Shown: in pieces, positions 1-64,000 of the stretch | How positions within the stretch are numbered: position 1 is the stretch's first letter | Layout: each line of letters starts with the position of its first letter | DNA from: Pyrinomonadaceae bacterium | Lineage (GTDB): Bacteria; Acidobacteriota; Blastocatellia; Pyrinomonadales; Pyrinomonadaceae | Length of the DNA: 64,000 nucleotides | Direction: 5' to 3' | Assembly (NCBI GenBank): GCA_036277115.1 | Contig: DASUNM010000015.1 | Location: 108,451 to 172,450 of the forward strand | Notes under the pieces: model-generated | The model's database searches: none | The model's input: only the letters and a program-made list of their open reading frames with translations | What the model was told of the DNA's origin: nothing | Made by a program: the position numbers and the translations under genes

Positions 1-34
1 TTGGGAACCTCCTGTGATGAAAAGAGACGAGTTA

Positions 35-1291
35 TCATTGTTCAAAATCGAGACGAATGGCTTTGGGTGGGTGAGGCTGATTTGCCGTTGCTCTGTCCCG
101 GCGGAATGCCTCAGCGTAATTGCGCACGTCGATCGCCTTAGCAGAGATCACGTCAACGCGTTTATCGATTGCAATGGTGACGCGAACACTGCGTTGCGCT
201 GGCGCGAACCGAGCAACCTCAGAACTGGCTGGTGTCACTTTATGTTCGGGCGTGGCGTCAATTATGACCGCGCTCGCTTCCGGCGACTGAGATTCCTCCA
301 GCGACCTCCAATTGATCGCAAAACGAACCGGGCGCTTCGAGTCTTTCGGGCGAATTCGGACAATAATCCTCGAATGCTGATTTGAAGGCCCTGGAGCTTC
401 GATAAAGGATCCTTCCGTAACATTCTCGACCCTGATTAACGCAACGCCACACGGCGCACAACCCAGATTGCCGCGAACCTCAGGAAAGGCCGGCGCCAAT
501 TTGCTTGCGGTGACGTTTATCGTGCCAATACTCGTCGAATCGTCCGGAGACGAACCGCTCAAATAGACGATCAGGTATTTGCCTTCGGTTTCCACTCGCA
601 CAGTCATGGGACGAACCGGGCGAGGCGGCGGTCGCGGCGGCGGTAAAGCATCCAGTCTGGGCTCGATCTCAAGACTGCCCCCAGGTTTTAAGGTAACGGT
701 ACGCGTCACAACTGCATAGCCAGCTCTTGAGACAGTGATTTCATACTCGCCTGGTGGAAAAGCGACATCTTCGATCGCGCTTGCATACGAACCCACGTGC
801 TGGTTCCGATCGATATTCCTAACTTCGATGGCGGTGCCGTCCACGGTAGGCTGAACGGTCAGCGTCGCCTTCAAGAGCTCAAGTGTCAGCGTCAACGAGG
901 AAGTGTCGCCGGCCTTTAGATCGACAGTTTGCTCGGCATCCCCGTAGCCTGGATGGCGCGCCGTGATCGTATAGGACATCGGCGGCAGTGTGAGAACAAT
1001 GGTTCCGCTGGTATCTAGTTTTTGCGATTCGCCATTCAGCCAAACTGAGCTGTCGGCCGGACTCACTGCAAGGTACAACCTCCCGGGTTTGACTCTGGCC
1101 GACGCGGGCTTAGGGCTGGACGGACGGCCGCTCCCCTTCTTCCGTGGGTTAGTTGAACGGTTAGTGCCTGCGGGCGGCGGTGGTCGGGTAGCGTTTTCGT
1201 CTTGAGCCTGAAGGTCACAAACCAAACCGCTAAAAATAGACACGAACATCAGGCAACAAAAAGGAATCCGCCAGTTGTGTTTGTAACTCAT
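35..1291 (-). CDS. Membrane-anchored/exported protein with Pro-rich linkers and two PEGA-like repeats; last gene of the 17-kb cluster
   Basis: ORF 35..1363. The internal ATG at 1291 lies 10 nt after the upstream stop (1302) and is preceded by GAGG. N-terminal hydrophobic helix IPFCCLMFVSIFSGLV. PEGA-type segments YTITARHPGYGDAEQTVDLKAG and FPPGEYEITVSRAGYAVVTRTVTLKPG. Confidence 0.7.
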   Translation of the reverse strand: MSYKHNWRIPFCCLMFVSIFSGLVCDLQAQDENATRPPPPAGTNRSTNPRKKGSGRPSSPKPASARVKPGRLYLAVSPADSSVWLNGESQKLDTSGTIVLTLPPMSYTITARHPGYGDAEQTVDLKAGDTSSLTLTLELLKATLTVQPTVDGTAIEVRNIDRNQHVGSYASAIEDVAFPPGEYEITVSRAGYAVVTRTVTLKPGGSLEIEPRLDALPPPRPPPRPVRPMTVRVETEGKYLIVYLSGSSPDDSTSIGTINVTASKLAPAFPEVRGNLGCAPCGVALIRVENVTEGSFIEAPGPSNQHSRIIVRIRPKDSKRPVRFAINWRSLEESQSPEASAVIIDATPEHKVTPASSEVARFAPAQRSVRVTIAIDKRVDVISAKAIDVRNYAEAFRRDRATANQPHPPKAIRLDFEQ

Positions 1292-1301
1292 GGTTGAAGC
1301 C

Positions 1302-2753
1302 TCACAAATCCTTGGCGCATCGAAACCCTGTATTCGCGTAACCAACCAAGGCGCCCCGCGCATCCCACCCTTTTCTAAAGGTTGCTGTGGCCTTTCCGGG
1401 AGTACTGCCCCAATAGCCTCCGCGAATTACTCTTAGTTCGGCTTGATTTTGATCGGGCGCTTGTCCTCCGGGATACGCCCTGAATTCGGTTGCCGTCCAC
1501 TCCCAGGCATTTCCGATCATGTCCATCACGCCAAAAGGGCTTTTCCCGTCCGGATAAGAACCCACATTCGCAAAGTGGCGGACGGTGGCATCGCCGGCGT
1601 TCGCGACGTTGTTTCGCCATTGATTTCCCCACGGATACAACCGGCCGTCGGTGCCACGCGCCGCGAATTCCCATTCTTCTTCGGTCGGCAAACGTTTACC
1701 GCTCCACTGTGCGTACGCATTGGCGTCGTACCAATCAACGCCGGTAACGGGATTCTGGTGGGAGCTATTTGGACAATTGCCTTTGACCCAACCTGGCGGC
1801 AGCCGATGATTTGTCGCCTTTACGAACTTTTCGTAATCACGGCACGCAACCTCGTGCTGATCAAGAAAAAAGGGTCGGACTGTGACCATGTGCGCCGGCC
1901 TTTCATGCTCATCGCCCAGATCATTTCCCATCCTGAATTCGCCGCCCGGAACGTAGACCATGCCCGATGGCGGCGTGGGGATGACTACTGCCGGCAAAGG
2001 GCCCGCTCGTTTGGGACCGAAGACAATCGCGAACGCAGTTACCGCGATAACCGTCACGCCGACTGCGACTGTCACCGGCAACCATGGAATATTTCTTTTC
2101 CGAGGGGCCGCCGGTAAGACTGCTTGCCACGGAGCGGCAATGTACACGGCACGATCGTCGCGCTGGGCATCGGTTGCACCAGTGTTTGGCGGCGACGTTT
2201 CGTTCTTCGAGTTTGTCCCCTCGAAGGCGGCATCTTTGGACAACCGGGCTGACAGATCCTGCGAAACCTGCTTGCTGACGCTGGTTGATTGGGCCCCAAC
2301 TGAAGCCTCACAAAAAGGACATGCACTCCTTGGAGTGAGAATTAAGACTCCAATTTCCGGACATTGATGTTCGGCAGGGGCGGCAGCGGGATGCGTTGCG
2401 CATCCTGGGCAACTGGGAGCAATTCCGTTTTCAACAGTGATTGAATAAAGCTTTCGCCGGACGGGCACGGCTGATTCGATGCTTATCACCTGACACGCGG
2501 GACATAAGTAGCGTTTGGCCGTCGGTCGCTCGCAGACAAAGCATTCGGAGCGGCGCAAGAAACCATTCGTCACTTTCGAAGGCCAAAACGTCGCGCAGTC
2601 ACAGCAGTACTGCCACCAGGCCTGATCCGGAAAGCCACTCCCGATCGCGTGCCCGCCCTGTTCGCATGCCACCAACGAATCTCCAGCGGCCCGGAACCGG
2701 AGCTGGTGCTGCGGACAATAAAAAGTAAAGCTCTGCGTTGCTTCGGGTGACAT
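1302..2753 (-). CDS. Single-pass membrane protein: N-terminal 14-Cys zinc-ribbon-like module, TM helix, C-terminal FGE-sulfatase (SUMF1-type) domain
   Basis: 483-aa ORF. Residues 12-148 carry YC..C..GH..YCCDC..CxxCER..CxxC..CPGC..HxC..CPFC. TM helix WLPVTVAVGVTVIAVTAFAIVF. FGE-sulfatase-like motifs include GGEFRMGND, RVIRGGYWGS and GFRCAKD. Confidence 0.8.
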   Translation of the reverse strand: MSPEATQSFTFYCPQHQLRFRAAGDSLVACEQGGHAIGSGFPDQAWWQYCCDCATFWPSKVTNGFLRRSECFVCERPTAKRYLCPACQVISIESAVPVRRKLYSITVENGIAPSCPGCATHPAAAPAEHQCPEIGVLILTPRSACPFCEASVGAQSTSVSKQVSQDLSARLSKDAAFEGTNSKNETSPPNTGATDAQRDDRAVYIAAPWQAVLPAAPRKRNIPWLPVTVAVGVTVIAVTAFAIVFGPKRAGPLPAVVIPTPPSGMVYVPGGEFRMGNDLGDEHERPAHMVTVRPFFLDQHEVACRDYEKFVKATNHRLPPGWVKGNCPNSSHQNPVTGVDWYDANAYAQWSGKRLPTEEEWEFAARGTDGRLYPWGNQWRNNVANAGDATVRHFANVGSYPDGKSPFGVMDMIGNAWEWTATEFRAYPGGQAPDQNQAELRVIRGGYWGSTPGKATATFRKGWDARGALVGYANTGFRCAKDL

Positions 2754-2828
2754 GTTTCAACTGCGCCGTCTTTGTCAAAAGGAGCCCGACGAACCTTGAA
2801 TATCCCGGCTCGCTCGTCGCAATGATGC

Positions 2829-4592
2829 TCATCCCTCTGGATTAAGCGGTGAAGGTGATGCCTTCTCGCTTGCGCTTGAGATCACGGTAACAAAAAGCCT
2901 CTGGGACGTGCTCCCACCACGTCCGTCGTTTATTGTGACGTTTATGATCTTCTGTCCGGGCTCAACACCCGTCGAATTGAATATTGCGGTATCTCCTTTA
3001 TGAATGATCTCGCCGGCCGACGCTTTCCAGTCAAAGTAGAGAGGTGAGTCCCCGTCAGGATCGGTGGCAAAAACCCAGAGCTTTACCTGCCCACCAGTCT
3101 CTACGGTGAGGCTGTCGGCTGTGAAAAATTCAAGTTTCGGAGAATGGTTTGGCTTTACCTCAGGTGGTGCGCGCGTGGCTGTCGCGGGAGAGAATTGCCG
3201 CGGCAGTACTACAATCGTCAAATCTCCGCTAACCGCGCCTCCATGATTGTCAGTTACACGTAATGTAATTTTCACGGGAACAGGCGAAATAATGTGGCCC
3301 ATTCCCGCAGTGTTTAGGATTGCGGTGGAACCAGAATCGGAGTTCGTCTTTGCGATTTCCAACGCGGGTGACGAACTTTGCCAATCGTATGAGAGCATCG
3401 CGTTCGTAGTGCTCGCCTCAGCTAGAGCATACAAGGACACTATTTCTCCGACTCGTATCTGTTGATTGTTGCAATTGCAGCGCGGGGGAACTGTTAGGCT
3501 CGGCGGATTGTTCAGGACGTTGCGAGACACAACCGAAATCCGTTCTTGTCGGGACGCCGTTAATCCGAGTTCATCAGTCACGACCAATTCGATTGTAAGA
3601 TCAGTCGAGATCGCTTTTGGGATGATGCCATCCGTGTTTAGCAAAGCGTTCGCGCCGTCTCCGTTAATCGTGCCGGCAGATGAAAGCCAACGGTAGCGAA
3701 GTTCACCGCCATCTGGATCATCAGCCTGCGCTCTTAACGCGACGACCTGTCCTTGCTGAACGAGATGTTCACACTCAATTGCTCGAATGCGGGGCGGACT
3801 ATTCAGCCATTCCGTTAAGGTTTGCGAAACCGCGGCTACCGGCCCGCCCAGACCTACCAGAATTCCAAAAACACCAACGGCAATGCTGATGGTGGTTACC
3901 CAATGTGAAAACGTTCTGGGCCGGTGCACTCTTAACCACTCAAGCGGCAATTTACAGCGGTCAACCCACGTGCTTGAATTTGCGAATCCAGCGAGGTAAG
4001 CCAGGCTCTGCGGCTTGTCCGGCGCGTCGTGCTCATCCGGGGAGTCAGCGGGATCTTTCGCCGCGCCAACCTGTGTTAGCCACTCGTTGCAGAATGGACA
4101 TTCCAATCGGGGAGTTACGTATGTAATTCCCAAAATCGTGCATTCATGTTTAGCCAGGTTACTTGTGAGAGTCGCGACCAGACAGCCCGGGCAAACAGGA
4201 GACGCCCTTCCGTCTTGCAGAATCGCGAAGGACTTGCTTACTGAATTCTCGGACGCAATTGTCAGAAGCTTACAGTCGTTGCACAGAAACCATCGCGTGA
4301 CTGGGCGTTCACATTGCGAACATTGCGTATATGCGTCGTCACCTTCAAGGATCTCCCGTGGGACAAACTTCTCGCAATCGCAGCAGTACACCCAGAACTC
4401 CGTATACGGAAAATCGGTTGCAACTTCATGCCCGTTTGCACAGACGATGGTAGAGGCGCGCAGGGACGACACCGCTGCGCGCTCGGTCCTGCAATATACC
4501 TGTATTAGATCTGGCTTCGCGGTCGCGGTTGTGGTTGGTCGCATGTGAATCACGGACGAGCCCCCGCTTGTGCTCTGGGCCCCCGAAAACAT
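2829..4592 (-). CDS. Single-pass membrane protein: same 14-Cys module, TM helix, three PKD/Ig-like repeats
   Basis: 587-aa ORF. Residues 33-168 align with the Cys modules of the two neighbouring genes. TM helix WVTTISIAVGVFGILVGLGG. Three repeats of about 90 aa contain DPDGGELRYRW, LSYDW and DPDGDSPLYFDW. Confidence 0.75.
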   Translation of the reverse strand: MFSGAQSTSGGSSVIHMRPTTTATAKPDLIQVYCRTERAAVSSLRASTIVCANGHEVATDFPYTEFWVYCCDCEKFVPREILEGDDAYTQCSQCERPVTRWFLCNDCKLLTIASENSVSKSFAILQDGRASPVCPGCLVATLTSNLAKHECTILGITYVTPRLECPFCNEWLTQVGAAKDPADSPDEHDAPDKPQSLAYLAGFANSSTWVDRCKLPLEWLRVHRPRTFSHWVTTISIAVGVFGILVGLGGPVAAVSQTLTEWLNSPPRIRAIECEHLVQQGQVVALRAQADDPDGGELRYRWLSSAGTINGDGANALLNTDGIIPKAISTDLTIELVVTDELGLTASRQERISVVSRNVLNNPPSLTVPPRCNCNNQQIRVGEIVSLYALAEASTTNAMLSYDWQSSSPALEIAKTNSDSGSTAILNTAGMGHIISPVPVKITLRVTDNHGGAVSGDLTIVVLPRQFSPATATRAPPEVKPNHSPKLEFFTADSLTVETGGQVKLWVFATDPDGDSPLYFDWKASAGEIIHKGDTAIFNSTGVEPGQKIINVTINDGRGGSTSQRLFVTVISSASEKASPSPLNPEG

Positions 4593-4638
4593 CTTGTCAG
4601 CTTCCTACACTCTATTAATCGGACCTTGTCTCGCGAAA

Positions 4639-6603
4639 CTATTCGTATTCGCTGCCGGCTGAAAGTTGTTGGGCTTCGTTCAGTTTCTCTTTGATCTTCT
4701 CGAGGTTCATGTTGGCAGTTCCGACGGCCTGTGGACTGAGCACCCATTGGTACTCTGTTATCGCGGTCTCAAAATCCTTCTCGATCATTGCAATGTCGCC
4801 CAACCACGCGTGAGGGCGCGCCCAGTCAGGCGCGAGCTGAACTGCTTTCTTGTAGAAAACCTTAGCCTCAGAGTAGTTTCTTTCCATGTAATATGAGGTG
4901 CCTAAATTGTTGTAAGGATTTGCCCAATTGGGATTGCGGCGAACTGCGTCAGAATAGAGTGTCCGCGCCGTTGAATAGTTCTTGAGCGATGCGTAGACCA
5001 GCCCCGCGCTGTTGGCAGGTAGAGCCCATGACGGATCCAGTTGGGCCGCTTTTACCCAGTGCTCAATCGCAGCTTGATTCTGGTTAGCCAAGTAGGCCAC
5101 TCGACCCTGGCAGTAGGCACTCTTTGCGCTAATAAGACTGTCACCAGGCTTCAATTCAGTAGCCCATGACATCGCTCTCGTGGCGATTTGCCATTCCGAG
5201 GCTGGCGCTTCTTCATAGCCAGGCTGAAGCAGGTTTTGGGTAAGCTGCGTGGCCTGCCTCGTCAGTAACGGCACCAGTCGCTCTCGGTACTTGCGCAACG
5301 TCTCGTCATTGGCGCCGTTGGCTTTCAGTTGGTTGTAGAGTTGATAGGCGTTCTGGCTTGCAGGCGGAAATAAATTGCCTCTCGCTATTGCGTCGTCAAG
5401 CTGCTTCTCGACGCTGTTACTTCCCACGGTGTTAAGGGAAACAGCAATAATCACAACCAGCAGGAACACCAATCCAATGCCTGCCATCAGAACCTTGACT
5501 GCGGTTGACAGAGGTGATGGGATTCGCGAAGTGGAAGGCGACGCCGACCAGGAAGTAGTGTCGATCGGCGAAGCCGTCACGTTCTCAACGTCACCAACAA
5601 ACGATCCAGCAGGTGTCGATCCGGGGACAGGTAGGTTCTCCGGTGCAGTCAATTCAACTGGTAGAGTGACGCTTTCATAGTCAGCCGCCCCAGAGGCTCC
5701 GAAGGCCAGGCCACAGCGTCCACAAAATTGCTCGGTGGGTTTTCCGGCGGTACCACAGTTGGGGCAGACGATAAGTTCTTGCGTAATGCGCTGCGGCCCG
5801 GCGAGCTTGATTTCGATTGCGCCTGCTTCTTTGACGACCCACCCGGCCTCAGTCCGATCGACTGACGCAGGTCGAATGACAATAATCTCGCCCGCTGATG
5901 GGTTGTCGCAGTTAAAGAGTTCGTAATAGGTGTCGTAATACTGCCGCTTCGATTTAAGTTTCCTGGCCTTAGGAATCGCGAAGGACAAGTTCAGGCCGGG
6001 CACACCCGGCAAAAGGACGTAGTCGCCGTCGGCCGACGCTGTTAGTTGGTTTCCAGCGCTATCCAATTTCAGTTTGGTTGTCGTCTTGAGACTGGTTAAG
6101 CACTCTGACACCGTGCACGGAAAATCCGGCAGGCGTTCAAGGACTTCATCGCAGAAAGGACAAGTGGAAAAGCTCGTCACGAAAGAGGCGCCGTAGTCGC
6201 GACAGTCGTGGTCGATGACGGAATGTGAAGGCTCTTGCAGACAGCCCGGACAGGTGGGAGTCGGTATGCCGTTCGTGATCGCAAAGACCTTGCGACGACC
6301 TGGTTCGTCTGATTCGACACTAATGACATTACAGTCCCCACAGACATAGCGGCGGACTACGTTGCGTTCACAAGCTGGACATTCTTTGCTGGCGGCTTCT
6401 TTTTTTGCCGTATCAACGAGCCAGCAATGCTGGCAGTCACAGCAATATTCCCACGACGAGCTGTCCGGAAAATTCTTGGCGAGAGCATGGCCACCTGACG
6501 CACAGAGAATTGGCTTACTCGACGGGGCGTCGAAACCCACTTTATGGGTGATGCAATAAGCGCGAATTACGCGAGCGGTAATCGCGTCGGCTGGGGCAGC
6601 CAT
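4639..6603 (-). CDS. Single-pass membrane protein: 14-Cys module, shared YY..YYE..PSAG domain, double zinc ribbon, TM helix, periplasmic TPR repeats
   Basis: ORF 4639..6690. The ATG at 6603 has a GAGGAG RBS and avoids overlap with the upstream gene. Cys module encoded at nt 6151-6558. CPNCG..FCGRCG at nt 5710-5766. TM helix VLMAGIGLVFLLVVIIAVSL. The C-terminal part has TPR-like repeats (AYCQGRVAYL, ALPANSAGLVY, NPYNNLGTSYY). Confidence 0.75.
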   Translation of the reverse strand: MAAPADAITARVIRAYCITHKVGFDAPSSKPILCASGGHALAKNFPDSSSWEYCCDCQHCWLVDTAKKEAASKECPACERNVVRRYVCGDCNVISVESDEPGRRKVFAITNGIPTPTCPGCLQEPSHSVIDHDCRDYGASFVTSFSTCPFCDEVLERLPDFPCTVSECLTSLKTTTKLKLDSAGNQLTASADGDYVLLPGVPGLNLSFAIPKARKLKSKRQYYDTYYELFNCDNPSAGEIIVIRPASVDRTEAGWVVKEAGAIEIKLAGPQRITQELIVCPNCGTAGKPTEQFCGRCGLAFGASGAADYESVTLPVELTAPENLPVPGSTPAGSFVGDVENVTASPIDTTSWSASPSTSRIPSPLSTAVKVLMAGIGLVFLLVVIIAVSLNTVGSNSVEKQLDDAIARGNLFPPASQNAYQLYNQLKANGANDETLRKYRERLVPLLTRQATQLTQNLLQPGYEEAPASEWQIATRAMSWATELKPGDSLISAKSAYCQGRVAYLANQNQAAIEHWVKAAQLDPSWALPANSAGLVYASLKNYSTARTLYSDAVRRNPNWANPYNNLGTSYYMERNYSEAKVFYKKAVQLAPDWARPHAWLGDIAMIEKDFETAITEYQWVLSPQAVGTANMNLEKIKEKLNEAQQLSAGSEYE

Positions 6604-6670
6604 AGCAATGTACTCCTCTTGGGAAACCTGTCGACTCGGGATTATCAGCGTCAGCGTGTTAGCTCGGGCT

Positions 6671-7837
6671 CTAACGCACTTCGAGAACACCTTTCTCTCT
6701 CAACTGCCAACCTCCGGGAACGGTTGAGACGATGGCCGGGTCGATTATCCAGACATCTCCCGCGGAGGGTCTCTGGCATTCGTAATATCTCTCGTAGTAC
6801 GAATGAAACTCTTGCTTCGTCTGGAACTGAGCCACGCGCGGCACGACAAACAAAGGCTGAGCGTCATCGGCAACGCTTGCATCACGAATCAGGACCAACT
6901 CGCCTTTGCCGTCGATGTCATTCACCAGAATTCCGTTTTGGAAATCGGGTTTTACGACCGTTGAATTTCGCCTTTTCTTGTCCAGGTACTCATTGACCGA
7001 GGCGGGAAACTCAGGTTCAATCGGCTGTGGCGTTAGTCGTGAGTAGTCGTCGAAAGCCTGCCGAACCGTACCGCCGCCATAACCACCGTCGGGGCTTTGC
7101 CTGATTCGCCGTCCCAGCGCCTGCAGTTCGCCTTCAATCGATTCCAATCGTCCAGATGTTTTTTGCTGCTCATTCAGTGCTGCGCTGAACTGTTTGTTCA
7201 ACTCGTCGTGGCGGCGCTTAACGCCGGTTACATGGGCTTTCACAAGTTCGTTCACGTGGTCATCAAATTTCGCCCAGTAGCCTTTGCGCAGTCTCAGAGC
7301 ACCGAAGACGGCAAGCGCTATGAGGCCTGCTGCTGCAATTCCTCCGGCGATTGGCCAGATTAGACTCAGCAAGCCACCCCCTTCATCGCCACGTCCGGGA
7401 GACACCTCAGATCCAGAGGATTGCGTCTGAGAATCCGCAGGGCTGACAGTTGTCTTTGGGACACTTGCGGCAAAAGTCTCAGCGTCGGCGATCGCCCTAT
7501 CCATCGCCTTCACTTTGTCGCCGCGCAAGAAAGTTTTACCCCTCGCGACCACCTGTTGTTTCTCAGCGTCAATTGCCTCGCGGAGTTCGGTAGCAGCGTT
7601 CTTCACTCTTTGTTTGTCACTCGAGTTCTTCGCGGACGACAAAAATCTATTCGCAGCCGTTTCCAGTGACCTGCCTAACTGGGGCTCTTTGGTTTTGAGG
7701 GCTTTTTCCAGATCGCTTAAAGATTGCGCCAAAGCGGATTTGCTTTCTGCTTCTGTGGGCTGTGCGCGAACCGTGAAGGACCAGCCCACGCAAAAACAAA
7801 TCACTAGAAGGTAATTCAAATATGACGGAGCTCTCAT
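6671..7837 (-). CDS. Signal peptide, coiled-coil ectodomain, TM helix, cytoplasmic coiled coil, C-terminal YY..YYE..PSAG domain
   Basis: ORF 6671..7891. The ATG at 7837 has a GGAGG RBS. Signal-like YLNYLLVICFCVGWSFTVRAQ. TM helix LLSLIWPIAGGIAAAGLIALAVFGAL. The C-terminal 115 aa resemble the middle domain of the 4639..6603 protein. Confidence 0.7.
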   Translation of the reverse strand: MRAPSYLNYLLVICFCVGWSFTVRAQPTEAESKSALAQSLSDLEKALKTKEPQLGRSLETAANRFLSSAKNSSDKQRVKNAATELREAIDAEKQQVVARGKTFLRGDKVKAMDRAIADAETFAASVPKTTVSPADSQTQSSGSEVSPGRGDEGGGLLSLIWPIAGGIAAAGLIALAVFGALRLRKGYWAKFDDHVNELVKAHVTGVKRRHDELNKQFSAALNEQQKTSGRLESIEGELQALGRRIRQSPDGGYGGGTVRQAFDDYSRLTPQPIEPEFPASVNEYLDKKRRNSTVVKPDFQNGILVNDIDGKGELVLIRDASVADDAQPLFVVPRVAQFQTKQEFHSYYERYYECQRPSAGDVWIIDPAIVSTVPGGWQLREKGVLEVR

Positions 7838-7856
7838 CTTTGCCTCCTCAGCAGTG

Positions 7857-10800
7857 TCAGCTCTCTTTACTTTGCACGCGATAATTTCCATTCACTTGCG
7901 CGAGCGTGTCCAGAAAGTCCTTGTTGCTGCGGCGGGAATAAAAGACTTCGGACAAAAAGTGATTGATTGGCGAGACCTCAAGCCGCTCGATGCGCCCACT
8001 GAGTGTGGATACGAAATCATCGACTCGCCCGTTGATATTGGTCCACGCTTCTCCTGGCATGTTGTCCTCTTCACCAGCACGAACATTGCCAATGGAGGTG
8101 AAAACCGAAAGCACGGGACTCAAGGGAACTTCGAGATCTGCGGGAGCATCAAATCTGCCATTCTCGACTTGTTCGACGCCCGGGAACTTTTGTTCGAACG
8201 TCTCAGTCCCCCATCGCTCACACCAGCGGATGGTGGCCGGAGGCGAGCCGCTTAATTCCAGGCCTTCCAGGGTGAATCCCGCGTAGGGCGTTGCGGATGC
8301 ACCATCTCTCGATGCGCGCGTGCGCGCGGCATTCAGAGCGCCTAAGGCCACGTTAGTCTTGGCCTTACTCAGGTTCTCCTCGTTCAGCAGGATTAGGTTG
8401 TAGATCTTGAGCGCCTCTAGATATTCCCGCTCTTCTTCCGTGACCACCGCTGCCAATTTTTCTTTCAGTAAGTTGAGAATTCTTTTGGCTTCCTTCTCGA
8501 GGTGTCCGCCAAGGCGCTTGAACTCACCGAACAGCATCAATCCCCAACCGTTGCCGCCCAAAATCAGGTTGATGCCACTTGAGGGCTTCAGCTTCTGCTC
8601 GACGGCTGCCGCGCATGCTTGCAGCAAGGCGTAGGCGAGAATGTGTTGAAAAAAGAGGCGGGTGCGGTATCTCTGGTAGGACTGCGTGCCCATTCCTTTC
8701 CGCAAAATTGCGGATTCACGCTCTTGAAACTGCTGATCATTGAGACTGCTGATCCAGACCGAATACGTGATGTCGAGGTCAAAGCTGGGATCCGGATTCA
8801 GCAGTTTTAGTTCCGCGTCATCATTCGCACCCTGGAGTAATCGGCGCAGATGTTTCTTGAACTCACTCGCCCCAAGCAGATCGTTACCGAAATTCTTCTT
8901 CGCAAATTGAAAGAAGGTCTTGCCGGCAACGCGGATGCTGTCCAGGACCAGAAATCGCCGGTCGTGACTGACAGCGATGTCCGCCGTGCCCCCACCAACA
9001 TCGACGAAGACTTCCATCGTCGCTTTGTTGCCAACCGATCCGATCGATTCAGCAATCGCAGTGCTCTCGTCTACTCCTTCTTCATAATTCACGTCCTTAC
9101 CCAAGCCAGTTCCATAACAGATGTTACGTACCCGTTTCAGGGCCTGCCTTACCTTGTTGTGATAGCTGTCGCGATCGTCCTTTCGGAAGGCGAGCGGAAA
9201 CGTAAATACGTATCGATCGATAAGCATCCGCTTGCTAAAGAACATCTCGGCGTGCGCATACAGCAACGTGAGTTGCAGAAAGAGTGTTCGCCACGGCTCG
9301 GTCTTGCCATCGAGATCCCACTTTAGGTTGGCATGCGGCTTCCAGGTTTTGTTGAGGTCCCCTTGATACAGTCGTTGCTCGAGATCTCTATGCAACCCTG
9401 GGATGTCTACTTTGAAAATCTCGGCGACTGAAACGTCCTCCGATTTCAGCGCGTCGGTGAGGTTGGGATCACTCCTGCGCGATAAGAGAATAGTCGGGAA
9501 GAAACCTTTTGTGGTAGTCGCATTCCACTTATAAGGAAAGAAGCCCGGTAGTTCCAACGCCTCGCTCAGATCGCCACGCTTCCCCCACACGGGCCTGGGC
9601 GCAATGGTGAATCTCAAGATCTCCGGCTGACTGTCGCTGAACGCGTAGGCCAGGCAAGTGTTGCTGGTCCCGAAGTCAACGGACAGTTTCGTATCAAGCT
9701 CGCGATTAGCGGTTTGGTCTCCGCCGAAGTCCGCAAGGAAAAGTATGCCGCGCTCTCGCTCGCCATTGTCGGTCAACGCGAGAGCACGCGGTTGGTTCGG
9801 GACCTCCGAACCGGAGAGGACGCTTACGTACTCTTCCTCTTCGACATCGACCAATTTGCCGAGCCGGCCGTTCTGATCCACCAGGTGCCAACGGCCGGAG
9901 TCTTCCTTAGTGCCAAACCCGTACGCCGCGTACAAACGCCATTCACTCGACACCTTGGGCGGCCAGATCGCGAGCGACGAAGCGGCAAGACCCTTGGCGT
10001 ACGATGGTCGTGTCTGCCACTTCACTTCCCTGCCCGGCATGACCGGAATCGTCCATTCCACCGATGCGCCTTCAAGGCTTGGGAGCGCGGATACTTTTTC
10101 CAGGTTAGTCAGAATCTCGGGAAAGTGCCGAATAAATTCGCTTCTTATCGGCGCAAGACACACCGCCGCATCCTTCTCGGTGACCACCGGATCGCGTAAT
10201 TCCATTTTGTGAACCGATCGGATGTGCGCGGCCTGGGTATCTGAAGTCTTCGGAATCTTGCACCAGTGCGGAGTGTCGCTGAGGAACAGATCCTTCAACA
10301 AAACGATTTCATCGTTTTCAGATATTCGGCAACTAAATCGGCGGCCGGGTAACTCGACTACGATTTCCTTATCGTTCAGTTTCCGATACTGGTAGGGCGC
10401 GGGTCCGCTGGGAACGGTAGCCGCTTTCATCCACGGTTGCAGTTCGGGCAAACCATCCAGCAGATAAAAGATGCGGCCAACATTTTTCTCGTCATCCTGC
10501 TCAGTCGAGCGCTTGGCTTTACGCAACGGATAAAGCTGGAGCAACTCGTCGCTTTCCCAGTGTTTGAGCCCAGGAACCTCCCAGCTCGACGGATCCGTTT
10601 CAAGACTCCCGGTTAGATCAATTCGCCCTTTGAAGTTAGCTTCACAGAAATCGTACAGACGATCCTGAAGCGTCCGGCTTGAGACTGCGTATTCCGCAAT
10701 TAACCTGAGGTGGGCATGGAAGTCCTGGTTTTCCTTGTCACTGGTGAGAAGAATGCGCCGGCTTCGGGTCCAAGACAGTCGATCGTCCAGTAGGTAATCG

Positions 10801-11309
10801 GCAAGCGTCTTGTCCTTTTGCCAGGCAGTCCGATCTCGCGCCGGGAAAAAGATTACCGCGGGATAGTATGCGCCAACCACGGTTTCGTTGTGTTGGAGAA
10901 GCTTGAGAGACCTTGGCGCCTGTTCGCGAACACTGGGATAGGTGCCACTAAGAGCTTGCCAAAGATCGCGATCATAGTTTTGCTGAAGGTAGCTCTGTTT
11001 GAACTCCGCCAGGTGCGCAACTCCAAAGTAATGAAGGAGAAAAAGCGTGATCCACTCTTCGACCGCTGTTGAAACCTCGTCCGCAAAAGCTCCCGCTTCC
11101 GCGCCTGTTTTGACCGGCAGGTCGAGCACTTTCCGAAACGCGTATCCCGCCGCCCAAGCGGTTGGAAAAGTCTCGAAATATTGCGGGTCATAGTCGGGAC
11201 TTGTTAGATATTCAGTTCGCACAGCACGAAAGGACCGCTTTTCGGCAATCCCAGCGCCACCACCCAAGATTCCGGAATTCAGAAATTCCCTTCGATTACC
11301 GTTATTCAT
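7857..11309 (-). CDS. Giant actin/Hsp70-fold ATPase-like protein with an N-terminal region of about 540 aa of unknown function
   Basis: ORF 7857..11321 starts at TTG; the ATG at 11309 has GGAG 7 nt upstream. Phosphate-1 VDFGTSNT is encoded at nt 9657-9680. DESTAIAES precedes phosphate-2 VDVGGGTAD at nt 8979-9005. ILGGNGWG is the adenosine-type motif. Confidence 0.8.
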   Translation of the reverse strand: MNNGNRREFLNSGILGGGAGIAEKRSFRAVRTEYLTSPDYDPQYFETFPTAWAAGYAFRKVLDLPVKTGAEAGAFADEVSTAVEEWITLFLLHYFGVAHLAEFKQSYLQQNYDRDLWQALSGTYPSVREQAPRSLKLLQHNETVVGAYYPAVIFFPARDRTAWQKDKTLADYLLDDRLSWTRSRRILLTSDKENQDFHAHLRLIAEYAVSSRTLQDRLYDFCEANFKGRIDLTGSLETDPSSWEVPGLKHWESDELLQLYPLRKAKRSTEQDDEKNVGRIFYLLDGLPELQPWMKAATVPSGPAPYQYRKLNDKEIVVELPGRRFSCRISENDEIVLLKDLFLSDTPHWCKIPKTSDTQAAHIRSVHKMELRDPVVTEKDAAVCLAPIRSEFIRHFPEILTNLEKVSALPSLEGASVEWTIPVMPGREVKWQTRPSYAKGLAASSLAIWPPKVSSEWRLYAAYGFGTKEDSGRWHLVDQNGRLGKLVDVEEEEYVSVLSGSEVPNQPRALALTDNGERERGILFLADFGGDQTANRELDTKLSVDFGTSNTCLAYAFSDSQPEILRFTIAPRPVWGKRGDLSEALELPGFFPYKWNATTTKGFFPTILLSRRSDPNLTDALKSEDVSVAEIFKVDIPGLHRDLEQRLYQGDLNKTWKPHANLKWDLDGKTEPWRTLFLQLTLLYAHAEMFFSKRMLIDRYVFTFPLAFRKDDRDSYHNKVRQALKRVRNICYGTGLGKDVNYEEGVDESTAIAESIGSVGNKATMEVFVDVGGGTADIAVSHDRRFLVLDSIRVAGKTFFQFAKKNFGNDLLGASEFKKHLRRLLQGANDDAELKLLNPDPSFDLDITYSVWISSLNDQQFQERESAILRKGMGTQSYQRYRTRLFFQHILAYALLQACAAAVEQKLKPSSGINLILGGNGWGLMLFGEFKRLGGHLEKEAKRILNLLKEKLAAVVTEEEREYLEALKIYNLILLNEENLSKAKTNVALGALNAARTRASRDGASATPYAGFTLEGLELSGSPPATIRWCERWGTETFEQKFPGVEQVENGRFDAPADLEVPLSPVLSVFTSIGNVRAGEEDNMPGEAWTNINGRVDDFVSTLSGRIERLEVSPINHFLSEVFYSRRSNKDFLDTLAQVNGNYRVQSKES

Positions 11310-11347
11310 CGTGATCTCCAATATCCGTTCGACCGGTTAACCTAAAT

Positions 11348-13051
11348 CTACGCGGCGCCGACCGCTCGCATCCGTTTCTGAGTTCGGGAAAATAACCTTG
11401 ACCATACCAGCCTTAGATATTCTCCACGAGTAAACTCGGCGGTCTCCGGGCACCAGTCGCCGAATTCGAAAGTAGATACACGGATCGACGATCGGCCAAG
11501 CTCAAGTTCCCCTTTTGCTTCTCTGCTCGTTAATTTCTTGGCCGTCTTTGCTGTGATCTCCTTCAGACTGTGCGGATCGCTTGAGAGGAACGGCCGAAGT
11601 TTGGCCACATCTTCGCCGCTCCACCCCACGGTGTGATCCGGATTGGGATCGAGCGTCGTATCAAGGAACTTGGCGAGCAGATTGGCAGCGCCATTGAATC
11701 GCTTCCAATCTTCGAGCTTGCGATTTTCGTTATCGGCGTACACTTCGCGCAGGCGTTTAATCTCTTTGGGCCAGGTGCGCGCCGGCAGGTCCCACGGAAT
11801 TTGCTGGGTAACAAGATGGTGCATGACCGCAGCAGACAAGAACACCGCTTCCGGCTCGATCTCAGTCTCACCGGCCGTGTAACGAGGAAGATGACGCAGA
11901 CTCATTTTTTCCGAGTCGAGATCCGGCGTTGATGCGCCGATCACATACGACTCCGGATTCCCGGTACCCGCGCGGGAGAAAAAGTTTAGCGCCGCCAGCG
12001 CGCCAACTATTTCCGCCGAGTTGAGTGGATTTCTTTGACTCTTACCGCCATTGCTCCAAACCTTTAATTTGTCAGGCTCAGGCTTGCCGGCAAGATAAAG
12101 TTCGTCAAAGTATTCCGCGCTGTGATCGCGGTAATATGCGAGGGCTTGCCGAGCGCGCGCCTCCATCGCTTCGGGTTCGGCGTAAAAACCGAGAAGGATC
12201 TGCTCGACGAGCTTTCGCTTATCCTCGATTGGCAGTCCATTGAATGCCGGTTTGTCGCCATGTTCTTTCGCAAGATCGTCAATCTGCTGGGTCGTCGGGT
12301 AATCGTCCTTAAGCGCGCCAAACGGAGGCTGCGGCGGCACACAGTACGGTGTCAGCAGGCAGGCGCCAACGCGCCAATCCCACGTCTGATTTTCTTTCTT
12401 GAGCGTGCCGAGATATTTGCCCATGACAGGAACTCCGCACGCGCCTGTCCCGCCATGAAGACTTCCGCAAAGGAAGAAGTTCGTGCTGACGTTTTGAAAT
12501 GCCGTCAGACTGCACGCTTTGCCACCGGGTGAATTCTCGTCGCGCAGCGATTCAGCGAAAACCGCCATAACCGCGGCGCCAATAAATGGCTTCTGATAGA
12601 AGCCGCGGTCAATTTCGACGTCAAGGTCTTTCTTTTCATAAAACGGAGAGAGAAATGGGAGCGAACTCTTGGTGGCGCCATATCTTGAATCGAGAATGCC
12701 GCCCAGGTTCTTCACAATGTTGTCAGAGTTAGAAGCCTGGGGTAGCTGCAACGGATCCAAGTGGCGAACTCGCATATCAATGTCCATCGCCCATCTACTA
12801 CTGGCCATACCGCCGGTTTGCTGCCCATTCAGCAACTCTTGCAGCTCCTGATAATCCTTTAGGCAATTTCCGAGAGCGACAGCCGCACCGGAATTCAAAT
12901 CCGGATCCAATCTCCAAATCTGCAAGGAATGACCGGCGCTCGTGAGTACGTCCTTCTCACTGTGCGTCGGGAAACCGATTGCCAGCAGACGAACCAGCGC
13001 TTCGGCCACCTTGGTGCCACTGCCGCCAACTGCAATAAAAACGTTGCGCAT
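11348..13051 (-). CDS. Divergent tubulin/FtsZ-superfamily GTPase (Tubulin_2-like)
   Basis: 567-aa ORF. N-terminal strand plus T1-like loop VFIAVGGSGTK (nt 13010-13027). T4 tubulin-signature-like HGGTGACG (nt 12434-12457), comparable to FtsZ GGGTGTGAAP. Confidence 0.8.
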   Translation of the reverse strand: MRNVFIAVGGSGTKVAEALVRLLAIGFPTHSEKDVLTSAGHSLQIWRLDPDLNSGAAVALGNCLKDYQELQELLNGQQTGGMASSRWAMDIDMRVRHLDPLQLPQASNSDNIVKNLGGILDSRYGATKSSLPFLSPFYEKKDLDVEIDRGFYQKPFIGAAVMAVFAESLRDENSPGGKACSLTAFQNVSTNFFLCGSLHGGTGACGVPVMGKYLGTLKKENQTWDWRVGACLLTPYCVPPQPPFGALKDDYPTTQQIDDLAKEHGDKPAFNGLPIEDKRKLVEQILLGFYAEPEAMEARARQALAYYRDHSAEYFDELYLAGKPEPDKLKVWSNGGKSQRNPLNSAEIVGALAALNFFSRAGTGNPESYVIGASTPDLDSEKMSLRHLPRYTAGETEIEPEAVFLSAAVMHHLVTQQIPWDLPARTWPKEIKRLREVYADNENRKLEDWKRFNGAANLLAKFLDTTLDPNPDHTVGWSGEDVAKLRPFLSSDPHSLKEITAKTAKKLTSREAKGELELGRSSIRVSTFEFGDWCPETAEFTRGEYLRLVWSRLFSRTQKRMRAVGAA

Positions 13052-13067
13052 AATCGAGTTCCTTCCC

Positions 13068-13385
13068 CTAAATAATTTCGCGCCGCCAAGGGCTCACCAG
13101 ATGACCGGTAAACATGCACAGAATGTAGATAATCCACGCCATTACAATTCCTTTCATCAACCCCCCGACGCCCACGAAGTTGAAGAAGTTCCTGGTCATA
13201 TACCAAACAACCAGCAGTACGATCACGACCGGAATTAGCCCGACCACGATTAGCAGCATCGTCTGTCCTCGGCTCCACGCCTTCTGAACGATGTTGATGG
13301 CCATGTACTTCCTGAGCCATTTGAAGCCCAACATCACGAGCGCGCAGATCGCCGCGATCACCAGAGCTGCTATGACCCAGTTCAT
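13068..13385 (-). CDS. Small 3-TM membrane protein
   Basis: ORF 13068..13559. The ATG at 13385 avoids overlap with the vWA gene. Three hydrophobic helices are present. Its stop lies 17 nt before the tubulin-like start. Confidence 0.6.
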   Translation of the reverse strand: MNWVIAALVIAAICALVMLGFKWLRKYMAINIVQKAWSRGQTMLLIVVGLIPVVIVLLVVWYMTRNFFNFVGVGGLMKGIVMAWIIYILCMFTGHLVSPWRREII

Positions 13386-13489
13386 CGCAGTTTCTTCGCA
13401 TCCTTCCTCGTCACAAGCGTCCAGGAATAATTCGAGAAAGCCTGAGCCTTGAATTAGAATTGCCAACACGCGCGTATCTCCCTTCTCAC

Positions 13490-14995
13490 TTAATCCGACG
13501 GCCCAATCCGCAAGTAGGCCTTCGCGACCACTTGATCCTTTGCTGTCGAGTTGTTCCACAGCCCAAGAAGCGCTGTCTCAAGATTGAATGTCCGGTTAGC
13601 AGTTTCCGGCGTTGTATCGAGATCGGTAGACCAACTCTTGATCCATTCCGGCGTACCTTGGTTGAGATTGACGCGACCCTCTACGCTGTAGAACCGCCAG
13701 GAAGGTTCTCCTGTTCCCGGTGGATACGACGCGGTCGCCTCCAAAACGAGATTGCCACCTTCAAGATGCGCGCCGGTTATGTTGAGCTCGGGAAATCTCG
13801 CGCCCGATTTACTGTCACTTGGGGGGTGGATTGGCTTGAGTTCCCATTTGATCAACCGGACAAGTTCCTGTTCATTGCCCGCATCGAGAGCATGAGAAGA
13901 CCAGGGCACTTTTACTTGAATCGTAAACGGCTTCGGTCCGGACCGCTCGGTATCAACATCCACTTGCATCGTGAATCTCTGCGGCGGGCCGCCCTGGTTT
14001 TTCGCCTTGTGGAGCGCCCCTCGTGATTCTTTGGGAACGGAAATTTCGAACTGGGCCGCAGCGTCCGTGTATGGGAAAGATAAATTCAACTCTCGGATGC
14101 AATCTAAGCAGTTGTCTATCAATGGACGTAGACGCTCTTTGAGGGATCGCACCAGCGAATCAAGCGCAACCTGATCGGGCGAGAAGATGTAAAGGAAGAA
14201 GGGGCGGAAGGAGGATGGATTGTTGTTCCTGGTCTCGTACGGGATGGCGGCGCCGCTCACTTCTGAATACACCTTGCCGCGAAAATCTGCGCGAACGCCC
14301 AGCACGCATCCACCCCAACCCGCCTTCAGTAACTCCGCAATCTTTTGCCTGACGCAAAATTGATCGGAGCCGGCGTTACAGTTTTGGTTCGTATCTCCTT
14401 TTTTGGTGGATTGCACGCCGTCAGTAACCAGGATTTGGAACCGAGCTGGCGGCGGCGGCTCCGCGGAATCGGTGCCGTTGCTTCGAGTTGGAGTTGCCGC
14501 CTGCTTTGAACCAGTGCCGTTGGGCTGGTAGCCGACTTTGAATGCGCTGATGGCGCCCGACAGGTTTGTTTCACCGGCACGATAAACGGAAGGGTCTTGC
14601 GAGGCAGTAGTCAGATCCATATCGGGAAGCGGCGGCCCAATTGCGGAGCCTACTCGGCGGACGGAGACGCGCACGTCAGGACCCGCGAAAGTTCCAGTGG
14701 CAAAACGAAGCTCTCGCAATGTCTTGCCGAAAATTGTCTGGCCGTCGCGTGACACGTAGCCGGCCATGCTCCCGCTTTCATCCAGATAGACAATGAGTTC
14801 GTTAGTAGTCGCGATCGATGGCGACGGCGGAAGAGATGTCGCCGGCTTGTTCTTCACCTCAGGCGGCCATTCCGGCGCTGGAGTGCCACATCCTGTAAAC
14901 AAAACCAAACCGCTTAGAACCAGCACGTGCCACGAGACGCTCAAGAGTCGGGTTCGCGCATTGATAGCTTGGGTGTGTTTGTAGTGTCTAGTCAT
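13490..14995 (-). CDS. vWA-domain lipoprotein
   Basis: 501-aa ORF. Lipobox LFTGC. MIDAS motif DESGS at nt 14768-14782 (ELIVYLDESGSMAG), followed later by ILVTDGVQS. Confidence 0.8.
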   Translation of the reverse strand: MTRHYKHTQAINARTRLLSVSWHVLVLSGLVLFTGCGTPAPEWPPEVKNKPATSLPPSPSIATTNELIVYLDESGSMAGYVSRDGQTIFGKTLRELRFATGTFAGPDVRVSVRRVGSAIGPPLPDMDLTTASQDPSVYRAGETNLSGAISAFKVGYQPNGTGSKQAATPTRSNGTDSAEPPPPARFQILVTDGVQSTKKGDTNQNCNAGSDQFCVRQKIAELLKAGWGGCVLGVRADFRGKVYSEVSGAAIPYETRNNNPSSFRPFFLYIFSPDQVALDSLVRSLKERLRPLIDNCLDCIRELNLSFPYTDAAAQFEISVPKESRGALHKAKNQGGPPQRFTMQVDVDTERSGPKPFTIQVKVPWSSHALDAGNEQELVRLIKWELKPIHPPSDSKSGARFPELNITGAHLEGGNLVLEATASYPPGTGEPSWRFYSVEGRVNLNQGTPEWIKSWSTDLDTTPETANRTFNLETALLGLWNNSTAKDQVVAKAYLRIGPSD

Positions 14996-15029
14996 CGGCT
15001 ACCACTTCGGTCGTAATGCTCGGTACTCC

Positions 15030-15516
15030 CTACTGCGCAGTTGCGTGAGCGGCGAGGGGGGTTCGTCCGGCAAATGGCAGAGACATCGCGGCCGCCCGCT
15101 CCTCGTTGCTGAGGAATGGAGACGTGTGGACAGCAGCGTCCGCGTGGGACATCAACAGTTGTCCCTGCGCAGAAATGAGGACGCCCAGGAGAAAGAACAA
15201 GCCGCCGACAAGAACTCCAACCGCCACGCCGATCATGAGGCAAAAAGAAGAAGACGACTCCAGCCGCGGACTGACTGGCCGGACTCGGTCCGAAAGGTGC
15301 AGACGACTGGCTGCTTGAGCTGGCAGCAGCGCCAACGATGAACCAAAACATGAAAATGACTGCGCCCAGAATGACGCCAACGACTTTGACGGTCATGCCC
15401 AATCCGGTCATAACGCGCGCCGCTCGGTAAAGATCTAAATACCGGTGGACCAGAGCACTGCCTGGCCTTTCACTGTTTGTGTTGCCCGATGTCGTAGCGG
15501 CGTATGTGGAATCCAT
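15030..15516 (-). CDS. Small 2-TM membrane protein, apparently split by a 1-nt frameshift in a T5 run (pseudogene or assembly error)
   Basis: ORFs 14992..15516 and 15030..15380 overlap in different frames. The first has a plausible N-terminus and TM1. The second has a plausible TM2 and tail. Removing one T from TTCTTCTTTTTG (A5 at 15242-15246 on the plus strand) joins them into about 161 aa. Confidence 0.5.
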
Positions 15517-15592
15517 ATGTCCTCCGTAACGTTGGGTTTCAGTTAAGCTCGTCGCCCGCTTAGTCGAGTAACAAAAGATCGTCGATGCCGGA

Positions 15593-16663
15593 CTACGGAC
15601 TAGCGGGCGGAACGAGCACGGCTCGGGGCACCGTCATTTTTATCGACAACACTTCTTTCACTCGAGTAACACTCACGTTCTGCAGCGCTCGCAGCGCCTG
15701 CTCGTCGCGGTTGTTCGTTGCGGCCAGGGTTGAAAAGCGTTTCATCAAATTCAATGAACCGGTCACAACGGCTGCTGCCTGTTCGTCGCGCATCAAAACG
15801 CACATTTCCGCTGGGTACTCCTGATTTGTGCCGCGGCTCAGGTTCAGGCCAAAGCCTCGTGCGACGTTGATTTGCTTCAAAAGACTTCCGACGCCGCCCA
15901 GATCAAACAGCGACAGAGCGAGCGAGGTCGCTGTCAAAGCCGCATCCGCCATGTCCAGGCTGCCTTGCGGAATTACTAGAAAAGCTCGGACGGAGCTGTT
16001 CCGCGCTGTCATGCCTGCCGCAATTTGTTTGTAGGGAGATGAGGAAATAAATCTTTGTTGCGAGTCACCAAGCGCTCGGAAAACTGCGGCGGCGGCTTCA
16101 CGACTTCCGGCAAAGACGGTGCCCGTTTGCGGCAGGGCGACATAGTCCTTGCCGTTCGTATAGACAGGATGCCCGTCGACGCGCTGCTCTTGCCAGCCTC
16201 TCCCCTTTAGACTTGCTATCTCTTGTTTTCGATTGAACGAACCATGCACTAACAGCCCGGCCGTCGCCTGGGTGTTAATGCCACTAAAGACAACGGCGGT
16301 CTTGACTTCTTCGCTACTCAAAACGAGCTGCTGAAGGATCCCTTCAAACTGATCTCCTTTGAAAAGCTGTTTCAAGTCGTTGTCGTTTCGCACCGTCGCC
16401 CAATCGATAATCACAACAGCACAGCTATCAATCGGCACTAGATCAAGGACGCTCGATTGGCGGCGACTGCATGCGCACATCGACAACAGCAGCAGAGTGC
16501 TACACAACAAACCACATAGCTGCAACGCCGGTTTTCGCGCCTGCTTGAACACATGAGCAGCGATGCTTTCCTTGCACGACGGACCGCTTAGAGAATCCAA
16601 TCTCATGTGGTTGAATGCCTGCCTGAACCGCAATCCGCTCTTGCTTCGTCGGCTATAGTTCAT
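15593..16663 (-). CDS. Hypothetical lipoprotein / membrane-anchored protein
   Basis: 356-aa ORF. Hydrophobic LCGLLCSTLLLLSMCAC has a lipobox-like end. ATGA overlap with the upstream AraC-type gene. No motif recognised. Confidence 0.6.
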   Translation of the reverse strand: MNYSRRSKSGLRFRQAFNHMRLDSLSGPSCKESIAAHVFKQARKPALQLCGLLCSTLLLLSMCACSRRQSSVLDLVPIDSCAVVIIDWATVRNDNDLKQLFKGDQFEGILQQLVLSSEEVKTAVVFSGINTQATAGLLVHGSFNRKQEIASLKGRGWQEQRVDGHPVYTNGKDYVALPQTGTVFAGSREAAAAVFRALGDSQQRFISSSPYKQIAAGMTARNSSVRAFLVIPQGSLDMADAALTATSLALSLFDLGGVGSLLKQINVARGFGLNLSRGTNQEYPAEMCVLMRDEQAAAVVTGSLNLMKRFSTLAATNNRDEQALRALQNVSVTRVKEVLSIKMTVPRAVLVPPASP

Positions 16664-17124
16664 TTCGGGGACTCCTGCGTAACCAACAACTTGTTTTCAC
16701 TTGCGCGATTGCCGTCGCTGACGCGAGAGCATTCAAAATGGACCTTCCGATACTCCACCGGCGTCATGCCGTAGGCGGCCTTGAAGCTTTTAGTAAATTG
16801 GCTGGGATTCGGAATGCCTACAGCCGCACCAATCTGCTGAATCGAAAGAAAGCTGGTTTCCAATTGATCTTTCGCCTTTTGCAAACGCACCAGCGTCAGA
16901 TACCGCTGTGGAGACACTCCCGTCTCAGCCTTAAAAAGGTGAGCCAGGCGCCACGGAGAAAGATTTACCTCGGCACTCATGTCTCGTAATCCCAACTTGC
17001 GCTGGAATGAGCTTTCCAAGAACACGCGCACAATCTGCACTCTTCGGTCTCGTCCCTTCGCCGCCAAAACTTTGGCGCGATTCTGTTCAGAGTTCTCAAC
17101 ATTTTTGTCGCGCTTGTTCGACAT
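16660..17124 (-). CDS. Short AraC/XylS-family HTH regulator (DNA-binding domain only)
   Basis: 154 aa. NLSPWRLAHLFKAETGVSPQRYL and FLSIQQIGAAVGIPNPSQFTKSFKAAYGMTPVEYRK form the typical double HTH. Confidence 0.8.
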   Translation of the reverse strand: MSNKRDKNVENSEQNRAKVLAAKGRDRRVQIVRVFLESSFQRKLGLRDMSAEVNLSPWRLAHLFKAETGVSPQRYLTLVRLQKAKDQLETSFLSIQQIGAAVGIPNPSQFTKSFKAAYGMTPVEYRKVHFECSRVSDGNRASENKLLVTQESPK

Positions 17125-17494
17125 AATTCAACTTTCACCCGCCAGTTCGCGATTGTTGGGGTGGGAGTTCCCAACTGAACGCGAAACCCTCAAAGGTCGC
17201 GGGGTGAGAAACATTGAAATCTTCGCAGGGCAAAGCTGCCCCTCATGATTTCCTGTCGCTGTCGCAGTTTCCCGCGCAAGCCAAGCAACACGCGTGACGT
17301 TCAGTCGACGCGTCATTTAGTTTTTCAAGTTCAGCGGGATGATCCGAATTGCAAGTTGGGTCGGGGGATCACCAACGCAGACACAACTGAGAACTGAAGT
17401 GGACATTTAATGTTAAAGAAGAATGCATGCAACCACTTTTCGTTATAAGATCCTGCTAATAGTTTCGGTTTCTGCTATTACTTGGCTCATCTTG

Positions 17495-17986
17495 CTACCA
17501 GGATCGTTCAGCGTCGTGATAAGCGGCGTTCGACAGTTGTTTTCGGTATTGGCCAGGCGTGAATCCGACAACGCTCTTGAAGCACGCGACGAACCTGGTG
17601 ACACTAGAAAAGCCTACGGCCGCCGCGATCTCTTTCACCGACAGGAAACTTGTCTCCAACTGCCTCTTTGCTTTTGCCAGCCGAAGTCGCGTCAGGTATT
17701 GCTGCATCGAGAGATTCATTTCACTCTTAAACAGGTGAGCCAGACGACTGGGGGACAGGTTTACTGCCTGCGCAATCTCAGGGAGCGCAATTTGTTTGTT
17801 CCAATTGCTTTCGAGCAACATCACGACGGTTTGAACTCGTCGATCAGTGGGCTTACGAATCGCCGGATTAAAAAGCTTGTCCTGCGCAAACCCGTTGCTT
17901 TTGAGACCAACGGTGGGCCGGGTGATCTTGCTAACCGGCTGCTTAGTAAGTGACTCGGAATACATGATCGAGTGAAAACTTCGCAC
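17495..17986 (-). CDS. Short AraC/XylS-family HTH regulator, paralog of 16660..17124
   Basis: 163 aa. NLSPSRLAHLFKSEMNLSMQQYL and FLSVKEIAAAVGFSSVTRFVACFKSVVGFTPGQYRK. Confidence 0.8.
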   Translation of the reverse strand: MRSFHSIMYSESLTKQPVSKITRPTVGLKSNGFAQDKLFNPAIRKPTDRRVQTVVMLLESNWNKQIALPEIAQAVNLSPSRLAHLFKSEMNLSMQQYLTRLRLAKAKRQLETSFLSVKEIAAAVGFSSVTRFVACFKSVVGFTPGQYRKQLSNAAYHDAERSW

Positions 17987-18203
17987 TAGCCATGGTGCCT
18001 GCGTAGCTAAGCCGGATTCTCTCCGAGCAATTAGCCCGGGCGGGCCAGCGGCTAGTCATGGAATTTCAGTGATAATGGAAAACGTTGAAAAACGTTACTG
18101 GAGGAGTTCAGAAAAGGCGTGGAGAAGCCATTAGCAGCGCGTCAGACACACAGGCAGGACAGAATGAGAGGTGGTGTACGTCTCTCCCCAAAGTTTGCTG
18201 TCC

Positions 18204-19067
18204 TCAATGGATCGAGACAAACGTGTATTCATCAACCGGTCCCGCCGAACCATCCTTTGCAAAGCTGCTCAGTGTAATTTGGTACTGACCGCGAGCTAAT
18301 AATTCTTTCCGCAGTCTCAGCTTTATGACGCGGCCACCGGATGTCTTGTGAAGCTGAAGGTTGGGAACCTTGTATGTCTCGCCGGTCGAAACCCTGCGGA
18401 ATACCGCGTGGTAAGTGTCATAGTCACGCGCATGGAGCCAAGAAAGCTGAAGCTCGACAATCTTGGAATTAGGGTCAGCGGCCACTTCGCCTGGCCCGCT
18501 CCCACTTCGCAGAGTTCCCGGCGAGAGGACGACGGCAGGCATCCCCGGCGGATTGTTACGAAGTTCCGACGGCGAATTGAGTTGCGCAAGCTGCTGTTCA
18601 ATAGAATTCAGTCGCCCGCGTTCCTGTGCTCTGCGGTTGTTGAAGTCGATCAGCCAGATCGCAACAATTCCAAGTACGATCGCCAAGGCCGTTGCCGGAA
18701 TCAAAAATGGACGCCTTCGGCGCCATAGCGACGAAACAAAACTGCCTAACCGCTGAACCTCTAACGCTGGTTTTTTATTAGCCACTGACTGTGTCGCAGC
18801 ACGTCGTTGTATTACCTCGGCAATCTCCAGTTTGCGGCGCAGTGCTGAGGTGTTCGCATACTGCGCTAGAAACCTCTCCGTATCCGTGGCCGAGAGGCTG
18901 CCTTCAAGGTAAGCCTCCATTAAATCCTCTTCCGCAAGGAGGACGGTTTGCTTGACCTCAGGGTAGACGATGATTAGTTCGTCGATTCTCTCCCGTTCTG
19001 AGTCATCAACGTTGCCCAGCAAATATTGCCTGGCAATCGTTTCATTCACTTGAGGTTCGCTCGTCAT
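18204..19067 (-). CDS. Putative anti-sigma factor, single TM helix with periplasmic C-terminal domain
   Basis: ORF 18204..19112, with an ATG at 19067. Sits immediately downstream of the ECF sigma gene. N-terminal ARQYLLGNVDDSERERIDELI-type helix. TM helix FLIPATALAIVLGIVAIWLI. Confidence 0.6.
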   Translation of the reverse strand: MTSEPQVNETIARQYLLGNVDDSERERIDELIIVYPEVKQTVLLAEEDLMEAYLEGSLSATDTERFLAQYANTSALRRKLEIAEVIQRRAATQSVANKKPALEVQRLGSFVSSLWRRRRPFLIPATALAIVLGIVAIWLIDFNNRRAQERGRLNSIEQQLAQLNSPSELRNNPPGMPAVVLSPGTLRSGSGPGEVAADPNSKIVELQLSWLHARDYDTYHAVFRRVSTGETYKVPNLQLHKTSGGRVIKLRLRKELLARGQYQITLSSFAKDGSAGPVDEYTFVSIH

Positions 19068-19118
19068 CGCTCTTTCAGCGGTCCGGTCTGTTGACAATGA
19101 ATTTCGACGCAATACGTT

Positions 19119-19739
19119 TCATTTTTGATTGCGGCGCCGATCGAGACAAAGTTCAATGCACGCTTCCAGGTTACGGCGCATGCGGGACATCCTGACCCGC
19201 AACGTCTCGACAGAGATTCCGAGCTGTCGGGCCATTTCCGCTCGGTGGACGATCTTGGCGTGTTTTTCTTTTGAGTAGTAACTCAGTATCAACTCCCGCT
19301 TTCGCTCGGGCAGTTTCTGCAAGCAATCGTTTAAACACTCTTCTCGAAACTCGATGCTCGTGTCCTCCGTGTCCGGTGGCTCGTCTGCGACGTCGATGCC
19401 GTCGAACGGGACGTTGAGTTTCAGTTTCTTCTGATACTCCTTTATCAGGTTGTTGGCGACAGCATAACAATAGACCTTTGGATTACCCTCGAACTCGCGT
19501 TCCAACTGTGGTAGTCGCCGACAGACTCGATCGAAGACTTCATCGGCCATACCCTCAGGGTCCGCACATTTGCGCCATGCGAAAATCCTCGCGAGCGAAT
19601 CTTGCAAATCGAGGTAGGTAAGACCCGCGGATTCAGGGTTCGGATCAAGCCAGGCAAGTAGATCATTGAAACGTTCAGGTGGTATATCCGACTTCCGTGG
19701 CATTGAGCGACTTTGTTGGCGGTAATCAAATGCCGGCAA
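19119..19739 (-). CDS. ECF-type sigma-70 family factor
   Basis: 206 aa. Region-2-like YCYAVANNLIKEY. Region-4 HTH LPERKRELILSYY..MARQLGISVETLRVRMSRMRRNL. Confidence 0.8.
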   Translation of the reverse strand: MPAFDYRQQSRSMPRKSDIPPERFNDLLAWLDPNPESAGLTYLDLQDSLARIFAWRKCADPEGMADEVFDRVCRRLPQLEREFEGNPKVYCYAVANNLIKEYQKKLKLNVPFDGIDVADEPPDTEDTSIEFREECLNDCLQKLPERKRELILSYYSKEKHAKIVHRAEMARQLGISVETLRVRMSRMRRNLEACIELCLDRRRNQK

Positions 19740-19748
19740 TGGCCATCA

Positions 19749-22700
19749 TCATCTGGGAGAAGCGCGTCGCCTCCTCTTGTGGATCAAATGCAATCCAAAC
19801 AAAAACAGCGGTAACGTTAGTACCAGAACAAAGGCGGCGTTCAAGTTGTGGAAGGTGGAGGGGTCCACAACATTGTCGGCGTATTCGCCTTGTAACACAA
19901 AGCCGGCCCAAAAATACGGAGCCTCCCACCCTTTCTGTCGCCTGACATGTTCTTTCGCTGACTTCAGCGCGGCAACCGGTTTCATGCCGTCCTGCAGCAT
20001 CGATTTGTAGAAGCGCGACATCAGTGCCGCGGTGGCTCGATCGTCGACTTTCCACAAACTAGCTACCACCGTTTTGGAACCTGCCGACATGAAGCCATAC
20101 GTCAGGCCCACTAAGCCTTCGCCTGTAATGTCCTTACCTAAAGCAGTGTCGCAAGCACTCAGGACGACGAGATCAGCCGAGCCGTTCAGGCTGTAAATGT
20201 CGCGCAGCGGCATGAATCCTTGCGCCTTGCTCCCATCTTTGTTGACCATCGAGAGAACAATCCCCGAAAGCTCGGGATGCTCATTGTTTATGAAGCTGTG
20301 CGTCGCAAAATGCACGATTTTGTAGTCAGCCGCCAACACGTTGATCGCAGTCTCGCGGCGGGCATCGAATCCCTGAATGGCGATCCCTTTTCCCCGGGGC
20401 GTCACCGCCAGGATTTCGTCAGCTTCTTTCGCAGAATGCAGCAAACGCATGAACCCACGGTAGCTGCCCGACCGAGTAGCAACAGCCACCGGGAGCAAAG
20501 GTGAGTTCACGGCGGAAGTAAGATCTATTGACCCAGAATTCGGGTTCTTCACGCGGTCGTCATCGCGGTTAAAAACAGGATCTGCCAGCACCGCAACTAC
20601 TTTGTCAGACGCCGCTACGCGAGGGTGCTGGCGACGGATTGCGGCCAGCGTTGAAATAGATGGAAGCATAACTATTTCGTGTGCCGCCAGCAGCGGCGGA
20701 GGATCTCCTGAACCGCCAAAAGCCTGACTTGATGCTGCTCGCGTTACACGAGGATCTGGTAGCGCGTCGAACGGGATGTATTGCAAGACTCCCTCGGTTA
20801 CCACGATGATCCGTTTGGCGCCAAGTTGTTCCGCAGCTGGTCCCAGCAACATCCGACTCAACTCGAGTCCCTCTTCCTGGTAGATCCGGTCGGAGGTAAA
20901 CACGGTAGACGAATCCGTTGCCGCGCTGTTAGCGCCAATCACCTGTCGCTCGGTGACCAGCTTGTAGACTTCAAAGGCCTTCGTTTCCAAAACAGCGCGA
21001 CGCGGTAACTCGTAGCTATGGAACGTTTTCTTAGTGACGGCCCAGAGATAACTGCGCTCATCGCCCAGCGAGAATTCGAGCAGTATCGAATCATCGTCAA
21101 GCAATTCTGTTTGAATTTGCGCGACCGTAAGCGGCTGTTGTTGGCTCAACGCGCCAAACCCAGGGGTTGGTTTCCTGATCTGCGCCTCAATATCCAGGTA
21201 TTCAGATCGGAGCTCTTTTAGCTGCCGGCTGACTCCCTCGGATTCCCCGGCATCATGCTTCTTCATTGAAAGCTCCAACGCATACTGCCCCTGCGCCCTG
21301 ATCAGCCCCAGCAATTCGCGCCTCCGTTCAAGTAGAGCGGGAGAGGCGTCGGAGGGAATATCGGCCTCGCTGTCGGCCATCCGATCTCTAAGAGAACGAG
21401 CGCGAGCACTATCGCTGACCGAAAATGCTCTGGCGGCAAAGTCGCAATTCGGATGAATTCGATCAAGCTGCATTAGGAGATCACTATGCAGGTCATACTG
21501 TTCTTGGACACCCGCAAAATACGACGTGCGAAACTCGGGACTCTTCACGTTAGACCGCAGATTCTCAATCGTGCTGATCGATCTCTCAATGGAGGAAAGC
21601 GCTTCGTAAAAGTTTCCCAACGCACGGTTCGCCCGGGCCAGGTTATACAGAGTAGATACCGAGATGGCCGGATCGCCGAGTCCCTCGCTGAGTGGAAGCG
21701 CCTGCTCAAAGGCGCGTAAAGCACGCCGCGGTTGTTTGAAGCGTAGCAAGACATCTCCGAGGTTGTTCAGCGTCGTCGCTTGTCCTCGTCGATCAGAAAT
21801 GCCAGCGAAGGATTTTAGAAGCCTTTGATATAGGGCGGTGGTCTCTCTCTGGTTGCCCTGCGTCGCGTAAATCGTAGCCATATCATTGAGTGCATTTGCT
21901 TCGGTACGCCACTTCTTTGCCGCCCGGCTCAACTTCAAGCATTCGCGATAGTGCACCAGTGCTTGATCGAAATCTTTAATCACGCGATAGGTCCGCGCCA
22001 CCTTGAACATGCTTGACGCGGCAATATCAACAAAGCCTGTGTTCTGAAGAATCGCCAAAGCCCTCTTATAACTTTCGAGCGCCATCGAGTAGTCTTTCAA
22101 AAACTCATAAGCCTGGCCCATTGCGTTCAGCGTGATAGCTTCACTTTGCCGGTCTCCAATCGCCCGGAAGATATCGCCCGCCTGACGATGCATCCCCATC
22201 GCCTGATCCGCTCTCTGTTTTTGCGAATGGTACAATCCAAGAGCAGTAAGACATAGACCTTCACCAGATTTGTCTGCAACCGCCTGGAATAGATTTAATG
22301 CTTCTGAAATTTCCGCGAAAGCTTTTTCCGAATCGCCTATGCTCGCAATATAACCTTTGAAGAGATGAGATCTGGCCTGGCCTCGACGATCGCTAACGTC
22401 GGTAGAGAGATTTAAGGCATGGTTAAAGTCTTCCAGCGATTTGACGAGGTCACCCTTCGCATAATTAATTTCACCCCGGCTAATCAGTGCCTCAGCACGG
22501 ACATGACGGACGGTGGCAAACTGGGTGGAGGCATTAGACTGCGGGATGATATTTAGCGCCTTAGCCAAACACTCCTCAGCACGATCGCTATTCCCCAAAG
22601 CTGAATGCAGTCTTGCAATTTGCGTGAGTGCCCGAGCTTCTTCGATCGGCGTCTGCGTCTTCTTCGCATGCGTCGCTGCCTTTTCGAAGCGTTTCAGCGC

Positions 22701-23336
22701 CTCGTGATAATCGCCCAGGACGAAACACGTTTCACCTGCTCGCATCGAAGCGAACGCCGCTTGCCGCAACTGTTTTGAAGAAACGAGGAGGGCCGTCGCC
22801 GTGTCGTAACTTGCGAGCGCCTGGCGTAGCGAGTTCTCAGTCCACTCCAGCCTAAGAAAATCCCCTGTCGCAACGATCTGTTGGGCTGTGTTGAGTTTTC
22901 TGTCTTCAATCGTGGCTGGCCTGAGGGACTCAACTTTCAGTTGATATCGACGGCTGGCGCGATGCTCTCGCGAAATCACTTCGAGCCGGTAGGCTCCAGC
23001 TGCCGACGTTGGCAGCGCAATCTCCAAAACTTCGTAGCCGGTGCTGATCCTGTCCGCCACTCGCTGATTTAGTGGGTCGTAAACCGCCAACTCGAGCACA
23101 GCATCTTCCTTCTCAACGGACACGCGAAACAGTTGATCGGAAACGAGGGATATCTGGAAGAGGTCTTTCGAGCCGACACTAATCTCGCGAGTCACGGACT
23201 GACCGGTTGTCAGCGAGAGCAATCTCGCATCTGTCCTGGCGATCTCCGCGCGATTCCCGGTAGTCGTTAGCAGACAAAAAAATAACAACCCAGCCAGGTG
23301 TGAGACCACAAAAACAGCTTTACTGCGTGACGACAT
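19749..23336 (-). CDS. Exported TPR-repeat CHAT (caspase-like) protein with a C-terminal TM anchor
   Basis: ORF 19749..23441. The ATG at 23336 yields a signal-like VVSHLAGLLFFCLLTTTG. Many TPR units follow. The CHAT His/Cys dyad sits in the contexts HFATHSF and LVVLSACDT. C-terminal helix AAFVLVLTLPLFLFGLHLI followed by KRRRR. Confidence 0.85.
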   Translation of the reverse strand: MSSRSKAVFVVSHLAGLLFFCLLTTTGNRAEIARTDARLLSLTTGQSVTREISVGSKDLFQISLVSDQLFRVSVEKEDAVLELAVYDPLNQRVADRISTGYEVLEIALPTSAAGAYRLEVISREHRASRRYQLKVESLRPATIEDRKLNTAQQIVATGDFLRLEWTENSLRQALASYDTATALLVSSKQLRQAAFASMRAGETCFVLGDYHEALKRFEKAATHAKKTQTPIEEARALTQIARLHSALGNSDRAEECLAKALNIIPQSNASTQFATVRHVRAEALISRGEINYAKGDLVKSLEDFNHALNLSTDVSDRRGQARSHLFKGYIASIGDSEKAFAEISEALNLFQAVADKSGEGLCLTALGLYHSQKQRADQAMGMHRQAGDIFRAIGDRQSEAITLNAMGQAYEFLKDYSMALESYKRALAILQNTGFVDIAASSMFKVARTYRVIKDFDQALVHYRECLKLSRAAKKWRTEANALNDMATIYATQGNQRETTALYQRLLKSFAGISDRRGQATTLNNLGDVLLRFKQPRRALRAFEQALPLSEGLGDPAISVSTLYNLARANRALGNFYEALSSIERSISTIENLRSNVKSPEFRTSYFAGVQEQYDLHSDLLMQLDRIHPNCDFAARAFSVSDSARARSLRDRMADSEADIPSDASPALLERRRELLGLIRAQGQYALELSMKKHDAGESEGVSRQLKELRSEYLDIEAQIRKPTPGFGALSQQQPLTVAQIQTELLDDDSILLEFSLGDERSYLWAVTKKTFHSYELPRRAVLETKAFEVYKLVTERQVIGANSAATDSSTVFTSDRIYQEEGLELSRMLLGPAAEQLGAKRIIVVTEGVLQYIPFDALPDPRVTRAASSQAFGGSGDPPPLLAAHEIVMLPSISTLAAIRRQHPRVAASDKVVAVLADPVFNRDDDRVKNPNSGSIDLTSAVNSPLLPVAVATRSGSYRGFMRLLHSAKEADEILAVTPRGKGIAIQGFDARRETAINVLAADYKIVHFATHSFINNEHPELSGIVLSMVNKDGSKAQGFMPLRDIYSLNGSADLVVLSACDTALGKDITGEGLVGLTYGFMSAGSKTVVASLWKVDDRATAALMSRFYKSMLQDGMKPVAALKSAKEHVRRQKGWEAPYFWAGFVLQGEYADNVVDPSTFHNLNAAFVLVLTLPLFLFGLHLIHKRRRRASPR

Positions 23337-23554
23337 ACAGTGAACCGGTGTCGTTGGTTGAATGGCTAGTGCGCAGCTCGCGTCACCGGGAGGCGAGTTG
23401 GAGCAACAGAGAAGTACCTCAAGTGGTTGTCCTTTTAACATGGATAAGCGGCAGATTCAATGAATTTGGCCGCCACTGAACAATATCGTTACCAGCAACA
23501 GGGTAGTCCTCTTTTGAGGACTACCCTGTTGCTATTTGCGGAAAGGCAGACGTC

Positions 23555-23749
23555 TCAGCGGCCGTCGCGAAAGCCATTACGGTTCAGCTTCCGTCCGGTC
23601 CGTTTGTCGCCTCCAGCGCGCCAATCTTCAATAATTCCGGCGCGTGTTCCCAGCGCTTTCGTCGCGAAGGTCTTACCATTCGTCGAACCTTGCTGTGTCG
23701 AGCCCGAGTTGCCGAACTGTCTTCGTGTTGCAATGTGTCGAACTAACAT
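23555..23749 (-). CDS. Small basic Gly-rich hypothetical protein (64 aa)
   Basis: ORF 23555..23788. The internal ATG at 23749 has AAGGAG 8 nt upstream. No motif recognised. Confidence 0.4.
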   Translation of the reverse strand: MLVRHIATRRQFGNSGSTQQGSTNGKTFATKALGTRAGIIEDWRAGGDKRTGRKLNRNGFRDGR

Positions 23750-23762
23750 TTTCGTGTCTCCT

Positions 23763-23793
23763 TTAAAAAGTGTGAGTGGCGCAGTCACTCACA
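23763..23793 (-). terminator. Candidate intrinsic terminator or attenuator
   Basis: 8-bp stem TGTGAGTG/CACTCACA (23771-78 and 23786-93) with a 7-nt loop, followed on the minus strand by CTTTTT. Lies downstream of the CHAT-only gene. Confidence 0.35.
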
Positions 23794-23875
23794 TAGCCCC
23801 TCAGCCGGGTGTAATCTCGTTCACACGAACTTACACCTGCGTCCCGGCATCGTCCCAGTTTCAAACATAAGCGGA

Positions 23876-24922
23876 TCATTCTTTCGCTAAGTTATTCACG
23901 ACTAAGTCGAAGCTCTCTGTCCTCACGACTCGTAACAAGTGGACGGTAGCTGTTGCGGAAGCCGGCAATAAGCTCACTGACGAGCGCTCTTTCCCTCTGC
24001 GCCGGGCTGCGTCGCGCCTGGCTTCGCCGAGTCTTCGTTTCGTCTTCGAAGCCGGCAGTGGCCGTTCTTGCAGCGACGCTTTTGAAGATCGTCGACTTAC
24101 GATCACTTCGGTTCGCACCGAGTTCACCACTTCAATCCGTCGCTCGCCGGAATGTGAGCCGTCGCTGGCGCGCGTCTGGCGCAATGCACCGACAAGACTG
24201 GTTGATGGCAAGAAGATCGGATCATCGCGGAGCAACTCTCCGCGACGGCCGGTAATGCAACGGTCCTCTGACGATGTCCGGCTGGTAGTTTGGCGTTCAG
24301 AATGCCTGCGCTTCCCGCGGGCTCTTGTCTTCGGAAATGAATCGCCGCTGCGCAGATCCGGGCGCTTAAACAACTCGAGTCCACTCGATCTTGGGATCTT
24401 GAGAACAGCAAGTTCCGCTTTTGCCGACTGGAATGCTTCCGAAACCGATTTGCCAAAACCCAGAGAGCGGTAGAATGCGCCGGCAAAAGCTACGCCGCCT
24501 TTATCTCCGATCATCTTTCCGGTACCGACAGAATAATCGATCACCTGACAAAGAGACTGTGCCTGGGTTCTGGTAAAGCAAGCGTTCAGAAAGACGAGCT
24601 TTACGTGGCTTCGGTAGAGTGCGAACAATTCGACCAGACCAGCGGGATCGACTTCCTTGCCTCGACCACGACTACCACCAAGAATTATTTTGTGTCGCTT
24701 GCTCCCATGTGCACTGAAGTGAACAATATGTGGTCGGTGCATCAGCAGCAGACGCTGAAGATCGATTACTCTTGTAGCCGCGTGTTTTAGCAACTCGAAC
24801 TTATCTCGATATGATCCCTGCTGAAGTTTTTCAGAGATCTCCCGCGCTTCCTCATCCACCAGTATTCGACTGGTTGTCCATGGATTTGCTGATAAGAAAA
24901 GTATCCGAGTTTTTTGCGCCAT
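23876..24922 (-). CDS. Stand-alone minimal CHAT/caspase-like domain with an Arg/Ser-rich tail
   Basis: 348 aa. ILFLSANP.., HIVHFSAHG and LVFLNACFT give the His/Cys dyad context. The last roughly 150 aa are low-complexity and R/S-rich. Confidence 0.7.
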   Translation of the reverse strand: MAQKTRILFLSANPWTTSRILVDEEAREISEKLQQGSYRDKFELLKHAATRVIDLQRLLLMHRPHIVHFSAHGSKRHKIILGGSRGRGKEVDPAGLVELFALYRSHVKLVFLNACFTRTQAQSLCQVIDYSVGTGKMIGDKGGVAFAGAFYRSLGFGKSVSEAFQSAKAELAVLKIPRSSGLELFKRPDLRSGDSFPKTRARGKRRHSERQTTSRTSSEDRCITGRRGELLRDDPIFLPSTSLVGALRQTRASDGSHSGERRIEVVNSVRTEVIVSRRSSKASLQERPLPASKTKRRLGEARRDAARRRGKERSSVSLLPASATATVHLLRVVRTESFDLVVNNLAKE

Positions 24923-25246
24923 CCTGCTGTCCTCACTTTGATCTCTGGTTCAGTCCACTGCTCGTCATGCCGCTTCGAGCATGATTCGCTTGCGTTTCGT
25001 GTTTTGATCGCGTCGCCTCAATCGGCCAGTTTTTTACTCCTCATTTAGCATGGCGTAGGAATCGCTGAGATTCCTTCACCGATTGCCAATTTATTTTCCG
25101 CCGCACTGTCCGACTCTCATCTGACGGCCTTACGCTACAGAACTCATTAAGCTAGAATGAGCGGCTCGTGGCCCTACGTTCCACCTTTAGCAGCAACGTT
25201 CAAATAAGTCCTTTGGATCCGATTAGGGTTTTATGAGGAAGGCTTG

Positions 25247-26371
25247 ATGTTAGCTAAACAAAACCAAGTCAGTCGTTTGTACGAATTCGGCCCGTTTGTC
25301 CTAAACCCCGATGAGTACCTGCTTGTCACCAATGGCACTCCCATTTCCCTGCCGCCCAGAGCCTTCGACCTGCTTTTAGTACTCGTCGAGAATCAGGGAT
25401 CTTTGGTGACGAAGGACAATCTGCTCAAAGTCGTCTGGCAAGATGTGTCCGTCGAGGAAGGAAACATTCCTTACAACGTATCGCTCGTGAGGAAAGCTCT
25501 TGGTGACAACGCCGCTGCGCCTCGCTACGTGGCAACTGTTTCGAAGCTGGGCTACCGATTTATCTCGCCGGTTAAAGAAGTAACCGAATCCCCAACCGAC
25601 TCGGCAGCGACGAAAATTGAGATTGAGAATAACGTCAGTTATTCACAACCATCGACGCTCGATCCGACCAGCCGGCTGCTTTCGTCGCCCTTAAGAAATC
25701 ATGTTTGGCACTTATTGGCAGCGTGTGTTTTGTATGCACTCTATTACTCGGTCGCTTTCATGCTGGAGGTCGCATATGAGTATGAGACCTACGGAATACG
25801 GGCCTTGAGGATCACGCCGCTAATCTTTTTGTGGGTGATGGGAACATCTTTGATAGGTTTGGTTGGAGGATTAAGACGGACGTCAAGAGGCTCAGCATCG
25901 GGGAGTCTATTTTCTTTGTCGGTCTTCATCGGCGCGGGCTTGACGCTCTACCTGGTTTCGGGACTGTTCCTGCCAAACCATGCGATAACCAAAGCATTAT
26001 TTCAGACCTATCCGGCACAAGGAGCGTTTTTAAAGAGTGTCTATTATGTGCTGCCCCTGGTTGTGCTGTTTGTGGTGCTGCCATTTCATCTCATCGTGGC
26101 GAAGGAGTCTGAGTTGCTGAATGGAACGTGGCGGGCCGGGTTGGAAGGGCATCGTTACGCCAGTCCTGGCGGCGTTTATCTCAAAACCTGGTGGCTGGCG
26201 GGAATCTTACTTGGCACATTCTGCGTCGCCCTGTTAGGTACAGCTCATTTATTTGAAAACCTGCGTTCCAACCCTAACAGCGGTCTGTTCATTCAATTAG
26301 CGCAATGGCGATTCCTTCTTTATTTTCTCCTCGGATTGGAGTGCATCCTCTGGTACCAAAAAGCGCAGTGA
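25247..26371 (+). CDS. ToxR/CadC-like membrane-bound transcriptional regulator (OmpR/PhoB-type winged helix plus multi-TM domain)
   Basis: YEFGPFVLNPDEYLL..ISLPPRAFDLLLVLVEN..LVTKDNLLKVVW..VSKLGYRF, followed by about six hydrophobic helices. Confidence 0.8.
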   Translation: MLAKQNQVSRLYEFGPFVLNPDEYLLVTNGTPISLPPRAFDLLLVLVENQGSLVTKDNLLKVVWQDVSVEEGNIPYNVSLVRKALGDNAAAPRYVATVSKLGYRFISPVKEVTESPTDSAATKIEIENNVSYSQPSTLDPTSRLLSSPLRNHVWHLLAACVLYALYYSVAFMLEVAYEYETYGIRALRITPLIFLWVMGTSLIGLVGGLRRTSRGSASGSLFSLSVFIGAGLTLYLVSGLFLPNHAITKALFQTYPAQGAFLKSVYYVLPLVVLFVVLPFHLIVAKESELLNGTWRAGLEGHRYASPGGVYLKTWWLAGILLGTFCVALLGTAHLFENLRSNPNSGLFIQLAQWRFLLYFLLGLECILWYQKAQ

Positions 26372-26519
26372 CAGACTGGCCCCCACCTTCAGAGAGGGCC
26401 GGAGACGTTAGTTGGGTCGAACTAGATTTGGCGAGTTTCTGACGCGATAGAATTGCTGGTCTAATTTTATTTCGTGCCGTCTAAGAACGATATTTAGCGA
26501 CTTAAGTGGCTGTTTCCCA

Positions 26520-29364
26520 CTAGTTTCGGTTAACAGGTCGCCAATCCCCGACTCCGATGAAACTTGCCCAGAAGAACGGATGCTCACGTCCCACCGTTCT
26601 CATCAACGCAAGTTCGGCATTCCGCAATGCCTCGCCTCTTCCCTCTCCTCTTTGCAGGCGCGTATAAAAGTCAACCAACAGCTCGCGGGTCGCTTTATCA
26701 TCCACCTGCCACAGACTAATCATTTGGCTCTCCACGCCTGCGAGCACGAGCGCCCGCCGCAAACCAAAGACACCATCGCCGATCTTTACGTCGCCGATTC
26801 CAGTTTCGCAAGCGGACAGCACGACTAGTTGCGTGCCTCTAAGATCCAGTGCCGCTGTCTCCAGAGCCGAGAGAACACCATCCTCTCCCGGGCCGCTGCT
26901 ACGTCTCGCCACCCCCGCCAGAATGAGGCCCGATCGCAACAGGGGGGTTTTCCAAAGACAGGTCGCTGCGCTCGCGAACAAGTCCACGCTCGCCTGGTTT
27001 CGTACTCTTTTGATCTTCAAGGAAAAAACCGTGCGTAGCTATGTGCAAAATGCGCGGCCTGATGGCCCTTTTCACAAAACGCTCAGTCGCCTCGGCTCCA
27101 GTCAAAACTTCTGCATCAGTCAGAACAGCAGCGATTTCCTTCGCCTCAAGTGCACTACCCGGCAACGGTGAATATTTGATTTTCGTGAAATCGATTGCGC
27201 GTTCCATAAGTGCCGAGGAATCCTGAGGGCCAGGGTCGTCATTTCCAACGCCCTCAAAGAGAGGATTTGCAATCACAAGCGGCCGGTTGAGAGTCTGGCC
27301 CGGCGACAGCGACCGCAACAGATCTCGGCCACTGGTCAGGTAAGTGATCAAATACTTCTCGATCAAATAATGGTTCTGTTCATCGACCAGCGCGCTAAAA
27401 GGAATCAGGCTAAGGCCTCCATCGGGCGATAGGAGGATGTGGCCCGAGTCTCCTAATAGAGTGCGAATCGGTTGCATGACTTGCTCATACAAGGCGCGGC
27501 CAACCTCTTTTGAGTTGCGGCTAGTGCGATCTTGAAGGGCCGCGCGAAATTGGCTGACCTGTTTGTCTATGACACGTGCATCCCCCAGTTCCACCCACGA
27601 TGCATGCCCCTCGCGGCGAAGCACAAACGCAACGTATCGCGCATCGCCGAACTTCTTAGCCTGAGTCGTGGCTTTCGGGTCGAATGGTCGATAGCTAAAG
27701 ATTTCGACCAGCGCTGCGCCCGGCGGTATCGCGGTTACCAGATGTTCCAGGGTTACCGGCCGTAATTGCTACCGGAACTCATCGCTATGAGCTGCGATGT
27801 TTCCTTCCAGCTCATCGACTCGCTTTTCCAGTGTTGACGCGTAGGCTTGCCGGTCTTCATCACCGGCGCGGTTAGGGTCGAGCATGATGTTCGCTAGCTG
27901 CCCCTTGGCCACTGACAACTCATCCAGCAGCGCGACGTCCTGAGGGCCTGCGCGCCGGCGCAACTTTTCAATCTGGCCGCTTAGCACGTCGAGCGCTCGT
28001 CCCTTGCGCCGCAGTACTGACGTTAGAGCAAGCTCGACGATCTCCTTATTACCCGGCCCCGCCTGGACCATCAGGGACACAATAGCGTCGGTTTCTTGGG
28101 ACAGCGTTGCGACATAGAGGCGCTTCTGTCGCTCAGAGCCCGTAGCTACGACTAATCGCAGCGTCCTCTCGCGTATGTTGAAGACGCGCACGAGAAGGCT
28201 CACGGCATAATTGAACTCACCTCTGGCTTCGTAAATCTTTGAGAGATTTATTAGCGGGGAAACGGCATAAACCGAGTTCTTTCCGTAACGCCTTTCGTAA
28301 ATCGCCAAGGCGCGTTCCAGCAGCGGTTGCGCCGTCGCGTTATGACCCAGCTCCATGTGAAGCAGTCCAAGATTGTTGAGAGACGTCGCAGTCGAAATAG
28401 CGTCGCTACCCAGGGCCTTTTCCGTTATGGTGAGCGCACTTTCATAAAATGGTCGGGCCAGTTTGAAGTCACCCTCCTCTTCATAGACTCTGGCTAAACC
28501 GCTTAGCGAGGCTGCCAACAAGTGCCGGTTGGACGCCCCGCCGAGTCCTTCTGTCAGGGAAATTGCTCGTCTGAAATACGTCTTCGCAGCCCGGTAATCC
28601 ATTTTCTTCACATAGACAAAACCCAGACTGTTGAGCGCCGTAGCCAGATTCATATCTTCGCGTGGGAGTCTCTCGGCGATGGTTATCGCGCGCCGCAGCA
28701 ACTGTTCGGCTTGCTCATCGTCACCTCTCTCACTGTAGAAACCCGCGAGGCTGTTCAGGATGCTGGCGACGTCAGGGCTTGATGGATCGGCAGAAGGGCT
28801 TTCAGCTACGTTAAGCGCCCTTTTGTAGAATTGCTCCGTGCGAACATAGTCGCCCATCAAACGATATAAGCCGGCAAGATTGACAAGACACAAAACTACA
28901 ATTCGGTGAGTAGGCCCAAGTCTGCGTTCGGCAATAGCAAGCGATCGCTTATACCGCAATTCAGCTAGGTGATAGTTACCTACCTGTCGATGGAAGCCCG
29001 CAAGATTGTTCAGCAATCGGGCAACTGCAATATCGTCCGTGCCAAACATTCTCTCCAGTAGGAACACAAGACGTTCAGCCCGCGGAATTGCCTCCGCATA
29101 TTTCCCTTCCTTCGACAGCAGCTCGATTTCCTGGTTCAGGCGTCTGGCTTCGGACAACTGTTGCGATTGTGGTTGGGCGAAGGCACTTTTCACCTGGGCT
29201 GATGACTGTGCCAAGGCAATAACTACAAGGAATAATGGCAGAGCGGGCGGAAATTCAGGCTTGAGTAATCGGTGGCGAGAAAGGCGGAATTGCCGGCAAC
29301 GTGAAGCCGAGCCGTCGATTTCGAATCGCGTGGACCGAGTCGCGATAAGCGAATCACTTCCCAT
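26520..29364 (-). pseudogene. Disrupted TPR-CHAT gene (in-frame TAG plus 1-nt frameshift)
   Basis: Three consecutive ORFs (27769..29364, 26899..27624, 26520..27020) together encode signal peptide, TPR and CHAT. TAG at 27769-27771 sits in frame within a conserved segment. Deleting one G from the G6 run at 26942-26947 restores ..SLENPLLRSGLILAGV..VVLSACETG. Confidence 0.75.
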
Positions 29365-30265
29365 AGCTCAACCGTACGTTCACCAGCATGGCCTTTGTAT
29401 TCGTCGCCGAGACGCGATAGATCGTCTGCGGACCGGGATCGTCCCGGGTTAGTTGTCGGGTCTTCTTCGCGGCGGCTTGTTTTTCCTCTTGCGTCCAGGC
29501 CTGGCCAACTCCCCCCTCCATTTCGTAACGCTCGCTCACGCCGCCCCACAATTTTTCCCATCGGCTAAGTTCCCCCGATTCGATATGCAACGGTTTGTCA
29601 GACAGCGGGAGATCGAGTGGAGTGGCGGTGACTATGAAGGTCAGCAACTCGCCGACCTGGTTGTGGCGCGTGATCCGGGCGGTGAAATGGTTCGGGTCTT
29701 CTTCCTGGCCAGGAATATCAATAAGACTTCCCGGAACCAGTTTGTTGTCAGCCTCAGCCCACGGAAAGATTAGCATCGCCTCGCCAGTTGAGCCGTCGGC
29801 CAAAACGTCTCGGTCGACTACATAGAGGTATCCGCCCCGCGGGGACTCAACGCTGATACGAATGTAATCGCCCTCTCGAAATGTGCCGTCGCTTTGGACT
29901 CGTTCGGCAGCCCAAAGCGATCCTTTACTCTTTTCCCGGATGAGAGCGCGTCGGCCAGAATCACCCGTCCTCGCCGGTCGCAACCGCCAGATCGTAATTC
30001 CTAGCTCCTCGAAATTCGCGGGCGGAGGCCGTGAGCCAGCGGCGGGATTCGAAACGAGCCGGTAAGTGGGACGTCTGACTTGCCCACGTGATCTTCCCTT
30101 GCGGCGCGGGTCGACTTCTCTGCGGCTCTTGATGAAGTCGTCAGAAACAATTTTCCGTTGCGGGTCCTGGCTCGGGCTGACATACCCTTCGACTCGTAAG
30201 CCTGCAATGCTCGCGAGCGAGAGCAACAAGATCACGAACCATTTCACATGTAAGGGTGGTTTCAT
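29354..30265 (-). CDS. Exported DUF4384-like protein
   Basis: 303 aa. Signal peptide VILLLSLASIAG. DUF4384-type GDYIRISVESPRGGYLYVVDRD. Confidence 0.7.
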   Translation of the reverse strand: MKPPLHVKWFVILLLSLASIAGLRVEGYVSPSQDPQRKIVSDDFIKSRREVDPRRKGRSRGQVRRPTYRLVSNPAAGSRPPPANFEELGITIWRLRPARTGDSGRRALIREKSKGSLWAAERVQSDGTFREGDYIRISVESPRGGYLYVVDRDVLADGSTGEAMLIFPWAEADNKLVPGSLIDIPGQEEDPNHFTARITRHNQVGELLTFIVTATPLDLPLSDKPLHIESGELSRWEKLWGGVSERYEMEGGVGQAWTQEEKQAAAKKTRQLTRDDPGPQTIYRVSATNTKAMLVNVRLSYGK

Positions 30266-30280
30266 AGTTGGCCTCGTAAG

Positions 30281-32065
30281 TCATTGATGTTCCAACTCCA
30301 CAAGTTTGACCAGTAAATTTCCGCTGGCCCAAACACTGGTTCGTTGTTTGGCTGTGTCCTTAGTGGTTTTCGGTTCAGGTGTCGAGTTTTCAGACAGAAA
30401 ATCTCTCAGCGTCTTCACAATAGATGTATCGGTGACTGCGCCTTCCGGGCTCTTAAAGGCGTCGAGGGCTGCGACTTCCAGCGGCACGACCTTAGCCTGC
30501 GACCACACAATCCATAAACGTTCTTTTCCCTTTTCGCCGGTAAAGGTGTTCCAATTTGTTTGGAAGTCCTGATTTTGTTCCAACCGGGCGGTCCCATCAT
30601 TCGCCGCCTTTGTAGGAAAAATAATATTAAAGACCTCTTGTTCAGGTGGGCCTTGACTAAAGACATAGAGATGTCCAGCCTGTCGCTTGAAAACGTTGAG
30701 ACGGAATTTATCGCCGCTTTCGAAAACGTTCGGTTCTGCTGATTCAAAAGGCTCCTGGTACAGCTGTCCGCCGCGCATCTTTTGTACGGTGAATGAGTAA
30801 CTCAACGTTCGATACGGCGACGAACGAGTATTCGTCGCGGTCCCGAACCCGGGTCGCCAAATCAGCCAGTACACTCCGGTCACCATTGCCAGGAGCAGAA
30901 CGGCAGCGGTCGCAATCATAAACCGCTCTCTTAGTCGTAGTTTTCTGCCGACGACTGGGTGCGCCGGAGCATTTGCCAGTAACGCGCTGGACAATCGGTT
31001 GCCGAATTCACCCGCGTGGTAACGGGCCCCCGGGTCAAATGACAAACCGTTGAGGATGATCGCTTCCGCTTCTTCGGACAACTTGGGCCGCAAGGCTGTC
31101 GGTTTGGCCCTGATTCCCTGGCGCTGCAGTTCCCACAAATCAGCCGGCGTTTCAAACACGAATGGCCGTCGGCCGGTCAACAATTCATAAGCGACCACGG
31201 CAAACGAATAAACGTCGCTCGGCGCCGACACCCTGTCACCGTGCAATTGCTCAGGAGACATGTAGGCTACCGTCCCCATCGTGACTGAGTCCTCAATATT
31301 GGTGGGACCCATCAACGACGCTTTGACTTTCGCAATGCCGAAATCCACAACTTTCACCTGCTCTTCGTTGGCTCCGAGGTCCTGGAGCATGATGTTTTCC
31401 GGCTTCAGATCGCGGTGATAAATCTCGTTGCGGTGGACGGCATTGAGCGCGGAGCCAATGCCTCTGATGATGAACGCCGCGCGTTCGAACGGAAGACCCT
31501 GGGGCTTTTCGTTAATCAAGTTGCGCAGAGAAGCGCCGGCCACATACTCCATCACCAGGTAAGGTTTCTTATCCGGCAACTCACCGGCACCCAAAATGGT
31601 TACCACGCCGGGATGAACAACATGGGCGAGAGCCCTTTTCTCCTCCTTGAATTTCCGAACGATCTCTGCGTTACGCAGTGATTCGTCCAGCAGGACTTTC
31701 AACACCACGCGCTTCGGATCAAGCGTAAGGTCGCGCGCCAGATACACGCGGGCCATGCCACCTTTAGCGAGACGTCTCTCGACCACGTATCGATCATCAA
31801 TAGTCGAACCGATTAGTTCATCATTCGAGTCAGAAATATCCAATTCTGTGGGATCGTCCGTGCTCAGAATCCTGAGACCGAGTCTGAAGATCGGCGCTTC
31901 GAGAAATTGCGCAGACGAGTCAGCTTTCAGCAGCGAGCAAACCTGTTTTGTGAGAACCGGATCGAAGTCACACTCTCGCGCAACGAAATCGCATCGCTGG
32001 CCGGGAGGGATCGGCAAGGCTGAGTAATAAATCTCTTGAATGCGATCCCAAGTGTGAGGGTCCAT
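30281..32065 (-). CDS. Ser/Thr protein kinase with TM helix and extracytoplasmic DUF4384-like domain
   Basis: 594 aa. VLKVL, HRDLKPENIML, DFGIAK and YMSPEQ motifs. TM helix MIATAAVLLLAMVTGVYWLIW. C-terminal GDKFRLNVFKRQAGHLYVFSQG. Confidence 0.9.
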   Translation of the reverse strand: MDPHTWDRIQEIYYSALPIPPGQRCDFVARECDFDPVLTKQVCSLLKADSSAQFLEAPIFRLGLRILSTDDPTELDISDSNDELIGSTIDDRYVVERRLAKGGMARVYLARDLTLDPKRVVLKVLLDESLRNAEIVRKFKEEKRALAHVVHPGVVTILGAGELPDKKPYLVMEYVAGASLRNLINEKPQGLPFERAAFIIRGIGSALNAVHRNEIYHRDLKPENIMLQDLGANEEQVKVVDFGIAKVKASLMGPTNIEDSVTMGTVAYMSPEQLHGDRVSAPSDVYSFAVVAYELLTGRRPFVFETPADLWELQRQGIRAKPTALRPKLSEEAEAIILNGLSFDPGARYHAGEFGNRLSSALLANAPAHPVVGRKLRLRERFMIATAAVLLLAMVTGVYWLIWRPGFGTATNTRSSPYRTLSYSFTVQKMRGGQLYQEPFESAEPNVFESGDKFRLNVFKRQAGHLYVFSQGPPEQEVFNIIFPTKAANDGTARLEQNQDFQTNWNTFTGEKGKERLWIVWSQAKVVPLEVAALDAFKSPEGAVTDTSIVKTLRDFLSENSTPEPKTTKDTAKQRTSVWASGNLLVKLVELEHQ

Positions 32066-32308
32066 TCAACTATCTCCGGTCATGGGAAGTTGATCGGCGA
32101 GCGAACTCGCGTTCGGGACTATTAGCGGTTCGGCGCGGCGACATCTTATACACGGCTAGTTCCGATGGCAATAGTGTTTTGGACAGCAGCTTGGCCATTC
32201 ATTTTAGCGTAGCAGGATATTACTAGTCAGAGACTGAGCCCCATAAATCAAACACGAAATCACCGTTTTCTAAAACGTTCTGGATGTATAATCTGCCACC
32301 GGTTTAAT

Positions 32309-32887
32309 GTGAAAGATCAAACACTCAACTCTCATGAAATAACTAAGTTGCTGCAAGCATGGAGCCAGGGCGATTCGGAAGCTCTCGCCAAGCTGATACC
32401 CCTGGTAGACCGTGAGCTGAAGAAAATTGCCCACGCCTATATGCGTAAAGAGAGACCCGGCCATATCCTGCAAACGACCGCACTGGTCGATGAGGCGCTT
32501 ATCCGGTTAATACGGGCAGACAAGATCAATTGGGACAATCGAAAACACTTCTACGCGCTCATCGCCCGCCGCATGCGTCAAGTCCTGGTTGAATACGCCA
32601 GAAAGCAAATAACCAGGGGAGGTACTCGCGTGGCCCAGGTTGAGATCACAGAGGCTGATAAGTTGACGGACAAGGCATCGGAAGAATTGCTACTCCTGCA
32701 TGAGGCGCTGATGAAGCTCGCGACTTTCGACGCGCGCAAAGCAACCGTTGTCGAGCAGCGTTACTTTGGAGGATTTACCTTCGGCGAAATAGCGAAGCTC
32801 ATGGGAGTCTCAAAGACCACGGTTGAGCGCGAGTGGAATTTCGCACGCAGCTGGCTGAAAAATGAAATTCCGGCCTCGAAAACTTGA
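32309..32887 (+). CDS. ECF sigma factor of the kinase-associated type
   Basis: 192 aa, GTG start. ITKLLQAWSQGDSEALAKLIPLVDRELKKIAHAYM and a region-4 HTH FGEIAKLMGVSKTTVEREWNFARSWL. Divergent from the kinase gene. Confidence 0.85.
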   Translation: MKDQTLNSHEITKLLQAWSQGDSEALAKLIPLVDRELKKIAHAYMRKERPGHILQTTALVDEALIRLIRADKINWDNRKHFYALIARRMRQVLVEYARKQITRGGTRVAQVEITEADKLTDKASEELLLLHEALMKLATFDARKATVVEQRYFGGFTFGEIAKLMGVSKTTVEREWNFARSWLKNEIPASKT

Positions 32888-33008
32888 AAAGCACCGAGTC
32901 TGGAGGTTGATCTAAGAGTCCGCCCCTTTCGCAGAACCATACGGGCGATGTGAATCCAACTCACCATCGGGCGCAAAGAAAAGATCCTTTGTGCTGAGGA
33001 AATTTGCC

Positions 33009-35801
33009 ATGAGTCCACCATCTCCCAGCAGGTCACTCACCCCGAACTGCTCAATTCCTTTCCGATACCTTTTTCTATTGGTAACTTTCTTTCTGTTACT
33101 CGGCACACCGTCAGCACAACCGACGAAAGAGACCCCTGAAAATGCTTTTATCCGACTAGCGAACGAGGGGTTGCATCTGTTCGCCGCAGGCTCGCCGGCA
33201 TCTCTAACAAAAGCCATTGAAAAGTTCGAATCGGCACGAGTAGCGCTTCGCCCCCTTAACCTGCCTGTCGGCGACGCTGTTATGTTGACGATGATTGGCG
33301 TCGCCTACAGCCAGGTCGGGCAAGATCAAAAGGCGATGGAAAAGTACATGGAGTCGCTGCCCCTCTATCGAATTGCCGGCGAGCAGAAAGGGGAGGCCAG
33401 CACCCTGCTTCATCTTGGGCTAATACATACCAAGTTAGGCGAAATGGAGAAAGGGCTGGACTATTTGGGCCAGGCTTTGGCGCTCTTTCACACCGCGGGC
33501 GAGCGGCAGGGTGAAGCGATGGCGCTAACTGTGATCGGAAGTCTTTATGTGCTTCTGGGAAAACCTGAGGAGTTGATCACTTATTACAGCAAGGTTCTCG
33601 CGATCTCCCGCTCCACCGCGCCGCGTGAGAGGGACACAACTGCTCTGCCTGCACTTGCCCCGCTCTTTAAGCTGATGGGTCAGAATGTAGTGGATCAGCC
33701 GGAGAAGGCGCGAGAGGGTCTTGAGCAACTTTTGTCATTGTCGCGCGCCTTCCGCATTCCTCGCGGACAGGCTCTTGCGCTTTTAGGGCTGGGCCTGGAC
33801 CACAGTTTTGAACACGAAACTCAAAAAGCTCTTTCGTATTACGAGCAAGCTTTGCCTCTCTTTCAATCCGAGCATGATCGCCCCGGCGAGGGCGTTGCGC
33901 TCTTCGGGCTTTGCATGAGCTACATTAGTGCTCGTGATCATAAGAAGGGTTTTATCTATTGTGATCAGGCGCTTGCGCTCCATCGCGCCATTGGTGACCG
34001 CCATGCTGAATCACTCACACTGAAGCAAATCGCTATCGGAGAACGAGATCGTGGAGATCTCGCCGCCTCTTTGAGAGCGATCGAGTCTGCCATCGCGAAT
34101 GTCGAGTCTATCCGAACAAAAGTAGTTAATCCGGAGCTTCGTCTCTCGTTTTTCGCCGGCGCACAGGATTACTACGAGTTCTACATCGACCTGCTAATGC
34201 GTCTGCACAAGCAGCATCCAAACGACGGCTACAACGCAAAGGCACTCCATGCGACCGAACGCGCGCGCGCGCGCTCCCTGCTTGACACGCTTAACGAAGC
34301 AAACGCCGACATACGCCAAGGCGTTGATGCTGCACTGTTACAGCGCGAACAGGAGACTCAGCGCCGGCTCAACGCGAAAGCCCAAACACAAATGAGCTTG
34401 GTGTCGCAAAAGCACTCAGAGGCACAAGCCAAGGCGATCGCCGAAGAAATCCAGGCGTTGATTAAGGATTTGCAGCAGGTCGAAACAGAGATCCGGCAAA
34501 ACAGCCCGCAGTATGCTGCGCTGATGCAACCGCGCCCGCTCACTGTAAGGGAGATTCAGACGCAGGTACTGGATCAAGAGACTGTCTTGCTGGAGTATGC
34601 GCTGGGTGAGGAGCGTAGCTTTGTATGGGTTGTGACTTCAGCCGCGATCACCAGCCACGAGTTAGCCAAACGTTCTGATATTGAAAGTGCTGTCGCCCAC
34701 TTTTACAATCTTTTGAACGCACGGAATGCAGACGTGAAAGGTGAGACGAAGGAACAGCGGGCGGTCCGAATCAGTAGGTCGGACGCCGCCATCCCCCTGG
34801 CTGCCGCATCGTTAAGCCGGATGGTGCTCGTTCCCGAAGTGGGACGCACGGGCAAGAAGCGATTGGTGGTTGTCGCTGACGGCGCGCTCCACTTTATTCC
34901 GTTTGCCGCGTTGCCGGTGGGGACCGACGGCCCTACCAGGGGGAATCAAAAAGGAACTGTCACAGAGCCGAGAAACTTGATAGCTGATCACGAGATCGTC
35001 AATCTGCCCTCCGCCTCAACACTGGCAGTGATCCGAGAGGAAGTCGCGGGACGTGAACGGGCGCCTAAAACTGTCGCGGTGCTGGCCGATCCAGTGTTTA
35101 TGAAAACCGATGAGCGCGTTAAGACAGAGAAAAACAGGAGCCCACCGCCGCGCAATGAAAGCAAAAAAGACCGACAGCTTATCAAAGCTAAGGAAGATAC
35201 AGGTTTATCCAGTGGATTGGACATTCCTCGTCTGCCCGGTACGCGTCGAGAAGCAGAGCAGATCGTGGCGATGGTTCCCGAAAATGAGCGGCGACTAGCG
35301 CTGGACTTTACCGCCAATCGGGAGGCGGCAACCAGCGCCGAGCTGGCCCAGTATCGCTACGTACATCTTTCCACCCACGGTCTTTTGAACAGCGTCCACC
35401 CAGAATTGTCCGGGTTAGTTTTCTCTCTGGTGAACGAACGTGGAGAACCCCAAGACGGCTTCTTGCTGGCGCATGAGATCTTCAATCTAAAGATTCCGGC
35501 CGAGGCGGTGGTTCTAAGTGCGTGCGAAACCGGCATTGGTAAAGACATTAAAGGGGAGGGGCTTGTGAGCCTAACACGCGGATTCATGTACGCCGGATCA
35601 CCACGGGTGGTCGTAAGTCTTTGGGGTGTGAGCGACTCCGCAACGACTGAACTGATGGTGCGATTTTATCAAGGGATGTTAAAGGAAGGCCGGCCGCCCG
35701 CCGCGGCTCTTCGGGCTGCACAATTGTCCGTGATGAGCGACAAACGATGGGCGTCACCCTATTATTGGGCCCCATTTGTCTTGCAAGGGGAATGGCGATA
35801 A
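33009..35801 (+). CDS. Exported TPR-repeat CHAT (caspase-like) protein
   Basis: ORF 32991..35801, with an ATG at 33009. Signal-like FRYLFLLVTFFLLLGTPSAQ. TPR units. CHAT dyad contexts HLSTHGL and AVVLSACETG. Confidence 0.85.
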   Translation: MSPPSPSRSLTPNCSIPFRYLFLLVTFFLLLGTPSAQPTKETPENAFIRLANEGLHLFAAGSPASLTKAIEKFESARVALRPLNLPVGDAVMLTMIGVAYSQVGQDQKAMEKYMESLPLYRIAGEQKGEASTLLHLGLIHTKLGEMEKGLDYLGQALALFHTAGERQGEAMALTVIGSLYVLLGKPEELITYYSKVLAISRSTAPRERDTTALPALAPLFKLMGQNVVDQPEKAREGLEQLLSLSRAFRIPRGQALALLGLGLDHSFEHETQKALSYYEQALPLFQSEHDRPGEGVALFGLCMSYISARDHKKGFIYCDQALALHRAIGDRHAESLTLKQIAIGERDRGDLAASLRAIESAIANVESIRTKVVNPELRLSFFAGAQDYYEFYIDLLMRLHKQHPNDGYNAKALHATERARARSLLDTLNEANADIRQGVDAALLQREQETQRRLNAKAQTQMSLVSQKHSEAQAKAIAEEIQALIKDLQQVETEIRQNSPQYAALMQPRPLTVREIQTQVLDQETVLLEYALGEERSFVWVVTSAAITSHELAKRSDIESAVAHFYNLLNARNADVKGETKEQRAVRISRSDAAIPLAAASLSRMVLVPEVGRTGKKRLVVVADGALHFIPFAALPVGTDGPTRGNQKGTVTEPRNLIADHEIVNLPSASTLAVIREEVAGRERAPKTVAVLADPVFMKTDERVKTEKNRSPPPRNESKKDRQLIKAKEDTGLSSGLDIPRLPGTRREAEQIVAMVPENERRLALDFTANREAATSAELAQYRYVHLSTHGLLNSVHPELSGLVFSLVNERGEPQDGFLLAHEIFNLKIPAEAVVLSACETGIGKDIKGEGLVSLTRGFMYAGSPRVVVSLWGVSDSATTELMVRFYQGMLKEGRPPAAALRAAQLSVMSDKRWASPYYWAPFVLQGEWR

Positions 35802-36006
35802 ATCGAATTCAACTCTGTGACTTCAACCCTCAGTGACTACTCACTCGATGCCGTAATGCGCAAAAGCCTCAAATACTCCCAGCACCTTCTAAGAGTCTTC
35901 AGGAAGTCAAGAAAACGAAATAACGTGGCGCCACTGTAACGTTATGGCTTTTTCGCCATAGTCACTGGTCAGACTTTCGAAAATCTAAGGAAGGGCCAAA
36001 TTTCTA

Positions 36007-36165
36007 ATGGCTAAGACCAGTCCGTGGCATTCGAAACTTCCGAATGACCCGTATGTTTACCACAACGACACCGACTGCAACACGGGAAACAACATCGAAA
36101 AAGAAAACCGCGTTGAGGGTACTGGTGACCGACCGCTCTGCAAAGAGTGTGCTGGGCTCGGATAG
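36007..36165 (+). CDS. 52-aa conserved-looking small protein (YHxxxxC..GNNI..C..EC)
   Basis: Not in the ORF track because it is under 60 aa. ATG at 36007 with AAGGAAGG upstream; TAG at 36163. Translation: MAKTSPWHSKLPNDPYVYHNDTDCNTGNNIEKENRVEGTGDRPLCKECAGLG. Confidence 0.4.
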   Translation: MAKTSPWHSKLPNDPYVYHNDTDCNTGNNIEKENRVEGTGDRPLCKECAGLG

Positions 36166-36380
36166 ATAGAAGTTAATTTCCTACGGGCCCGTTAGTCGGA
36201 AGGCCATCTTCTATCACGGGCCGGTAGGCCCTCTATGATCGATCGGGTAGACGCGCCTTAACACGGTTACGTTTAACCTTACAACTTGCGAAGTTGCAAG
36301 TTTCCTAGCGTGCTTCTGTTCTAGCGCGAACAAATTCATCGATATCTTGAAGACCGGGAGAAAGGGATGGAGGTTTAGCG

Positions 36381-36587
36381 ATGGAAAAATACTACGTCAA
36401 CAAAAATGCTCAGACTAACGGGGATCATGAAGTTCACGTTCCACGCTGTTCGTTTTTTCCCGAGTCTGAAAATCGAGTCTACTTGGGAGAGTATTCTAGC
36501 TGCCGCCCCGCGGTAACGAAGGCGAAAGAGTATTACAGCCACTGTAATGGTTGCTTCTACTGCTGCAACGCTTGCCACACGAGCTAG
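36381..36587 (+). CDS. 68-aa Cys-rich small protein
   Basis: ORF with GGAGG upstream. HEVHVPRCSFF..YLGEY..C..AV..A and a C-terminal CNGCFYCCNACH. Confidence 0.5.
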   Translation: MEKYYVNKNAQTNGDHEVHVPRCSFFPESENRVYLGEYSSCRPAVTKAKEYYSHCNGCFYCCNACHTS

Positions 36588-36642
36588 TTAGTTGGCGCAG
36601 TTTGCATTAAAGCAACAATTCCGAGCCCTTTTTTTGCGGGTT

Positions 36643-36981
36643 ATGAAGACAGTCCCTCTAGCTCTTGCTTTATTTTCCCTTCTAACTGCCGGCTGCTACG
36701 GCCCTAAGTCTGAGACCGAGCGTCAAGGCAAAGGGCCGCCAACGGTTTCGAGTCCCATGACCCGAAGTAGTCCTGATGCGTTGTCATCGTCGAATCAGGC
36801 AAGTGAAAAGGCCTCTAATTGCGATCCCAACTATTCTCCCTGCGTTCCTATTGCCAGCGACGTTGACTGCGCTGGCGGCGGCGGCAATGGACCAGCTTAC
36901 GTGCGAGGGCCTATCCGGGTCATCGGAACAGACATCTACGGGCTAGACCGAGACGGTAATGGAATCGCCTGTGAGAAGTGA
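36643..36981 (+). CDS. Lipoprotein with C-terminal Excalibur-like calcium-binding domain
   Basis: ORF 36592..36981, with an ATG at 36643. Lipobox LLTAGC. C-terminal CDPNY..C..DVDCAGGGGNGP..GLDRDGNGIACE. Confidence 0.65.
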   Translation: MKTVPLALALFSLLTAGCYGPKSETERQGKGPPTVSSPMTRSSPDALSSSNQASEKASNCDPNYSPCVPIASDVDCAGGGGNGPAYVRGPIRVIGTDIYGLDRDGNGIACEK

Positions 36982-37012
36982 AAGAGTTCAGTTGCAAACG
37001 AAAGGAGCAGTC

Positions 37013-37225
37013 ATGGCAGACACAATTAAAGGCAACAACGACGGTGAAAATGGTGAGAACGACTCATACACAATACCTGGACGTGGCTCCCACATTGCTC
37101 GTCGCACTATCGTCCGAGAAGTTAAAGACGGTAAGCATCCGAACTTTGGAATCTATGAAAGAAACGGCGTCGAGTACGTTCGCGGCAAACCGGACTCCAA
37201 AACCAGAAATAACGTTAATGATTAG
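37013..37225 (+). CDS. 70-aa hypothetical protein (possibly DUF3892-like)
   Basis: ATG at 37013 with an AAAGGAG RBS. ..IVREVKDGKHPNFGIYERNGVEYVRGKPDSKTRNNV. Confidence 0.45.
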   Translation: MADTIKGNNDGENGENDSYTIPGRGSHIARRTIVREVKDGKHPNFGIYERNGVEYVRGKPDSKTRNNVND

Positions 37226-37405
37226 CTCTACAAGACGACTGTAGCTGATAAAGGTGTGCCTGCGACATAGCTGCCATTCCATGTTGCACCGTTGGGTCTT
37301 TACACACTATTCGCACATCACTGCGAGGAAAAGGGTGACAACAGTGGGCACTAAGAGGACCCTAATTTTAAAACGATGCGGTTTTGCTAAGGAACATGAA
37401 AAGGA

Positions 37406-37490
37406 TGGTGCCGAAGGGGGGACTCGAACCCCCACGAGTTACCTCACACGCCCCTCAAACGTGCGCGTCTACCAGTTCCGCCACTTCGGC
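37406..37490 (-). tRNA. tRNA-Leu (anticodon GAG), CCA encoded
   Basis: The reverse complement reads GCCGAAGTGGCGGAACTGGTAGACGCGCACGTTTGAGGGGCGTGTGAGGTAACTCGTGGGGGTTCGAGTCCCCCCTTCGGCACCA. It has a 7-bp acceptor stem, a GGGGG/CCCCC T-stem, a long variable arm and anticodon loop TTGAGGG. Confidence 0.9.
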
Positions 37491-37539
37491 TCGTTCAGGC
37501 AGGATTATCAAACAGCAACGCCGAATCGAGTTCAGAGTT

Positions 37540-37908
37540 CTACTTGCTCGGTTGCGGCGAAGGCGTGATGACAGTTGAAAACGGAGTCGGGGTCGGCGCC
37601 GCTGTCGTTGGCGAGGCTACGGGCGTCGGCGTCGTCACGGGAGCATCCGTTACACCGGACTGCAAAACCGAACTCGTGCCCGTGAGCCACGGCAGCGAAA
37701 GCATCAATGCAATCAGCATAAAGGCCGACGCCGCGCCGATCGTAATCTTTGCCAGCAAGCTTGCCGTGCCGCGCGGTCCGAACGCCGTGCTCGAAACTGA
37801 GCTGGTGAACAATGCGCCCGCATCGGCCTTGCCTGGTTGCAGCAAGATGACGAGGATCAAAACAACGCACGCCAGAATGAATAATCCGTATAAAACGTAA
37901 GCGATCAT
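37540..37908 (-). CDS. secG: Preprotein translocase subunit SecG with a Thr/Pro-rich C-terminal extension
   Basis: MIAYVLYGLFILACVVLILVILLQPGK..LFTSS..FGPRG. Conserved position between tpiA and tRNA-Leu. Confidence 0.8.
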   Translation of the reverse strand: MIAYVLYGLFILACVVLILVILLQPGKADAGALFTSSVSSTAFGPRGTASLLAKITIGAASAFMLIALMLSLPWLTGTSSVLQSGVTDAPVTTPTPVASPTTAAPTPTPFSTVITPSPQPSK

Positions 37909-37916
37909 AATTAGTT

Positions 37917-37992
37917 AATCGTAAATCGTGAATGGTAAATAGAAGTGCCCTACCCTGCGTTCGTCTATTTACGATTAACTATTCACGATTCT
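37917..37992. repeat. Heptamer-phased inverted repeat (intercistronic hairpin, tpiA-secG)
   Basis: Left arm AATCGTA AATCGTG AATGGTA AATAGAA. Right arm CTATTTA CGATTAA CTATTCA CGATTCT. 37924-33 pairs with 37981-90, and 37935-42 pairs with 37965-72. Confidence 0.6.
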
Positions 37993-38749
37993 ACTTTAGG
38001 TAATTCACAATCTCAGCGAAGCTCTCGGCCTTCAAACTCGCACCGCCGACGAGGGCGCCATCAATATCAGGCTGTTTCATCAAGCCCGTGATGTTGTCCG
38101 GTTTGACTGATCCGCCGTACAAAATCCGCAGGTTTTCCGCCGCGGCCGGCGAGTGTCCTTCCGTAAAAACGCGCCGGATAAACGCGTGCATTTCCTGCGC
38201 TTGCTCCGGCGTCGCGGTGCGTCCAGTACCAATGGCCCAGACAGGTTCGTAAGCAACGATGATACGGTCGAGGTCTGAGGCTGTCAACCCGCTCAAACTG
38301 CCGGTTAGCTGCTCTTTCACCACATCAAGAGCCTTGCCCGCATCGCGCTGATCGAGCGTTTCGCCGACACACACGATCGCGGTCAGGCCCGCGGCGAGTC
38401 CGGCCTGGGCTTTCTTGCTGACGATTTGATCCGTCTCGAGAAAGTATTGGCGACGTTCCGAATGGCCCACAATCACGTGCGAGCAGCCGGCGTCGCGCAC
38501 CATGAAGGCCGCTACTTCACCCGTAAAGGCGCCTTCGTTGTGTTCCGTCGAACAATTCTGCGCCGAGACGCGAATGTTCGAACCCTCCAGACGATCAGCG
38601 ACAGATTTCAACGCCGGGAACACTGGCGCGATAACCACTTCACAGTGATTCGCGTTAGCGACCAAAGGTTTCAAAGCGACGGCCGTCGCCACTGAGTCGG
38701 CGACCGTCTTGTACATCTTCCAGTTTCCAGCAATGACAGGTTTACGCAT
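37991..38749 (-). CDS. tpiA: Triosephosphate isomerase
   Basis: 252 aa. [22 protein letters not shown] and [11 protein letters not shown]. Confidence 0.95.
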
Positions 38750-38933
38750 TGTTTAAGTGTCAAAATGAGTTTCGATAGTAGCAAAGCCCGGGGGCCAGGC
38801 GAAGCAGCCAGCCATTAGAGACCGCTCTTCACGAAATACATTCAGTGTTCTTGTCATCAACTTTAGGAACTAATGTTGATTCAAAAGGGGGCCCATTTCT
38901 GGCTTTTTAACCTCACTAAAAAAGGAGATTCCC

Positions 38934-39746
38934 ATGAATCGATTCAATTCTCACTGGGCCTTCAAACTGGTTATGTTCCTGTCTCTCTGTGCTGGGGGTT
39001 CAAACGCGGAAGCCAACGTCCCCCATGTGCAAGCCAACGTCACCCCGGGTAACGTCGGCTCATCCATGCGAGTTGTCAGCAGCGGTCTTTGCATGAGTGT
39101 TTCAGAACACGGCCGCGGCATCTGGCGCGTGGTCCAACAACCGTGTCGGTCTGAGGAAGCGATGTGGTTCTACGCCCGACCGGTTTCCAATACTCAATTT
39201 TTTACCATCGAAGCGAGGCGGCGTTGCCTTGATGTGCCTTCGGGATCTCGAACCTCAGGAGAGCGTCTTCAGCTCTACGCTTGCAACGGGCAAACTAATC
39301 AGCACTTTGAGCTGAGAGCGACTGGTGCGGGGTCATACAAAATTCACCCAAGACTAGCCCCCACTCTGTGCCTGGATATCGAAGAGGGGGATACACAAGC
39401 GGGCAGAAGGCTGCAGCAATTCGCCTGTCACAATGGCAACAATCAGCGGTTTTTGATCCGACCGACGTTGTTGACTGAGATCTTCGATTTTGACAGACGG
39501 GACGTGTTGCACATTGGCTGGCCTAACATTTTAGTGCCCGATCCGTATAACCACCCCTTGTTCGATAGGGTGAATAATGGCACCGTGGTCCACTTCGCGG
39601 CCGCACATGTGCGTTGGTCCGACAGGCCGGGACGTGGCCAAAACTGGTGGGACGATGAGAAAATATGTCCCCGCGGGACTTCGACAATCGAGATTAGCCG
39701 CCTCGAACGCGACCGGAACACGTTTCGAATTCGCTGCTACCAGTAA
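38934..39746 (+). CDS. Secreted ricin-type beta-trefoil lectin domain protein
   Basis: 270 aa with a signal peptide. QxW/F-type repeats LQLYACNGQTNQHFELR and LQQFACHNGNNQRFLIRP. Confidence 0.75.
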   Translation: MNRFNSHWAFKLVMFLSLCAGGSNAEANVPHVQANVTPGNVGSSMRVVSSGLCMSVSEHGRGIWRVVQQPCRSEEAMWFYARPVSNTQFFTIEARRRCLDVPSGSRTSGERLQLYACNGQTNQHFELRATGAGSYKIHPRLAPTLCLDIEEGDTQAGRRLQQFACHNGNNQRFLIRPTLLTEIFDFDRRDVLHIGWPNILVPDPYNHPLFDRVNNGTVVHFAAAHVRWSDRPGRGQNWWDDEKICPRGTSTIEISRLERDRNTFRIRCYQ

Positions 39747-39835
39747 AGTACATGCGGGCGATGTGTTTACGCCTCGCTCTTTAGCAGACTTACAAACTTG
39801 GCTTTTGGCTTGAGCCGGGGCCGTCGATCACGGCA

Positions 39836-41098
39836 CTACTTATCAGTCAGCGAACTGACGCCGGGCAGCTCGTCTCCGGAAAGAAATTCCAGCGTGGCTC
39901 CGCCGCCGGTGGAAATGTGTGTGATGCGATCGGCGACGCCGGCTTTTGTCACCGCCGCGACAGAGTCACCCCCGCCGACAATCACAATCGCGCCGCCATC
40001 CGCAGCTTCGGCGACCGCGCGCGCGATTCCGATTGTGCCCTGGTCGAATGGCGGCTCTTCGAAGACGCCCATCGGACCGTTCCAAATGATCGTCGTCGCA
40101 TCTTTCAAAGCCTGCGAAAAGTGCATCACCGTTTCCACGCCGATGTCCATGCCCGCGTGTCCCGCATTCGTAAATTCAATCGGGATCGTCTTCGCCACAA
40201 TCGCGCTTCCCTTCACCGGCTCGTAGCTGTCGACCACTTGATGATCCGTGGGCAGAAGCAGCTGCACGCCAGACTGTTCGCATCGCTGTTTGATCTCCGA
40301 TGCAGTGTGAAGCTGATCATTTTCCACGAGCGACTTTCCGACGGTGAAGCCTTCAGCCTTTAAAAACGTGTAAGCCATCGCGCCGCCAATTAACAACCGA
40401 TCGACTTTGCGTCCGATAAGCGCGTCAATTACTGGAATTTTGTCCGAGACTTTTGCGCCACCGAGGATCGCAGCGAACGGATGCTCAGGATTCTCAATTA
40501 CGCGGCCTAGATACTCAAGTTCTTTTTCCATCAGCAGACCAGCTGCCGCTTTCTCAACGAACTTTGTGATACCGGCCGTGGACGCGTGCGCGCGATGCGC
40601 CGCGCCGAATGCATCATTGACGTAGAGATCGCAAAGTGAGGCTAGTTCTTTCGCGAAGGCTTCATCATTCTTTTCTTCTTCGGGATGGAAACGAAGATTT
40701 TCGAGCAGCAGCACGTCGCCGTCCTTCATTTGCTCGGTCATTTTCCGGACTTCTTCGCCGATGCAGTCCGGCGCAAAAGTGATTGAGCGGCTGCCACTCT
40801 CGGAGCCGATTGGGCTGGCTATTGCGACTTCGGTTGACGGCGTTCCCAGCAGTTCCTGAAGTTTTTCGTGCGCGGGCCGCAAGCTGTACTTATCGACGCG
40901 TTGACCTTTGGGCCGGCCCAGGTGCGACGCGAGAATCACGCGCGCGCCGTGTTCGATCGCGTAGTTGATGGTGGGTAACGCCGCACGAATGCGCGTGTCG
41001 TCGTCACACCTACCGTCTTTGATGGGGACGTTAAAATCGACTCGGATGAAGACGCGCTTGCCGTTGAGGTCGAGGTCGCGGATGGACAATTTAGTCAT
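39836..41098 (-). CDS. pgk: Phosphoglycerate kinase
   Basis: 420 aa. [22 protein letters not shown] and GGGD. Carries an extra segment of about 17 aa, [20 protein letters not shown]. Confidence 0.95.
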
Positions 41099-41103
41099 TG
41101 TCA

Positions 41104-41247
41104 GTAGTCAGGTGTTCTACTTTGTTCTTTGTACTTTGATTTGTTTCCCAGATTACCTTTTCGATTGAAGTTGGCTGCTGCGCGACGAGGTCAAAGCACG
41201 AAGCACAAAGTACAAAGCACCGCATTGAACCACTGGCAACTGACTAC
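41104..41247. repeat. Heptamer-phased long inverted repeat (intercistronic hairpin, gap-pgk)
   Basis: Outer stem GTAGTCAG (41104-11) pairs with CTGACTAC (41240-47). Left arm GTGTTCT ACTTTGT TCTTTGT ACTTTGA (41112-39). Right arm TCAAAGC ACGAAGC ACAAAGT ACAAAGC (41191-218). Confidence 0.6.
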
Positions 41248-41256
41248 GGACGGTCT

Positions 41257-42264
41257 TCAGAGTCCTTTTCCAGCAATGTACTTGATCAGGTCGCGCACGC
41301 GGCAGGAGTAACCCCACTCGTTGTCGTACCAGGAAAGGATCTTGATCATGTTGCCACCGATCACTTTCGTGTATTCGGAATCGACGATCGAGGAGTTTGA
41401 ATTCTGTTTGAAGTCTGAGGACACGAGCGGCTCTTCAGAGAAGCTCAAGATTCCGGCCAACTCTTCGTTCGCGGCGTCCTTGAGCGCTTTGTTCACTTCT
41501 TCGGTCGTCGTTTCCTTTTCGACAGAGATAACCACGTCCACGAGCGAAACGTTCGGCGTCGGTACGCGGACACTAATGCCATCAAACTTGCCTTTTAGTT
41601 CCGGCAATACGAGCGCAACCGCTTTCGCCGCCCCCGTCGAAGTCGGAATCATGTTCAGCGCCGCAGCGCGCGCACGTCTTAAGTCGCTGTGCGGCAAGTC
41701 GAGCAGTTGCTGATCGTTTGTGTACGAGTGAATCGTGGTCATCTGCGCGTTGCGGATGCCGAACTTTTCGTGGATTACCTTCGCGACGGGCGCCAGGCAA
41801 TTCGTCGTGCACGACGCGTTGGAAATGACATGGTGCGCGGCCGGGTCGTAATTGTCCTCGTTCACGCCGAGCACGATTGTGATGTCTTCATTTTTCGCGG
41901 GCGCCGAGATAATCACTTTCTTGACGCTGCCGCGCAGGTGTTTCTTGGCGTCTTCGGCTTTGGTAAAGCGTCCGGTGGATTCAATGACGATTTCAGCGCC
42001 AACCGATTCCCACGGAATCAACGAAGGATCTCGTTCGGAAAACACCTGGAACTCTTCGCCTTCGACGGTGATTCCCTTTTCCGACGCCTTGATGTCATGT
42101 TCGAGATTCCCGAGCACTGAATCGTATTTCAGCAGGTGCGCCAAAGTCTTTGTATCGGTGATGTCGTTGACGGCGACGAAGTCGATGTCTTTGTCGCCCA
42201 GGGCCGTGCGAAAGATGTTGCGGCCGATGCGTCCAAACCCGTTGATGCCAACTTTAACTGCCAT
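41257..42264 (-). CDS. gap: Type I glyceraldehyde-3-phosphate dehydrogenase
   Basis: 335 aa. [28 protein letters not shown] and WYDNEWGYS. Confidence 0.95.
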
Positions 42265-42490
42265 TCCCTGTCCTCCGGAAGCTTTGCGATTTGCACACTT
42301 CAGCCGCAGGTTTGCTGCCTAACGATGAACTGAAGAGGCTGAACTTAGAAAGAAATTGGAAGATAATGCGCGCGCCATTGAGTGTCAAGCGCGTGTTCGT
42401 TTACTGATTGAACAAGTGTCGCCCAAAAGTCTTAGGACGCTAATGCTTGATTGATCGCTGATCACTTCAGATCTGGCTGACAATATTCAA

Positions 42491-42733
42491 CGAAGCTGCA
42501 AAGCAGCGGATGTATTTAAGCCCAAGGCGAGGTTTTGCGAGCCTTGGGTTACGATGGTTAATAAAATTTGTAGGAGCCGCGGAGCGGCGACAAATTTTCG
42601 AGTGCGCAGACTAGTCGCCACACTCCAAAGATGTCGCCCCCTTCGCGGGCTCCGCTGGTCTATACGGGCATGGTTTCCCAAGGCTCGCAAAGCCTCGCCT
42701 TGGGCTTAGCTAAGACCGCTGCTACGCAGCTCG
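42491..42733. repeat. 243-bp MITE-like / long-hairpin element with terminal inverted repeats of about 58 nt
   Basis: 42491-42548 matches the reverse complement of 42677-42733 at roughly 46 of 58 positions. Each end holds a local palindrome CCCAAGGC..GCCTTGGG. Inner segments GGAGCCGCGGAGCGGCGAC and GTCGCCCCCTTCGCGGGCTCC are also complementary. Confidence 0.55.
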
Positions 42734-42861
42734 ACGAGTTTGTTCGCTAACTCGGCTTTTTGGACAAAGCCGCGACGCGCGGTAAAAATGTCTAAACAGA
42801 GACTTACCACAGAGACACGGAGCTTTTCACAGAGACACAGAGCGAAGGCGAATGAGGACAC

Positions 42862-43584
42862 TTACTCTCCCAAGGTCACGGATTGACCGACACGAAGCTC
42901 GCCCGCTCTGACCACCGTACCGTAACCGCCGGCGTAGTTCTTGTTCAGCCGCACAACAGTCCTCATCACTTGAACATCTCGCTCGGCTGTGTCCGGATCA
43001 AGGTTCACCATCCGGCATCGCTCATCCTTCATATAAATCTTGACGGCGGCGGAGTTGTCACCTTCACCAAAAGTCAGTGTCTGGCCCACCCATCGGTCTT
43101 CCGCAAACGGTTCAGCACTGTCGGTTTCGATCACGACGTTTGGGCGAAATCGGCGCAGGTCGAGCTGCCGGCCTGATTCGCGTTCGATGCATTGCACGGT
43201 GGTCGTCGTGATTACCGAAATCGACGCTTCGTCGAAAATGCCGGCCTTGAGATTCATTAATTCGACATCGCTGCCATAGCGCGAAGAAATGTCCTTGCGT
43301 AGTTCGTCACTTCCGAGTTCGTACTCTTTTCCGTCCGGTGTACGAACGTGCGTCGGAAGTTGTGCAGCGTTGTCGCCGTCGAGTCCGAAAGGCTTATAAA
43401 GAATCAACTCCGGCAGTTTGCTGGCGGTCAGCCAGGGGAAATTACTTTTGTCATTGAGTCGCCGAAAAGCCATCCGGCGATCGCCTTCAATGCCATGCCA
43501 ACCAACACTGGCAACATCCAGCATTTCGCCTGCCATTGACTTAACCGGATAACGAAGGATGGCACTAATACGCCCTAAGGTCAT
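42862..43584 (-). CDS. MOSC domain protein (N-terminal beta-barrel plus MOSC)
   Basis: 240 aa. ISAILRYPVKSMAGE, GIEGDRR and RFRPNVVIE. Confidence 0.85.
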   Translation of the reverse strand: MTLGRISAILRYPVKSMAGEMLDVASVGWHGIEGDRRMAFRRLNDKSNFPWLTASKLPELILYKPFGLDGDNAAQLPTHVRTPDGKEYELGSDELRKDISSRYGSDVELMNLKAGIFDEASISVITTTTVQCIERESGRQLDLRRFRPNVVIETDSAEPFAEDRWVGQTLTFGEGDNSAAVKIYMKDERCRMVNLDPDTAERDVQVMRTVVRLNKNYAGGYGTVVRAGELRVGQSVTLGE

Positions 43585-43695
43585 GTGACTTTATAACAAA
43601 CTGTTACTGTGATGATTTAGACGTCTGGCGTCAGGACTTTACCGAATGGCCTAGCTGTTTCCGCGAACCGTATACCAAGATTTGTTGGTCGCGGC

Positions 43696-44952
43696 TTACG
43701 GGCTAGCGACTTTTCGAACAGCGATACCGTAGGGACCCGTACTTGAAGGACTAAAATGACGAACCCGTACGAAGTATTTTCCAGGTAATAGCTGCTGAGT
43801 CAACAGCGACAGGTTGCCCGCTCCGCTATCGTCATCTTCCGCGATCAGTATTGACTCGTTATTCGGTCCGAAAAGACTGACGAACGTATCGGTCGGGCCG
43901 GAGGTTTCAATCGCGTACGTGCCGGCAGTATTCACTTTGATCGTATAACGGTCGCGTTCGCCGCCGTTGCTGATGTTTCCCTGCACCGCTGCCCCGTCGA
44001 TCTTCAATTCGTCTGCCGGTTTTTCATCCGGCCCTGCCGCGCCGTGGACTTCATTGGAATACATGAATTGGACCGGTGTTGGTTTCGGGCCGGGATGCGT
44101 GAGCACTTCTTTGAAGACCCGGTCCAGAGTGTTAGCCGCGATGGGTTGATCACCGATTTCCATGCCCCGGTTCGAGCTGTACCCAACGAAGCGTCCATCC
44201 CCCTGGCGAATGGCGTCACCGACATCTGGATCTGTCTGGGATTCGATCAACTCGTGGTATAGCGTGCACACCACGTTCTTCCACGGCTTGCTGAAAAACG
44301 GGATGCCATTCCGCTTGCCCGCGCGGATGGCGGAATAGACGTTCGCCGAGTAGTAAAGCGTCCGTGACTGGCCGTTGCGATTGAAATGGACCGAGCCGTG
44401 ATAGCCACCCAACCCGTCCCGAGAGCTCGAGCCGTCAAGCGTCAAAATTGTGTCGGGCGGAAGGATCAAATTGAAGATCGTGCGGTCATGGTCGGTGGCA
44501 AGAATGAGGTTCCGATCAAACAAGTCGATAATCTTGTTCTGAACGTCTCGCTCCCCCATCTCATTGGGCCTGGATTCATTCAGAATCACCGACGGAGCGA
44601 CGTCATAGGACACTGGCTTGCCAGGGAAGTATTGCTGTACGATCTCCTTGAGTTGTTCATCGCGCATCACGCGCGTGGTCGCATCGTCAATCGCCTCGAT
44701 GTCACCGGACGCGAAGTCCTTGGCCCGCCCCAAATAGATGTTTTGATAGCCCATCTGCGGAAGGGTCTTGCCACCGCGGAATATCAAATCATCCTTCGGT
44801 GAAGCGGTAACGCCAGGCGCTAGCGCTTCTCGGCGAGGGCTGTGGCCGCTGCGCCGCTGCGCAGCCCAGAAATGGCGAAACTCTGCTTCGGACCCCGGCG
44901 CTGCTTGTACGCGCATTGGGAGTGGACCAAGTTTCTCGTCGTCTTCAGGCAT
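43696..44952 (-). CDS. Hypothetical protein with C-terminal pre-peptidase (PPC-type) domain
   Basis: 418 aa. C-terminal GERDRYTIKVNTAGTYAIETSGPTDTFVSLFGPNN..IAEDDDSG. The N-terminal 300 aa were not recognised. Confidence 0.6.
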   Translation of the reverse strand: MPEDDEKLGPLPMRVQAAPGSEAEFRHFWAAQRRSGHSPRREALAPGVTASPKDDLIFRGGKTLPQMGYQNIYLGRAKDFASGDIEAIDDATTRVMRDEQLKEIVQQYFPGKPVSYDVAPSVILNESRPNEMGERDVQNKIIDLFDRNLILATDHDRTIFNLILPPDTILTLDGSSSRDGLGGYHGSVHFNRNGQSRTLYYSANVYSAIRAGKRNGIPFFSKPWKNVVCTLYHELIESQTDPDVGDAIRQGDGRFVGYSSNRGMEIGDQPIAANTLDRVFKEVLTHPGPKPTPVQFMYSNEVHGAAGPDEKPADELKIDGAAVQGNISNGGERDRYTIKVNTAGTYAIETSGPTDTFVSLFGPNNESILIAEDDDSGAGNLSLLTQQLLPGKYFVRVRHFSPSSTGPYGIAVRKVASP

Positions 44953-45165
44953 ATGATTCTCCTTTTGGTACCTGGCGGCACCGACTGCGGATCAAGTGAA
45001 GCATGGTCTCTCGGGCGCGGCGATTATATTCAACCTTTGCTGCAAATCAAGCAACGCTCGATCACCGCCAATGCCATACCGACTTAGCCTTGTCACATCG
45101 AGTAGTCTTCACCGCTTTTGCTCACGCGAAGGCGGGCGCTCGCTCGATCAATAACTGAAGATCCT

Positions 45166-45198
45166 TCCCGCGCAGAACCATGAAGGAACTGCGCGGGA
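45166..45198 (-). terminator. GC-rich hairpin downstream of the beta-propeller gene (weak terminator candidate)
   Basis: 10-bp perfect stem TCCCGCGCAG/CTGCGCGGGA with a 13-nt loop. No clear U-tract. Confidence 0.3.
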
Positions 45199-45248
45199 GG
45201 ATTGCTTGCGAGCCGATCGGCGTGCGCTTCGATCACTCTTTCGATCGA

Positions 45249-46298
45249 TTAAGGCAGCGGCTGGGCCTTGTCGTCTACGAAGACGTCGAAGACGCAAAAC
45301 AGGGTCGGATTGAAGGGCACGAGGCTGGCATGGTTGGTCACCAGCAACGAACCGGTATGTTTGTCGAAAGCGATGTTGGCCGGGTTGGTCCAGGGCATCG
45401 GATCCGGAGTCCCGCCGGGGTTGTCGGCCGGCCCTGAGTAACGCGCTTCCTCTGTACCATCAGGAAGTAGCACGGAGATTTGGCTTGTACCCGCCAGGGC
45501 GACATACAATTTTCCTGATCTGCCGAACGCGATCCCATCCGGGCCTGCGAGTTGAAATGTCGGGAAGAACGGATAGCGATAAAACTCGTCCAGGTTCAGC
45601 GCGGTAGGGGCAGCCAGAGGCAGACGGTAGATCACGCCGTCCAGGGTGCCGTTCTCGGCAGTCACCGACACATAAACATTGTCATAGTTCTCGTCCATGC
45701 GAATGCCATTTACGCCAAAGGGCACGTTAGGGTCGCCCGCCAGACGTGAGTCCGTGAACCACACCGTTGCCGCGCCGCCTCCGGCCGGGATGCGGTAAAT
45801 CGCCGCCGCAAACGAGTCAGTCACGTAGAGGTTGCCGGCATTGTCGAACGCAAGGTCGTTGGGCAGGGACTGCCCGGGAACCGCTGGAGGAGGAAACGTC
45901 GCATACAGAGACTGCGTGTTACCGGGATTAAGGTCCATGCGGATCACGCCGACGAAAGGCTCGATCACGTAGAGCTTACCGTCGGGTCCGAAGGCGGCGC
46001 ACGATGCAGCGCTCATTCCCGCGAATGGGTTGGTGATGGTGATGGGATAGCTGGCTTCGAACGCACCCGTCTTGAGATCGTAGGCATACACATATGCTGA
46101 GCCGAGGGGCGACCCAAACGTCGCGGGCCCGGAAACGTAGAAGCTGTTACCGCGCGTGGCGATGCCCTCCGGATAGCCGGGCAATGGAACCGGGGCGACC
46201 ACTTTTGAATCACCTAAACTCTGGGCAAGGATGGCGGTTGGGGTTACGACGAGCGCAAGTAGCGCGGTCGCAAAATAAAGAGAGATAGTCCGTTTCAT
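45249..46298 (-). CDS. Secreted SMP-30/gluconolactonase/NHL-like beta-propeller protein
   Basis: 349 aa with a signal peptide. Repeated motifs: GIATRGNSFYVS, GPDGKLYV, DNAGNLYVTD and GRSGKLYVA. Confidence 0.65.
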   Translation of the reverse strand: MKRTISLYFATALLALVVTPTAILAQSLGDSKVVAPVPLPGYPEGIATRGNSFYVSGPATFGSPLGSAYVYAYDLKTGAFEASYPITITNPFAGMSAASCAAFGPDGKLYVIEPFVGVIRMDLNPGNTQSLYATFPPPAVPGQSLPNDLAFDNAGNLYVTDSFAAAIYRIPAGGGAATVWFTDSRLAGDPNVPFGVNGIRMDENYDNVYVSVTAENGTLDGVIYRLPLAAPTALNLDEFYRYPFFPTFQLAGPDGIAFGRSGKLYVALAGTSQISVLLPDGTEEARYSGPADNPGGTPDPMPWTNPANIAFDKHTGSLLVTNHASLVPFNPTLFCVFDVFVDDKAQPLP

Positions 46299-46520
46299 TT
46301 AAATTATCCTCCAGGGGTTCTTTGAATATTAACCGTCAGTGTTGTGTGAGGGTCACAATCAGCGAACAGGGCTAAGTTCGACAACTCATCCCGATCACCT
46401 CCTTTTAATTCAATTTGCTAACAGCTAACACATCACCGCAAGCTGAATATAGATTTTTTTCATTCGTTGCTGATACGTGATTCTGCGAACCATACGCCAC
46501 GACAAAGAGTGCGGAGCTTC

Positions 46521-47603
46521 TTAGCCGTTACCATTGGGTCGCGCTGCAGTCGTCGCTTGCACTTTCTCGCTGAGGCGGGCGCAATAATCAAACCAGTCCA
46601 CCAGTCCCTCCTCACCTTCGAGCCGGGCGAGCGCCCCGCCGATCAGCATCCGGAAGTCGGGCAACCTCTGCCGTTTGTACTCTGACAGTTGTGCGCTTGA
46701 AAGTGTTTCGATCGCTGCCACATCAAAGCATGGGTTAAAGTCGTAAGCGATCGGTTTGAGCGTACCGCTCTCGGTGATGACAAGAGGATTCACCAAATCG
46801 GCCAGCAATCGTTCCGGCTCTTCCTCCGCGCTTCCGGGTCGAGTGCACATTGCGAGCAACGCTGCATATGCATCGCGTTGCTGCCAAAGGCCTCGCGCCG
46901 GAGCCAAATCGCAATGCACCGTCGCCTGATCTGCCAGTTCCTCTTGCAAAGCTAAAACAATCAAGTACATCCGCAATTCATCCGTAGCGGTGAAGGAAGA
47001 AAGGTCTTGCATTGTCCGTGCGCGTCCGGCGAGTGCGACCGGTCGCACTTGTAACGCCTTCGCACCCACGCCTACCAGGTGCTCGGCGAGGTCGGGCAGA
47101 TCGGGCAGTGCGTCTCGCGTCAGTGATATCGCAGCCGCGACTGGTCGCCCGCTATCAGCAAGACGTGCAAGCGCGGCCGAGGAACGTTCAAAAGCATCGG
47201 CGCGGCCACGTAAGCGGTTGTGGGTCGGAGCGAGTCCATCAAAACTGATTGCTATTCCATCCACTCGCGACGAAACCTCATCCATGCGCTTGTCTGCGAA
47301 CAGACCATTGGTGATCAGATTGACCCGGAAGCCTTTCGCGTGGGCTTCATCAACCAAAGGCAGCAAAGGCGCATAGACCAGCGGCTCCCCACCGGAGATA
47401 CTTATGACGTTATAGCCCTCGGCCTTGAGCAAGGGCAGCGCACGGAGCAGCGAGTCGACATCCAGCGCAGCTTTTTCCTTTGGCCCCGACTCGGAATAGC
47501 AGTGGAGACACGCGAGGTTACACAGCCGCGTGGGATGTAGATGGATAATGCGATCCGGCAAAAAGCCGGACCGCATTTCCGAGCGTGTAGCGACTGCCGG
47601 CAT
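46521..47603 (-). CDS. Radical SAM enzyme (no obvious SPASM Cys cluster)
   Basis: 360 aa. HPTRLCNLACLHCY (CxxxCxxC) and ISISGGEPL. Confidence 0.85.
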   Translation of the reverse strand: MPAVATRSEMRSGFLPDRIIHLHPTRLCNLACLHCYSESGPKEKAALDVDSLLRALPLLKAEGYNVISISGGEPLVYAPLLPLVDEAHAKGFRVNLITNGLFADKRMDEVSSRVDGIAISFDGLAPTHNRLRGRADAFERSSAALARLADSGRPVAAAISLTRDALPDLPDLAEHLVGVGAKALQVRPVALAGRARTMQDLSSFTATDELRMYLIVLALQEELADQATVHCDLAPARGLWQQRDAYAALLAMCTRPGSAEEEPERLLADLVNPLVITESGTLKPIAYDFNPCFDVAAIETLSSAQLSEYKRQRLPDFRMLIGGALARLEGEEGLVDWFDYCARLSEKVQATTAARPNGNG

Positions 47604-47920
47604 CAGCGACCAAACCGGGCATCGGCAAGTTCGTCGACATTAAAATCGGCCTTAACGTGCCAGTAGTCCCAGTCAATAATGCCGTAGGGAAATACTTCCC
47701 AGCGCGAGGGACCCGCTTTTTCAAACCAGGGATCCAGTCTGGGCGGCTTAGTGGTGTAGTAATCGATGCAGATACCATAGATGCAGACATCGAATCTGGT
47801 GATCGTCATCCCCTCCACCATCACGCGGCCTGCAATTTCTTTTATGGTCGCATCCTTAATTTTGTAATTGGCCAGGCGCTTCGACAGCTTTACCTGCAGG
47901 TCTCTTGCGTTTATCGGCAT
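47603..47920 (-). CDS. 105-aa hypothetical protein translationally coupled to the radical SAM gene
   Basis: AAGGAG RBS. Its stop overlaps the radical SAM start in TGATG at 47601-47605. Confidence 0.6.
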   Translation of the reverse strand: MPINARDLQVKLSKRLANYKIKDATIKEIAGRVMVEGMTITRFDVCIYGICIDYYTTKPPRLDPWFEKAGPSRWEVFPYGIIDWDYWHVKADFNVDELADARFGR

Positions 47921-48549
47921 ATTCTCTCCTTTTCCTCAAGTGTCCTTGGGCGATTTTGCCTTCACTCCCTCTTTGCTCAAGTGAGCTATACGGGCTTGTG
48001 ACCGTTATCAGACAGCAACCAATACTGTCGGATAGCGAGATTAAGGCATTGAGAACGTACCGGTTTTGTTCAGGAAAAGGCGTTAAGCGTCCCTTGGTAT
48101 GCTCCCGGTCTAGTTCGAGCGCCAACGCGACGAAATTCGAAGTTGGATACCCGAAATGCCAAAACAAGACTCTCCTCTGTTGGGGGCAAGAGGGTGGCTG
48201 AGATGAAGGCGGGGGACACAATATGACCATCGTAATCGGATGTCAACATTTAGATTTAGTGTTGAACTCCAAGTGACAATCGCGGCTAGCAATATCGAGT
48301 ACGGAACGACGACATGAGGCTGCGAGAAACTCAGACTATTGTTAAGACCGGCGTAAATACTATCTCTCCAGCCGCGGCAGTACGGTTTGAACCCTTTAAA
48401 TTCATGTTCTGATTGGTAGACTTCTACGCCTGGTCTTTAATTTGGAAAGTCGTCCGCGGTTCAGGCATGTGGGATTGGATCAGGGAAAGCCTGACCCCGT
48501 TCCAGATTCCCTGAACGATAGCGGACGAAGGAAGATGTACCGGCGCTGC

Positions 48550-50637
48550 TTATTTCTTGTAGATGGCAATACCCCAAAAGTTAATATCCGGGGGCAGACT
48601 ATTCCAGTGGTCGAATGAGTGCGACTCATCAGTTTTGTAACGCAATTTGTAATTGCCGGCCGGTAAAGTAATTACGAAATCCATTTTGCGATTTTTACCG
48701 GCGCCGCCCGCGTGCGAGGTCTTAGGCTCTTGCATTTCCCACACGGGGAGTCCTTTGTCTGTGTTTTCGATCCATCCGTAGTCAAACATCTGACCACCCT
48801 GGCCTTCCCCGATGGCGAAGACACGCACCTCCTGACTGCGCGGCAAACTAAACGCGACCGTCTTATCTTCGTTGTCCAGCACTTGTACGATCTGCGCTAT
48901 AACCGGGAGCTTCGCCAGGTCTTCAGGCATCGGCTTGGAAAACAGTTCACCATACATACGCATCAACTGCGCCGCCTCAGTTGCGCGTCCCACGCTCTGA
49001 TGAATCCGGAACCTTGTCACCAGATCTTTGCTGTACAGATCAGCGTATGGTTTTCCCGCCACTAATTTCAGTTGAGTTTTTATTTCTGAAACGGGAGCGT
49101 TCCAATTCACTTCCGGTATGGCCTCGCCGAATTTCTCAGGCAAGACGAAAGTCTTCAGGAAGGCCATGCCCACGATGGAACTGAGGGCGTCACCCGAACC
49201 AAGGTCTGTCGGTCGACTGAGATTGTCGGAGTTAGCCATGATGATGAACGTTAAGTTTCGCTCGGGCACTTTCAAGATGAACGATGAATTACCGGTCCAG
49301 TATCCGTAGTGCCAAAGCAGTTTCGTCCCCTTGTAGTTCGTCGTGAACCACCCAAGACCGTAAGGAAGAATTTCGCCTTTAGTTGACGTCGCGGGCGTGA
49401 AAGCAAGTTGCTGGGTCTCTTTGGTAAGGAACTTATTCTGATCAATTGCGATGTCATACTTCGCCATATCCAGAACTGTGGACATTAGTCCGGCTGAAGT
49501 GCTGAACCCCTGCGGGTAACTGATCTTCGTCGTCTTAAATTCGCGATCGAGCGCATACGGTTGCGCCAGTGTCTTCACAATCGTATCGAATCTTTGCTGG
49601 TGCTTTTCCGTAATCATCCCGCGGTTCATTGCGGACTGGTGAGAATGAATCAGCTTCCATGTCCCATCTTGCTTGTTCAAGACATATGAGCTTCGCCACG
49701 GGCCTTCCGTGCGTGGCGCCCCACCTGGAGGCGTAACAACTCCTCGCATAAAGAACGTAGCCACCGCGCTGTCGCCGTAAACGGCAGTCTCGAGGTTGTT
49801 GATCTCAAGATTCACTTTGAAACCCGCTTGAAACGCTCTTCGCAGCTCTGCCGAATCGATAAAAGAAGTTAAGAATCCGCCTTCGCCCTGGAAGCGGTTG
49901 TTCTGAGGCGCGAGACGACGCTCGATTTGATCCACGTTGCCTGCATTGAAGCCTGAGATGATGTCCATCACGGCCGTCTTCACTTCAGCCTCTGCGGCTG
50001 CCGCACCCGCGTTAGGCGATTTAGTGCCGACGATCCGGGGCACGTTCGGCGCAGTCTCGTTCATGCCGAGGGGATCGAGAATGTTGGCTATTAAAAGTTC
50101 GCCAAACGACTTGCCCGTAGCTCCCTGCACCACCTTGTCTAATTCTGCGAAACGATTTCCGTTGTAACGATATTGCTCGCCGGGATTCCCCTCGGAAGTG
50201 TGTGACAGCAAGTGCCGCACTTTAATAACTCCATCGCTCTCTAAAGTAATGCCGTATTTTGAAACGGGATCGTCCAGCTTGATTTTTCCGTCCTGCACTA
50301 GCTGCATCAGAATCGTGGAAGCGAACGTCTTGGTGAGCGAGGCGAGGTGGTACGGGGTATGTTCGGTCGCGGGAATTTTATTTTCCAGATCGGCAAAGCC
50401 GAATCCCTTCGCCCAGAGCACCTTTTGATCTTTCACAATCGCCGCGGAGTAAGCCGGTATTTTTAGTTCCTGTCGCAGATTCTCCAGAAGAGTTTCCAAT
50501 CGCGCTATCCGTTCGGCATCGGATGACTGAGCTCCGGCGTCAGCGACCCGCGCGCCTGACGCGGGGACAAATATGACCTGTCCGGCGATGGCCACAGTCA
50601 GAATCAGGGTGACTAATCCTCGTGTTTTCAACTTCAT
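48550..50637 (-). CDS. Secreted serine hydrolase of the beta-lactamase/transpeptidase fold with an inserted NTF2/SnoaL-like domain and a C-terminal extension
   Basis: ORF 48550..50703, with an ATG at 50637 and GGAG 6 nt upstream. SxxK motif ASLTKTF. The insert of about 125 aa is encoded at nt 49633-50007 (VMDIISGFNAGNVDQI..DGTWKLIHSHQS). Confidence 0.8.
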   Translation of the reverse strand: MKLKTRGLVTLILTVAIAGQVIFVPASGARVADAGAQSSDAERIARLETLLENLRQELKIPAYSAAIVKDQKVLWAKGFGFADLENKIPATEHTPYHLASLTKTFASTILMQLVQDGKIKLDDPVSKYGITLESDGVIKVRHLLSHTSEGNPGEQYRYNGNRFAELDKVVQGATGKSFGELLIANILDPLGMNETAPNVPRIVGTKSPNAGAAAAEAEVKTAVMDIISGFNAGNVDQIERRLAPQNNRFQGEGGFLTSFIDSAELRRAFQAGFKVNLEINNLETAVYGDSAVATFFMRGVVTPPGGAPRTEGPWRSSYVLNKQDGTWKLIHSHQSAMNRGMITEKHQQRFDTIVKTLAQPYALDREFKTTKISYPQGFSTSAGLMSTVLDMAKYDIAIDQNKFLTKETQQLAFTPATSTKGEILPYGLGWFTTNYKGTKLLWHYGYWTGNSSFILKVPERNLTFIIMANSDNLSRPTDLGSGDALSSIVGMAFLKTFVLPEKFGEAIPEVNWNAPVSEIKTQLKLVAGKPYADLYSKDLVTRFRIHQSVGRATEAAQLMRMYGELFSKPMPEDLAKLPVIAQIVQVLDNEDKTVAFSLPRSQEVRVFAIGEGQGGQMFDYGWIENTDKGLPVWEMQEPKTSHAGGAGKNRKMDFVITLPAGNYKLRYKTDESHSFDHWNSLPPDINFWGIAIYKK

Positions 50638-50659
50638 GATGATCTCCATCTTCATTTCT

Positions 50660-51979
50660 CTATGGATCCAGCGGGTCATTCGCATCAAAAAACAGTGAAG
50701 CAACCGATGGCTTGAACTCCGCGGCGACCGGGGAAACTCGGGTAATAAACTCCATCGGAAAATATCCTAGTTCCGACGAGCAACGAATGCGAAAACCGTC
50801 CTTGGTGACGATTGCGATGTGGTCCTCGCTTGAAGTGACAAGGGCCTTTAGCTCATTCGGTATTCCATAACGAAATGCGAGGCGTCCCGCGTTCCGAAAA
50901 TTCGTTGTTGTATGGCGCGCATATGGGTCGATCAAAATACTCTTCTCAGGTATTTTGAATTTTTCCATCAGGTATTTTTTCATCTCAATCGACTCGTTAT
51001 AAGGCGTCTGTATCGGGTGGACGTGGCCACCGGACAAAATGATTAACGGGGCCTTGTGCTCGAGGAACAGTTGAGCACCCTGATCCGCTCTTTTGGCCGC
51101 TATCTTACTTAGATTGAGCCCGGCCGGCGGGCCAGAGCCCAGAACTAAAATGAATGAATACGGATAGTTGCTCCAGCTGATGTTTTTCAAATCTTGAACC
51201 GTGACCTTGTTTTCGCCTTCTTCAAGTGGTTCGTAACGCGCGGCTTCATCACGCCGATTTGCTTCCAAAAGTTTCAGAGCAAAACTGAGCGTGGGTTCAA
51301 AGAACAGCGAGTCCCTGGCGAGCTTTATCTCGGCAAGCTTCGCCTTAAGAAGTTCTCGGTATTCTTCGCTCGAAACATCAAAGCTAACCCGATCGATGTC
51401 TTTATAGTACGGGTTCTTGCCCAGACCATAGACACTCAGCAAACGGTTCATTCCATTCGCGGCATCTTTCCACGCCGCAACGAGCATGTCTGAATCAGAT
51501 TGTTGGCTGTATTTGATGAACGCGCCTGAGGGACGCATATCCTTCCGCACGAGATTTCTGAACTCAGGATGCCTGCTTAGGATTTTGAGTTGGGTTGCCA
51601 CCCGCTCGATTGTTGGGCCATTCAAACGAAACTGCCGATCATAGCAACCGACGTCGTCGCAATTCGCGGCAAATCTTAAAGCCTGGATCTTCTGGATGGT
51701 TAGTCTTTTCAGGACTAAGTTTCTTCTCAGAAGTTTTCCAACTTCGGGGTTTCTCTGAAACAAGCTCAGCAGATAAAAGTTCTTGTCCTGAACCGCGTTA
51801 CGAAATTCTAATTTGTAAGCGGGGTCAAAGCCTGATGAATTAAGACTCGCGTTCTGAGCAAACGAAGTGCTTGGAAGGGACTGATAAGTGCCGGCAGAGC
51901 TTAGCGCAATAAGCTGCGCCCTCTGCGGAACTGAAATACTCGTTAAAAGAACAAGAGAAAGAATTAGCCGTCGCAGCAT
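50660..51979 (-). CDS. Secreted protein with C-terminal DUF218/YdcF-like domain
   Basis: 439 aa. FILVLGSG.., PLIILSGGHVHP and ILIDPYARHTTTN. Confidence 0.7.
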   Translation of the reverse strand: MLRRLILSLVLLTSISVPQRAQLIALSSAGTYQSLPSTSFAQNASLNSSGFDPAYKLEFRNAVQDKNFYLLSLFQRNPEVGKLLRRNLVLKRLTIQKIQALRFAANCDDVGCYDRQFRLNGPTIERVATQLKILSRHPEFRNLVRKDMRPSGAFIKYSQQSDSDMLVAAWKDAANGMNRLLSVYGLGKNPYYKDIDRVSFDVSSEEYRELLKAKLAEIKLARDSLFFEPTLSFALKLLEANRRDEAARYEPLEEGENKVTVQDLKNISWSNYPYSFILVLGSGPPAGLNLSKIAAKRADQGAQLFLEHKAPLIILSGGHVHPIQTPYNESIEMKKYLMEKFKIPEKSILIDPYARHTTTNFRNAGRLAFRYGIPNELKALVTSSEDHIAIVTKDGFRIRCSSELGYFPMEFITRVSPVAAEFKPSVASLFFDANDPLDP

Positions 51980-52194
51980 TATTATTTATGCAGCCCTTTG
52001 TTCAATTGGCGGCGCCCTGTTTTAAAGCTCTCTGCGCTACCTCCGCGTTCCCTGCCGTCTCCGCGGTGATTGGATTCTTGTGCGCGAAAATTTCCGTAAC
52101 CGCGGCCGAGTGAATGTCGTTGATAGATCGCGCGCCGGCGCTATAAATTTCCGAGGTACTTATGATTTTTCACGTACTCTATCCCACTCCCACA

Positions 52195-53148
52195 ATGCTC
52201 AAGCGTGTTCTCTGCTCGCTCGCCTTTCTCATGCTGACGAGCGCAAGTATATCCTTTGCTCAGCAAGCTCCACAGCCCGGTGGGGATCAGGCTGAGTTGA
52301 ATGAACTCATCAGCCGGGCCGCCATAAGGATCACGGAATACATGACCGGGTTCAAAGACCTCACTGCTGAAGAGGAGCAAAACGTCGAGGACTATGACGA
52401 CAAAGGCAAACTTAAAAAGCAAAGACGGATAGCCTCTGACCTGTTCATCTATCAGTCACAACTGGATCCGACTAAAATGTACGAATATCGCGACGTGAAA
52501 TCGGTTGACGGCGTGGCTGTCAAGAAGCGAGAAGAGAGATTGATAAGTCTTCTGACTAAGTCAGCTAAAGCCGATTCGGTTAAGAAAGAACTCGACCGGA
52601 TTACCCGCGAGAGCCGAAGGTACGATCTTAACTATAGTTTTTACGGCTTCACTCTTAACCAGGGGCTACCACTGCATGAGAACGCGCGCGGGTCCTTTGA
52701 GTTCAAGCTCGCCGGTCGTGAGCAGGTTAGCGGTCATGATGCGATTGTGATTGAGTACAAACAGGTTTCGTACAATGCTGGCCTCGCGATGAAGCTGTCA
52801 TCACTACCATCTCACTTAAAAGGCGCTGAGACGCGTTACCGCGGGCGATTATGGTTGGACGCGGAGACCGCGCAAATAAGGCGCGAAGTGAGAGAAATGC
52901 TTATGGAACATCCTTCCCTGACCCGTTCTCTCGTCATTATCAGGTATGACCTTAACTATTCTGATAGCCGCTTCGGATTCTTAACGCCACAGCGTATAGA
53001 AATTAATACCTACCTCCACGGACGCACCGGGGCTGACAAACATCCTGAACTCGGTTTGGGAGGAAGAGTAACTTTCGATTACGGCGCATTCATTCGGTTT
53101 GCGGTGGACTCGCCTGATGCCTCAATCGATCCAGTGAAAAAGCCCTGA
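52195..53148 (+). CDS. Hypothetical secreted protein
   Basis: ORF 52162..53148. The ATG at 52195 gives signal peptide MLKRVLCSLAFLMLTSASISFA. Confidence 0.6.
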   Translation: MLKRVLCSLAFLMLTSASISFAQQAPQPGGDQAELNELISRAAIRITEYMTGFKDLTAEEEQNVEDYDDKGKLKKQRRIASDLFIYQSQLDPTKMYEYRDVKSVDGVAVKKREERLISLLTKSAKADSVKKELDRITRESRRYDLNYSFYGFTLNQGLPLHENARGSFEFKLAGREQVSGHDAIVIEYKQVSYNAGLAMKLSSLPSHLKGAETRYRGRLWLDAETAQIRREVREMLMEHPSLTRSLVIIRYDLNYSDSRFGFLTPQRIEINTYLHGRTGADKHPELGLGGRVTFDYGAFIRFAVDSPDASIDPVKKP

Positions 53149-53162
53149 AGCTTATGATCAAG

Positions 53163-53621
53163 CTACTTTGGAAACTTAACGTTGTCCCAACACCTTAACC
53201 TGAACGTATATTCCAAGCTTCCAGCGTCAATCCGCTTGCTCACGGTTAGATACCAACGTTTTTTGAAGGCCGTAGATGCTTCAGAACTGTCAACCAAACC
53301 AAAGATAGGTTTAGCTTCGCTGGTGCTTGCCGCGATCATGAGGCGAACTTCCTGAAATCTGGCGTCTTTCGAATCTTTGTGCACCTCAAATTCCACGCCC
53401 GCAGTCACTACCAGGTTCTGATAGGGCCTAAAAGTTTTGAAGGTTGTTCCGTCAGACACTAATGGATTGAAGCTACCCAAATGAGTGATCCCAGTTCCCT
53501 GTCTCGTCTGGTTATCCCGGGTCGAGGCGTCAACCCAACATTGACCGGTAGCGCTCTGAGCATTTGCGGTGACAGGGACAATGAGTAACGCGTAAGCGAT
53601 CACCAGTTTAGAAATTGTCAT
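53163..53621 (-). CDS. Hypothetical secreted protein
   Basis: 152 aa with signal peptide KLVIAYALLIVPVTANA. Confidence 0.6.
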   Translation of the reverse strand: MTISKLVIAYALLIVPVTANAQSATGQCWVDASTRDNQTRQGTGITHLGSFNPLVSDGTTFKTFRPYQNLVVTAGVEFEVHKDSKDARFQEVRLMIAASTSEAKPIFGLVDSSEASTAFKKRWYLTVSKRIDAGSLEYTFRLRCWDNVKFPK

Positions 53622-53672
53622 GTCGTGCTCTCGACTTGTAAGGAAGTAGGGCTAATTTTCAATCCTCATACT

Positions 53673-54125
53673 CTAAGCCCCGAACTGCCGCAAGTGATGA
53701 CTCGCATGCTTGTAGGTGACCACGCCCCATTCGCGCCAGGTCAGTGGCCCAAAAAGCGGATGTGCCGGCCCGAGACCTTCCGACGGGCCCGTCCCGATTC
53801 GCTCTAACAGCTTCAGCAGTTCCGCACGCTCCTCTTCAAACGACGTCACATCGCTGGGCTTCAACTCAGGCGCGGTCGGTGCCCCTTTCGGAAAAGGAAC
53901 GACGTAGAGGATGAGGTGCTTAACGGGAAACTTCTGGAAGACGCGCTTGTTTGCGGAAGGAATCGACAGCTCGCCGAGGGCCATGTTCGCCGAGAGGCGA
54001 AGATGCTTCAACATGCCCACCACGTCCAGGCTACCCCATCGTCTGGTTGACGATGCTGAAAGCGACCGCATCCTGCGATCGATCTCCGCGCGGTCACTTT
54101 CGTTTAGAATTGAACCCATCGTCAC
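53673..54125 (-). CDS. DinB-superfamily / DUF1569-like protein
   Basis: 150 aa. RRWGSLDVVGMLKHL and TYKHASHHLRQFG. Confidence 0.6.
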   Translation of the reverse strand: MTMGSILNESDRAEIDRRMRSLSASSTRRWGSLDVVGMLKHLRLSANMALGELSIPSANKRVFQKFPVKHLILYVVPFPKGAPTAPELKPSDVTSFEEERAELLKLLERIGTGPSEGLGPAHPLFGPLTWREWGVVTYKHASHHLRQFGA

Positions 54126-54146
54126 CTCGCCTTCCCTGCTGAAGAC

Positions 54147-54707
54147 CTAGACCCTGATTGAGCCACGGAACGCCCTGGCGCCATAGTAAGATTCCGCGCC
54201 GTTGTGATACACGAAGACATGGTCGTAGCGTTTATCACAAAAAAGCGCACCGCCGAGTTTTCTAATATCAGGAGGTGTCTTCACCCAGCTCGATGTCTTG
54301 GTGTCGAAGTCTCCAAGTTGCTGCAGCTCGCGATATTCGTCCTCCGTCAAAATCTCGATGCCCATAGCCGCGGCCATGTTCATAGCGCTGTCTTTTGGTT
54401 TGTGTTCTTTCCGTGCCTCGAGCGCTTCACGGTCGTAACAAATACTTCGGCGGCCTTTAGGACTTTCGGATGAACAATCAAAAAAGATGTACTCGCCCGT
54501 CTTTTTATCACGGCCAACCACATCGGGTTCACCGCCGGTTTTTTCCATTTCACCAAGTGACCACAGTTTTTTCGAATTAGCTTCCAGCTTTGCCTGCACT
54601 TTCGCCCATTCGAGACCCTTATGGCGCTTCATATTCTTCTCAAAGCGGGCCTTTAAACTCTGGAGCAGTTCTTCACGTTCTCCTGGGGACATGGCGGTCT
54701 GTTTCAT
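54147..54707 (-). CDS. DUF4256-like protein
   Basis: 186 aa. LKARFEKNMKRHKGLEWAKV..KLWSLGEMEKTGGEPDVVG. Confidence 0.6.
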   Translation of the reverse strand: MKQTAMSPGEREELLQSLKARFEKNMKRHKGLEWAKVQAKLEANSKKLWSLGEMEKTGGEPDVVGRDKKTGEYIFFDCSSESPKGRRSICYDREALEARKEHKPKDSAMNMAAAMGIEILTEDEYRELQQLGDFDTKTSSWVKTPPDIRKLGGALFCDKRYDHVFVYHNGAESYYGARAFRGSIRV

Positions 54708-54773
54708 GGTTGGTTTTGTAAATCTATCTGTCGGCGACTGTCAATCCCTCATTTTTCAGTTCACCGATTGAGA

Positions 54774-55640
54774 TCATTGAGCCTGAGGACGCCGCTGTGC
54801 TGTGCGCGTTCGCAAATCAAACTGATCTCCGGGTGATAACCAGTAGTACCAGTTCCGATCGTATTTCTTGTTGTCGTAGATAGCCACACGTCCTCGACCG
54901 AAGACTTCAAAGCGGTCGCCAGTAACTTTGATCCACGCTTTCTCATCAATACCGATCCCCAGAAGTTTCGGGTAAAGGTCGAGGATGGTCACCAGCTCAT
55001 TCTGGCGCATCGCTTCCGAAAGGTGAGGGTTGACCGCGACATTCTTTAAGAAGGCGAACCCGCGCTCGCGCCCTTTGACCATTAATACCGGCTTGTCCGG
55101 ATTGCCTCTGATCGTGTAAGAGCCCTGGATAATTGCGCCCGCCGAGTTGCCGCCGACGACACCGCCGCGATCGAGTACAGCCTCAATTTCCCGTTGCGTC
55201 CGCGTATCGAGATAAGCCTGTGACAAGCGGCCGGCATTGCCGCCGCTTAACCAGACGCCATGCGCTTTACGCAGAGGCTCGACGAATTCTTTAGAGTCAG
55301 CGGTCTTTGAGTTGCGCGTGTGCAGGATCGTGATGTCTCTAACGCCAAACATCTTACAGAGTTCCTGCTTAAACTCTGGCGTGTTTGCCGGCAGGGTGTC
55401 GGTGTGCAACCACTCCCAGATGAGGCCGGAAGGCAGTCTCAGGCTCGAAGCTGCAGTGGGGATGTAAACGATATTTGCGTCGGGTCCTCCGGCTAAAGCA
55501 ACGAATTCCTTGATGCCCGTCTCCTGGTCTCCGCCGGTAAGGATCAACGTCCCTTTGGAAGGGCCACTCGACGTCTGGGCGGTCACCGTGGCGGCGCAGA
55601 TGGTTGCGACGAGCACCACGAAGAATATCTTCCGCGTCAT
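54774..55640 (-). CDS. Exported peptidase S51 / cyanophycinase-like protein
   Basis: 288 aa with a signal peptide. LILTGGDQ, WLSGGNAGRL and GGNSAGAII (Ser nucleophile context). Confidence 0.7.
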   Translation of the reverse strand: MTRKIFFVVLVATICAATVTAQTSSGPSKGTLILTGGDQETGIKEFVALAGGPDANIVYIPTAASSLRLPSGLIWEWLHTDTLPANTPEFKQELCKMFGVRDITILHTRNSKTADSKEFVEPLRKAHGVWLSGGNAGRLSQAYLDTRTQREIEAVLDRGGVVGGNSAGAIIQGSYTIRGNPDKPVLMVKGRERGFAFLKNVAVNPHLSEAMRQNELVTILDLYPKLLGIGIDEKAWIKVTGDRFEVFGRGRVAIYDNKKYDRNWYYWLSPGDQFDLRTRTAQRRPQAQ

Positions 55641-55692
55641 GAATCCTCCGTCTAAACCAAATCATTAACTCGGCACGACAAACGATTTTTGC

Positions 55693-56055
55693 TCATCCAC
55701 CGCGATGCACAAACCGAATGCTGTTGCCGTCTGGATCATGGACGTACATTTCGCGATTGCCCCAACTTTGATCAGTGGGTTTGAGATCAATGACGACACC
55801 CCTGGCCCTCAATTCCACATGGAGGGCGTCCACATCTTCCACCCCGACAAAGACTACTCCGCCCGCCACTCCATCACCAGAAAAAGAGGAAACATGGACC
55901 TCAACGTTGTCACGCGTCAGACCCATGTAACAGGGATCCGCGCCACCAAACGGCCGATAGGCAAAAATTTGCGTAAAACCGAGACGGTCGCAGTAAAACT
56001 CTTCGGCCGCGGCCGAGCTGCTCGCATGCATGACAGGAATAGCAAATTTGAGCAT
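55693..56055 (-). CDS. VOC-family (glyoxalase/bleomycin-resistance-like) protein
   Basis: 120 aa. FYCDRLGF.. and WGNREMYVHDPDGNSIRF. Confidence 0.75.
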   Translation of the reverse strand: MLKFAIPVMHASSSAAAEEFYCDRLGFTQIFAYRPFGGADPCYMGLTRDNVEVHVSSFSGDGVAGGVVFVGVEDVDALHVELRARGVVIDLKPTDQSWGNREMYVHDPDGNSIRFVHRGG

Positions 56056-56220
56056 GACAGAAACTCAGAAGGTGGATAACGGTTGAGTTGGGGGCCGGCG
56101 CGGCGAATATGTTCAACCCTTTCGCCTTCCTCCTTTTCGCTTGGATTTTACGATCCGGCCGCTCGCGTCAAAACGATTTGTTCGACCGCGATGATTTATC
56201 AAAGCGCCAATCGTGCATCA

Positions 56221-56808
56221 CTACTGAGCAATCAGCCAAGCCACCCCAGTGACGTTGAGCACCACGCTTAACCAGTATCCGACGCGGAAGGCGACCTTTC
56301 TAGTTTTGTGCCGGAACCAGTGTCGCGCAACGAGAGCGCCCGGCCAGCCCCCGATCAATCCCAACATCACCAGGGTCCACTCGTTTGTTCGCCTCGCGCC
56401 GACCTGTGCGGCCCACTTGTCGTGCTTGTACGTAAAGAAAGTCGCGATGCTGATGACGATGTAGACAAACGCCACCGGCCACCAGAGGCGTCCAACCACG
56501 GCCAGCAGCACAACAACTCCGAGAAACGCCGCGGCCACACAACCTGCGAATAGATACGGGTCGCGCGATCGCGTCTGTGCTTCAAACCGCTTCGGACGGC
56601 TCACGACATAAGTGACTAATGTTGCGCAGCGGCGGCCGCGTTCATCGGTGCCGAGTGTGTAGGAGACAAACTCGCCGTCCGTCGGACGTCGACTTCCGCT
56701 GGGGAAGGCCGAGATGTGAACGAACACGCGTTCGGCGCGTTCGAGCGGGGATACAAAGCCGAACCCGCGAAGATCGTTCCAGTCAGTGATTTTGCCTTGC
56801 ACTCGCAT
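56221..56808 (-). CDS. Cold-shock-like domain fused to a DUF1294 membrane domain
   Basis: 195 aa. GKITDWNDLRGFGFVSP, then TM helices and WGGWPGALVARHWFRHKTRK-type sequence. Confidence 0.75.
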   Translation of the reverse strand: MRVQGKITDWNDLRGFGFVSPLERAERVFVHISAFPSGSRRPTDGEFVSYTLGTDERGRRCATLVTYVVSRPKRFEAQTRSRDPYLFAGCVAAAFLGVVVLLAVVGRLWWPVAFVYIVISIATFFTYKHDKWAAQVGARRTNEWTLVMLGLIGGWPGALVARHWFRHKTRKVAFRVGYWLSVVLNVTGVAWLIAQ

Positions 56809-57015
56809 GTCGCTGCCACGCTGTGCATGGCTAGGCGGTATCTTTACTCATTTTCAAGATCCTGCACATAGCGAACGTGTGAGTAATGGTCGTCAAGTTG
56901 GGAGCCGATACTCTCCAGGTATTTGGAAAGTTTGCTCAGGTCGGTACCCCAAGCAACCCAACGCGCCATAGTTGTTCGATTCCCTGCGTGTTGCGTCGGA
57001 AGGTGTAAGGCTTGT

Positions 57016-57513
57016 CTAGGGAAGCAATTCCGGCACGACTAACCACTGAAACGTTCCCGAACCATTCTCCACCGACTGACCACTAATTGTGAGATGGGCA
57101 GTTGCGCCATAAGCATCGGGCCAGGGCAGATTAGAATTCGTCAGCTGTTTGAATACTTCTCCAATCATGGGAAAGTGCCAAACAACGAACAGGTGCATGG
57201 GATGCTCATCTGCTACAACCGTCCGCATGGTATTGAACACTGAGGTTAGACTGACTGTAGAAGACAATTGACGTATAGGTCGTGCTGCAGTCGGCGGTAG
57301 ATTTTGTGCCAGACACAGACTCTTGAGGATGATATTAGCGGTTCGCTCTGCCCGTTTCTTGTTGCTGCTCAAGATCGAGGTCGTGTCGGGCGTTATGCCA
57401 AGCCTCACAAACATGCTACCGAGCTTAGCAGCCTGGGACTGACCGGTGGTCGACAATGAGGGATCGTTACCGTTTTGTACAGGTTTGGCATGGCGTATCA
57501 GATATAGGTTCAT
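57016..57513 (-). CDS. Histidine phosphatase family protein (SixA-like)
   Basis: 165 aa. MNLYLIRHAKP..LSTTGQSQA. Confidence 0.7.
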   Translation of the reverse strand: MNLYLIRHAKPVQNGNDPSLSTTGQSQAAKLGSMFVRLGITPDTTSILSSNKKRAERTANIILKSLCLAQNLPPTAARPIRQLSSTVSLTSVFNTMRTVVADEHPMHLFVVWHFPMIGEVFKQLTNSNLPWPDAYGATAHLTISGQSVENGSGTFQWLVVPELLP

Positions 57514-57815
57514 TGATTCAATTCCCCTCTCCTACAGATATGAGCGTTAGCCTCTGAAGCTGGCCTGTTTCACTTGTCTCGAAAAGCACCGAACTAAGAT
57601 TCTCTCAGCCACTTTCTAATGATCTTTAGGCCCAGGACATTTCATGGTCTGACTTAGAGGAGCGATTGTGAACGTTTGAGTTTTACCGGGCGGCGCTAGA
57701 GCAAGGAGAAATTGTGAAGGAAGAAGGCGGAATCAATCTCATTGGTTTATCCTCTCTCGTCCTTCATTCTGCTTTTCGGCGCCGGTTCAAAGAGTGGGCA
57801 CGCGGCCATAACAAG

Positions 57816-58196
57816 TTAATTCTCGATGCGCAATTTCCCATCAGCCGTCAGCGCATCCGAACAATCAGTGGTTTCACAAAGCCTGATAGGGAGTTCGTTC
57901 CTGGCAACGATATCGATAACGTTCTTGAAGATGGGGTGGGGTTGGGCTTCGTGAGGCGCTTCACGCGAATACAAGACGACGCCATGTCTTCGTGCCAACG
58001 CTCCCAACGCCTCATCGAGTTCTTCGAGCGTTACATTTTTTCCGTCAAGCGTGACCTGGCCTGATTTTTGGACGTACACCTTTGCATACGGCGTATCCGC
58101 GGTCCGCATGTTCGCCGAATTCTGGTTCTTGCACCCGCCCAAAAGCATCAGCGATGGAAGAAAAAGCAGAAGGATCAGGTTGACTAATGACTTCAT
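57816..58196 (-). CDS. Lipoprotein, possibly with an ExbD/TolR-like fold
   Basis: ORF 57816..58286, with an ATG at 58196. Lipobox LLGGC. KVYVQKSGQVTLDGKNVTLEELDEAL pattern. Confidence 0.45.
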   Translation of the reverse strand: MKSLVNLILLLFLPSLMLLGGCKNQNSANMRTADTPYAKVYVQKSGQVTLDGKNVTLEELDEALGALARRHGVVLYSREAPHEAQPHPIFKNVIDIVARNELPIRLCETTDCSDALTADGKLRIEN

Positions 58197-58245
58197 GATT
58201 ATCTTGAGCCGCCGAACGTTTAGAGTTGACGCGGCGGCGGCGATT

Positions 58246-58854
58246 TCAATCATCCACCAGCGTATCAACCCAGTCGCCGAGCTCATTAATATAACGGCGC
58301 CGAACCTGAGCGGGCGGGATTGACTCAGCTAGATCACGTTCGTGTCTGATAAAGGCAATTGCGTTGACGGTCAAAGGACCGAGAATGATAAGAATCCCAA
58401 TTCCAAGTTCCACAAGATCTGGAATCTGATCGTCAGTAGGGAGATAGTTGCCAAGAATCAAGAGAGCGAACAATGACAACGCTACCGCAGCTCTCTTTGG
58501 GCGCATTGTAAAAAAGAAACTGAGACCGTAGAAAAGAAGACTTGCTAGCACGATACGCCCGAGCTTCCATCGCATGCCATGTAATCCGCCACAATGTGGG
58601 CACTGGACGAGGAACCCATTCCAACTGTCCCATTTTTTAAGCCCTAGTTTATTGCCACAGTGGAGACAAGGTTTGATTGAATCGCCTGGTTTGGCATCTC
58701 CGGGAAGAACTCCCTTGGGGTAACCCGTATCAGAAAAAGATTCGCTTGTTTCAACGACACTATCCGAATCAAGCAATATGGTGTCGCACCGCTTGCAAAA
58801 GGGCGTCGTCGCCCAATTTACCATTCCACATCGCGAACATTTGATGGAGTTCAT
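58246..58854 (-). CDS. Zinc-ribbon membrane protein
   Basis: ORF 58246..58914, with an ATG at 58854. CSRCG..CKRCD and CLHCG..CPHCGG, followed by three hydrophobic helices. Confidence 0.55.
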   Translation of the reverse strand: MNSIKCSRCGMVNWATTPFCKRCDTILLDSDSVVETSESFSDTGYPKGVLPGDAKPGDSIKPCLHCGNKLGLKKWDSWNGFLVQCPHCGGLHGMRWKLGRIVLASLLFYGLSFFFTMRPKRAAVALSLFALLILGNYLPTDDQIPDLVELGIGILIILGPLTVNAIAFIRHERDLAESIPPAQVRRRYINELGDWVDTLVDD

Positions 58855-59078
58855 GAGATAGATCCGGATCTGATCTCCGCCGCGTCTGAGCTGAGCCGCG
58901 CGGCGCGATTTCACTCAGCACTCACTATTCATCACGCCTTAGAGGATGGCTCCGGACACGCTCGTGCGCGTCGCAAGTAGCGAGAAGGTCGGCGGGAGTT
59001 CGAACTGGAAGTGCGGTGGGCTTAACCGGCAAAGCCGGAAGCCTAAAGAAGACGGGCAGCCTCACATATACTGGTGGG

Positions 59079-59618
59079 TCACTTCCAAAGCTCAACCCCT
59101 GTGGCCACGAAACTGATTTCGTCGGAGGTGCCGTCGGCGTTCCGCGCTATTTTCGCGCCATCCTCGACCAGGTGGTCGGCTTCCTCCTTGCTCAGGACTT
59201 TGACGCTGAATTCGCCCTCGGCCATGAATTTTAGACCGTCTGAATCTTTCGGGACGAAGAATTTGTGATCCAGAAAGCTGACGCGAACGCCCGCAGCTCC
59301 CGCCTTGGGCGCGATCTGCATCCAGCAGCCCTGCATTTTGCAAACGCGCTCGACGACGCCCTCGATAATCACGCGCTTGCCTGCGAATTTCGCCGGATCT
59401 TTCAAAACGTCGGCGAAAGCCACTGCGGGTGATTTACCGATCGGCTCGCCGCGCTTGATGCGGCCGCCTCCGGCGCTCATCGCCTCGGCAGCCGTCATAG
59501 TATTCCCAGACCCCTGCCCCTTCTCTTTCGAGTGTTTGTTGTCCTGGTAGGCCGTAACCCCGGCGAGCGCGGAGCAGGCGACAATCAGGAGCGACGCTAT
59601 AAATGTTTTCATGGCCAA
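59079..59618 (-). CDS. Secreted protein, DUF4920-like
   Basis: 179 aa with a signal peptide. VERVCKMQGCWM motif. Confidence 0.5.
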   Translation of the reverse strand: MAMKTFIASLLIVACSALAGVTAYQDNKHSKEKGQGSGNTMTAAEAMSAGGGRIKRGEPIGKSPAVAFADVLKDPAKFAGKRVIIEGVVERVCKMQGCWMQIAPKAGAAGVRVSFLDHKFFVPKDSDGLKFMAEGEFSVKVLSKEEADHLVEDGAKIARNADGTSDEISFVATGVELWK

Positions 59619-59907
59619 GCGAATTATCCTCTCTCACCCTCAGATAAGGTGGACCCGTCGTGCGGGCCGAGTCCGGGATTATAGATGTAAGAAAGGCTCA
59701 GCCAAAACCCCGTGGCCAATCACGCAGCTGTGACAGTTGGTTCTTTCAGCTTCCTCGCATGTTCCTAAGCTTCTTGAAACCGCTCGTTAATTGTTAACGT
59801 AGTAGAAATTTGACCTTTCGCGGCCGATCTGTGTTTGAATCGCGTACGGTCACGCGTTTTCAGGTTTAAGTCTCAAGTTTCGTTCTAGTTCGTTCAGGAG
59901 CACTCCA

Positions 59908-61746
59908 ATGAAAGTCTCTTCAAACATCGCGACGTTAACCCTGTTGCTGACAGTTTGGGTTCTGGCTGCAGGCAGCGTGGTTGCGCAAACGCCGACCCCG
60001 CGACCGACGCCGGTTAACCCTGCAACGCAACCGCCCGGGCAGGATCCTTTACCGACGCCCGCGCCGAATGCGCCGCCGGGAACGCAACCAATTTCGCCAC
60101 AGTCGCCACCGGGAGTTCTCGTGCAGCCGACGCCAGTTCCGACGCCGTTCGATCCGACATTGCCTGATCCGCGCGAGCCGAATTTCCCGGTGCAGCAGGC
60201 GCAGCCGTTGTTGCCGATGCCGGATCTCTCGCGGGTGGGAATCATCAGCAGCAACATCCTGAGCCTTTCGCTGAACGATGCGATTCGTAAGGCGCTGCAG
60301 AACAACAACGAGATCGAAATCGCACGCGACGACGTTCGCTTTGCTGAGACGCAACTGCGCGGCCTGTACGGTGTGTACGATCCGCTGTTCAGCATCACGC
60401 CGCAGATAATTCATAACATCACGCCGCAGCAAAGCAGCCTCGGCGGCGGCGGCGCGGCCGGTACGACGACCACGACGATTTTCAACTTCAGCCCGCAGGT
60501 CACTAAGTATTTCGAGCGCGGCGGGGGCAACTACACGCTGAGCTTCGCGAATTCGCGGCAGACGACAAATAATTCGTTCAGCTCCCTAAGTCCCTTCTAC
60601 TCGTCGAACCTGGCGCTGCAATTCAACCAGCCGCTGTTTCGAAATCGCAGCATCGATCTCAATCGCCGCTCGATCAAGATTCAGAAGAAGTTCATTCAGC
60701 AAACCGATTCTGATTTTCGGCAGCGAACGATTCAGATTATTTCGCAGGTGCAGGCCGCTTACTGGAACCTGGTGTTTGCGCTGCGCAATCAGCAGAACCA
60801 GCTCGAGAGTCTGAACGTCGCGCGGCAGAACATGCGCAATATCGAAGCGCAGATTGAAGCCGGCGCGAAGGCTCCCCTCGATCGCGCACAGGTGCAGACC
60901 GACATTTCATTGCGCGAGTCGCTACTTTTCACCGCCACGCAAAACGTTTCTATCTCAGAGAACTCTTTAAAGCAGTTGATGCTGCGCGACCCGGCCGCGC
61001 CCGAATGGACCGCGCAGATTACGCCGACTGATACCCCGGTGCTCGACTTGTCGCCGGTGAATCTGCAACTCGCGCTCGATGAAGCGCACAAAAACCGGCC
61101 TGAGATTCGGCGGCTAAACCTGCAGAAAGAAATTAACTCGATCGACATCGACTTCTATAAAAACCAGACGAAGCCGCAAGTCGATTTGAATGGCACATTC
61201 GCGCTGACCGGTCTGGCCGGGTCGCCCTGCGATCCGGTCACAAACACTCGCTGTACGCCGCCACCGACGAATCTCGTCGGCGGTTACGGAAAGGACATCC
61301 GCAACTTGTTCAGCGGCGACACGCGCAACCTGACGGTTGGGGTGACGATTTCATTCCCGTTCAAGAATCGAACTGCGGAAGCAAATCTCGCCGGCGCGCG
61401 CATTCAACGCGATCAGCTGGAGGCTTCGTTCCGTTCTCAGGACCAGGCAATCGAGATGGACGTTCGCAACGCGGCGCAGGCGGTGGACACTGCACGTCGC
61501 CGCGTCCTGACTTCACGAATGGCAAGAGAGAGCGCTGAGCAACAGCTCGCCGGCGAAGAGAAACTGTACGAAGTCGGCCGCTCGACCACGTTCCTGCTGC
61601 TCTCGCGGCAGAACGAACTGACTTTCGCCCGAACCAACGAACTCCAGGCGCAGACTGATTACAACAAGGCGCTCGCGGATCTTCAGCGGGCGACGGGCTC
61701 GACGCTCCGCATCAACAATATTACGGTTGAGCCTACCAAGGAGTAG
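59908..61746 (+). CDS. TolC-family outer-membrane efflux protein with a Pro-rich N-terminal extension
   Basis: 612 aa with a signal peptide. Two repeats of the OEP type (LSLNDAIRKALQNNNEIEIA, LQLALDEAHKNRPEI). Confidence 0.85.
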   Translation: MKVSSNIATLTLLLTVWVLAAGSVVAQTPTPRPTPVNPATQPPGQDPLPTPAPNAPPGTQPISPQSPPGVLVQPTPVPTPFDPTLPDPREPNFPVQQAQPLLPMPDLSRVGIISSNILSLSLNDAIRKALQNNNEIEIARDDVRFAETQLRGLYGVYDPLFSITPQIIHNITPQQSSLGGGGAAGTTTTTIFNFSPQVTKYFERGGGNYTLSFANSRQTTNNSFSSLSPFYSSNLALQFNQPLFRNRSIDLNRRSIKIQKKFIQQTDSDFRQRTIQIISQVQAAYWNLVFALRNQQNQLESLNVARQNMRNIEAQIEAGAKAPLDRAQVQTDISLRESLLFTATQNVSISENSLKQLMLRDPAAPEWTAQITPTDTPVLDLSPVNLQLALDEAHKNRPEIRRLNLQKEINSIDIDFYKNQTKPQVDLNGTFALTGLAGSPCDPVTNTRCTPPPTNLVGGYGKDIRNLFSGDTRNLTVGVTISFPFKNRTAEANLAGARIQRDQLEASFRSQDQAIEMDVRNAAQAVDTARRRVLTSRMARESAEQQLAGEEKLYEVGRSTTFLLLSRQNELTFARTNELQAQTDYNKALADLQRATGSTLRINNITVEPTKE

Positions 61747-61750
61747 CAAC

Positions 61751-61827
61751 ATTGCCGATTGAAGATTGTCGATTGCCGATTAGCGAAATGTATACTAATC
61801 GGCAATCGTAAATCGGCAATTGGCAAT
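61751..61827. repeat. Heptamer-phased inverted repeat (hairpin between the TolC stop and the GT2 start)
   Basis: Left arm ATTGCCG ATTGAAG ATTGTCG ATTGCCG ATTAGCG. Right arm CTAATCG GCAATCG TAAATCG GCAATTG GCAAT. Perfect 14-bp stem between 61770-83 and 61795-808. Confidence 0.65.
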
Positions 61828-62596
61828 GAAAATCTCCGCCTGCATCATCACCTTCAACGAAGAAGAAAATATTCACGCCGCTTGTGAATCGGTTTCTTGG
61901 GCGGACGAGATTGTCGTCGTCGATTCCGAATCCACCGATGCGACCGCTGAAATCGCCCGCACTTGCGGGGCGCGGGTCCTCTTCAACAAATGGCCCGGAT
62001 TTGCGAAGCAGAAGCAATTCGCGACTGATGCGGCCACTCACGAATGGGTCCTAAGCCTCGATGCAGATGAGCGCGTCTCGCCGGAACTCGAATCATCAAT
62101 TGCAGCTTTGCGCCGCCGGCCGCAGACGGCTTGGGCAGACGGCTATCGGCTCGCGCGGCGGACGTTTTATATGGGCCGCTGGATTCGCGGCGGTGGCTGG
62201 TACCCGGATTTTCAACTGCGCCTTTTTGATCGGCGGCACGGAAGCTGGGGCGACCGATTGATTCACGAATCCTTCGCGATGAACTCAGGGTCCAGAGTCG
62301 AAACACTTTCCGGGGACTTGCTTCACTACACAGTGCGCGACGCCGCCCATCATCAGCAGATGATTGAAGAGCGCTATGCGCCGCTTGGCGCGCAGCAGAT
62401 GCTTCGCGATGGCAAGCGCACGTCTTCGCTGCAAGCCGCCGTCGCCGGCCCGTCAGCGTTCGTGCGCAGCTACATCTTGAAATCCGGTTTTCGCGACGGC
62501 TCAGCGGGACTGATGATCGCAAAGTTTGCGGCGCGTCATGCGTCACTGAAGCATCGGCTGCTCCTGGACCTTCAGGATCGGCGCGATGAGGGGTGA
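61826..62596 (+). CDS. Family 2 glycosyltransferase
   Basis: ISACIITFNEEENI.., VVVDSESTDAT and LSLDADE. Confidence 0.85.
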   Translation: MKISACIITFNEEENIHAACESVSWADEIVVVDSESTDATAEIARTCGARVLFNKWPGFAKQKQFATDAATHEWVLSLDADERVSPELESSIAALRRRPQTAWADGYRLARRTFYMGRWIRGGGWYPDFQLRLFDRRHGSWGDRLIHESFAMNSGSRVETLSGDLLHYTVRDAAHHQQMIEERYAPLGAQQMLRDGKRTSSLQAAVAGPSAFVRSYILKSGFRDGSAGLMIAKFAARHASLKHRLLLDLQDRRDEG

Positions 62597-62784
62597 CAGA
62601 AGCACTCGATCCGGGGGTATCGCCCTGCGCGCTCACCCCGGCTACTCTCTTTCAGCCCGTCGGGCTGACTTCCATCTGTAACAATCACAGTTGGTGCATC
62701 AGACACCTACCTTATTGCTCTCGTAACGGGCAAAAAGAGAAAGCAGTAGGCAGGGCTTCTCTGTCGGGTTACAATCGCAGACGA

Positions 62785-63660
62785 ATGAGCCTGTTGGCGA
62801 TCGAGAACGTCCTGGACGTGCCGCTGCCAATCGTGGCCGCGTTCACGGGCATTCTCGGCGCCATCATCGGTAGTTTCCTCAACGTCGTCATTCACCGGAT
62901 CCCGCTTGAACAATCGATAGTCTTTCCGAATTCTGCGTGCCCGTCGTGTCGCACGCCTCTGCGCGCGTACGACAACATTCCAATTCTGAGCTTCTTAATC
63001 CTGCGGGGCCGCTGCCGCTCGTGCCGCAATCCCATTTCCGTCCGTTATCCAATCGTCGAGGCGTTGACCGCGCTCCTCTTCGCTGCCGTCGCCCTGCGTG
63101 ACGGCATTTCGTATGCGCTGCCATTCGATCTGGCTTTCGTGGCAGCACTTATCGCGCTGATCTTTATCGACGCCGAGCACATGATTCTGCCGAACGTGAT
63201 CACTTATCCCGGGATCATTTTCGCCGTGCTGACGCGCATTGCGCTGCCTTATCTCGTCGGACCCGAGCAGTTCGATGATTTGCCGGGGTTGTTAGCGCGG
63301 ATGCCGCAGCTTCCGGTGTGGGCCGTCTCGCTGATTGGCGCCGGTATCGGCGCGCTGGTTGGTGGCGGCTCGCTTTGGCTGATGGGATTTCTGTGGGAGA
63401 AGCTGCGCGGGGTTGAGGCGATGGGGCTCGGCGACGTCAAGATGATGTTCATGGTCGGCGCCTATCTTGGATGGCGCCTGGCGGTGCTCACAATCTTCTT
63501 CGGCGTTTTTACCGGCTCTTTCGCCGGCATCGCAATGATGGCCAAGCGCGGACGCAACATGCAGATGATGCTGCCGTTCGGAATCTTCCTGGGCATTGGC
63601 GCCATCTTCTGCCTGTTCTTCGGTCATCGCATCATCGAATGGTACGCGTCGCAGTTTTGA
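62785..63660 (+). CDS. Prepilin peptidase (A24 family)
   Basis: ORF 62593..63660, with an ATG at 62785. FLNVVIHRIP, CPSCRTPLRAYDNIP..RGRCRSCRNPIS and GLGDVKMM. Confidence 0.85.
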   Translation: MSLLAIENVLDVPLPIVAAFTGILGAIIGSFLNVVIHRIPLEQSIVFPNSACPSCRTPLRAYDNIPILSFLILRGRCRSCRNPISVRYPIVEALTALLFAAVALRDGISYALPFDLAFVAALIALIFIDAEHMILPNVITYPGIIFAVLTRIALPYLVGPEQFDDLPGLLARMPQLPVWAVSLIGAGIGALVGGGSLWLMGFLWEKLRGVEAMGLGDVKMMFMVGAYLGWRLAVLTIFFGVFTGSFAGIAMMAKRGRNMQMMLPFGIFLGIGAIFCLFFGHRIIEWYASQF

Positions 63661-63666
63661 TAGCTC

Positions 63667-64000
63667 ATGCGAATTAGCGGGCGGCAACTTTCGCTCACCC
63701 TCCTGGCGGCGGCGTTGCTGCTGGCTGCGGTCTTCATCTTCGCGGTCTTCGCTTTCGCTCCTGAGGTGGCGGGCGTCTACCAGCCGTTCCTGCTTACGAG
63801 TTTTATCGTCGCACTCTTCATTAGTCTGGTAGCCATCGCGTGGCTGCTGCGCGGAATTCTCCGCCCCTACAACCAACTAATCAGCGAAGCCGAGCGCGTG
63901 CCCGTCGCGCGATCCGGCAAGACGCAAAATGAAGCGGCGTTCGTGCTTGAAACATTTCAGTCCGTCGTCGCCCAACTTCAGGCGCAACAGCAGGAGTTGG
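63667..64000 (+). CDS. Partial membrane protein (5' part; possibly the N-terminus of a sensor kinase)
   Basis: ATG at 63667, open to the window end. Two hydrophobic helices, then a coiled-coil-like QSVVAQLQAQQQEL. Confidence 0.4.
   Translation, partial: MRISGRQLSLTLLAAALLLAAVFIFAVFAFAPEVAGVYQPFLLTSFIVALFISLVAIAWLLRGILRPYNQLISEAERVPVARSGKTQNEAAFVLETFQSVVAQLQAQQQEL

Follow-up and report, generated by a model that had tools for sequence, protein, structure and literature searches.

A tubulin-like GTPase and a giant Hsp70/actin-fold ATPase in the conserved core of an unnamed, putatively envelope-spanning bacterial module

The operon described here is an acidobacterial member of a widespread, unnamed envelope-spanning module. 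It lies in the window (the whole 64,000-nucleotide stretch of Pyrinomonadaceae DNA that was analysed), and its core consists of five genes encoding a vWA lipoprotein, a small membrane protein with 3-4 transmembrane (TM) segments, a tubulin/FtsZ-like GTPase (Tub), an Hsp70/actin-fold ATPase (Act) and a bitopic coiled-coil protein that ends in a cytoplasmic domain named CCm. The order of this core was co-conserved across Acidobacteriota and in distant cyanobacterial and metagenomic relatives, and its recurrence in 45 other genomes puts it far outside what chance would produce. We tentatively favour an interpretation in which the module is an FtsZ/FtsA-like membrane scaffold docking envelope proteins, the main rival being a conflict system.

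Twelve ORFs, all on the minus strand and tightly packed, were present between positions 35 and 17124, each at the coordinates given in the first-pass annotation, and TM predictions agreed with its account of the membrane proteins. The ATGA overlap at 16660-16663 and the 10-nt gap between the “FGE-sulfatase” and “PEGA” genes (ATG 1291) were reproduced on re-measurement; the 3-TM gene and Tub were separated by 16 nt, and the 174-aa TM ORF overlapped the vWA gene by 4 nt. Two spacings had to be revised: the supposed largest gap of ~100 nt, between the 3-TM and vWA genes, shrinks to 20 nt with the start GTG 13469, and the 26-nt gap before the Hsp70-like gene becomes 38 nt when measured from ATG 11309. 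An AGGAGG sequence follows the PEGA stop at the left end of the window, so the gene train may continue past it. All genes of the proposed 12-gene unit exist, but the true core is five genes; the AraC-type regulator, a 356-aa lipoprotein and the PEGA protein are lineage-specific. In the wider neighbourhood, a conserved ECF sigma/anti-sigma/TPR-CHAT set was located upstream of the train.

Gene order was compared in a set of 45 related genomes. Act was directly downstream of Tub in all 43 loci where the order was testable, and at least five Tub-Act fusion proteins (P0236, P0248, P0250, P0296 and P0354), spread over three acidobacterial clusters and two distant clusters, were counted as direct evidence supporting the view that Tub and Act work together. 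The vWA gene was upstream of Tub in 37 of 39 loci, the small 3-TM gene immediately 5' of Tub in at least 37 of 43, and the CCm gene directly after Act in essentially every locus with enough sequence (29 of 36 by tblastn alone); at least one gene with a cysteine-rich (Cys) module was present in 29 of 33. The two NTPase genes are co-conserved with each other and with the module-bearing genes, so the lack of co-conservation that the earlier description had named as a refuting outcome was not observed. Its statement that tubulin-like and actin-like NTPases are normally found in contexts of their own was wrong: ftsA and ftsZ are neighbours in the dcw cluster, and FtsA and FtsZ interact at the membrane, where they recruit bitopic proteins that have periplasmic domains. 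FtsZ-FtsA, also a tubulin-fold GTPase and an actin/ASKHA-fold ATPase encoded side by side, is the best functional analogy for adjacent or fused Tub and Act followed by bitopic proteins. A specific sequence relationship was not found, however (FtsA was a marginal match for Act, E=2.5, in a profile search of PDB sequences), the order is reversed (Tub before Act), Act is three times the size of FtsA, and dcw genes are not nearby.

Pfam gave strong support for the HTH_18, TPR_2, Big_9/PKD, FGE-sulfatase and PEGA domains of the first-pass annotation, weak support for Tubulin_2 and MreB, and none for vWA; additional evidence was then gathered for Tub, Act and the vWA protein, whose domain calls lacked clear support. 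Tub, encoded by the third core gene (11348..13051, minus strand; 567 aa), carried a T1-like motif FIAVGGSGTK (aa 5-14) and a tubulin signature GSLHGGTGACG (aa 196-206), both in invariant columns, a conserved segment SNGGxSQxNPLNSAE (aa 333-347) which may be a T7/H8 equivalent, and a helical C-terminal domain. Its match to Pfam Tubulin_2 was below the cut-off (E=0.024; 14 bits against 27). The AF2 model (pLDDT 84, pTM 0.90) retrieved nearly only FtsZ or tubulin among the top 50 PDB matches in Foldseek (E ~1e-3, probability up to 1.0), with TMt values (TM-score normalised to target length) of 0.36-0.38 against FtsZ structures, a modest backing for the tubulin fold. A Tub profile search retrieved 1415 relatives; in a sample of 36 of the more distant ones, 25 matched Pfam Tubulin_2 (best 1.4e-10) and 4 matched Tubulin, and hhalign aligned Tub with these relatives at 100% probability. 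Against an approximate E. coli FtsZ sequence, hhalign of the Tub profile aligned only the T4 motif, not significantly. The motifs, the Foldseek matches and the transitive profile link bear out the proposed tubulin-like fold and support Tub as a divergent relative of Pfam Tubulin_2/FtsZl1. The locus thereby joins the FtsZl1/Tubulin_2 lineage of Makarova and Koonin, in which it forms a sub-branch of short, divergent proteins; the first-pass annotation had been unsure of this placement.

Act, the fourth core gene product (7857..11309, minus strand), starts at ATG 11309, giving a giant protein of 1150 aa which is 100% identical to a database protein. Its assigned part is the nucleotide-binding core, ~aa 540-1000; the N-terminal ~530 aa are helical and then beta-rich, and ~150 aa follow at the C-terminus. 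Invariant alignment columns support the motifs of the core: phosphate-1 (DFGTSNT, 545-551), VDESTAIA (746-753), phosphate-2 (DVGGGTAD, 770-777) and an adenosine motif GGNGWG (918-923). The window protein matched Pfam MreB at E=0.0045, and its profile matched MreB (1.9e-7) and the mortalin nucleotide-binding domain (NBD; 1.5e-3) among PDB sequences. The AF2 model (pLDDT 82.6) gave 455 Foldseek matches at E<=1e-3, headed by DnaK/BiP NBDs (4.7e-10) and including MreB (TMt 0.57). Motifs, profile and model together support an intact nucleotide-binding core of Hsp70/MreB type, and the Hsp70/actin (ASKHA) fold first proposed for this protein holds. Act is nearer to Hsp70 NBDs than to filament-forming actins, and may perhaps be a switch or chaperone, not a polymer.

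The first core gene (13490..14995, minus strand) encodes an extracytoplasmic vWA-like lipoprotein of 501 aa. Its lipobox is LFTGC (Cys36), and its MIDAS motif consists of D72-E-S74-G-S76 together with T191-D192. C36, D72, S74 and D192 were invariant in 32 orthologues, in agreement with the intact MIDAS reported earlier, and the gene was also found in the distant cyanobacterial and metagenomic loci. Cys206 and Cys214, a conserved pair, may be linked by a disulfide in the periplasm; this and the lipobox would fit an outside location of the protein. The window protein itself had no Pfam match; among the 32 orthologues, VWA_2 was weakly matched by 14 (best 8e-4), VWA by 3 and VWA_CoxE by 2. The conserved ~250-aa C-terminal domain matched no known fold.

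The second core gene (13068..13469, minus strand) encodes a small polytopic membrane protein (3 TM, ~133 aa). It most likely starts at GTG 13469 and not at ATG 13385, as indicated by an AAGGGAG Shine-Dalgarno sequence and by the conservation of the first 28 aa among orthologues. The N-terminal segment is acidic, the cytoplasmic loop basic, and the C-terminal tail (GHLVSPWRRExI) conserved; this protein is a candidate membrane anchor for Tub. In distant relatives the position is taken by the gene of a 4-TM protein (146-170 aa), which overlaps the start of Tub or directly adjoins it.

The fifth core gene (6671..7837, minus strand) encodes a bitopic “anchor” protein (CC406) with a signal peptide, a periplasmic coiled coil, one TM (aa 181-199, counted on the ORF of 406 aa), a coiled coil in the cytoplasm and the ~110-aa C-terminal CCm domain; the CCm HMM also matched the distant loci L047, L051, L053 and L055. 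Three variable receptors follow, all on the minus strand: TPR683 (4639..6603), with Cys module, CCm, zinc ribbon, TM and periplasmic TPR (TPR_2 2e-18, plus DZR/Zn_Ribbon); PKD587 (2829..4592), with Cys module (aa 30-170), TM and three periplasmic PKD/Big_9 Ig-like domains (Big_9 4.8e-10, K319L-like_PKD 1e-8, PKD_4 4e-6); and a third receptor (1302..2753) with Cys module (aa 9-150), TM and a periplasmic FGE-sulfatase-fold domain (1.1e-54). According to TM prediction and module mapping, the Cys and CCm modules face the cytoplasm, and the TPR, PKD and FGE domains face the periplasm. Across loci, the outer domains of the variable single-pass proteins were TPR, PKD, FGE-sulfatase or SH3, TPR being the commonest (16 of 47 Cys-module proteins). 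The Cys module had 14 invariant Cys/His among 25 sequences, consistent with four zinc sites. The earlier proposal of a common cytoplasmic module on interchangeable single-pass proteins is supported, with a correction: the Cys module was found in only three of the five, CC406 and TPR683 share the second module (CCm), and the PEGA protein has neither.

This last protein (35..1291, minus strand; Pfam PEGA 4.4e-11), a secreted or anchored PEGA/CarboxypepD_reg protein, had homologues adjoining the system only in L007 and L012. The ORF at 14992..15516 (minus strand; 174 aa), a small membrane protein described earlier as having two TMs, has one as read, the second appearing only after a frame switch at ~15,230-15,270; frame analysis points to a likely frameshift or assembly error. 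The same position was occupied elsewhere by Zn-ribbon or GYF_2 proteins with TM2 or other TM domains (TM2 matches of 1e-12 to 1e-14; also GYF_2 and Zn_Ribbon), and a TM2-domain protein was also present within the Picosynechococcus cluster. An accessory lipoprotein of 356 aa without known domain (15593..16663, minus strand), assigned from locus comparison and orthologue lipoboxes, was found in ~10 loci, where its position varies: ahead of vWA, between Tub and Act, or behind the CCm gene. Relatives also encoded envelope-type accessories (MotA_ExbB and OmpA, SH3_3, and TM2 proteins with GYF_2 or Zn-ribbon N-termini), and a membrane-anchored Amidohydro_3 was encoded in at least 14 of their loci.

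The first-pass annotation knew of no named system with this composition, and this stands: no family in PADLOC, NCBIfam or PHROGs names the module, PADLOC matched no core protein, no phage match was obtained for the core proteins with PHROGs and a phage search, and a literature search found no paper naming it. Among described systems, it comes closest to the FtsZl1-vWA operons (2010) and to the tubulin and HSP70 themes seen in DO-GTPase systems (2020). In the former, as here, a divergent tubulin/FtsZ GTPase lies beside a MIDAS-bearing, often membrane-associated vWA protein and several TM proteins, some variants have OmpA and MotA/ExbB-like partners (as at L052), and relatives of Tub match Tubulin_2; a role in membrane remodelling was proposed for them, and one neighbourhood in the supplement (M. 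magneticum amb2957-2961) also contains a 1626-aa “DnaK (HSP70)” gene (PMC2875224). However, classical FtsZl1 proteins are of 760-1200 aa and encoded directly after vWA, whereas Tub and its relatives are of 490-570 aa and separated from vWA by the small TM gene; the window Tub falls below the Tubulin_2 threshold, and that survey, in which no Acidobacteria were represented, describes neither an obligatory giant ASKHA partner nor a CCm anchor or Cys-module receptors (PMC2875224).

In the scaffold that we tentatively favour, Tub and Act would form a stoichiometric complex on the inner side of the cytoplasmic membrane, to which the small TM protein would tether it, and would assemble in a GTP- and ATP-dependent manner, possibly by polymerisation. 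The Cys and CCm modules would be docking adaptors recruiting or clustering a changeable set of bitopic proteins, whose periplasmic domains, with the vWA MIDAS site, would bind ligands in the envelope or outside the cell. Such a scaffold would most likely organise, anchor or remodel components of the envelope; cell division and DNA partition are less likely roles. Synteny, the Tub-Act fusions, the distant cores, folds and motifs, topology, envelope-type accessories and the literature analogies support this scaffold, and toxin-type effector domains, searched for in the window locus with Pfam and PADLOC, were not found, which was also counted in its favour. Counted against it were the modest Foldseek support for the tubulin fold, the sub-threshold Pfam match of the window Tub, the Hsp70-like character of Act and the hosts, since to our knowledge Blastocatellia and the cyanobacterial hosts are not known as gliders. 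The logic would resemble not only the recruitment of bitopic divisome proteins by FtsZ-FtsA but also the Myxococcus Agl-Glt focal-adhesion complex. Agl-Glt likewise has a cytoplasmic actin-fold protein and a GTPase coupled by a bitopic protein with cytosolic Zn-ribbon/GYF motifs (those of GltJ bind MglA-GTP and recruit MreB; PMC11135422), periplasmic TPR proteins, a MotA/TolQ-like motor (here in some variants) and a MIDAS vWA lipoprotein, CglB, an outer-membrane adhesin at bacterial focal adhesions (PMC9946355). This is analogy only: the proteins are not homologous beyond shared generic domains, the Myxococcus GTPase is the Ras-like MglA and not tubulin-like, and CglB is an outer-membrane protein, the present vWA protein a predicted outward-facing lipoprotein.

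A possible, if rather doubtful, alternative is a threshold-regulated conflict (anti-invader or abortive) system, in which the FGE-sulfatase/“FGS”, TPR, PKD and vWA domains would detect invaders or a damaged envelope and the NTP-dependent assembly of Tub/Act would set the threshold; as output, small TM or TM2 proteins, an amidohydrolase or an ion channel would damage the membrane or cell wall, or CHAT would act by proteolysis. The parts overlap those of the DO-GTPase/GAP1-N2 “NTP-dependent conflict systems”, membrane-proximal operons with variable components, read as NTP-dependent assemblies, in which tubulin, HSP70, extracellular/TM vWA, FGS, Zn ribbons, TPRs and caspase/CHAT recur (Kaur, Burroughs, Iyer & Aravind 2020, PMC7159879). 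Receptors turned over around a constant core even between close relatives (in L001 and L003, with Tub 88-89% identical, an amidohydrolase gene takes the slot of PKD587), relatives' genes were found on mobilizable plasmids and patchily in cyanobacteria, transposases adjoined locus L055, and trypsin, dynamin, AAA_35, STAND-like and ion channel genes were nearby, with four CHAT ORFs within the window; several of these features fit a conflict system as well as or better than a scaffold. However, the defining DO-GTPase, GAP1 and FNIII proteins were not found at the locus, and the tubulin+vWA and HSP70+GrpE themes, non-overlapping in those systems (PMC7159879), are here always together and sometimes fused. 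Pfam and NCBIfam searches of the locus revealed no nuclease, NADase, TIR or toxin, the PADLOC and phage results given above also count against a conflict role, CHAT was linked in only ~1/3 of loci, and the core was strongly conserved and syntenic across the whole acidobacterial class (mean column identity of Tub 64%), unusual for fast-evolving defence genes.

We consider it improbable that the module is an array for transmembrane signal transduction. In this reading the bitopic proteins would be receptors, their Zn-ribbon modules would pass ligand binding on to the NTPases, and the adjacent AraC-type, ECF sigma and anti-sigma regulators would turn it into a transcriptional output. Its ectodomains are of kinds typical of bacterial sensor kinases, and regulators lie immediately upstream on the same strand: two HTH-only AraC-type genes (16660..17124, HTH_18 4e-23; 17495-17986, HTH_18 1.4e-24) and a set (18204..23441) of an anti-sigma-like TM protein (18204-19112), an ECF-type sigma factor (19119-19739; Sigma70_r4_2 1e-5) and a TPR-CHAT protein with signal peptide and C-terminal TM (19749-23441; CHAT 4.8e-60). 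Homologues of this set preceded the system in the nearest relatives (L001, L003, L004, L034, L035 and L036; partially in L005, L012 and L042), that is, in ~1/3 of loci and none of the distant ones, and AraC homologues adjoined it only in L001 and L003, with three tandem copies; because of this limited linkage, no regulator belongs to the core. Nor are we aware of any case in which a tubulin or Hsp70 fold relays a signal to transcription.

Still less probable is a dedicated Hsp70-like chaperone, Act with Tub as co-factor, which would fold, insert or assemble the Cys-rich Zn-ribbon membrane proteins and a surface structure with the vWA lipoprotein. The best structural matches of Act were Hsp70 NBDs, and client-like Cys and CCm modules are always encoded next door. 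In MoxR-vWA chaperone pairs (e.g. the Bat aerotolerance operon and RavA-ViaA), a vWA protein is similarly coupled to an NTPase and to TPR/SH3-containing envelope proteins. NTPase chaperones are indeed usual partners of vWA proteins (PMC7159879), but no AAA+ MoxR gene was found here, the NTPases being of tubulin and Hsp70 folds, and the membrane separates the vWA domain from Act. Neither an Hsp70 substrate-binding domain in Act nor a DnaJ or GrpE partner was detected with Pfam and Foldseek, and the obligatory tubulin-like partner and the fusions would be left unexplained.

Type II partition depends on actin-like NTPases and type III on tubulin-like ones, and relatives are on cyanobacterial plasmids, but a TubZRC- or ParMRC-like partition system is highly improbable: the core has no centromere-binding adaptor gene, all its components other than Tub and Act are membrane or periplasmic, and the acidobacterial copies are chromosomal (contigs up to 4.8 Mb). 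A chance juxtaposition of unrelated genes is refuted by the gene order conserved in 45 genomes. Eight of 10 sampled distant relatives had the same core, including those on plasmids of Gloeothece PCC 7822 and Picosynechococcus, and these copies in culturable cyanobacteria offer a setting where the module could be tested.

The core of five genes was co-inherited across the related loci. In a neighbourhood sample obtained by scanning one genome per species (46 loci; tblastn and HMMs applied to our own ORF calls, made with a simple script), the gene for Act1150, the giant Hsp70/actin-fold ATPase (7857..11309, minus strand), lay directly after the gene for Tub567, the tubulin-like GTPase (11348..13051, minus strand), in 43 of the 43 loci with enough sequence. 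The vWA lipoprotein gene was upstream of Tub in 37 of 39 loci, the 3-TM gene lay between vWA and Tub in at least 37 of 43, and a bitopic protein carrying the CCm domain was encoded directly after Act in practically every locus. Downstream genes encoding a Cys module numbered at least one in 29/33 loci and at least two in 17/33. Failure of the two NTPase genes to be conserved together, or with the Cys-module genes, had been named in the first-pass annotation as the outcome that would speak against coupling; with Act after Tub in every case and a Cys-module gene in 29 of 33, co-conservation was found instead. Moreover, Tub and Act were fused into one polypeptide in three acidobacterial and two distant clusters (for example MDA2925659.1 from Acidobacteria bacterium AH-259-G07, locus L013), the fusion entries P0236, P0248, P0250, P0296 and P0354 being single polypeptides of 1341-1740 aa.

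Close homologues of Tub567 numbered 292; none had a name, and every one came from Acidobacteriota (Blastocatellia, Pyrinomonadaceae, Chloracidobacterium). In the tubulin/FtsZ superfamily the T1 loop follows strand S1 and the T4 loop bears the signature GGGTG(S/T)G; the nucleotide-binding loops were present in Tub567 (FIAVGGSGTK, aa 5-14, and GSLHGGTGACG, aa 196-206), and G9, G10, S11, G12, G200, G201, T202, G203, A204 and G206 were invariant in 26 sequences. The top 50 Foldseek matches of its AF2 model (pLDDT 84.4, pTM 0.90) in the PDB were nearly all FtsZ proteins and tubulins, with probability up to 1.0; their scores were modest, with E values near 1e-3, target-normalised TM-scores of 0.36-0.38 and identities of 8-15%. 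At the sequence level, Pfam Tubulin_2 (PF13809) was sub-threshold (E=0.024, 14.3 bits, cut-off 27), the Tub profile had no match among PDB sequences, and hhalign against E. coli FtsZ gave a non-significant alignment confined to the 26 residues of the T4 segment. The same profile searched against 1.8 billion representatives recovered 1415 relatives, of which about 60 were the family itself and the remainder included many proteins of about 500 aa, with E values of 1e-20 to 1e-28 for this distant group. Tubulin_2 was matched by 25 of a sample of 36 of the distant relatives (best 1.4e-10) and Tubulin (PF00091) by 4 of the 36 (best 8e-6), and hhalign joined the Tub family to them with 100% probability. 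The link from Tub567 to Tubulin_2 is thus transitive, through relatives found by profile, and we conclude that Tub567 probably belongs with the Tubulin_2/FtsZl1 lineage, as a sub-branch of short, divergent proteins. Superfamily members polymerise in a GTP-dependent manner, and the next subunit's T7 loop contributes a catalytic acidic residue; the conserved segment SNGGxSQxNPLNSAE, with a near-invariant E347 at a predicted helix start, is a candidate T7-loop equivalent. No match to Tub was found by tblastn against phage genomes.

Act1150 had 115 close homologues in the same taxa. Its phosphate-1, phosphate-2, connect and adenosine motifs, typical of the ASKHA superfamily, were all intact, and D545, G547, T548, S549, N550, E748, S749, D770, G772-G774, D777, G919 and N920 were invariant in 28 sequences. 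The Act profile matched MreB (1.9e-7) and Hsp70 nucleotide-binding domains (NBDs; about 1e-3) among PDB sequences; the AF2 model (pLDDT 82.6) matched the DnaK/BiP NBD at 4.7e-10, with 455 Foldseek matches at 1e-3 or better and a target-normalised TM-score of 0.57 for MreB, and Pfam MreB_Mbl was sub-threshold (E=0.0045, 16 bits versus 27). The ASKHA core spans approximately residues 540-1000. No Pfam match was obtained for the N-terminal ~530 and C-terminal ~150 residues, and a profile of the N-terminal 530 aa found nothing significant in the PDB: its best match, tubulin chaperone C (E=0.5), was disregarded.

The vWA lipoprotein (vWA501; 13490..14995, minus strand) carried the elements of the MIDAS motif (DxSxS ... 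T ... D) as YLDESGSM (aa 70-77) and TDG (aa 191-193). Across 32 orthologues D72, S74 and D192 were invariant, T191 was present in at least 90%, and the lipobox C36 and the Cys206/Cys214 pair were conserved. Pfam matched VWA_2 in 14 of these 32 (weakly, best 8e-4), VWA in 3 and VWA_CoxE in 2, and gave no match for the window protein itself; a vWA fold is probable. Against the PDB the vWA profile found nothing relevant, a PsbQ match being spurious and due to the signal peptide. Small proteins combining a cytoplasmic GYF_2 or zinc-ribbon domain with TM2 (GxHRFYLG motif) recurred immediately upstream of vWA, among others at L014:6923-7519 and L028:413-895.

Two further domains recurred in the putative receptors. 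The Cys module (~140 residues) contained CxxH/CxxC-type pairs of Cys/His residues, 14 of these being invariant and others nearly so, a complement consistent with four zinc sites, and was covered by no Pfam model. It was always N-terminal to the TM helix or else in soluble proteins, and is predicted to be cytoplasmic because basic residues precede the helix. The extracytoplasmic parts of 47 Cys-module proteins comprised TPR (16), FGE-sulfatase (5), PKD/Big_9 (4), SH3_3 (3) and Cds6_C (2), the rest being without assignment; a word-index-limited search of a large database with the Cys-module profile returned 5 short proteins. CCm (~110 residues) formed the cytoplasmic C-terminus of the anchor protein CC406 (6671..7837, minus strand), separated the Cys module from the TM helix in the TPR-type receptor (4639..6603, minus strand), and was carried once, twice or three times by soluble Cys+CCm proteins. 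The four-zinc Cys module and CCm are two apparently undescribed domains and candidate adaptors.

In the window itself, twelve consecutive minus-strand ORFs span 17124 to 35 with short gaps or overlaps between them. There is an ATGA at 16660-16663, TM174 (a small membrane ORF, 14992-15516) overlaps vWA by 4 nt, and the gaps measure 16 nt between the 3-TM gene and Tub and 10 nt between the FGE-sulfatase and PEGA (35..1291) genes. The gap of about 100 nt placed at the 3-TM gene was not retained: this gene very probably starts at GTG 13469, which is preceded 8 nt upstream by an AAGGGAG Shine-Dalgarno sequence and adds 28 residues conserved among orthologues, so that only 20 nt follow the vWA stop. 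Act starts at ATG 11309, giving 1150 aa with 100% identity to a Pyrinomonadaceae MAG protein. The second half of the TM174 ORF (14992-15516, minus strand) reads as out-of-frame, Arg/Pro/Gly-rich sequence, and a second TM helix (LMIGVAVGVLVGGLFFLLGVLI) is regained in another frame with the switch near 15,250 (15,230-15,270); this ORF probably carries a frameshift or a MAG assembly error. Among the domains assigned in the first-pass annotation, Pfam supported AraC HTH, TPR, PKD/Big_9, FGE-sulfatase and PEGA in the window products, left Tubulin_2 and MreB below threshold and did not match vWA. A scan for consensus promoters and terminators gave no more sites than shuffled sequence, and was therefore uninformative about co-transcription. 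Close to the window edge (1-45, minus strand), the PEGA stop is followed by AGGAGG, which resembles a Shine-Dalgarno sequence; the gene train may continue past the left end.

Outside the core, gene content was variable. Only the window, L001 and L003 had AraC genes beside the system; the 356-aa lipoprotein (window 15593..16663, minus strand) was found in about 10 loci at shifting positions, and PEGA in two. These three are accessories. Receptor content varied among close relatives: in L001 and L003, whose Tub is 88-89% identical, the place of the window's PKD gene (2829..4592, minus strand) was taken by a membrane-anchored Amidohydro_3 protein of ~580 aa (L001:18597-20339), which occurred in at least 13 other loci (L003, L004, L008, L009, L024, L025, L028, L032, L034, L035, L036, L039 and L043) and had no homologue anywhere in the 64-kb window. 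We read this member of the downstream set as D-aminoacylase-like. In L035 (MFD09212 bin, 10001-15200) Tub and Act were split into several ORFs, probably through long-read indel error and not true pseudogenisation. Acidobacterial-type clusters were also seen in MAGs labelled Clostridia, Heliomicrobium/Heliobacteriaceae or Actinomycetota (L031, L039, L043, L045), labels that could reflect mis-binning or horizontal transfer.

The pairing extended to more distant genomes. Among ten sampled Tub relatives, an Act homologue was verified as adjacent or fused in eight, one had a large unverified downstream gene and one lacked an Act gene. Genes for a vWA-like lipoprotein, for a 4-TM protein (146-170 aa) and for a protein with CCm recurred in this sample, along with accessories such as MotA_ExbB plus OmpA, Dynamin_N, trypsin, AAA_35 and a protein with a TM2 domain. 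Four annotated plasmids carried the cluster: Cy782204 of Gloeothece verrucosa PCC 7822 and those of Picosynechococcus sp. PCC 7003, 73109 and 8807. Of these, the plasmids of Gloeothece PCC 7822 and Picosynechococcus PCC 7003 were inspected gene by gene; the cluster proteins are WP_013325767-772 in the former and WP_065715614-620 in the latter. The Gloeothece plasmid is mobilizable and 47.5 kb long (cluster L053, NC_014503.1 39251-47534), and its Tub is annotated as "tubulin-like doman-containing protein"; the Picosynechococcus plasmids are large, and the cluster copy (L054, NZ_CP016476.1) ends with a TM2-domain protein.

The module is best classed among the known but uncharacterised FtsZl1/Tubulin_2-vWA membrane systems. 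Pfam Tubulin_2 models the FtsZ-like proteins of Makarova & Koonin (PMC9871819), whose FtsZl1 genes neighbour vWA, diverged GTPase, kinase and OmpA genes as well as families B1-B9, with a proposed role in membrane remodelling (Makarova & Koonin 2010, PMC2875224). Shared with FtsZl1 was the upstream vWA-like lipoprotein gene, in 37/39 loci and in the distant relatives. In addition, the MotA/ExbB-like and OmpA-like genes following the core in L052:8656-10963 and L051:11185-13304 echo the Deinococcus FtsZl1 + MotA/TolQ + OmpA and the cyanobacterial FtsZl1 + B7 + OmpA/MotB-like operons (PMC2875224 supplement). In contrast, catalogued FtsZl1 proteins have 760-1200 aa and long extensions, with none from Acidobacteria and only one neighbourhood in which a giant "DnaK" gene is listed, without comment (PMC2875224), whereas Tub567 has only 567 aa and its locus lacks a P-loop GTPase, a kinase and an OmpA gene. 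Since neither length nor catalogued partners matched, Tub567 was filed as a related sub-branch and not as FtsZl1 proper. No functional study of FtsZl1/Tubulin_2 proteins and no paper naming the module were found in the literature. The operon is real, more general than could be seen in the first-pass annotation, and as such undescribed so far.

A MoxR-vWA system was rejected: no AAA+ MoxR ATPase gene lies beside the vWA gene, and no AAA+ domain was found in the window locus or in the conserved genes of the 46 related loci. DO-GTPase/GAP1 systems comprise paired TRAFAC DO-GTPases and GAP1, with FNIII in the GAP1-N2 type; neither a P-loop GTPase nor an FNIII domain was found in any of the 12 window products, and this identity was likewise rejected, GAP1 itself, for which no library model exists, being judged absent from the lack of an unassigned cytoplasmic protein besides Tub and Act. 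Kaur et al. 2020 (PMC7159879) reread related firmicute and actinobacterial operons as such conflict systems, in which tubulin+vWA and HSP70+GrpE are distinct themes that do not overlap; in the module, by contrast, both NTPase folds are always combined.

The two great cytomotive families are NTPases of the tubulin fold and of the actin fold. The premise of the first-pass annotation that they normally live apart overlooked ftsA-ftsZ, established gene neighbours with these very folds, which are the best functional analogy for Tub-Act. To our knowledge, FtsZ-FtsA is the only well-understood bacterial case of a physical pair of the two folds. The module would be a second, independent pairing, which is conserved, occurs as a fusion in some genomes and is connected with a vWA lipoprotein and interchangeable receptors. 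A second likeness, by analogy and not homology, links it to Myxococcus focal adhesions, where the vWA lipoprotein CglB (PMC9946355) and the membrane protein GltJ connect with MglA-GTP and MreB by way of cytosolic Zn-ribbon and GYF motifs of GltJ (PMC11135422). Some loci here even encode GYF_2- or Zn-ribbon-TM2 proteins.

The nucleotide sites of both NTPases are intact, the receptors are modular, and the inside/outside topology of the module proteins is consistent. We tentatively favour a scaffold that organises the envelope: Tub and Act would assemble at the inner membrane face, tethered by the small TM protein, with bitopic proteins docking onto the assembly through their Cys and CCm modules, while periplasmic domains and the vWA MIDAS site might bind envelope or external ligands. 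That the module is instead a conflict system is possible but rather unlikely. Carriage on plasmids, patchy occurrence among cyanobacteria, the turnover of receptors and the presence of CHAT, trypsin and STAND-like genes nearby would fit; however, the core is strongly conserved, any known effector is absent, and PADLOC-DB v2 gave no match for the vWA, Tub, Act, CC406 and Cys-module regions, its sole match being a weak RmrT hit (2.4e-4) on the PKD repeats. NCBIfam and PHROGs, like PADLOC, gave no useful match for core proteins.

A more specific form of the scaffold reading is unlikely: Tub and Act as an obligate heteromeric GTP- and ATP-dependent assembly, a composite tubulin-fold/actin-fold scaffold or filament, in some genomes one polypeptide, that is membrane-tethered and reads out or positions modular trans-envelope receptors. 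If true, it would be a second FtsZ/FtsA-like partnership outside the divisome and would represent a new, plasmid-spread prokaryotic class of "integrin-like" outside-in/inside-out coupling. More generally, the module could reveal a new link between cytoplasm and envelope in remodelling, adhesion or immunity, and provides FtsZl1/Tubulin_2 proteins with a concrete, testable set of partners. Its interest lies in the obligatory tubulin-fold/Hsp70-fold partnership, the two new candidate adaptor domains and the culturable plasmid-bearing hosts (Picosynechococcus PCC 7003, 73109 and 8807; Gloeothece PCC 7822).

A signal relay to transcription is improbable. The AraC genes are lineage-specific (window 16660..17124, minus strand, with a second HTH-only AraC gene upstream of the system at 17495-17986). 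Further upstream, an anti-sigma-like TM protein and an ECF-type sigma factor (18204-19739) lie between the system and a TPR-CHAT gene (19749-23441; 1230 aa, signal peptide and C-terminal TM helix). This set was conserved upstream in the nearest relatives and partly in others, the sigma/anti-sigma-like pair being kept in L001, L003, L004, L034, L035 and L036; because its position is conserved in the nearest relatives, the pair could control the operon. A dedicated chaperone, built around the Hsp70-like fold of Act1150, is decidedly improbable: Hsp70 chaperones proper (the DnaK family) have a C-terminal substrate-binding domain and DnaJ/GrpE co-chaperones, and Act1150 was rejected as one, having neither an HSP70 match in Pfam or NCBIfam nor a substrate-binding domain, drawing its best TM scores from NBD-only PDB chains and lacking DnaJ and GrpE genes in the window locus. 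Partition of the TubZRC/ParMRC type, or chance, is most improbable. Such partition systems have a centromere and a small gene for a centromere-binding adaptor beside the NTPase, and this identity was rejected on gene content: the conserved neighbours of Tub and Act all encode membrane or periplasmic proteins, no such adaptor gene is among them, and the sole DNA-binding genes are the lineage-specific AraC genes.

Beyond the operon, an island of caspase-like CHAT genes extends over 19749-35801 (19.7-35.8 kb). Its four CHAT ORFs are the TPR-CHAT gene named above, two CHAT fragments (23876-24922 and 26899-27624) and a further TPR-CHAT gene (32991-35801); a TPR_12 protein (27769-29364) and a Ser/Thr kinase (30281-32065) are also encoded there.

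Follow-up and report, generated by a model that had tools for sequence, protein, structure and literature searches.

Three adjacent genes on the minus strand of the 64-kb window (the whole stretch of DNA analysed here, which comes from a soil acidobacterium), A, B and C, each open with a cysteine-rich module of ~144 aa and carry unrelated ectodomains. The locus thus raises the question of what the shared module is and to which partner it would connect such different heads. A preliminary description had read it as a string of zinc ribbons that links periplasmic heads to the same cytoplasmic partner, possibly the adjacent NTPases. Here, we compare the module, its fusion partners and its gene neighbourhood across the family, and weigh this proposal against the alternatives.

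Results

The module

The position-by-position alignment proposed for the three segments is real. It is near-gapless, with 36 invariant columns that include 14 Cys and 2 His, the nucleotide and residue ranges correspond exactly and the ORF coordinates are right (Table 1). All pairs are related by BLASTP (A/B, 33% identity, E 3e-28; A/C, 42%, E 3e-39; B/C, 32%, E 3e-29), and a module HMM run against all six frames of the window finds just these copies (E 1e-55 to 1e-60) and no fourth one. The Cys/His pattern given in the preliminary description had the ligands right and three spacings wrong: they are C13-x16-C30 instead of x15, C87-x26/27-CPGC instead of x25 and C131-x13-CPFC instead of x12. Judged from sequence, C likely starts at ATG 6603 rather than at GTG 6690, given that homologues align from there.

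An exhaustive profile search with the module, as had been suggested for finding its distribution and fusion partners, returned 265 clusters at 50% identity with many unrelated ectodomains; the named members are Acidobacteriota (Blastocatellia/Pyrinomonadaceae), and in nearly all members of the 265 clusters the module starts ~20 residues or less from the N terminus. Among 143 full-length family representatives, conservation is 96% or higher for every one of the 16 ligands and 92% for a 17th, the His of a ‘CPxH’ motif (A:H16), which is Glu in B.

The module is no named domain, as the preliminary description had suspected. Profile searches of NCBIfam, PADLOC and the PDB gave no match, the three copies collect noise only in Pfam at E<=10 (zf-UBP 0.21, Zn_ribbon_6 8.8), and the curated zinc-ribbon profiles Zn_Ribbon_1, DZR and Zn_ribbon_6 have no significant match in them. 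Known zinc-ribbon and double zinc-ribbon families were rejected on this ground; the DZR match in C, a small ribbon absent from the preliminary description, lies outside the module. What sets the module apart from classical and double zinc ribbons is its fixed layout of ~144 aa, with four putative sites, one of them Cys2His2 and another Cys3His, 17 conserved ligands and a CCxC motif.

Structure prediction gave an AlphaFold model (pLDDT 94.8, pTM 0.90) in which all elements are beta-hairpins and the turns bear CPxH, Cx4H, CCxC, CxxC, CPGC, HxC and CPFC. In Foldseek no structure significantly resembles the module as a whole, the insignificant matches being zinc domains, and no repeats are detectable among the internal units. 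DSSP places the hairpins of the model at 2-5/10-13, 19-21/28-31, 39-42/47-50, 69-75/81-86 and 119-123/128-132, with ligands at or beside the turns; the CxxC-type knuckle pairs at beta-hairpin turns that mark a zinc ribbon are present. The model thus agrees with the predicted series of some four knuckle sites of zinc-ribbon type. Assigned to sites from spacing and secondary structure only, the putative ligand sets are Cys2His2 for site 1 and Cys3His for site 4. We conclude that the module is a previously undescribed domain with probably four zinc sites, zinc being the metal that we infer over iron or Fe-S.

With a median pI of 6.6 and a median net charge of -1, the module is close to neutral, a property that suits protein binding better than nucleic-acid binding. 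It could still serve mainly for homo- or hetero-oligomerisation of membrane proteins, several paralogues being co-encoded, or form a membrane-tethered nucleic-acid-binding zinc-finger array, given that nucleic-acid binding is known for zinc ribbons (PMC11135422). With a single-module operon in existence (locus L032), a neutral to acidic module and no match to a DNA-binding family, we regard both as very unlikely.

Table 1 Positions of the module genes, their parts and their neighbours in the window
Feature	Residues	Position (nt)	Strand	Basis or remark
PEGA/CarboxypepD_reg-domain secreted protein		35..1363	(-)	Pfam; likely start ATG 1291
Gene A, 483 aa		1302..2753	(-)	Module, TM helix, FGE-sulfatase-like ectodomain
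A FGE-sulfatase-like ectodomain	263-481	1311-1967	(-)	Pfam
A TM helix	227-245	2019-2075	(-)	Hydrophobic helix
A module	12-148	2310..2720	(-)	Alignment, BLASTP, module HMM E 8.5e-60
Gene B, 587 aa		2829..4592	(-)	Module, TM helix, three PKD/Ig-like repeats
B three PKD/Ig-like repeats	~264-569	2886-3803	(-)	Pfam Big_9, K319L-like_PKD, PKD_4
B TM helix	237-255	3828-3884	(-)	Hydrophobic helix
B module	33-168	4089..4496	(-)	Alignment, BLASTP, module HMM E 9e-55
Gene C, ORF 683 aa		4639..6690	(-)	Module, DC domain, small zinc ribbon, TM helix, TPR ectodomain
C TPR ectodomain	~520-660	4711-5133	(-)	Pfam TPR
C TM helix	400-418	5437-5493	(-)	Hydrophobic helix
C small zinc ribbon	307-327	5710-5772	(-)	Pfam DZR
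C ‘DC’ domain	~188-295	5806-6129	(-)	phmmer E 1.3e-12 against D
C module	45-180 (of 4639..6690 ORF)	6151..6558	(-)	Alignment, BLASTP, module HMM E 1.8e-59
Gene D, 406 aa, bitopic		6671..7891	(-)	Directly upstream of first module gene
D ‘DC’ domain	281-406	6674-7051	(-)	Shared with C, phmmer E 1.3e-12
ASKHA-like protein, 1,154 aa		7857..11321	(-)	Actin/Hsp70 signatures in C-terminal half
Tubulin/FtsZ-like protein, 567 aa, divergent		11348..13051	(-)	FtsZl1/Tubulin_2 type
Small multi-TM protein (~135 aa in orthologues)		13068..13559	(-)	Conserved between E and tubulin-like gene
E, 501-aa predicted lipoprotein		13490..14995	(-)	First conserved operon gene
F, 356-aa predicted lipoprotein		15593..16663	(-)	Homologues directly upstream of module genes in L044, L079

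Architecture and ectodomains

The common architecture of the family is an N-terminal module, a linker, one TM helix and a variable ectodomain. One TM helix follows the module in 109 of 123 family proteins of >=300 aa, and A, B and C have a single hydrophobic helix each, as described earlier. The module is placed on the cytoplasmic side, also as before, because it lies at the extreme N terminus, no signal peptide is found and the charge bias is positive-inside, with more K+R before the TM helix than after it in 66 module proteins and the reverse in 20. Gene D has a signal-like N terminus, a helical periplasmic part, a central TM helix and a C-terminal DC domain, and no match in Pfam; in each of the two proteins that share it, D and C, the DC domain falls on the cytoplasmic side, an independent check of the topology.

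Pfam bears out the three ectodomain assignments (FGE-sulfatase, E 1e-54; PKD/Big_9; TPR). The ectodomain of A is a full-length match to the FGE-sulfatase fold (PF03781, E 1.1e-54), and its best NCBIfam matches, EgtB, SenA, GldK and PvdO, are all far under their cut-offs. In the segment RGGYWGSTPGKATATFRKG, both FGE catalytic Cys appear absent when it is compared by eye with the human FGE motif. A public Logan contig also contains exactly the sequence of B, and the cluster to which B belongs is represented by a hypothetical protein from Pyrinomonadaceae.

Across the family, eight or more ectodomain types are joined to the same module, among them TPR, FGE-like, PKD, SH3, WD40 and NTF2. Most of these types are binding modules, and their range extends the earlier claim of unrelated heads on one module. 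Module distances are 0.37-0.43 within five ectodomain classes and 0.55 within one, and 0.35-0.38 between classes; modules almost equally distant within and between classes are consistent with a common constraint. Many members have a true DZR in the linker besides the module, and an FGE-type orthologue in L007 has two plain CxxC...CxxC ribbons where the module would be.

Anti-sigma factors of the zf-HC2 type have a comparable layout: a cytoplasmic zinc domain at the N terminus, a single TM helix and an extracytoplasmic domain that varies. This identity was rejected, given that A, B and C have no zf-HC2 match and the operon has no cognate sigma gene. A further likeness is to GltJ of Myxococcus and ZitP of Caulobacter, in which N-terminal zinc ribbons of bitopic proteins are protein-binding switches (PMC11135422). 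Shared with these are the Cys/His knuckles at beta-hairpin turns, the order of cytoplasmic N-terminal domain, linker, single TM helix and periplasmic domain, and, as proposed for the module, a role in protein-protein docking (PMC11135422).

The switch in GltJ invites a second reading, in which the proteins form a transmembrane receptor array: the ectodomains would sense a ligand and the module would signal occupancy, switching NTPase polymerisation or an ATPase cycle. The evidence from architecture and synteny is the same as for tethering, head number and type vary per operon, and the GltJ zinc ribbon is a conformational switch (PMC11135422). However, no HAMP, kinase or other signalling domain or linker is recognised in the module proteins (Pfam, NCBIfam) and the heads belong to general-purpose binding or scaffold domain types, and we think this reading possible but unlikely.

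Gene neighbourhood

The conserved gene order, shared by the window with L028, L032, L033, L058 and L078, is the vWA-like lipoprotein E, the small TM protein, the tubulin-like gene, the ASKHA-like gene, D and 1-4 module genes with varying ectodomains (a single one, of WD40 type, in L032). In 17 loci, D directly precedes the first module gene. The order from tubulin-like gene to module is seen in all loci with enough upstream flank (the window, L028, L032, L033, L058 and L078), where the ASKHA and tubulin-like genes of the latter five are 43-62% identical to those of the window, and in part in L001 and L015. ASKHA-like orthologues occur in all seven of these other loci (43-70% identical), those of E in L028, L032, L033 and L078, and the PEGA protein is conserved downstream of the last module gene (orthologues in L001, L002, L007, L058 and L078). 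In the window, the ECF sigma and anti-sigma genes at 18204..19739 form a unit of their own and CHAT-TPR genes lie at 19.7-29.4 kb; the L033 operon adjoins McrBC and MmeI-type genes.

The labels ‘tubulin-like’ and ‘Hsp70-like’ are moderately supported. The tubulin-like protein has T1 (GGSGTK) and T4 (GGTGACG) loop motifs, and 292 clusters of homologues, of which the few with a source name are from Blastocatellia/Pyrinomonadaceae/Acidobacteriota. With Pfam Tubulin_2 (PF13809) it scores 14.3 bits (E 0.024) against a cut-off of 27, and FtsZl1/Tubulin_2 membership by gathering score was therefore rejected. Its AlphaFold model (pLDDT 84, pTM 0.89) has beta-tubulin, FtsZ and CetZ as top Foldseek matches (probability up to 1.0, E ~1e-3, TM 0.2-0.3), in a list that also mixes in SDR Rossmann-fold dehydrogenases. 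The ASKHA-like protein has the motifs DFGTSNT ... DVGGGTADIA, matches Pfam MreB_Mbl under the cut-off (E 0.002-0.0045) and, as a family profile, matches MreB in the PDB over ~60 residues (E 2.3e-4). E has no Pfam, NCBIfam or PDB profile match, and its vWA nature is suggested by a MIDAS-like DESGS motif only; F has no match in Pfam.

The proposed co-occurrence of module and NTPase genes holds for one part of the family. A second subfamily of ~20 loci, whose proteins carry a coiled coil and then a C-terminal anchor after the module, has neither a tubulin-like nor an ASKHA neighbour within 8 kb, and the module gene of L031 stands alone. The partner is thus not always the NTPases. The second subfamily follows the FAD subunit of a xanthine-dehydrogenase-type (Fer2/MoCoBD/FAD) enzyme with gaps of <70 nt in 8/10 genome loci and 7/10 metagenome loci, the rest of the latter being short.

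This position directly behind a dehydrogenase subunit would suit a redox or metal relay. If the sites bound iron (rubredoxin-like Fe(Cys)4 or Cys/His Fe-S), the module would be a membrane-anchored electron carrier; CxxC/CPxC knuckles also occur in rubredoxins, though the model resembles zinc-ribbon hairpins and its insignificant Foldseek matches are to zinc domains. The Cys2His2 and Cys3His sets of sites 1 and 4 fit this reading as well, but His-containing zinc ribbons are common. The family of the FGE-like heads includes oxidases, whereas most ectodomains (TPR, PKD, SH3, WD40) have no redox role, the main operon has no redox enzyme and a single TM helix offers no obvious electron path. Overall, we find an iron-based relay quite improbable.

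Comparison with known systems

Makarova and Koonin (2010) proposed a role at the membrane for vWA/FtsZl1 operons (PMC2875224). These are like the window operon in having a divergent Tubulin_2-type gene, a MIDAS-like-motif gene and several membrane proteins (PMC2875224), with the window tubulin-like and vWA-like genes under the family thresholds. In contrast, the window operon is without a GTPase, kinase or OmpA component, and its 1,150-aa ASKHA protein, D and zinc-module proteins do not appear in the description by Makarova and Koonin (PMC2875224).

GAP1-N2 DO-GTPase systems likewise combine zinc ribbon(s), TM helix and SH3, PEGA, NTF2 or beta-sandwich ectodomains with tubulin, vWA and HSP70 genes (PMC7159879). 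They are known from Actinobacteria, Firmicutes, Planctomycetes, Verrucomicrobia and Chloroflexi; each system joins its zinc ribbons to a TRAFAC GTPase in one protein and requires GAP1 and FNIII proteins (Kaur et al. 2020, PMC7159879). Membership is ruled out by the absence of a GTPase, GAP1 or FNIII match in any operon gene.

The parallel with the GAP1-N2 systems (PMC7159879) nevertheless raises the idea of a defence system, an NTPase core with diversifying surface sensors or effectors in which the module would resemble an effector-associated adaptor domain. Head composition differs between related genomes, and McrBC, MmeI-type and CHAT-TPR genes lie nearby in L033 and the window, respectively. 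On the other hand, no DO-GTPase, GAP1 or FNIII component and no toxin-type effector domain is found in the operon, and the tubulin-like gene shows high conservation within a single class, with inheritance that appears to be vertical. A known anti-phage system was rejected with PADLOC-DB v2, in which the core genes and module region have no match and only a weak one (RmrT, E 2.4e-4) falls in the PKD region of B. A role in defence therefore appears quite unlikely to us.

Discussion

RodZ-MreB, ZipA/FtsA-FtsZ and PilN-PilM are bitopic adaptor systems, in which a small cytoplasmic domain binds an actin- or tubulin-like protein and the periplasmic part contacts envelope machinery. RodZ, ZipA and PilN have no sequence or fold kinship with the module proteins, which differ from them in that several adaptors would share one docking domain, with heads of many kinds. 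The explanation that we prefer, and to which we give an even chance, is that the module is a zinc-structured cytoplasmic docking domain tethering interchangeable periplasmic heads to a common NTPase-like partner.

Three observations count against it. The ligand sets of sites 1 and 4 are also found in Fe-S proteins, the tubulin-like, ASKHA and vWA assignments are all under curated thresholds, and the second subfamily has no tubulin-like or ASKHA neighbours within 8 kb while L031 stands alone. The NTPase link of the module is not universal, and the partner differs across the family. It may also be that D, or the second shared DC domain, is the real interface to the NTPases.

In the tethering model, the module would most likely contain zinc-ribbon-type knuckles that make up four Zn(Cys/His)4 sites, and would form the N terminus of single-pass, N-in membrane proteins with swappable periplasmic binding domains (TPR, PKD/Ig, non-catalytic FGE-like, SH3, WD40 or NTF2-like). 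A, B and C, together with D, would be the transmembrane adaptors of an envelope-spanning apparatus of ~10 genes. Their cytoplasmic faces, the module and the DC domain, would dock on a common partner, the tubulin/FtsZ-like and/or the giant actin/Hsp70-fold protein, and the ectodomains, lipoproteins E and F and the PEGA protein would engage envelope components. As in RodZ, ZipA, PilN, GltJ and ZitP, the apparatus would link filaments or GTPases of the cytoplasm with functions in the periplasm, presumably passing information or force from one side of the membrane to the other.

Results

The preliminary description had proposed that three tandem genes in the window encode paralogues that share one cysteine-rich cytoplasmic module and differ in what follows it, and both parts of the proposal are borne out. 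The N-terminal ~144 residues of proteins A, B and C align almost without gaps, with 36 invariant columns that include 14 Cys and 2 His. Pairwise BLASTP E values for the modules are 3e-28 (A/B), 3e-39 (A/C) and 3e-29 (B/C), and a six-frame scan of the window with a module hidden Markov model (HMM) finds exactly these three copies. After a single transmembrane (TM) helix, A carries a full FGE-sulfatase domain (E 1e-54), B carries PKD/Big_9 repeats and C carries TPR repeats; ahead of its helix, C has a small zinc ribbon and another domain of ~110 aa. The nucleotide ranges proposed for the modules were exact, and three spacings in the proposed Cys/His pattern, wrong by 1-2 residues, are corrected here to C13-x16-C30, C87-x26/27-CPGC and C131-x13-CPFC. 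A public Logan contig encodes a letter-for-letter copy of protein B, and the representative of B's cluster is a hypothetical protein from Pyrinomonadaceae. By eye, the FGE-like ectodomain of A seems to lack the cysteine pair that we take to be catalytic in true formylglycine-generating enzymes; it probably serves as a binding domain or else is an enzyme of a different kind.

Coordinates of the features discussed, in the window and in other genomic or metagenomic loci (L handles)
Feature	Sequence	Coordinates	Strand	Remarks
PEGA-domain protein	window	35..1363		
Protein A	window	1302..2753	minus	483 aa
FGE-sulfatase-like ectodomain of A	window	1311-1967		
Protein B	window	2829..4592	minus	587 aa
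Protein C	window	4639..6690	minus	683 aa; probable start ATG 6603
DC domain of C	window	5806-6129		residues ~188-295
Bitopic protein D	window	6671..7891		
DC domain of D	window	6674-7051		residues 281-406
ASKHA (actin/Hsp70-motif) protein	window	7857..11321		1,154 aa
Tubulin/FtsZ-like protein	window	11348..13051		567 aa
Small TM protein	window	13068..13559		
Lipoprotein E	window	13490..14995		MIDAS-like DESGS motif
Lipoprotein F	window	15593..16663		gap to E about 600 nt
ECF sigma and CHAT/TPR region	window	18204-29364		
zf-HC2 anti-sigma-like gene	window	18204-19112		
ECF sigma factor	window	19119-19739		
CHAT (caspase-like) + TPR cluster	window	19749-23441, 23876-24922, 26899-27624, 27769-29364		
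Split B and C orthologues	L001	4580-8615		closest syntenic contig
Interrupted A orthologue	L002	3236-8606		
FGE-type orthologue	L007	3621-5075		
f3	L024	6520-7767		
Methyltransferase and McrBC genes	L033	1-6000		

As had been suspected, the module corresponds to no named domain: it has no match in Pfam-A (also at E<=10), NCBIfam or PADLOC, and its profile returns only noise against all PDB sequences. An AlphaFold2 model built on a 40-sequence alignment is very confident (pLDDT 94.8, pTM 0.90) and all-beta, with successive hairpins, and a Foldseek search of PDB and BFVD gives no neighbour at E<0.1, the top, insignificant matches being assorted small zinc domains. When ligand conservation is combined with the hairpin positions in the model, the most economical grouping would comprise four sites (A numbering): C13, H16, C30 and H35; C50 or C51, C53, C71 and C74; C84, C87, C115 and C118; and H129, C131, C145 and C148. 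This would leave a spare Cys in the CCxC motif. The idea that these units are four repeats of one ribbon was dropped because hhalign detects no repeat relation among them, only knuckle-level similarity with probabilities of <=57%.

A word-indexed protein search recovered only 12 relatives of the module, mostly truncated. When 1.84 billion cluster representatives were searched exhaustively by profile, 265 matched at E<=1e-3, 238 of them at E<=1e-10, with the module almost always at the extreme N-terminus. Across 143 full-length representatives the 14 Cys and both His are each >=96% conserved, and conservation is 92% for an extra His (CPxH) two residues past the first Cys. Exactly one hydrophobic helix follows the module in 109 of the 123 proteins of >=300 aa, and Lys+Arg are more frequent ahead of the helix than behind it (66 vs 20 proteins), a bias indicative of an N-in topology. 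With a median pI of 6.6, the module itself is neutral or weakly acidic, which weakens a nucleic-acid-binding reading, and an anti-sigma identity is rejected for lack of a zf-HC2 match and of a sigma factor in the operon.

In the 109 representatives that combine a TM helix with an ectodomain of >=50 aa, the ectodomains fall into TPR (25), FGE-like (20), SH3_3-type (16), PKD/Ig (15), NTF2-like (3) and WD40 (2) classes, together with two classes of unknown type, of ~130 aa (11) and ~165 aa (8). The remaining types are singletons, and one beta-helix case has no predicted TM helix. A genuine double zinc ribbon is frequent in the linkers (28/128). Fellow members of an ectodomain class have only slightly more similar modules (0.37-0.43 for five classes and 0.55 for one) than members of different classes do (0.35-0.38). 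Current annotation calls these proteins either 'hypothetical' or 'SUMF1/EgtB/PvdO family nonheme iron enzyme', and the latter is misleading.

Module loci were also sought with a degenerate DNA pattern for FP-x4-W-x-[YF]CC[DN]C, and the matches were checked with the HMM; about one third of the genome matches and half of the metagenome matches were due to chance and were discarded. This left 21 true loci in metagenomes and 17 in GTDB species representatives, the latter all in Acidobacteriota/Blastocatellia/Pyrinomonadaceae metagenome-assembled genomes (MAGs) except for four labelled Heliomicrobium or Heliobacteriaceae. These four (L006, L013, L024 and L025; 'uncultured Heliomicrobium sp.' or 'Heliobacteriaceae', 53-57% GC) have the gene order of the Blastocatellia MAGs, and their labels are therefore doubtful. 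With the matches of protein B, this distribution makes a Pyrinomonadaceae-like acidobacterium the very probable source of the window.

Loci with high-scoring modules, the window included, follow what we call Pattern 1. Here the genes share a strand, are separated by short gaps and run in the order F, E, small TM protein, tubulin-like, ASKHA, D, C, B, A and PEGA. The core order is repeated in five other loci (L028, L032, L033, L058 and L078), in which the ASKHA and tubulin-like genes are 43-62% identical, and partially in L001 and L015. The number of module genes after D varies, with four in L028 (one encoding a direct module-DC fusion without a TM helix), one of WD40 type in L032, two in L033 (on a contig of 4.8 Mb) and four in L058; in L078 the series is TPR, PKD, FGE and PEGA, as in the window. 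Overall, D immediately precedes the first module gene in 17 loci. It shares with C a second cytoplasmic domain of ~110 aa, which we term DC (phmmer E 1e-12) and for which Pfam has no match. DC is found in the linker of 19/25 TPR-type, 8/8 'unknown ~165 aa' and 3/20 FGE-type members.

The tubulin-like protein has GGSGTK and GGTGACG motifs and a sub-threshold match to Tubulin_2 (E 0.024), the Pfam model for the FtsZ-like family of Makarova & Koonin, whose genes typically adjoin vWA and membrane protein genes (PMC2875224). Its AlphaFold model is good (pLDDT 84), and the best Foldseek matches are beta-tubulin, FtsZ and CetZ, with weak scores and with Rossmann-fold dehydrogenases intermixed; a PDB profile search was negative. 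The ASKHA protein has DFGTSNT and DVGGGTADIA motifs and a profile match to MreB in PDB (E 2.3e-4). Lipoprotein E, negative in a PDB profile search, is a putative vWA protein as judged from its MIDAS-like motif. The predicted lipoprotein F has no known domain. In L044 and L079, two unrelated metagenome loci, homologues of F are encoded just ahead of module genes, so F may be part of the system.

The FGE-type orthologue in L007 has two plain CxxC...CxxC zinc ribbons rather than the four-site module, which is a natural domain replacement. In L002 the gene A orthologue is interrupted by an insertion with an IS1595-family transposase and a DNA methylase, and in L001 the B and C orthologues are split into several open reading frames (ORFs), probably by assembly frameshift errors. 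L033 has a gene for a GYF_2+TM2 protein directly upstream of E and, just upstream of the operon, MmeI-type methyltransferase and McrBC genes in a defence-island-like arrangement. In the window, the ORF of the PEGA protein and the end of gene A share 62 nt; translation of the former more likely begins at ATG 1291, after which comes a signal-peptide-like segment. Elsewhere in the window lie an ECF sigma factor gene with a zf-HC2 anti-sigma-like gene and, beyond the sigma gene, a CHAT and TPR cluster.

A second subfamily, Pattern 2, comprises about 20 loci whose modules score 95-106 bits (L004, L006, L009, L011, L013, L014, L020, L023-L025 and 10 among L037-L077), and one further module locus, L031, stands alone. 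The Pattern 2 protein consists of the module, a long charged coiled coil and a C-terminal TM anchor, with no ectodomain. Its gene lies immediately 3' of the FAD-binding subunit gene of a Fer2/MoCoBD/FAD set (xanthine- or CO-dehydrogenase-type), a position from which the protein may be a membrane anchor or electron partner of the dehydrogenase. This context keeps alive a redox or iron role for the module, which we nevertheless regard as improbable. No tubulin-like or ASKHA gene lies within the 8 kb covered at the Pattern 2 loci. The inference of the preliminary description is therefore supported in part: the gene association with the adjacent NTPases, named there as possible partners, is real and recurrent, but it is not universal across the family.

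Downstream of some Pattern 2 genes lies f3, whose GIEVGSKG and IDVGSGNSKGG motifs resemble those of Ppx/GppA-type ASKHA proteins. As an ASKHA protein f3 would have unified the two contexts, but Pfam Ppx-GppA matches only at E 0.18 and hhalign comparisons with the big ASKHA protein and a PDB profile were negative. f3 is missing from the more divergent Pattern 2 loci.

Discussion

The best-supported reading of the module is a zinc-structured cytoplasmic docking domain. It would connect varying sets of periplasmic binding heads to a common cytoplasmic partner, and the whole would form an envelope-spanning assembly around two cytoskeleton-type NTPases. RodZ-MreB, ZipA-FtsZ and PilN-PilM offer functional precedents for the module proteins as adaptors, as do the zinc-ribbon proteins GltJ and ZitP for docking by the module. 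Cytoplasmic adaptors of bitopic proteins that are based on zinc ribbons and encoded in FtsZ-like/vWA-type neighbourhoods are already known as a general type; the module family and its fold arrangement, and likewise the operon composition, were undescribed before. DO-GTPase systems (Kaur et al. 2020, PMC7159879) have a strikingly similar theme, combining zinc ribbon, TM helix and SH3/PEGA/NTF2 heads with tubulin, vWA and HSP70 proteins. However, the operon has no P-loop GTPase, kinase, GAP1 or FNIII protein and is therefore not such a system.

Pattern 2 suggests a more general role for the module, as a membrane-tether plug able to serve other cytoplasmic partners. Taking both contexts together, we tentatively propose an unrecognised envelope-spanning cytoskeletal apparatus of Blastocatellia, in which a new four-metal docking domain and the new DC domain would join swappable periplasmic binding heads to two proteins, one divergent and FtsZ/tubulin-like, the other giant and of actin/Hsp70 fold. 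The docking domain would have been reused elsewhere to anchor a molybdo-flavoenzyme at the membrane, and the module would represent a general lineage-specific membrane-tether plug with a new zinc-domain architecture.

Acidobacteriota are abundant in soils and their cell biology is little studied. To our knowledge, neither partners nor a function have been established by experiment for FtsZl1-type proteins since their description in 2010. The locus defines an unannotated domain family of 265 clusters without a Pfam, NCBIfam or PDB entry, a useful addition to domain databases, and connects it with a conserved operon around two divergent cytoskeleton-type NTPases. Because a set of adaptors with a common docking domain and identifiable heads provides handles, the question of the partners and function of FtsZl1-type proteins becomes testable.

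Follow-up and report, generated by a model that had tools for sequence, protein, structure and literature searches.

In a 1150-aa protein encoded by a Pyrinomonadaceae bacterium, aa ~538-1000 form an intact ASKHA nucleotide-binding domain of the MreB/Hsp70 type, and the protein very probably serves as the ASKHA ATPase partner of a tubulin-like protein within a conserved gene cassette. The DNA analyzed here (the window) is a 64,000-nt stretch of contig DASUNM010000015.1 (108,451-172,450, assembly GCA_036277115.1), and all genes and features described below lie on its minus strand. The host is a soil Acidobacterium. The open reading frame spans 7857..11321 if an alternative TTG start is used, but the likely start is the ATG at 11309, giving a coding sequence of 7857..11309, because a GGAG lies 6 nt upstream of this codon and the predicted N-terminus agrees with those of homologues. 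The product is identical to P0001, an entry from a Pyrinomonadaceae MAG annotated 'hypothetical protein'. No transmembrane (TM) segment or signal peptide was found in it, indicating that the protein is cytoplasmic. Its AF2 model has a pLDDT of 83.7 and a pTM of 0.76 for the whole chain.

A preliminary description of this locus, made from the DNA alone, had proposed that the C-terminal half of the protein is an ASKHA ATPase, and structure prediction, profile matches and the placement of the catalytic motifs all agree with that proposal. Foldseek and profile searches against the PDB delimit the actin/Hsp70/MreB-type core to aa 538-1000 (8310..9698), which has the two-lobed, RNase-H-like architecture of the ASKHA superfamily. 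Translation confirms the four motifs reported earlier, in canonical order: phosphate-1 (P1) VDFGTSNT (aa 544-551, 9657..9680), connect-1 DESTAIAES (aa 747-755, 9045..9071; aligned to 'EEPMAAA' of MreB), phosphate-2 (P2) VDVGGGTAD (aa 769-777, 8979..9005) and the adenosine motif ILGGNGWG (aa 916-923, 8541..8564). The P1-P2 spacing, first estimated at about 220 aa, measures 225 aa. Residues D545 and G547 of P1, E748 and S749 of connect-1, D770, G772 and D777 of P2, and G919 and N920 of the adenosine motif are invariant in 28 relatives with 14-54% identity, the motifs are likewise invariant in 43 family members, and their occurrence in this protein is far beyond chance. Also invariant is K663, between P1 and connect-1, which could be the counterpart of the Hsp70 catalytic lysine. 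Judging from motif conservation, the protein is predicted to bind and hydrolyze ATP.

Foldseek returned 471 PDB matches at E <= 1e-3 for the AF2 model, and the best 50 of these were all ASKHA-fold proteins (Hsp70 NBDs, MreB and Arp2/3) with probability 1.0. The Hsp70 NBDs of DnaK, BiP and mortalin ranked first (E = 2.3e-9 to 6e-7), and the highest target-normalized TM-scores (0.51-0.57) belonged to MreB and Arp2/3, with MreB at 0.57. Searched against the PDB, the family profile found MreB (7bvy) with E = 2.2e-11, ahead of Hsp70 NBDs (~1e-5); both phosphate motifs align to mortalin, and the catalytic motifs are correctly placed relative to MreB and mortalin. By sequence the nearest family is MreB, then Hsp70, then FtsA, which refines the comparison with Hsp70 made at the outset.

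The protein did not qualify for membership in any of these three families. MreB/Mbl (PF06723) is the best profile match and shares the ASKHA fold as well as DxGTxNT, EExxAA-like and DxGGGTxD motifs, but the match scored 16.3 bits where 27 are required and covered only positions 142-180 of the ~330-aa model, and the NCBIfam mreB model, with its cut-off of 365, gave 16.7 bits. MreB is also a ~340-aa single-domain polymer, whereas the protein described here carries ~540 additional N-terminal and ~145 additional C-terminal residues, has larger inserts and sits in a different genomic context. In the Hsp70/DnaK NBD the P1, connect-1, P2 and adenosine motifs follow one another as they do here, and the inserts in both lobes (I and II) are similarly large, but neither a substrate-binding domain nor a lid is detectable in this protein, and DnaJ/GrpE partners are missing; the lack of a substrate-binding domain had been noted before, and Pfam HSP70 (PF00012) missed its threshold, matching one of 43 members at E = 0.33. 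FtsA (PF14450 / TIGR01174) stayed below threshold as well (best E = 3.4e-4 in 43 members), with weak PF14450 matches in 23 of 43 members and an hhalign alignment of probability 92.8 that spans only 68 columns around P2.

More than 600 residues of the protein have an unrecognized fold. The N-terminal 540 aa, in which no motif had been recognized, fold confidently in the AF2 model and are conserved, and they had no match in PDB, BFVD, Pfam or NCBIfam. The original division of the protein into two halves needed adjusting: the folded boundary lies at ~aa 538, and aa ~1003-1146 make up another domain at the C-terminus. The chain begins with a low-confidence peptide (aa 1-49, 11163..11309; pLDDT <50) that carries a conserved (K/R)-x-F-L-N-x-G-I-L-G motif, in which N11 is invariant and L10, I14 and G16 are >=90% conserved in the 43 family members. 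Its resemblance to a Tat signal peptide was dismissed, as the RR is not conserved and the peptide is internal in the fusion protein P0090. A family-specific alpha/beta domain follows (aa 50-260, 10530..11162; pLDDT 75-93), with W52, F58, E85 and W86 invariant and no match in PDB or BFVD. The next region (aa 263-530, 9720..10523) is rich in DSSP strands and probably consists of beta-sandwich domains according to the model; Ig-like Foldseek matches were weak (best E = 0.012). The second half of this region (aa ~355-540) is common to a distant clade, and hhalign of A1 against P0216 gave a probability of 99.1 across aa 355-775. At the other end of the AF2 model is a family-specific alpha/beta extension (aa 1003-1146, 7872..8303) with conserved W1029, W1033, D1082, N1093, P1114 and Y1124; the C-terminal 145 aa matched nothing in Pfam or by profile in the PDB.

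The gene directly upstream (11348..13051) encodes a 567-aa Tubulin_2-like protein with GGSGTK and GGTGACG loops. It scored 14.3 bits (E = 0.024) against Pfam Tubulin_2 (PF13809), for which the cut-off is 27 bits; the cut-off was passed by orthologues from Gloeobacter (glr2965, 35.3 bits) and from locus L007 (30.8 bits), both homologous to the window protein at E = 1e-26 to 1e-35. The glycines of the T1 (GGxG) and T4 (GGTGxG) loops are invariant in the tubulin-like proteins, and in hhalign against E. coli FtsZ the T4 loop alone was aligned, with a probability of 3%. The tubulin-like gene stops at 11348, leaving 26 nt to the TTG or 38 nt to the ATG of the ASKHA gene, as first reported. The link between the two genes goes well beyond the co-expression suggested from this spacing: the ASKHA gene directly follows a Tubulin_2-like gene in 20 of 20 loci that include upstream DNA, and the two are fused in at least five representatives (P0090, P0134, P0145, P0239 and P0262), with P0255 and P0259 as weaker cases. 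The fusions come from several lineages.

The pair is part of a larger gene order, lipoprotein, 3-TM protein, tubulin-like protein and ASKHA protein, which is kept in the window and in loci L001-L013, L015-L018, L020, L025 and L026, so that the four make up a conserved core. The lipoprotein gene (13490..14995) encodes an FTGC lipobox and a MIDAS-like DxSxS...TDG signature, and HMM matches occupy the same position in 17 other loci. It is tentatively vWA-like: the DxSGSM and TDG motifs are present, VWA_2 matched at only E ~0.2 in two orthologues, and a profile search against the PDB gave no match. Between the lipoprotein and tubulin-like genes lies a gene for a small membrane protein of ~133 aa with three TM segments (13068..13469, start approximate), present in 9 of the 9 other loci inspected.

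Downstream of the ASKHA gene, gene E (6671..7891), which likewise accompanies the pair, encodes a signal peptide, a periplasmic coiled coil, a TM segment and a cytoplasmic region that ends in a conserved domain of ~110 aa; DUF948 matched weakly both here and in the Gloeobacter equivalent. This reading frame does share 35 nt with the end of the ASKHA gene at 7857, as had been pointed out, but the signal peptide begins at a later Met, so the real start is probably at ~7837. Three single-pass proteins follow that have a common Cys-rich cytoplasmic module and differing outer domains. In the product of gene F (4639..6690), the Cys-rich module contains multiple zinc ribbons and is accompanied by an E-type domain, a TM segment and TPR repeats in the periplasm; the two paralogues of F carry the same Cys-rich module and a TM segment with PKD/Big (2829..4592) or FGE-sulfatase, C-type-lectin-like (1302..2753) outer domains. 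Cytoplasmic modules are shared among E, F and the two F paralogues. By HMM, the Cys-rich receptor paralogues occur only in the Acidobacteria clade, which makes them accessories rather than core components.

The same-strand, tightly spaced array ends with a PEGA/CarboxypepD_reg protein (35..1363) that has a homologue in L012. Upstream of the lipoprotein it includes three more genes (14992..17124), for an AraC-type HTH protein (16660-17124), a 356-aa protein with homologues within the L001 and L010 cassettes (15593-16663) and a 174-aa TM protein (14992-15516); the AraC and 356-aa genes overlap by 4 nt, as do the 174-aa and lipoprotein genes. No terminators above chance were found within the array. 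Searching PADLOC-DB 2.0 with eight cassette proteins gave no match at E <= 0.1 and no known defence system, and defence-gene neighbours occur in only some loci.

Whole-length relatives of the ASKHA protein form 119 clusters of ~1110-1190 aa, and 1044 representatives, reaching the distant clade, were found at E <= 1e-3. At 50% identity this amounts to ~1,000 clusters from several phyla, nearly all annotated 'hypothetical'. The cassette is present in Acidobacteriota, Gloeobacter, Picosynechococcus plasmids, Gemmatimonadota, Rhodothermales and a rumen bacterium, and the spread includes a Selenomonadaceae-type anaerobe (Anaerovibrio) and candidate phyla. The ASKHA/tubulin-like pair is without a curated family, a name or a solved structure.

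Two published groups of systems resemble the cassette in part. The FtsZl1/Tubulin_2-vWA operons, for which a membrane-associated complex was predicted, place a divergent Tubulin_2-type protein beside a presumed vWA protein as well as membrane proteins (Makarova & Koonin 2010, PMC2875224). FtsZl1 proteins are ~1000 aa long with a coiled coil, often with a novel P-loop GTPase alongside, whereas the tubulin-like proteins here are 470-580 aa; the Gloeobacter protein on the FtsZl1 list is glr0982 and not glr2965, and that paper makes no mention of an actin/Hsp70-fold partner (PMC2875224). The systems of Kaur et al. 2020 (PMC7159879) are likewise NTP-dependent and multi-gene with variable components, and they include tubulin, vWA, HSP70-fold, Zn-ribbon and FGE-sulfatase (FGS) domains, but the tubulin and HSP70 themes are separate there, whereas here the tubulin-like and ASKHA proteins are always found together. 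These DO-GTPase/GAP1-N2 systems are defined by one or two TRAFAC DO-GTPases plus GAP1 (PMC7159879), and assignment of the cassette to them was rejected: all 12 operon proteins lack a conserved Walker-A motif and gave no GTPase match in Pfam or NCBIfam.

Taken as a whole, chances are about even that the ASKHA protein supplies the ATPase subunit of an envelope-associated machine, conserved but so far undescribed. Among cytoskeletal and cytomotive proteins, the actin-fold and tubulin-fold NTPases stand out as the two great families, and besides FtsA-FtsZ we know of essentially no dedicated bacterial partnership between them. FtsA and FtsZ are likewise encoded side by side and act at the membrane, a putative functional likeness only: the gene order is reversed here (tubulin-like first), neither protein is orthologous, and the partners can be fused. 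By this analogy, the ASKHA and tubulin-like proteins would form a stoichiometric cytoplasmic complex, in which the actin fold would act as an ATP-dependent adaptor or clamp linking membrane proteins to the tubulin-fold GTPase, itself either a polymer or a switch, as FtsA does for FtsZ. The novel N- and C-terminal domains would be docking surfaces for the Zn-ribbon and 'E-domain' cytoplasmic tails of the single-pass receptors, and ligand binding by their variable outer domains (TPR, PKD/Big or FGE-sulfatase) would be converted into nucleotide-dependent assembly inside the cell. Candidate outputs are a conflict or defence response, surface sensing and envelope remodelling. We regard an FtsA-like adaptor mechanism specifically as a tentative proposal, with roughly one chance in three of being right.

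Somewhat less probable than this adaptor is an Hsp70-like remodeller, whose ATP-driven open/close cycle would act on the tubulin-like protein or the receptor tails by remodelling or unfolding rather than by scaffolding, with the beta-sandwich and C-terminal domains standing in for a substrate-binding domain; it could then set a conformational threshold, the kind of switch that has been proposed for conflict systems. Because Hsp70 NBDs come first in the structural ranking, a chaperone-like cycle fits equally well, and the alignment of P1 and P2 to mortalin, the invariant K663 and the occurrence of HSP70 as well as tubulin components in conflict systems that depend on NTP (Kaur et al. 2020, PMC7159879) point the same way. 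Against it, MreB outranks Hsp70 by sequence profile, the single Pfam HSP70 match is insignificant, the protein lacks an Hsp70 substrate-binding domain, and no cassette examined encodes DnaJ or GrpE. The rank of MreB in turn, together with weak PF06723 matches in 43 of 43 members and the leading TM-scores of MreB and Arp2/3, would suit a cytomotive filament that polymerizes through the ASKHA domain like MreB, MamK or ParM and positions or moves an envelope complex, possibly alongside tubulin-like filaments. This is unlikely, as ~690 extra residues pack round the core although both longitudinal interfaces would need to stay free, and no polymerizing actin is known to be fused to a second NTPase.

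Relationship to SrfB (PF07520), a ~1000-aa component of the SrfABC 'toxin' operon of Proteobacteria, is very improbable. SrfB apparently has an ASKHA P2-type region, and sporadic sub-threshold matches (P0191, E = 0.0087; one A1 member, E = 0.0063; P0354, E = 0.2) share profile region 542-680 of 992; the sizes of SrfA (465 aa) and SrfB (1007 aa) also resemble those of the tubulin-like/ASKHA pair (PMC6950479). However, the window protein itself was unmatched, the best relative reached 14.5 bits (positions 542-679 of ~990) against a cut-off of 27.1, and all matches were confined to the P2 region. SrfB differs in its SrfA/SrfC operon and proteobacterial distribution (PMC6950479) and showed no significant similarity to the ASKHA family; no SrfB-annotated relative was seen among the homologues found or on plasmids, and there is no partner the size of SrfC (894 aa). 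We give the least credence of all to a metabolic ASKHA enzyme, such as a sugar/acid kinase or a Ppx/GppA-type phosphatase: the weak Ppx-GppA (9 of 43 members), EutA (3 of 43) and exopolyphosphatase matches suggest it, but the Ppx-GppA and EutA matches span the P2 loop only, the GGGT-x-D and (D/E)E-x-x-A motifs and structural matches place the protein in the MreB/Hsp70/FtsA branch, and the conserved context contains no metabolic genes.

The partnership with the tubulin-like protein could extend further than an adaptor role. It is conceivable, though we would not expect it, that the actin-fold ATPase and tubulin-fold GTPase form a single obligate two-nucleotide machine, in some lineages as one polypeptide, which may co-assemble or co-polymerize at the inner membrane face on signals from the variable receptors. 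If true, the two 'cytoskeletal' folds would work as a coupled unit in a system that is ancient, spans several phyla and had gone unrecognized; it might, for instance, be an assembly-based switch for immunity or surface sensing. A coupled two-NTPase switch or co-polymer linked to variable receptors would be an envelope-spanning machine of a new type, for signalling or immunity. Studies of how actin-like and tubulin-like proteins evolved would then gain a new family, and as cultured Picosynechococcus strains carry the cassette on plasmids, genetic and biochemical work may be feasible.

The minus-strand ORF at window positions 7857..11321 is present, and its translation bore out the preliminary description, which had placed an ordered ATPase motif set of the actin/Hsp70/sugar-kinase (ASKHA) superfamily in its C-terminal half. 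The likely start is an ATG at 11309, preceded by GGAG and in agreement with the N-termini of homologues, giving a giant ASKHA protein of 1150 aa. All four minus-strand motifs follow the canonical ASKHA order: VDFGTSNT (phosphate-1, P1; aa 544-551, nt 9657-9680), DESTAIAES (aa 747-755), VDVGGGTAD (phosphate-2, P2; aa 769-777, nt 8979-9005) and ILGGNGWG (aa 916-923). P1 and P2 lie 225 residues apart, and the spacing to the neighbouring genes was also as first described.

Searches of Pfam, NCBIfam, PADLOC and the PDB with the lone protein sequence found nothing beyond a weak, sub-threshold Pfam MreB match around P2 (E = 0.0044; PDB entry 7bvy, E = 0.4), so profiles were needed. In a 43-sequence alignment the motif residues were invariant and conservation ran along the entire length, and the resulting profile matched MreB (E = 5.6e-6) and the mortalin NBD, with P1 and P2 both aligned. 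A broader 28-sequence profile matched MreB (2.2e-11), Hsp70 NBDs (~1e-5) and FtsA (1.4e-4), as well as EutJ and an actin-family protein. The whole-chain AlphaFold2 model was confident (pLDDT 83.7, pTM 0.76), and Foldseek returned 471 PDB matches at E <= 1e-3, headed by the NBDs of DnaK, BiP and mortalin (E = 2e-9, probability 1.0) and including MreB (target-normalised TM-score 0.57) and Arp2/3. The preliminary description had allowed that no ASKHA match might be found or that the motifs might be misaligned; given the profile and Foldseek matches, the fold is present and its motifs are properly aligned.

Alignments and model together show a predicted intact MreB/Hsp70-type nucleotide-binding domain, and the protein, whose activity is predicted, is assigned to the ASKHA superfamily and should work like its members. 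In the model, aa ~538-1000 make up the ASKHA core, with a separate C-terminal alpha/beta domain (aa ~1003-1146) after it. A Lys-Trp pair ('NLKW'; aa 663-664, nt 9318-9323, minus strand) between phosphate-1 and connect-1 is invariant in 28/28 relatives, and K663 might be a counterpart of the Hsp70 catalytic lysine. The protein falls below the curated thresholds of MreB, FtsA, Hsp70 and SrfB. Having neither a TM segment nor a signal peptide, the protein is predicted to be cytoplasmic.

The N-terminal ~540 aa, in which no motif had been recognised, gave no match in any collection searched. Residues 50-530 were predicted with high confidence as an alpha/beta domain (50-260) and a beta-rich region (263-530), and five residues (W52, P387, P450, W457 and G521) are invariant in the 28-sequence alignment even when the distant clade is included. 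Pfam and NCBIfam covered no part of this half, and Foldseek with a separate model of aa 1-545 (pLDDT 81.2) found nothing at E <= 1e-3 in BFVD or the PDB, where Ig-like sandwiches came closest (E = 0.012, probability 0.2). The first 49 residues (window 11163-11309, minus strand) are disordered yet bear an F-L-N-x-G-I-L-G peptide, which is a conserved linear motif. Within them, the 'NRREFLNSGILGGGAG' peptide mimics a twin-arginine signal. We rejected a Tat signal for "RREFLN" because the RR pair varies among homologues and, in tubulin-ASKHA fusion proteins, the peptide lies within the chain.

The 119 clusters recovered by a homologue search belong to Pyrinomonadaceae and other Acidobacteria; almost all of them are full-length (~1110-1190 aa), the exceptions being one 1689-aa fusion and a small number of truncated fragments, and every named member is annotated "hypothetical protein". 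When 1.84 billion representatives were searched exhaustively with a profile, 1044 proteins scored E <= 1e-3, of which 257 reached <= 1e-10 and 90 reached <= 1e-30. Remoter proteins of ~1050-1300 aa, which form a second clade, have at least aa 355-780 in common with the window protein (hhalign probability 99.1) and include Glr2966 of Gloeobacter violaceus and members from Aphanocapsa, Poribacteria, Aminicenantes, Gemmatimonadaceae and Anaerovibrio. None is functionally annotated; one Anaerovibrio member carries the name "rod shape-determining protein". Homologues also occur on plasmids of cultured Picosynechococcus strains. A tblastn search for a phage homologue found none, and on that ground a phage origin was rejected. 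Giant ASKHA proteins are a new, widespread family and architecture inside a known superfamily.

The gene directly upstream in the window encodes a 567-aa Tubulin_2-like protein (11348-13051, minus strand), and we asked whether the two co-occur, scanning the ORFs of 26 collected loci with HMMs built from the window neighbours and their orthologues. A scan with a narrower alignment confirmed at least 16 loci, of which four (L019, L021-L023) held unrelated ~430-aa ASKHA proteins. In 20/20 scanned loci with a giant ASKHA homologue and upstream DNA, the gene directly upstream was a homologue of the 567-aa protein, a count that takes in two loci with a split or frameshifted tubulin-like gene. The two overlapping ORFs at these loci (L016 5262-7091, L025 7175-8990) may mean that the gene is truly split, or may stem from a frameshift or a sequencing error. 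At least five representatives, from both clades, are tubulin-like/ASKHA fusions (P0090, P0134, P0145, P0239 and P0262), with P0090 58% identical across 551 aa to the tubulin-like protein of the window; the case is weaker for P0255 and P0259. A gene order kept strictly across phyla, and fusions in each of the two clades, argue strongly that the two proteins are physical partners. Profiles, AlphaFold2/Foldseek, synteny and fusions all support the original interpretation of an ASKHA motif set behind an unrecognised N-terminal half, next to a tubulin-like gene.

Farther upstream, a lipoprotein homologue was found in 18/20 loci, and a 3-TM protein of ~130-165 aa (13068..13469, minus strand, in the window) lies between the lipoprotein and tubulin-like genes in the ten loci inspected. 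The same layout is found on a plasmid of Picosynechococcus sp. PCC 73109 (L026; NZ_CP014003.1 88740-105696), where the genes encode 409, 170, 509, 1100 and 302 aa, each annotated 'hypothetical protein', and the 509-aa upstream product matches Tubulin_2 (E = 9e-4). Plasmids of Picosynechococcus PCC 8807, PCC 7003 and NIES-970 likewise carry the cassette, and a TM2-domain protein lies two genes further downstream in L026. Gene order shows an obligate genomic partnership, sometimes a fusion, inside a membrane-associated cassette.

The window partner itself matches Pfam Tubulin_2 at the T4 loop only (E = 0.024). Its Gloeobacter and L007 orthologues, homologous to it at E = 1e-26 to 1e-35, exceed the 27-bit cut-off (glr2965, 35.3 bits, E = 1e-8; L007, 30.8 bits) and also match PF00091. 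The tubulin assignment is indirect, resting on these orthologue matches, because the profiles gave only CetZ in the PDB (E = 0.34) and hhalign gave E. coli FtsZ a probability of 3%. The T1 (GGxG) and T4 (GGTGA) glycines are invariant, and since the T4 loop alone aligns to canonical FtsZ/CetZ, the partner is classed as a very divergent member of the tubulin superfamily. It is absent from the list of FtsZl1 proteins given by Makarova & Koonin (PMC2875224), where Gloeobacter is represented by glr0982.

Twelve genes on the same strand make up the array, which begins with an AraC-type regulator (16660-17124) and ends with a PEGA protein (35-1363); neighbouring genes overlap or lie at most 76 nt apart. 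Terminator and promoter scans gave no signal above chance. The regulator overlaps the next gene by 4 nt, has a small AraC-type HTH paralogue at 17495-17986 (minus strand), and resembles a 146-aa AraC HTH protein preceding the cassette in the distant locus L007 (5250-5690); it may be a dedicated regulator. The 356-aa protein at 15593-16663 (minus strand) matches no family and has homologues in other cassettes at a different, downstream position (L001 19197-20138, L010 13119-14078); it looks like a mobile accessory component. In the lipoprotein (13490-14995, minus strand), a lipobox is joined by a DxSxS...TDG pattern that recalls the MIDAS site of vWA domains, but the vWA assignment is weak and indirect, with an E of ~0.2 against VWA_2 and no PDB match to its profiles.

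Downstream, gene E (6671-7891, minus strand) encodes a signal peptide, a TM segment and a coiled coil. Its cytoplasmic C-terminal ~110 aa are found again within gene F (BLASTP 1e-13), and in all of the Acidobacteria clade they are conserved downstream of the ASKHA gene. At the two distant-clade loci checked, L005 (Gloeobacter, cassette glr2963-2967) and L026, weak sub-threshold matches give a TM/coiled-coil-like equivalent. The three consecutive minus-strand paralogues at 1302-6690 have in common a cytoplasmic Cys-rich multi-zinc-ribbon module (~170 aa) and a single TM helix, with a TPR (gene F, 4639-6690), PKD/Big (2829-4592) or FGE-sulfatase (1302-2753) outer domain. This predicted layout, with variable outer domains, is receptor-like.

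Just upstream of the window cassette lies a 1230-aa TPR and CHAT (caspase-like) protein (19749-23441, minus strand; PF12770, E = 5e-60), adjoined by a sigma-70 region-4-like protein and a possible anti-sigma membrane protein (19119-19739 and 18204-19112, both minus strand). CHAT-TPR proteins are typical of conflict systems. Elsewhere, McrBC lies upstream of the cassette (L001 115-3337), NERD, Uma2 and a DUF433/DUF5615 pair (toxin-antitoxin genes) surround it (L005 15961-17121 and flanks), and HicAB (L025 17885-18322) or an RHS/YD-shell protein (L007 22806-23321) lies downstream. Such defence/conflict-type genes fall within about 10 kb of some cassettes, and others have no such neighbours. PADLOC matched none of the eight cassette proteins scanned.

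We propose that the ASKHA and tubulin-like proteins form a complex of two NTPases, in which the ASKHA protein would play the part that FtsA plays for FtsZ, that of an ATP-dependent adaptor or clamp connecting the tubulin-like GTPase with membrane proteins. The novel domains of the ASKHA protein may bind the cytoplasmic modules that the receptor-like proteins share. An Hsp70-like remodelling cycle is a rival reading, favoured by the structural matches and the invariance of K663, and a self-polymerising actin-like filament is another. A metabolic kinase has little support, as does an SrfB-type protein: a search with the intermediate relative P0191 returned seven relatives, none annotated SrfB, and neither a Pfam scan of its six relatives (P0195, P0352-P0356) nor plasmid tblastn confirmed that identity.

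The cassette resembles FtsZl1-vWA operons (PMC2875224) and the tubulin and HSP70 "themes" of DO-GTPase conflict systems (PMC7159879), but it contains neither the GTPase nor the GAP1 component that defines them, and it unites the tubulin-like and ASKHA proteins that those systems keep apart. None of the 12 array proteins has a conserved Walker-A motif, and because the array holds no P-loop protein, membership of a DO-GTPase/GAP1 system was rejected. Full-text literature searches found no description of a tubulin-like/ASKHA pairing, and the cassette is apparently an undescribed system. These findings indicate that the giant ASKHA family is both new and widespread, and embedded in a system that has apparently not been described before.
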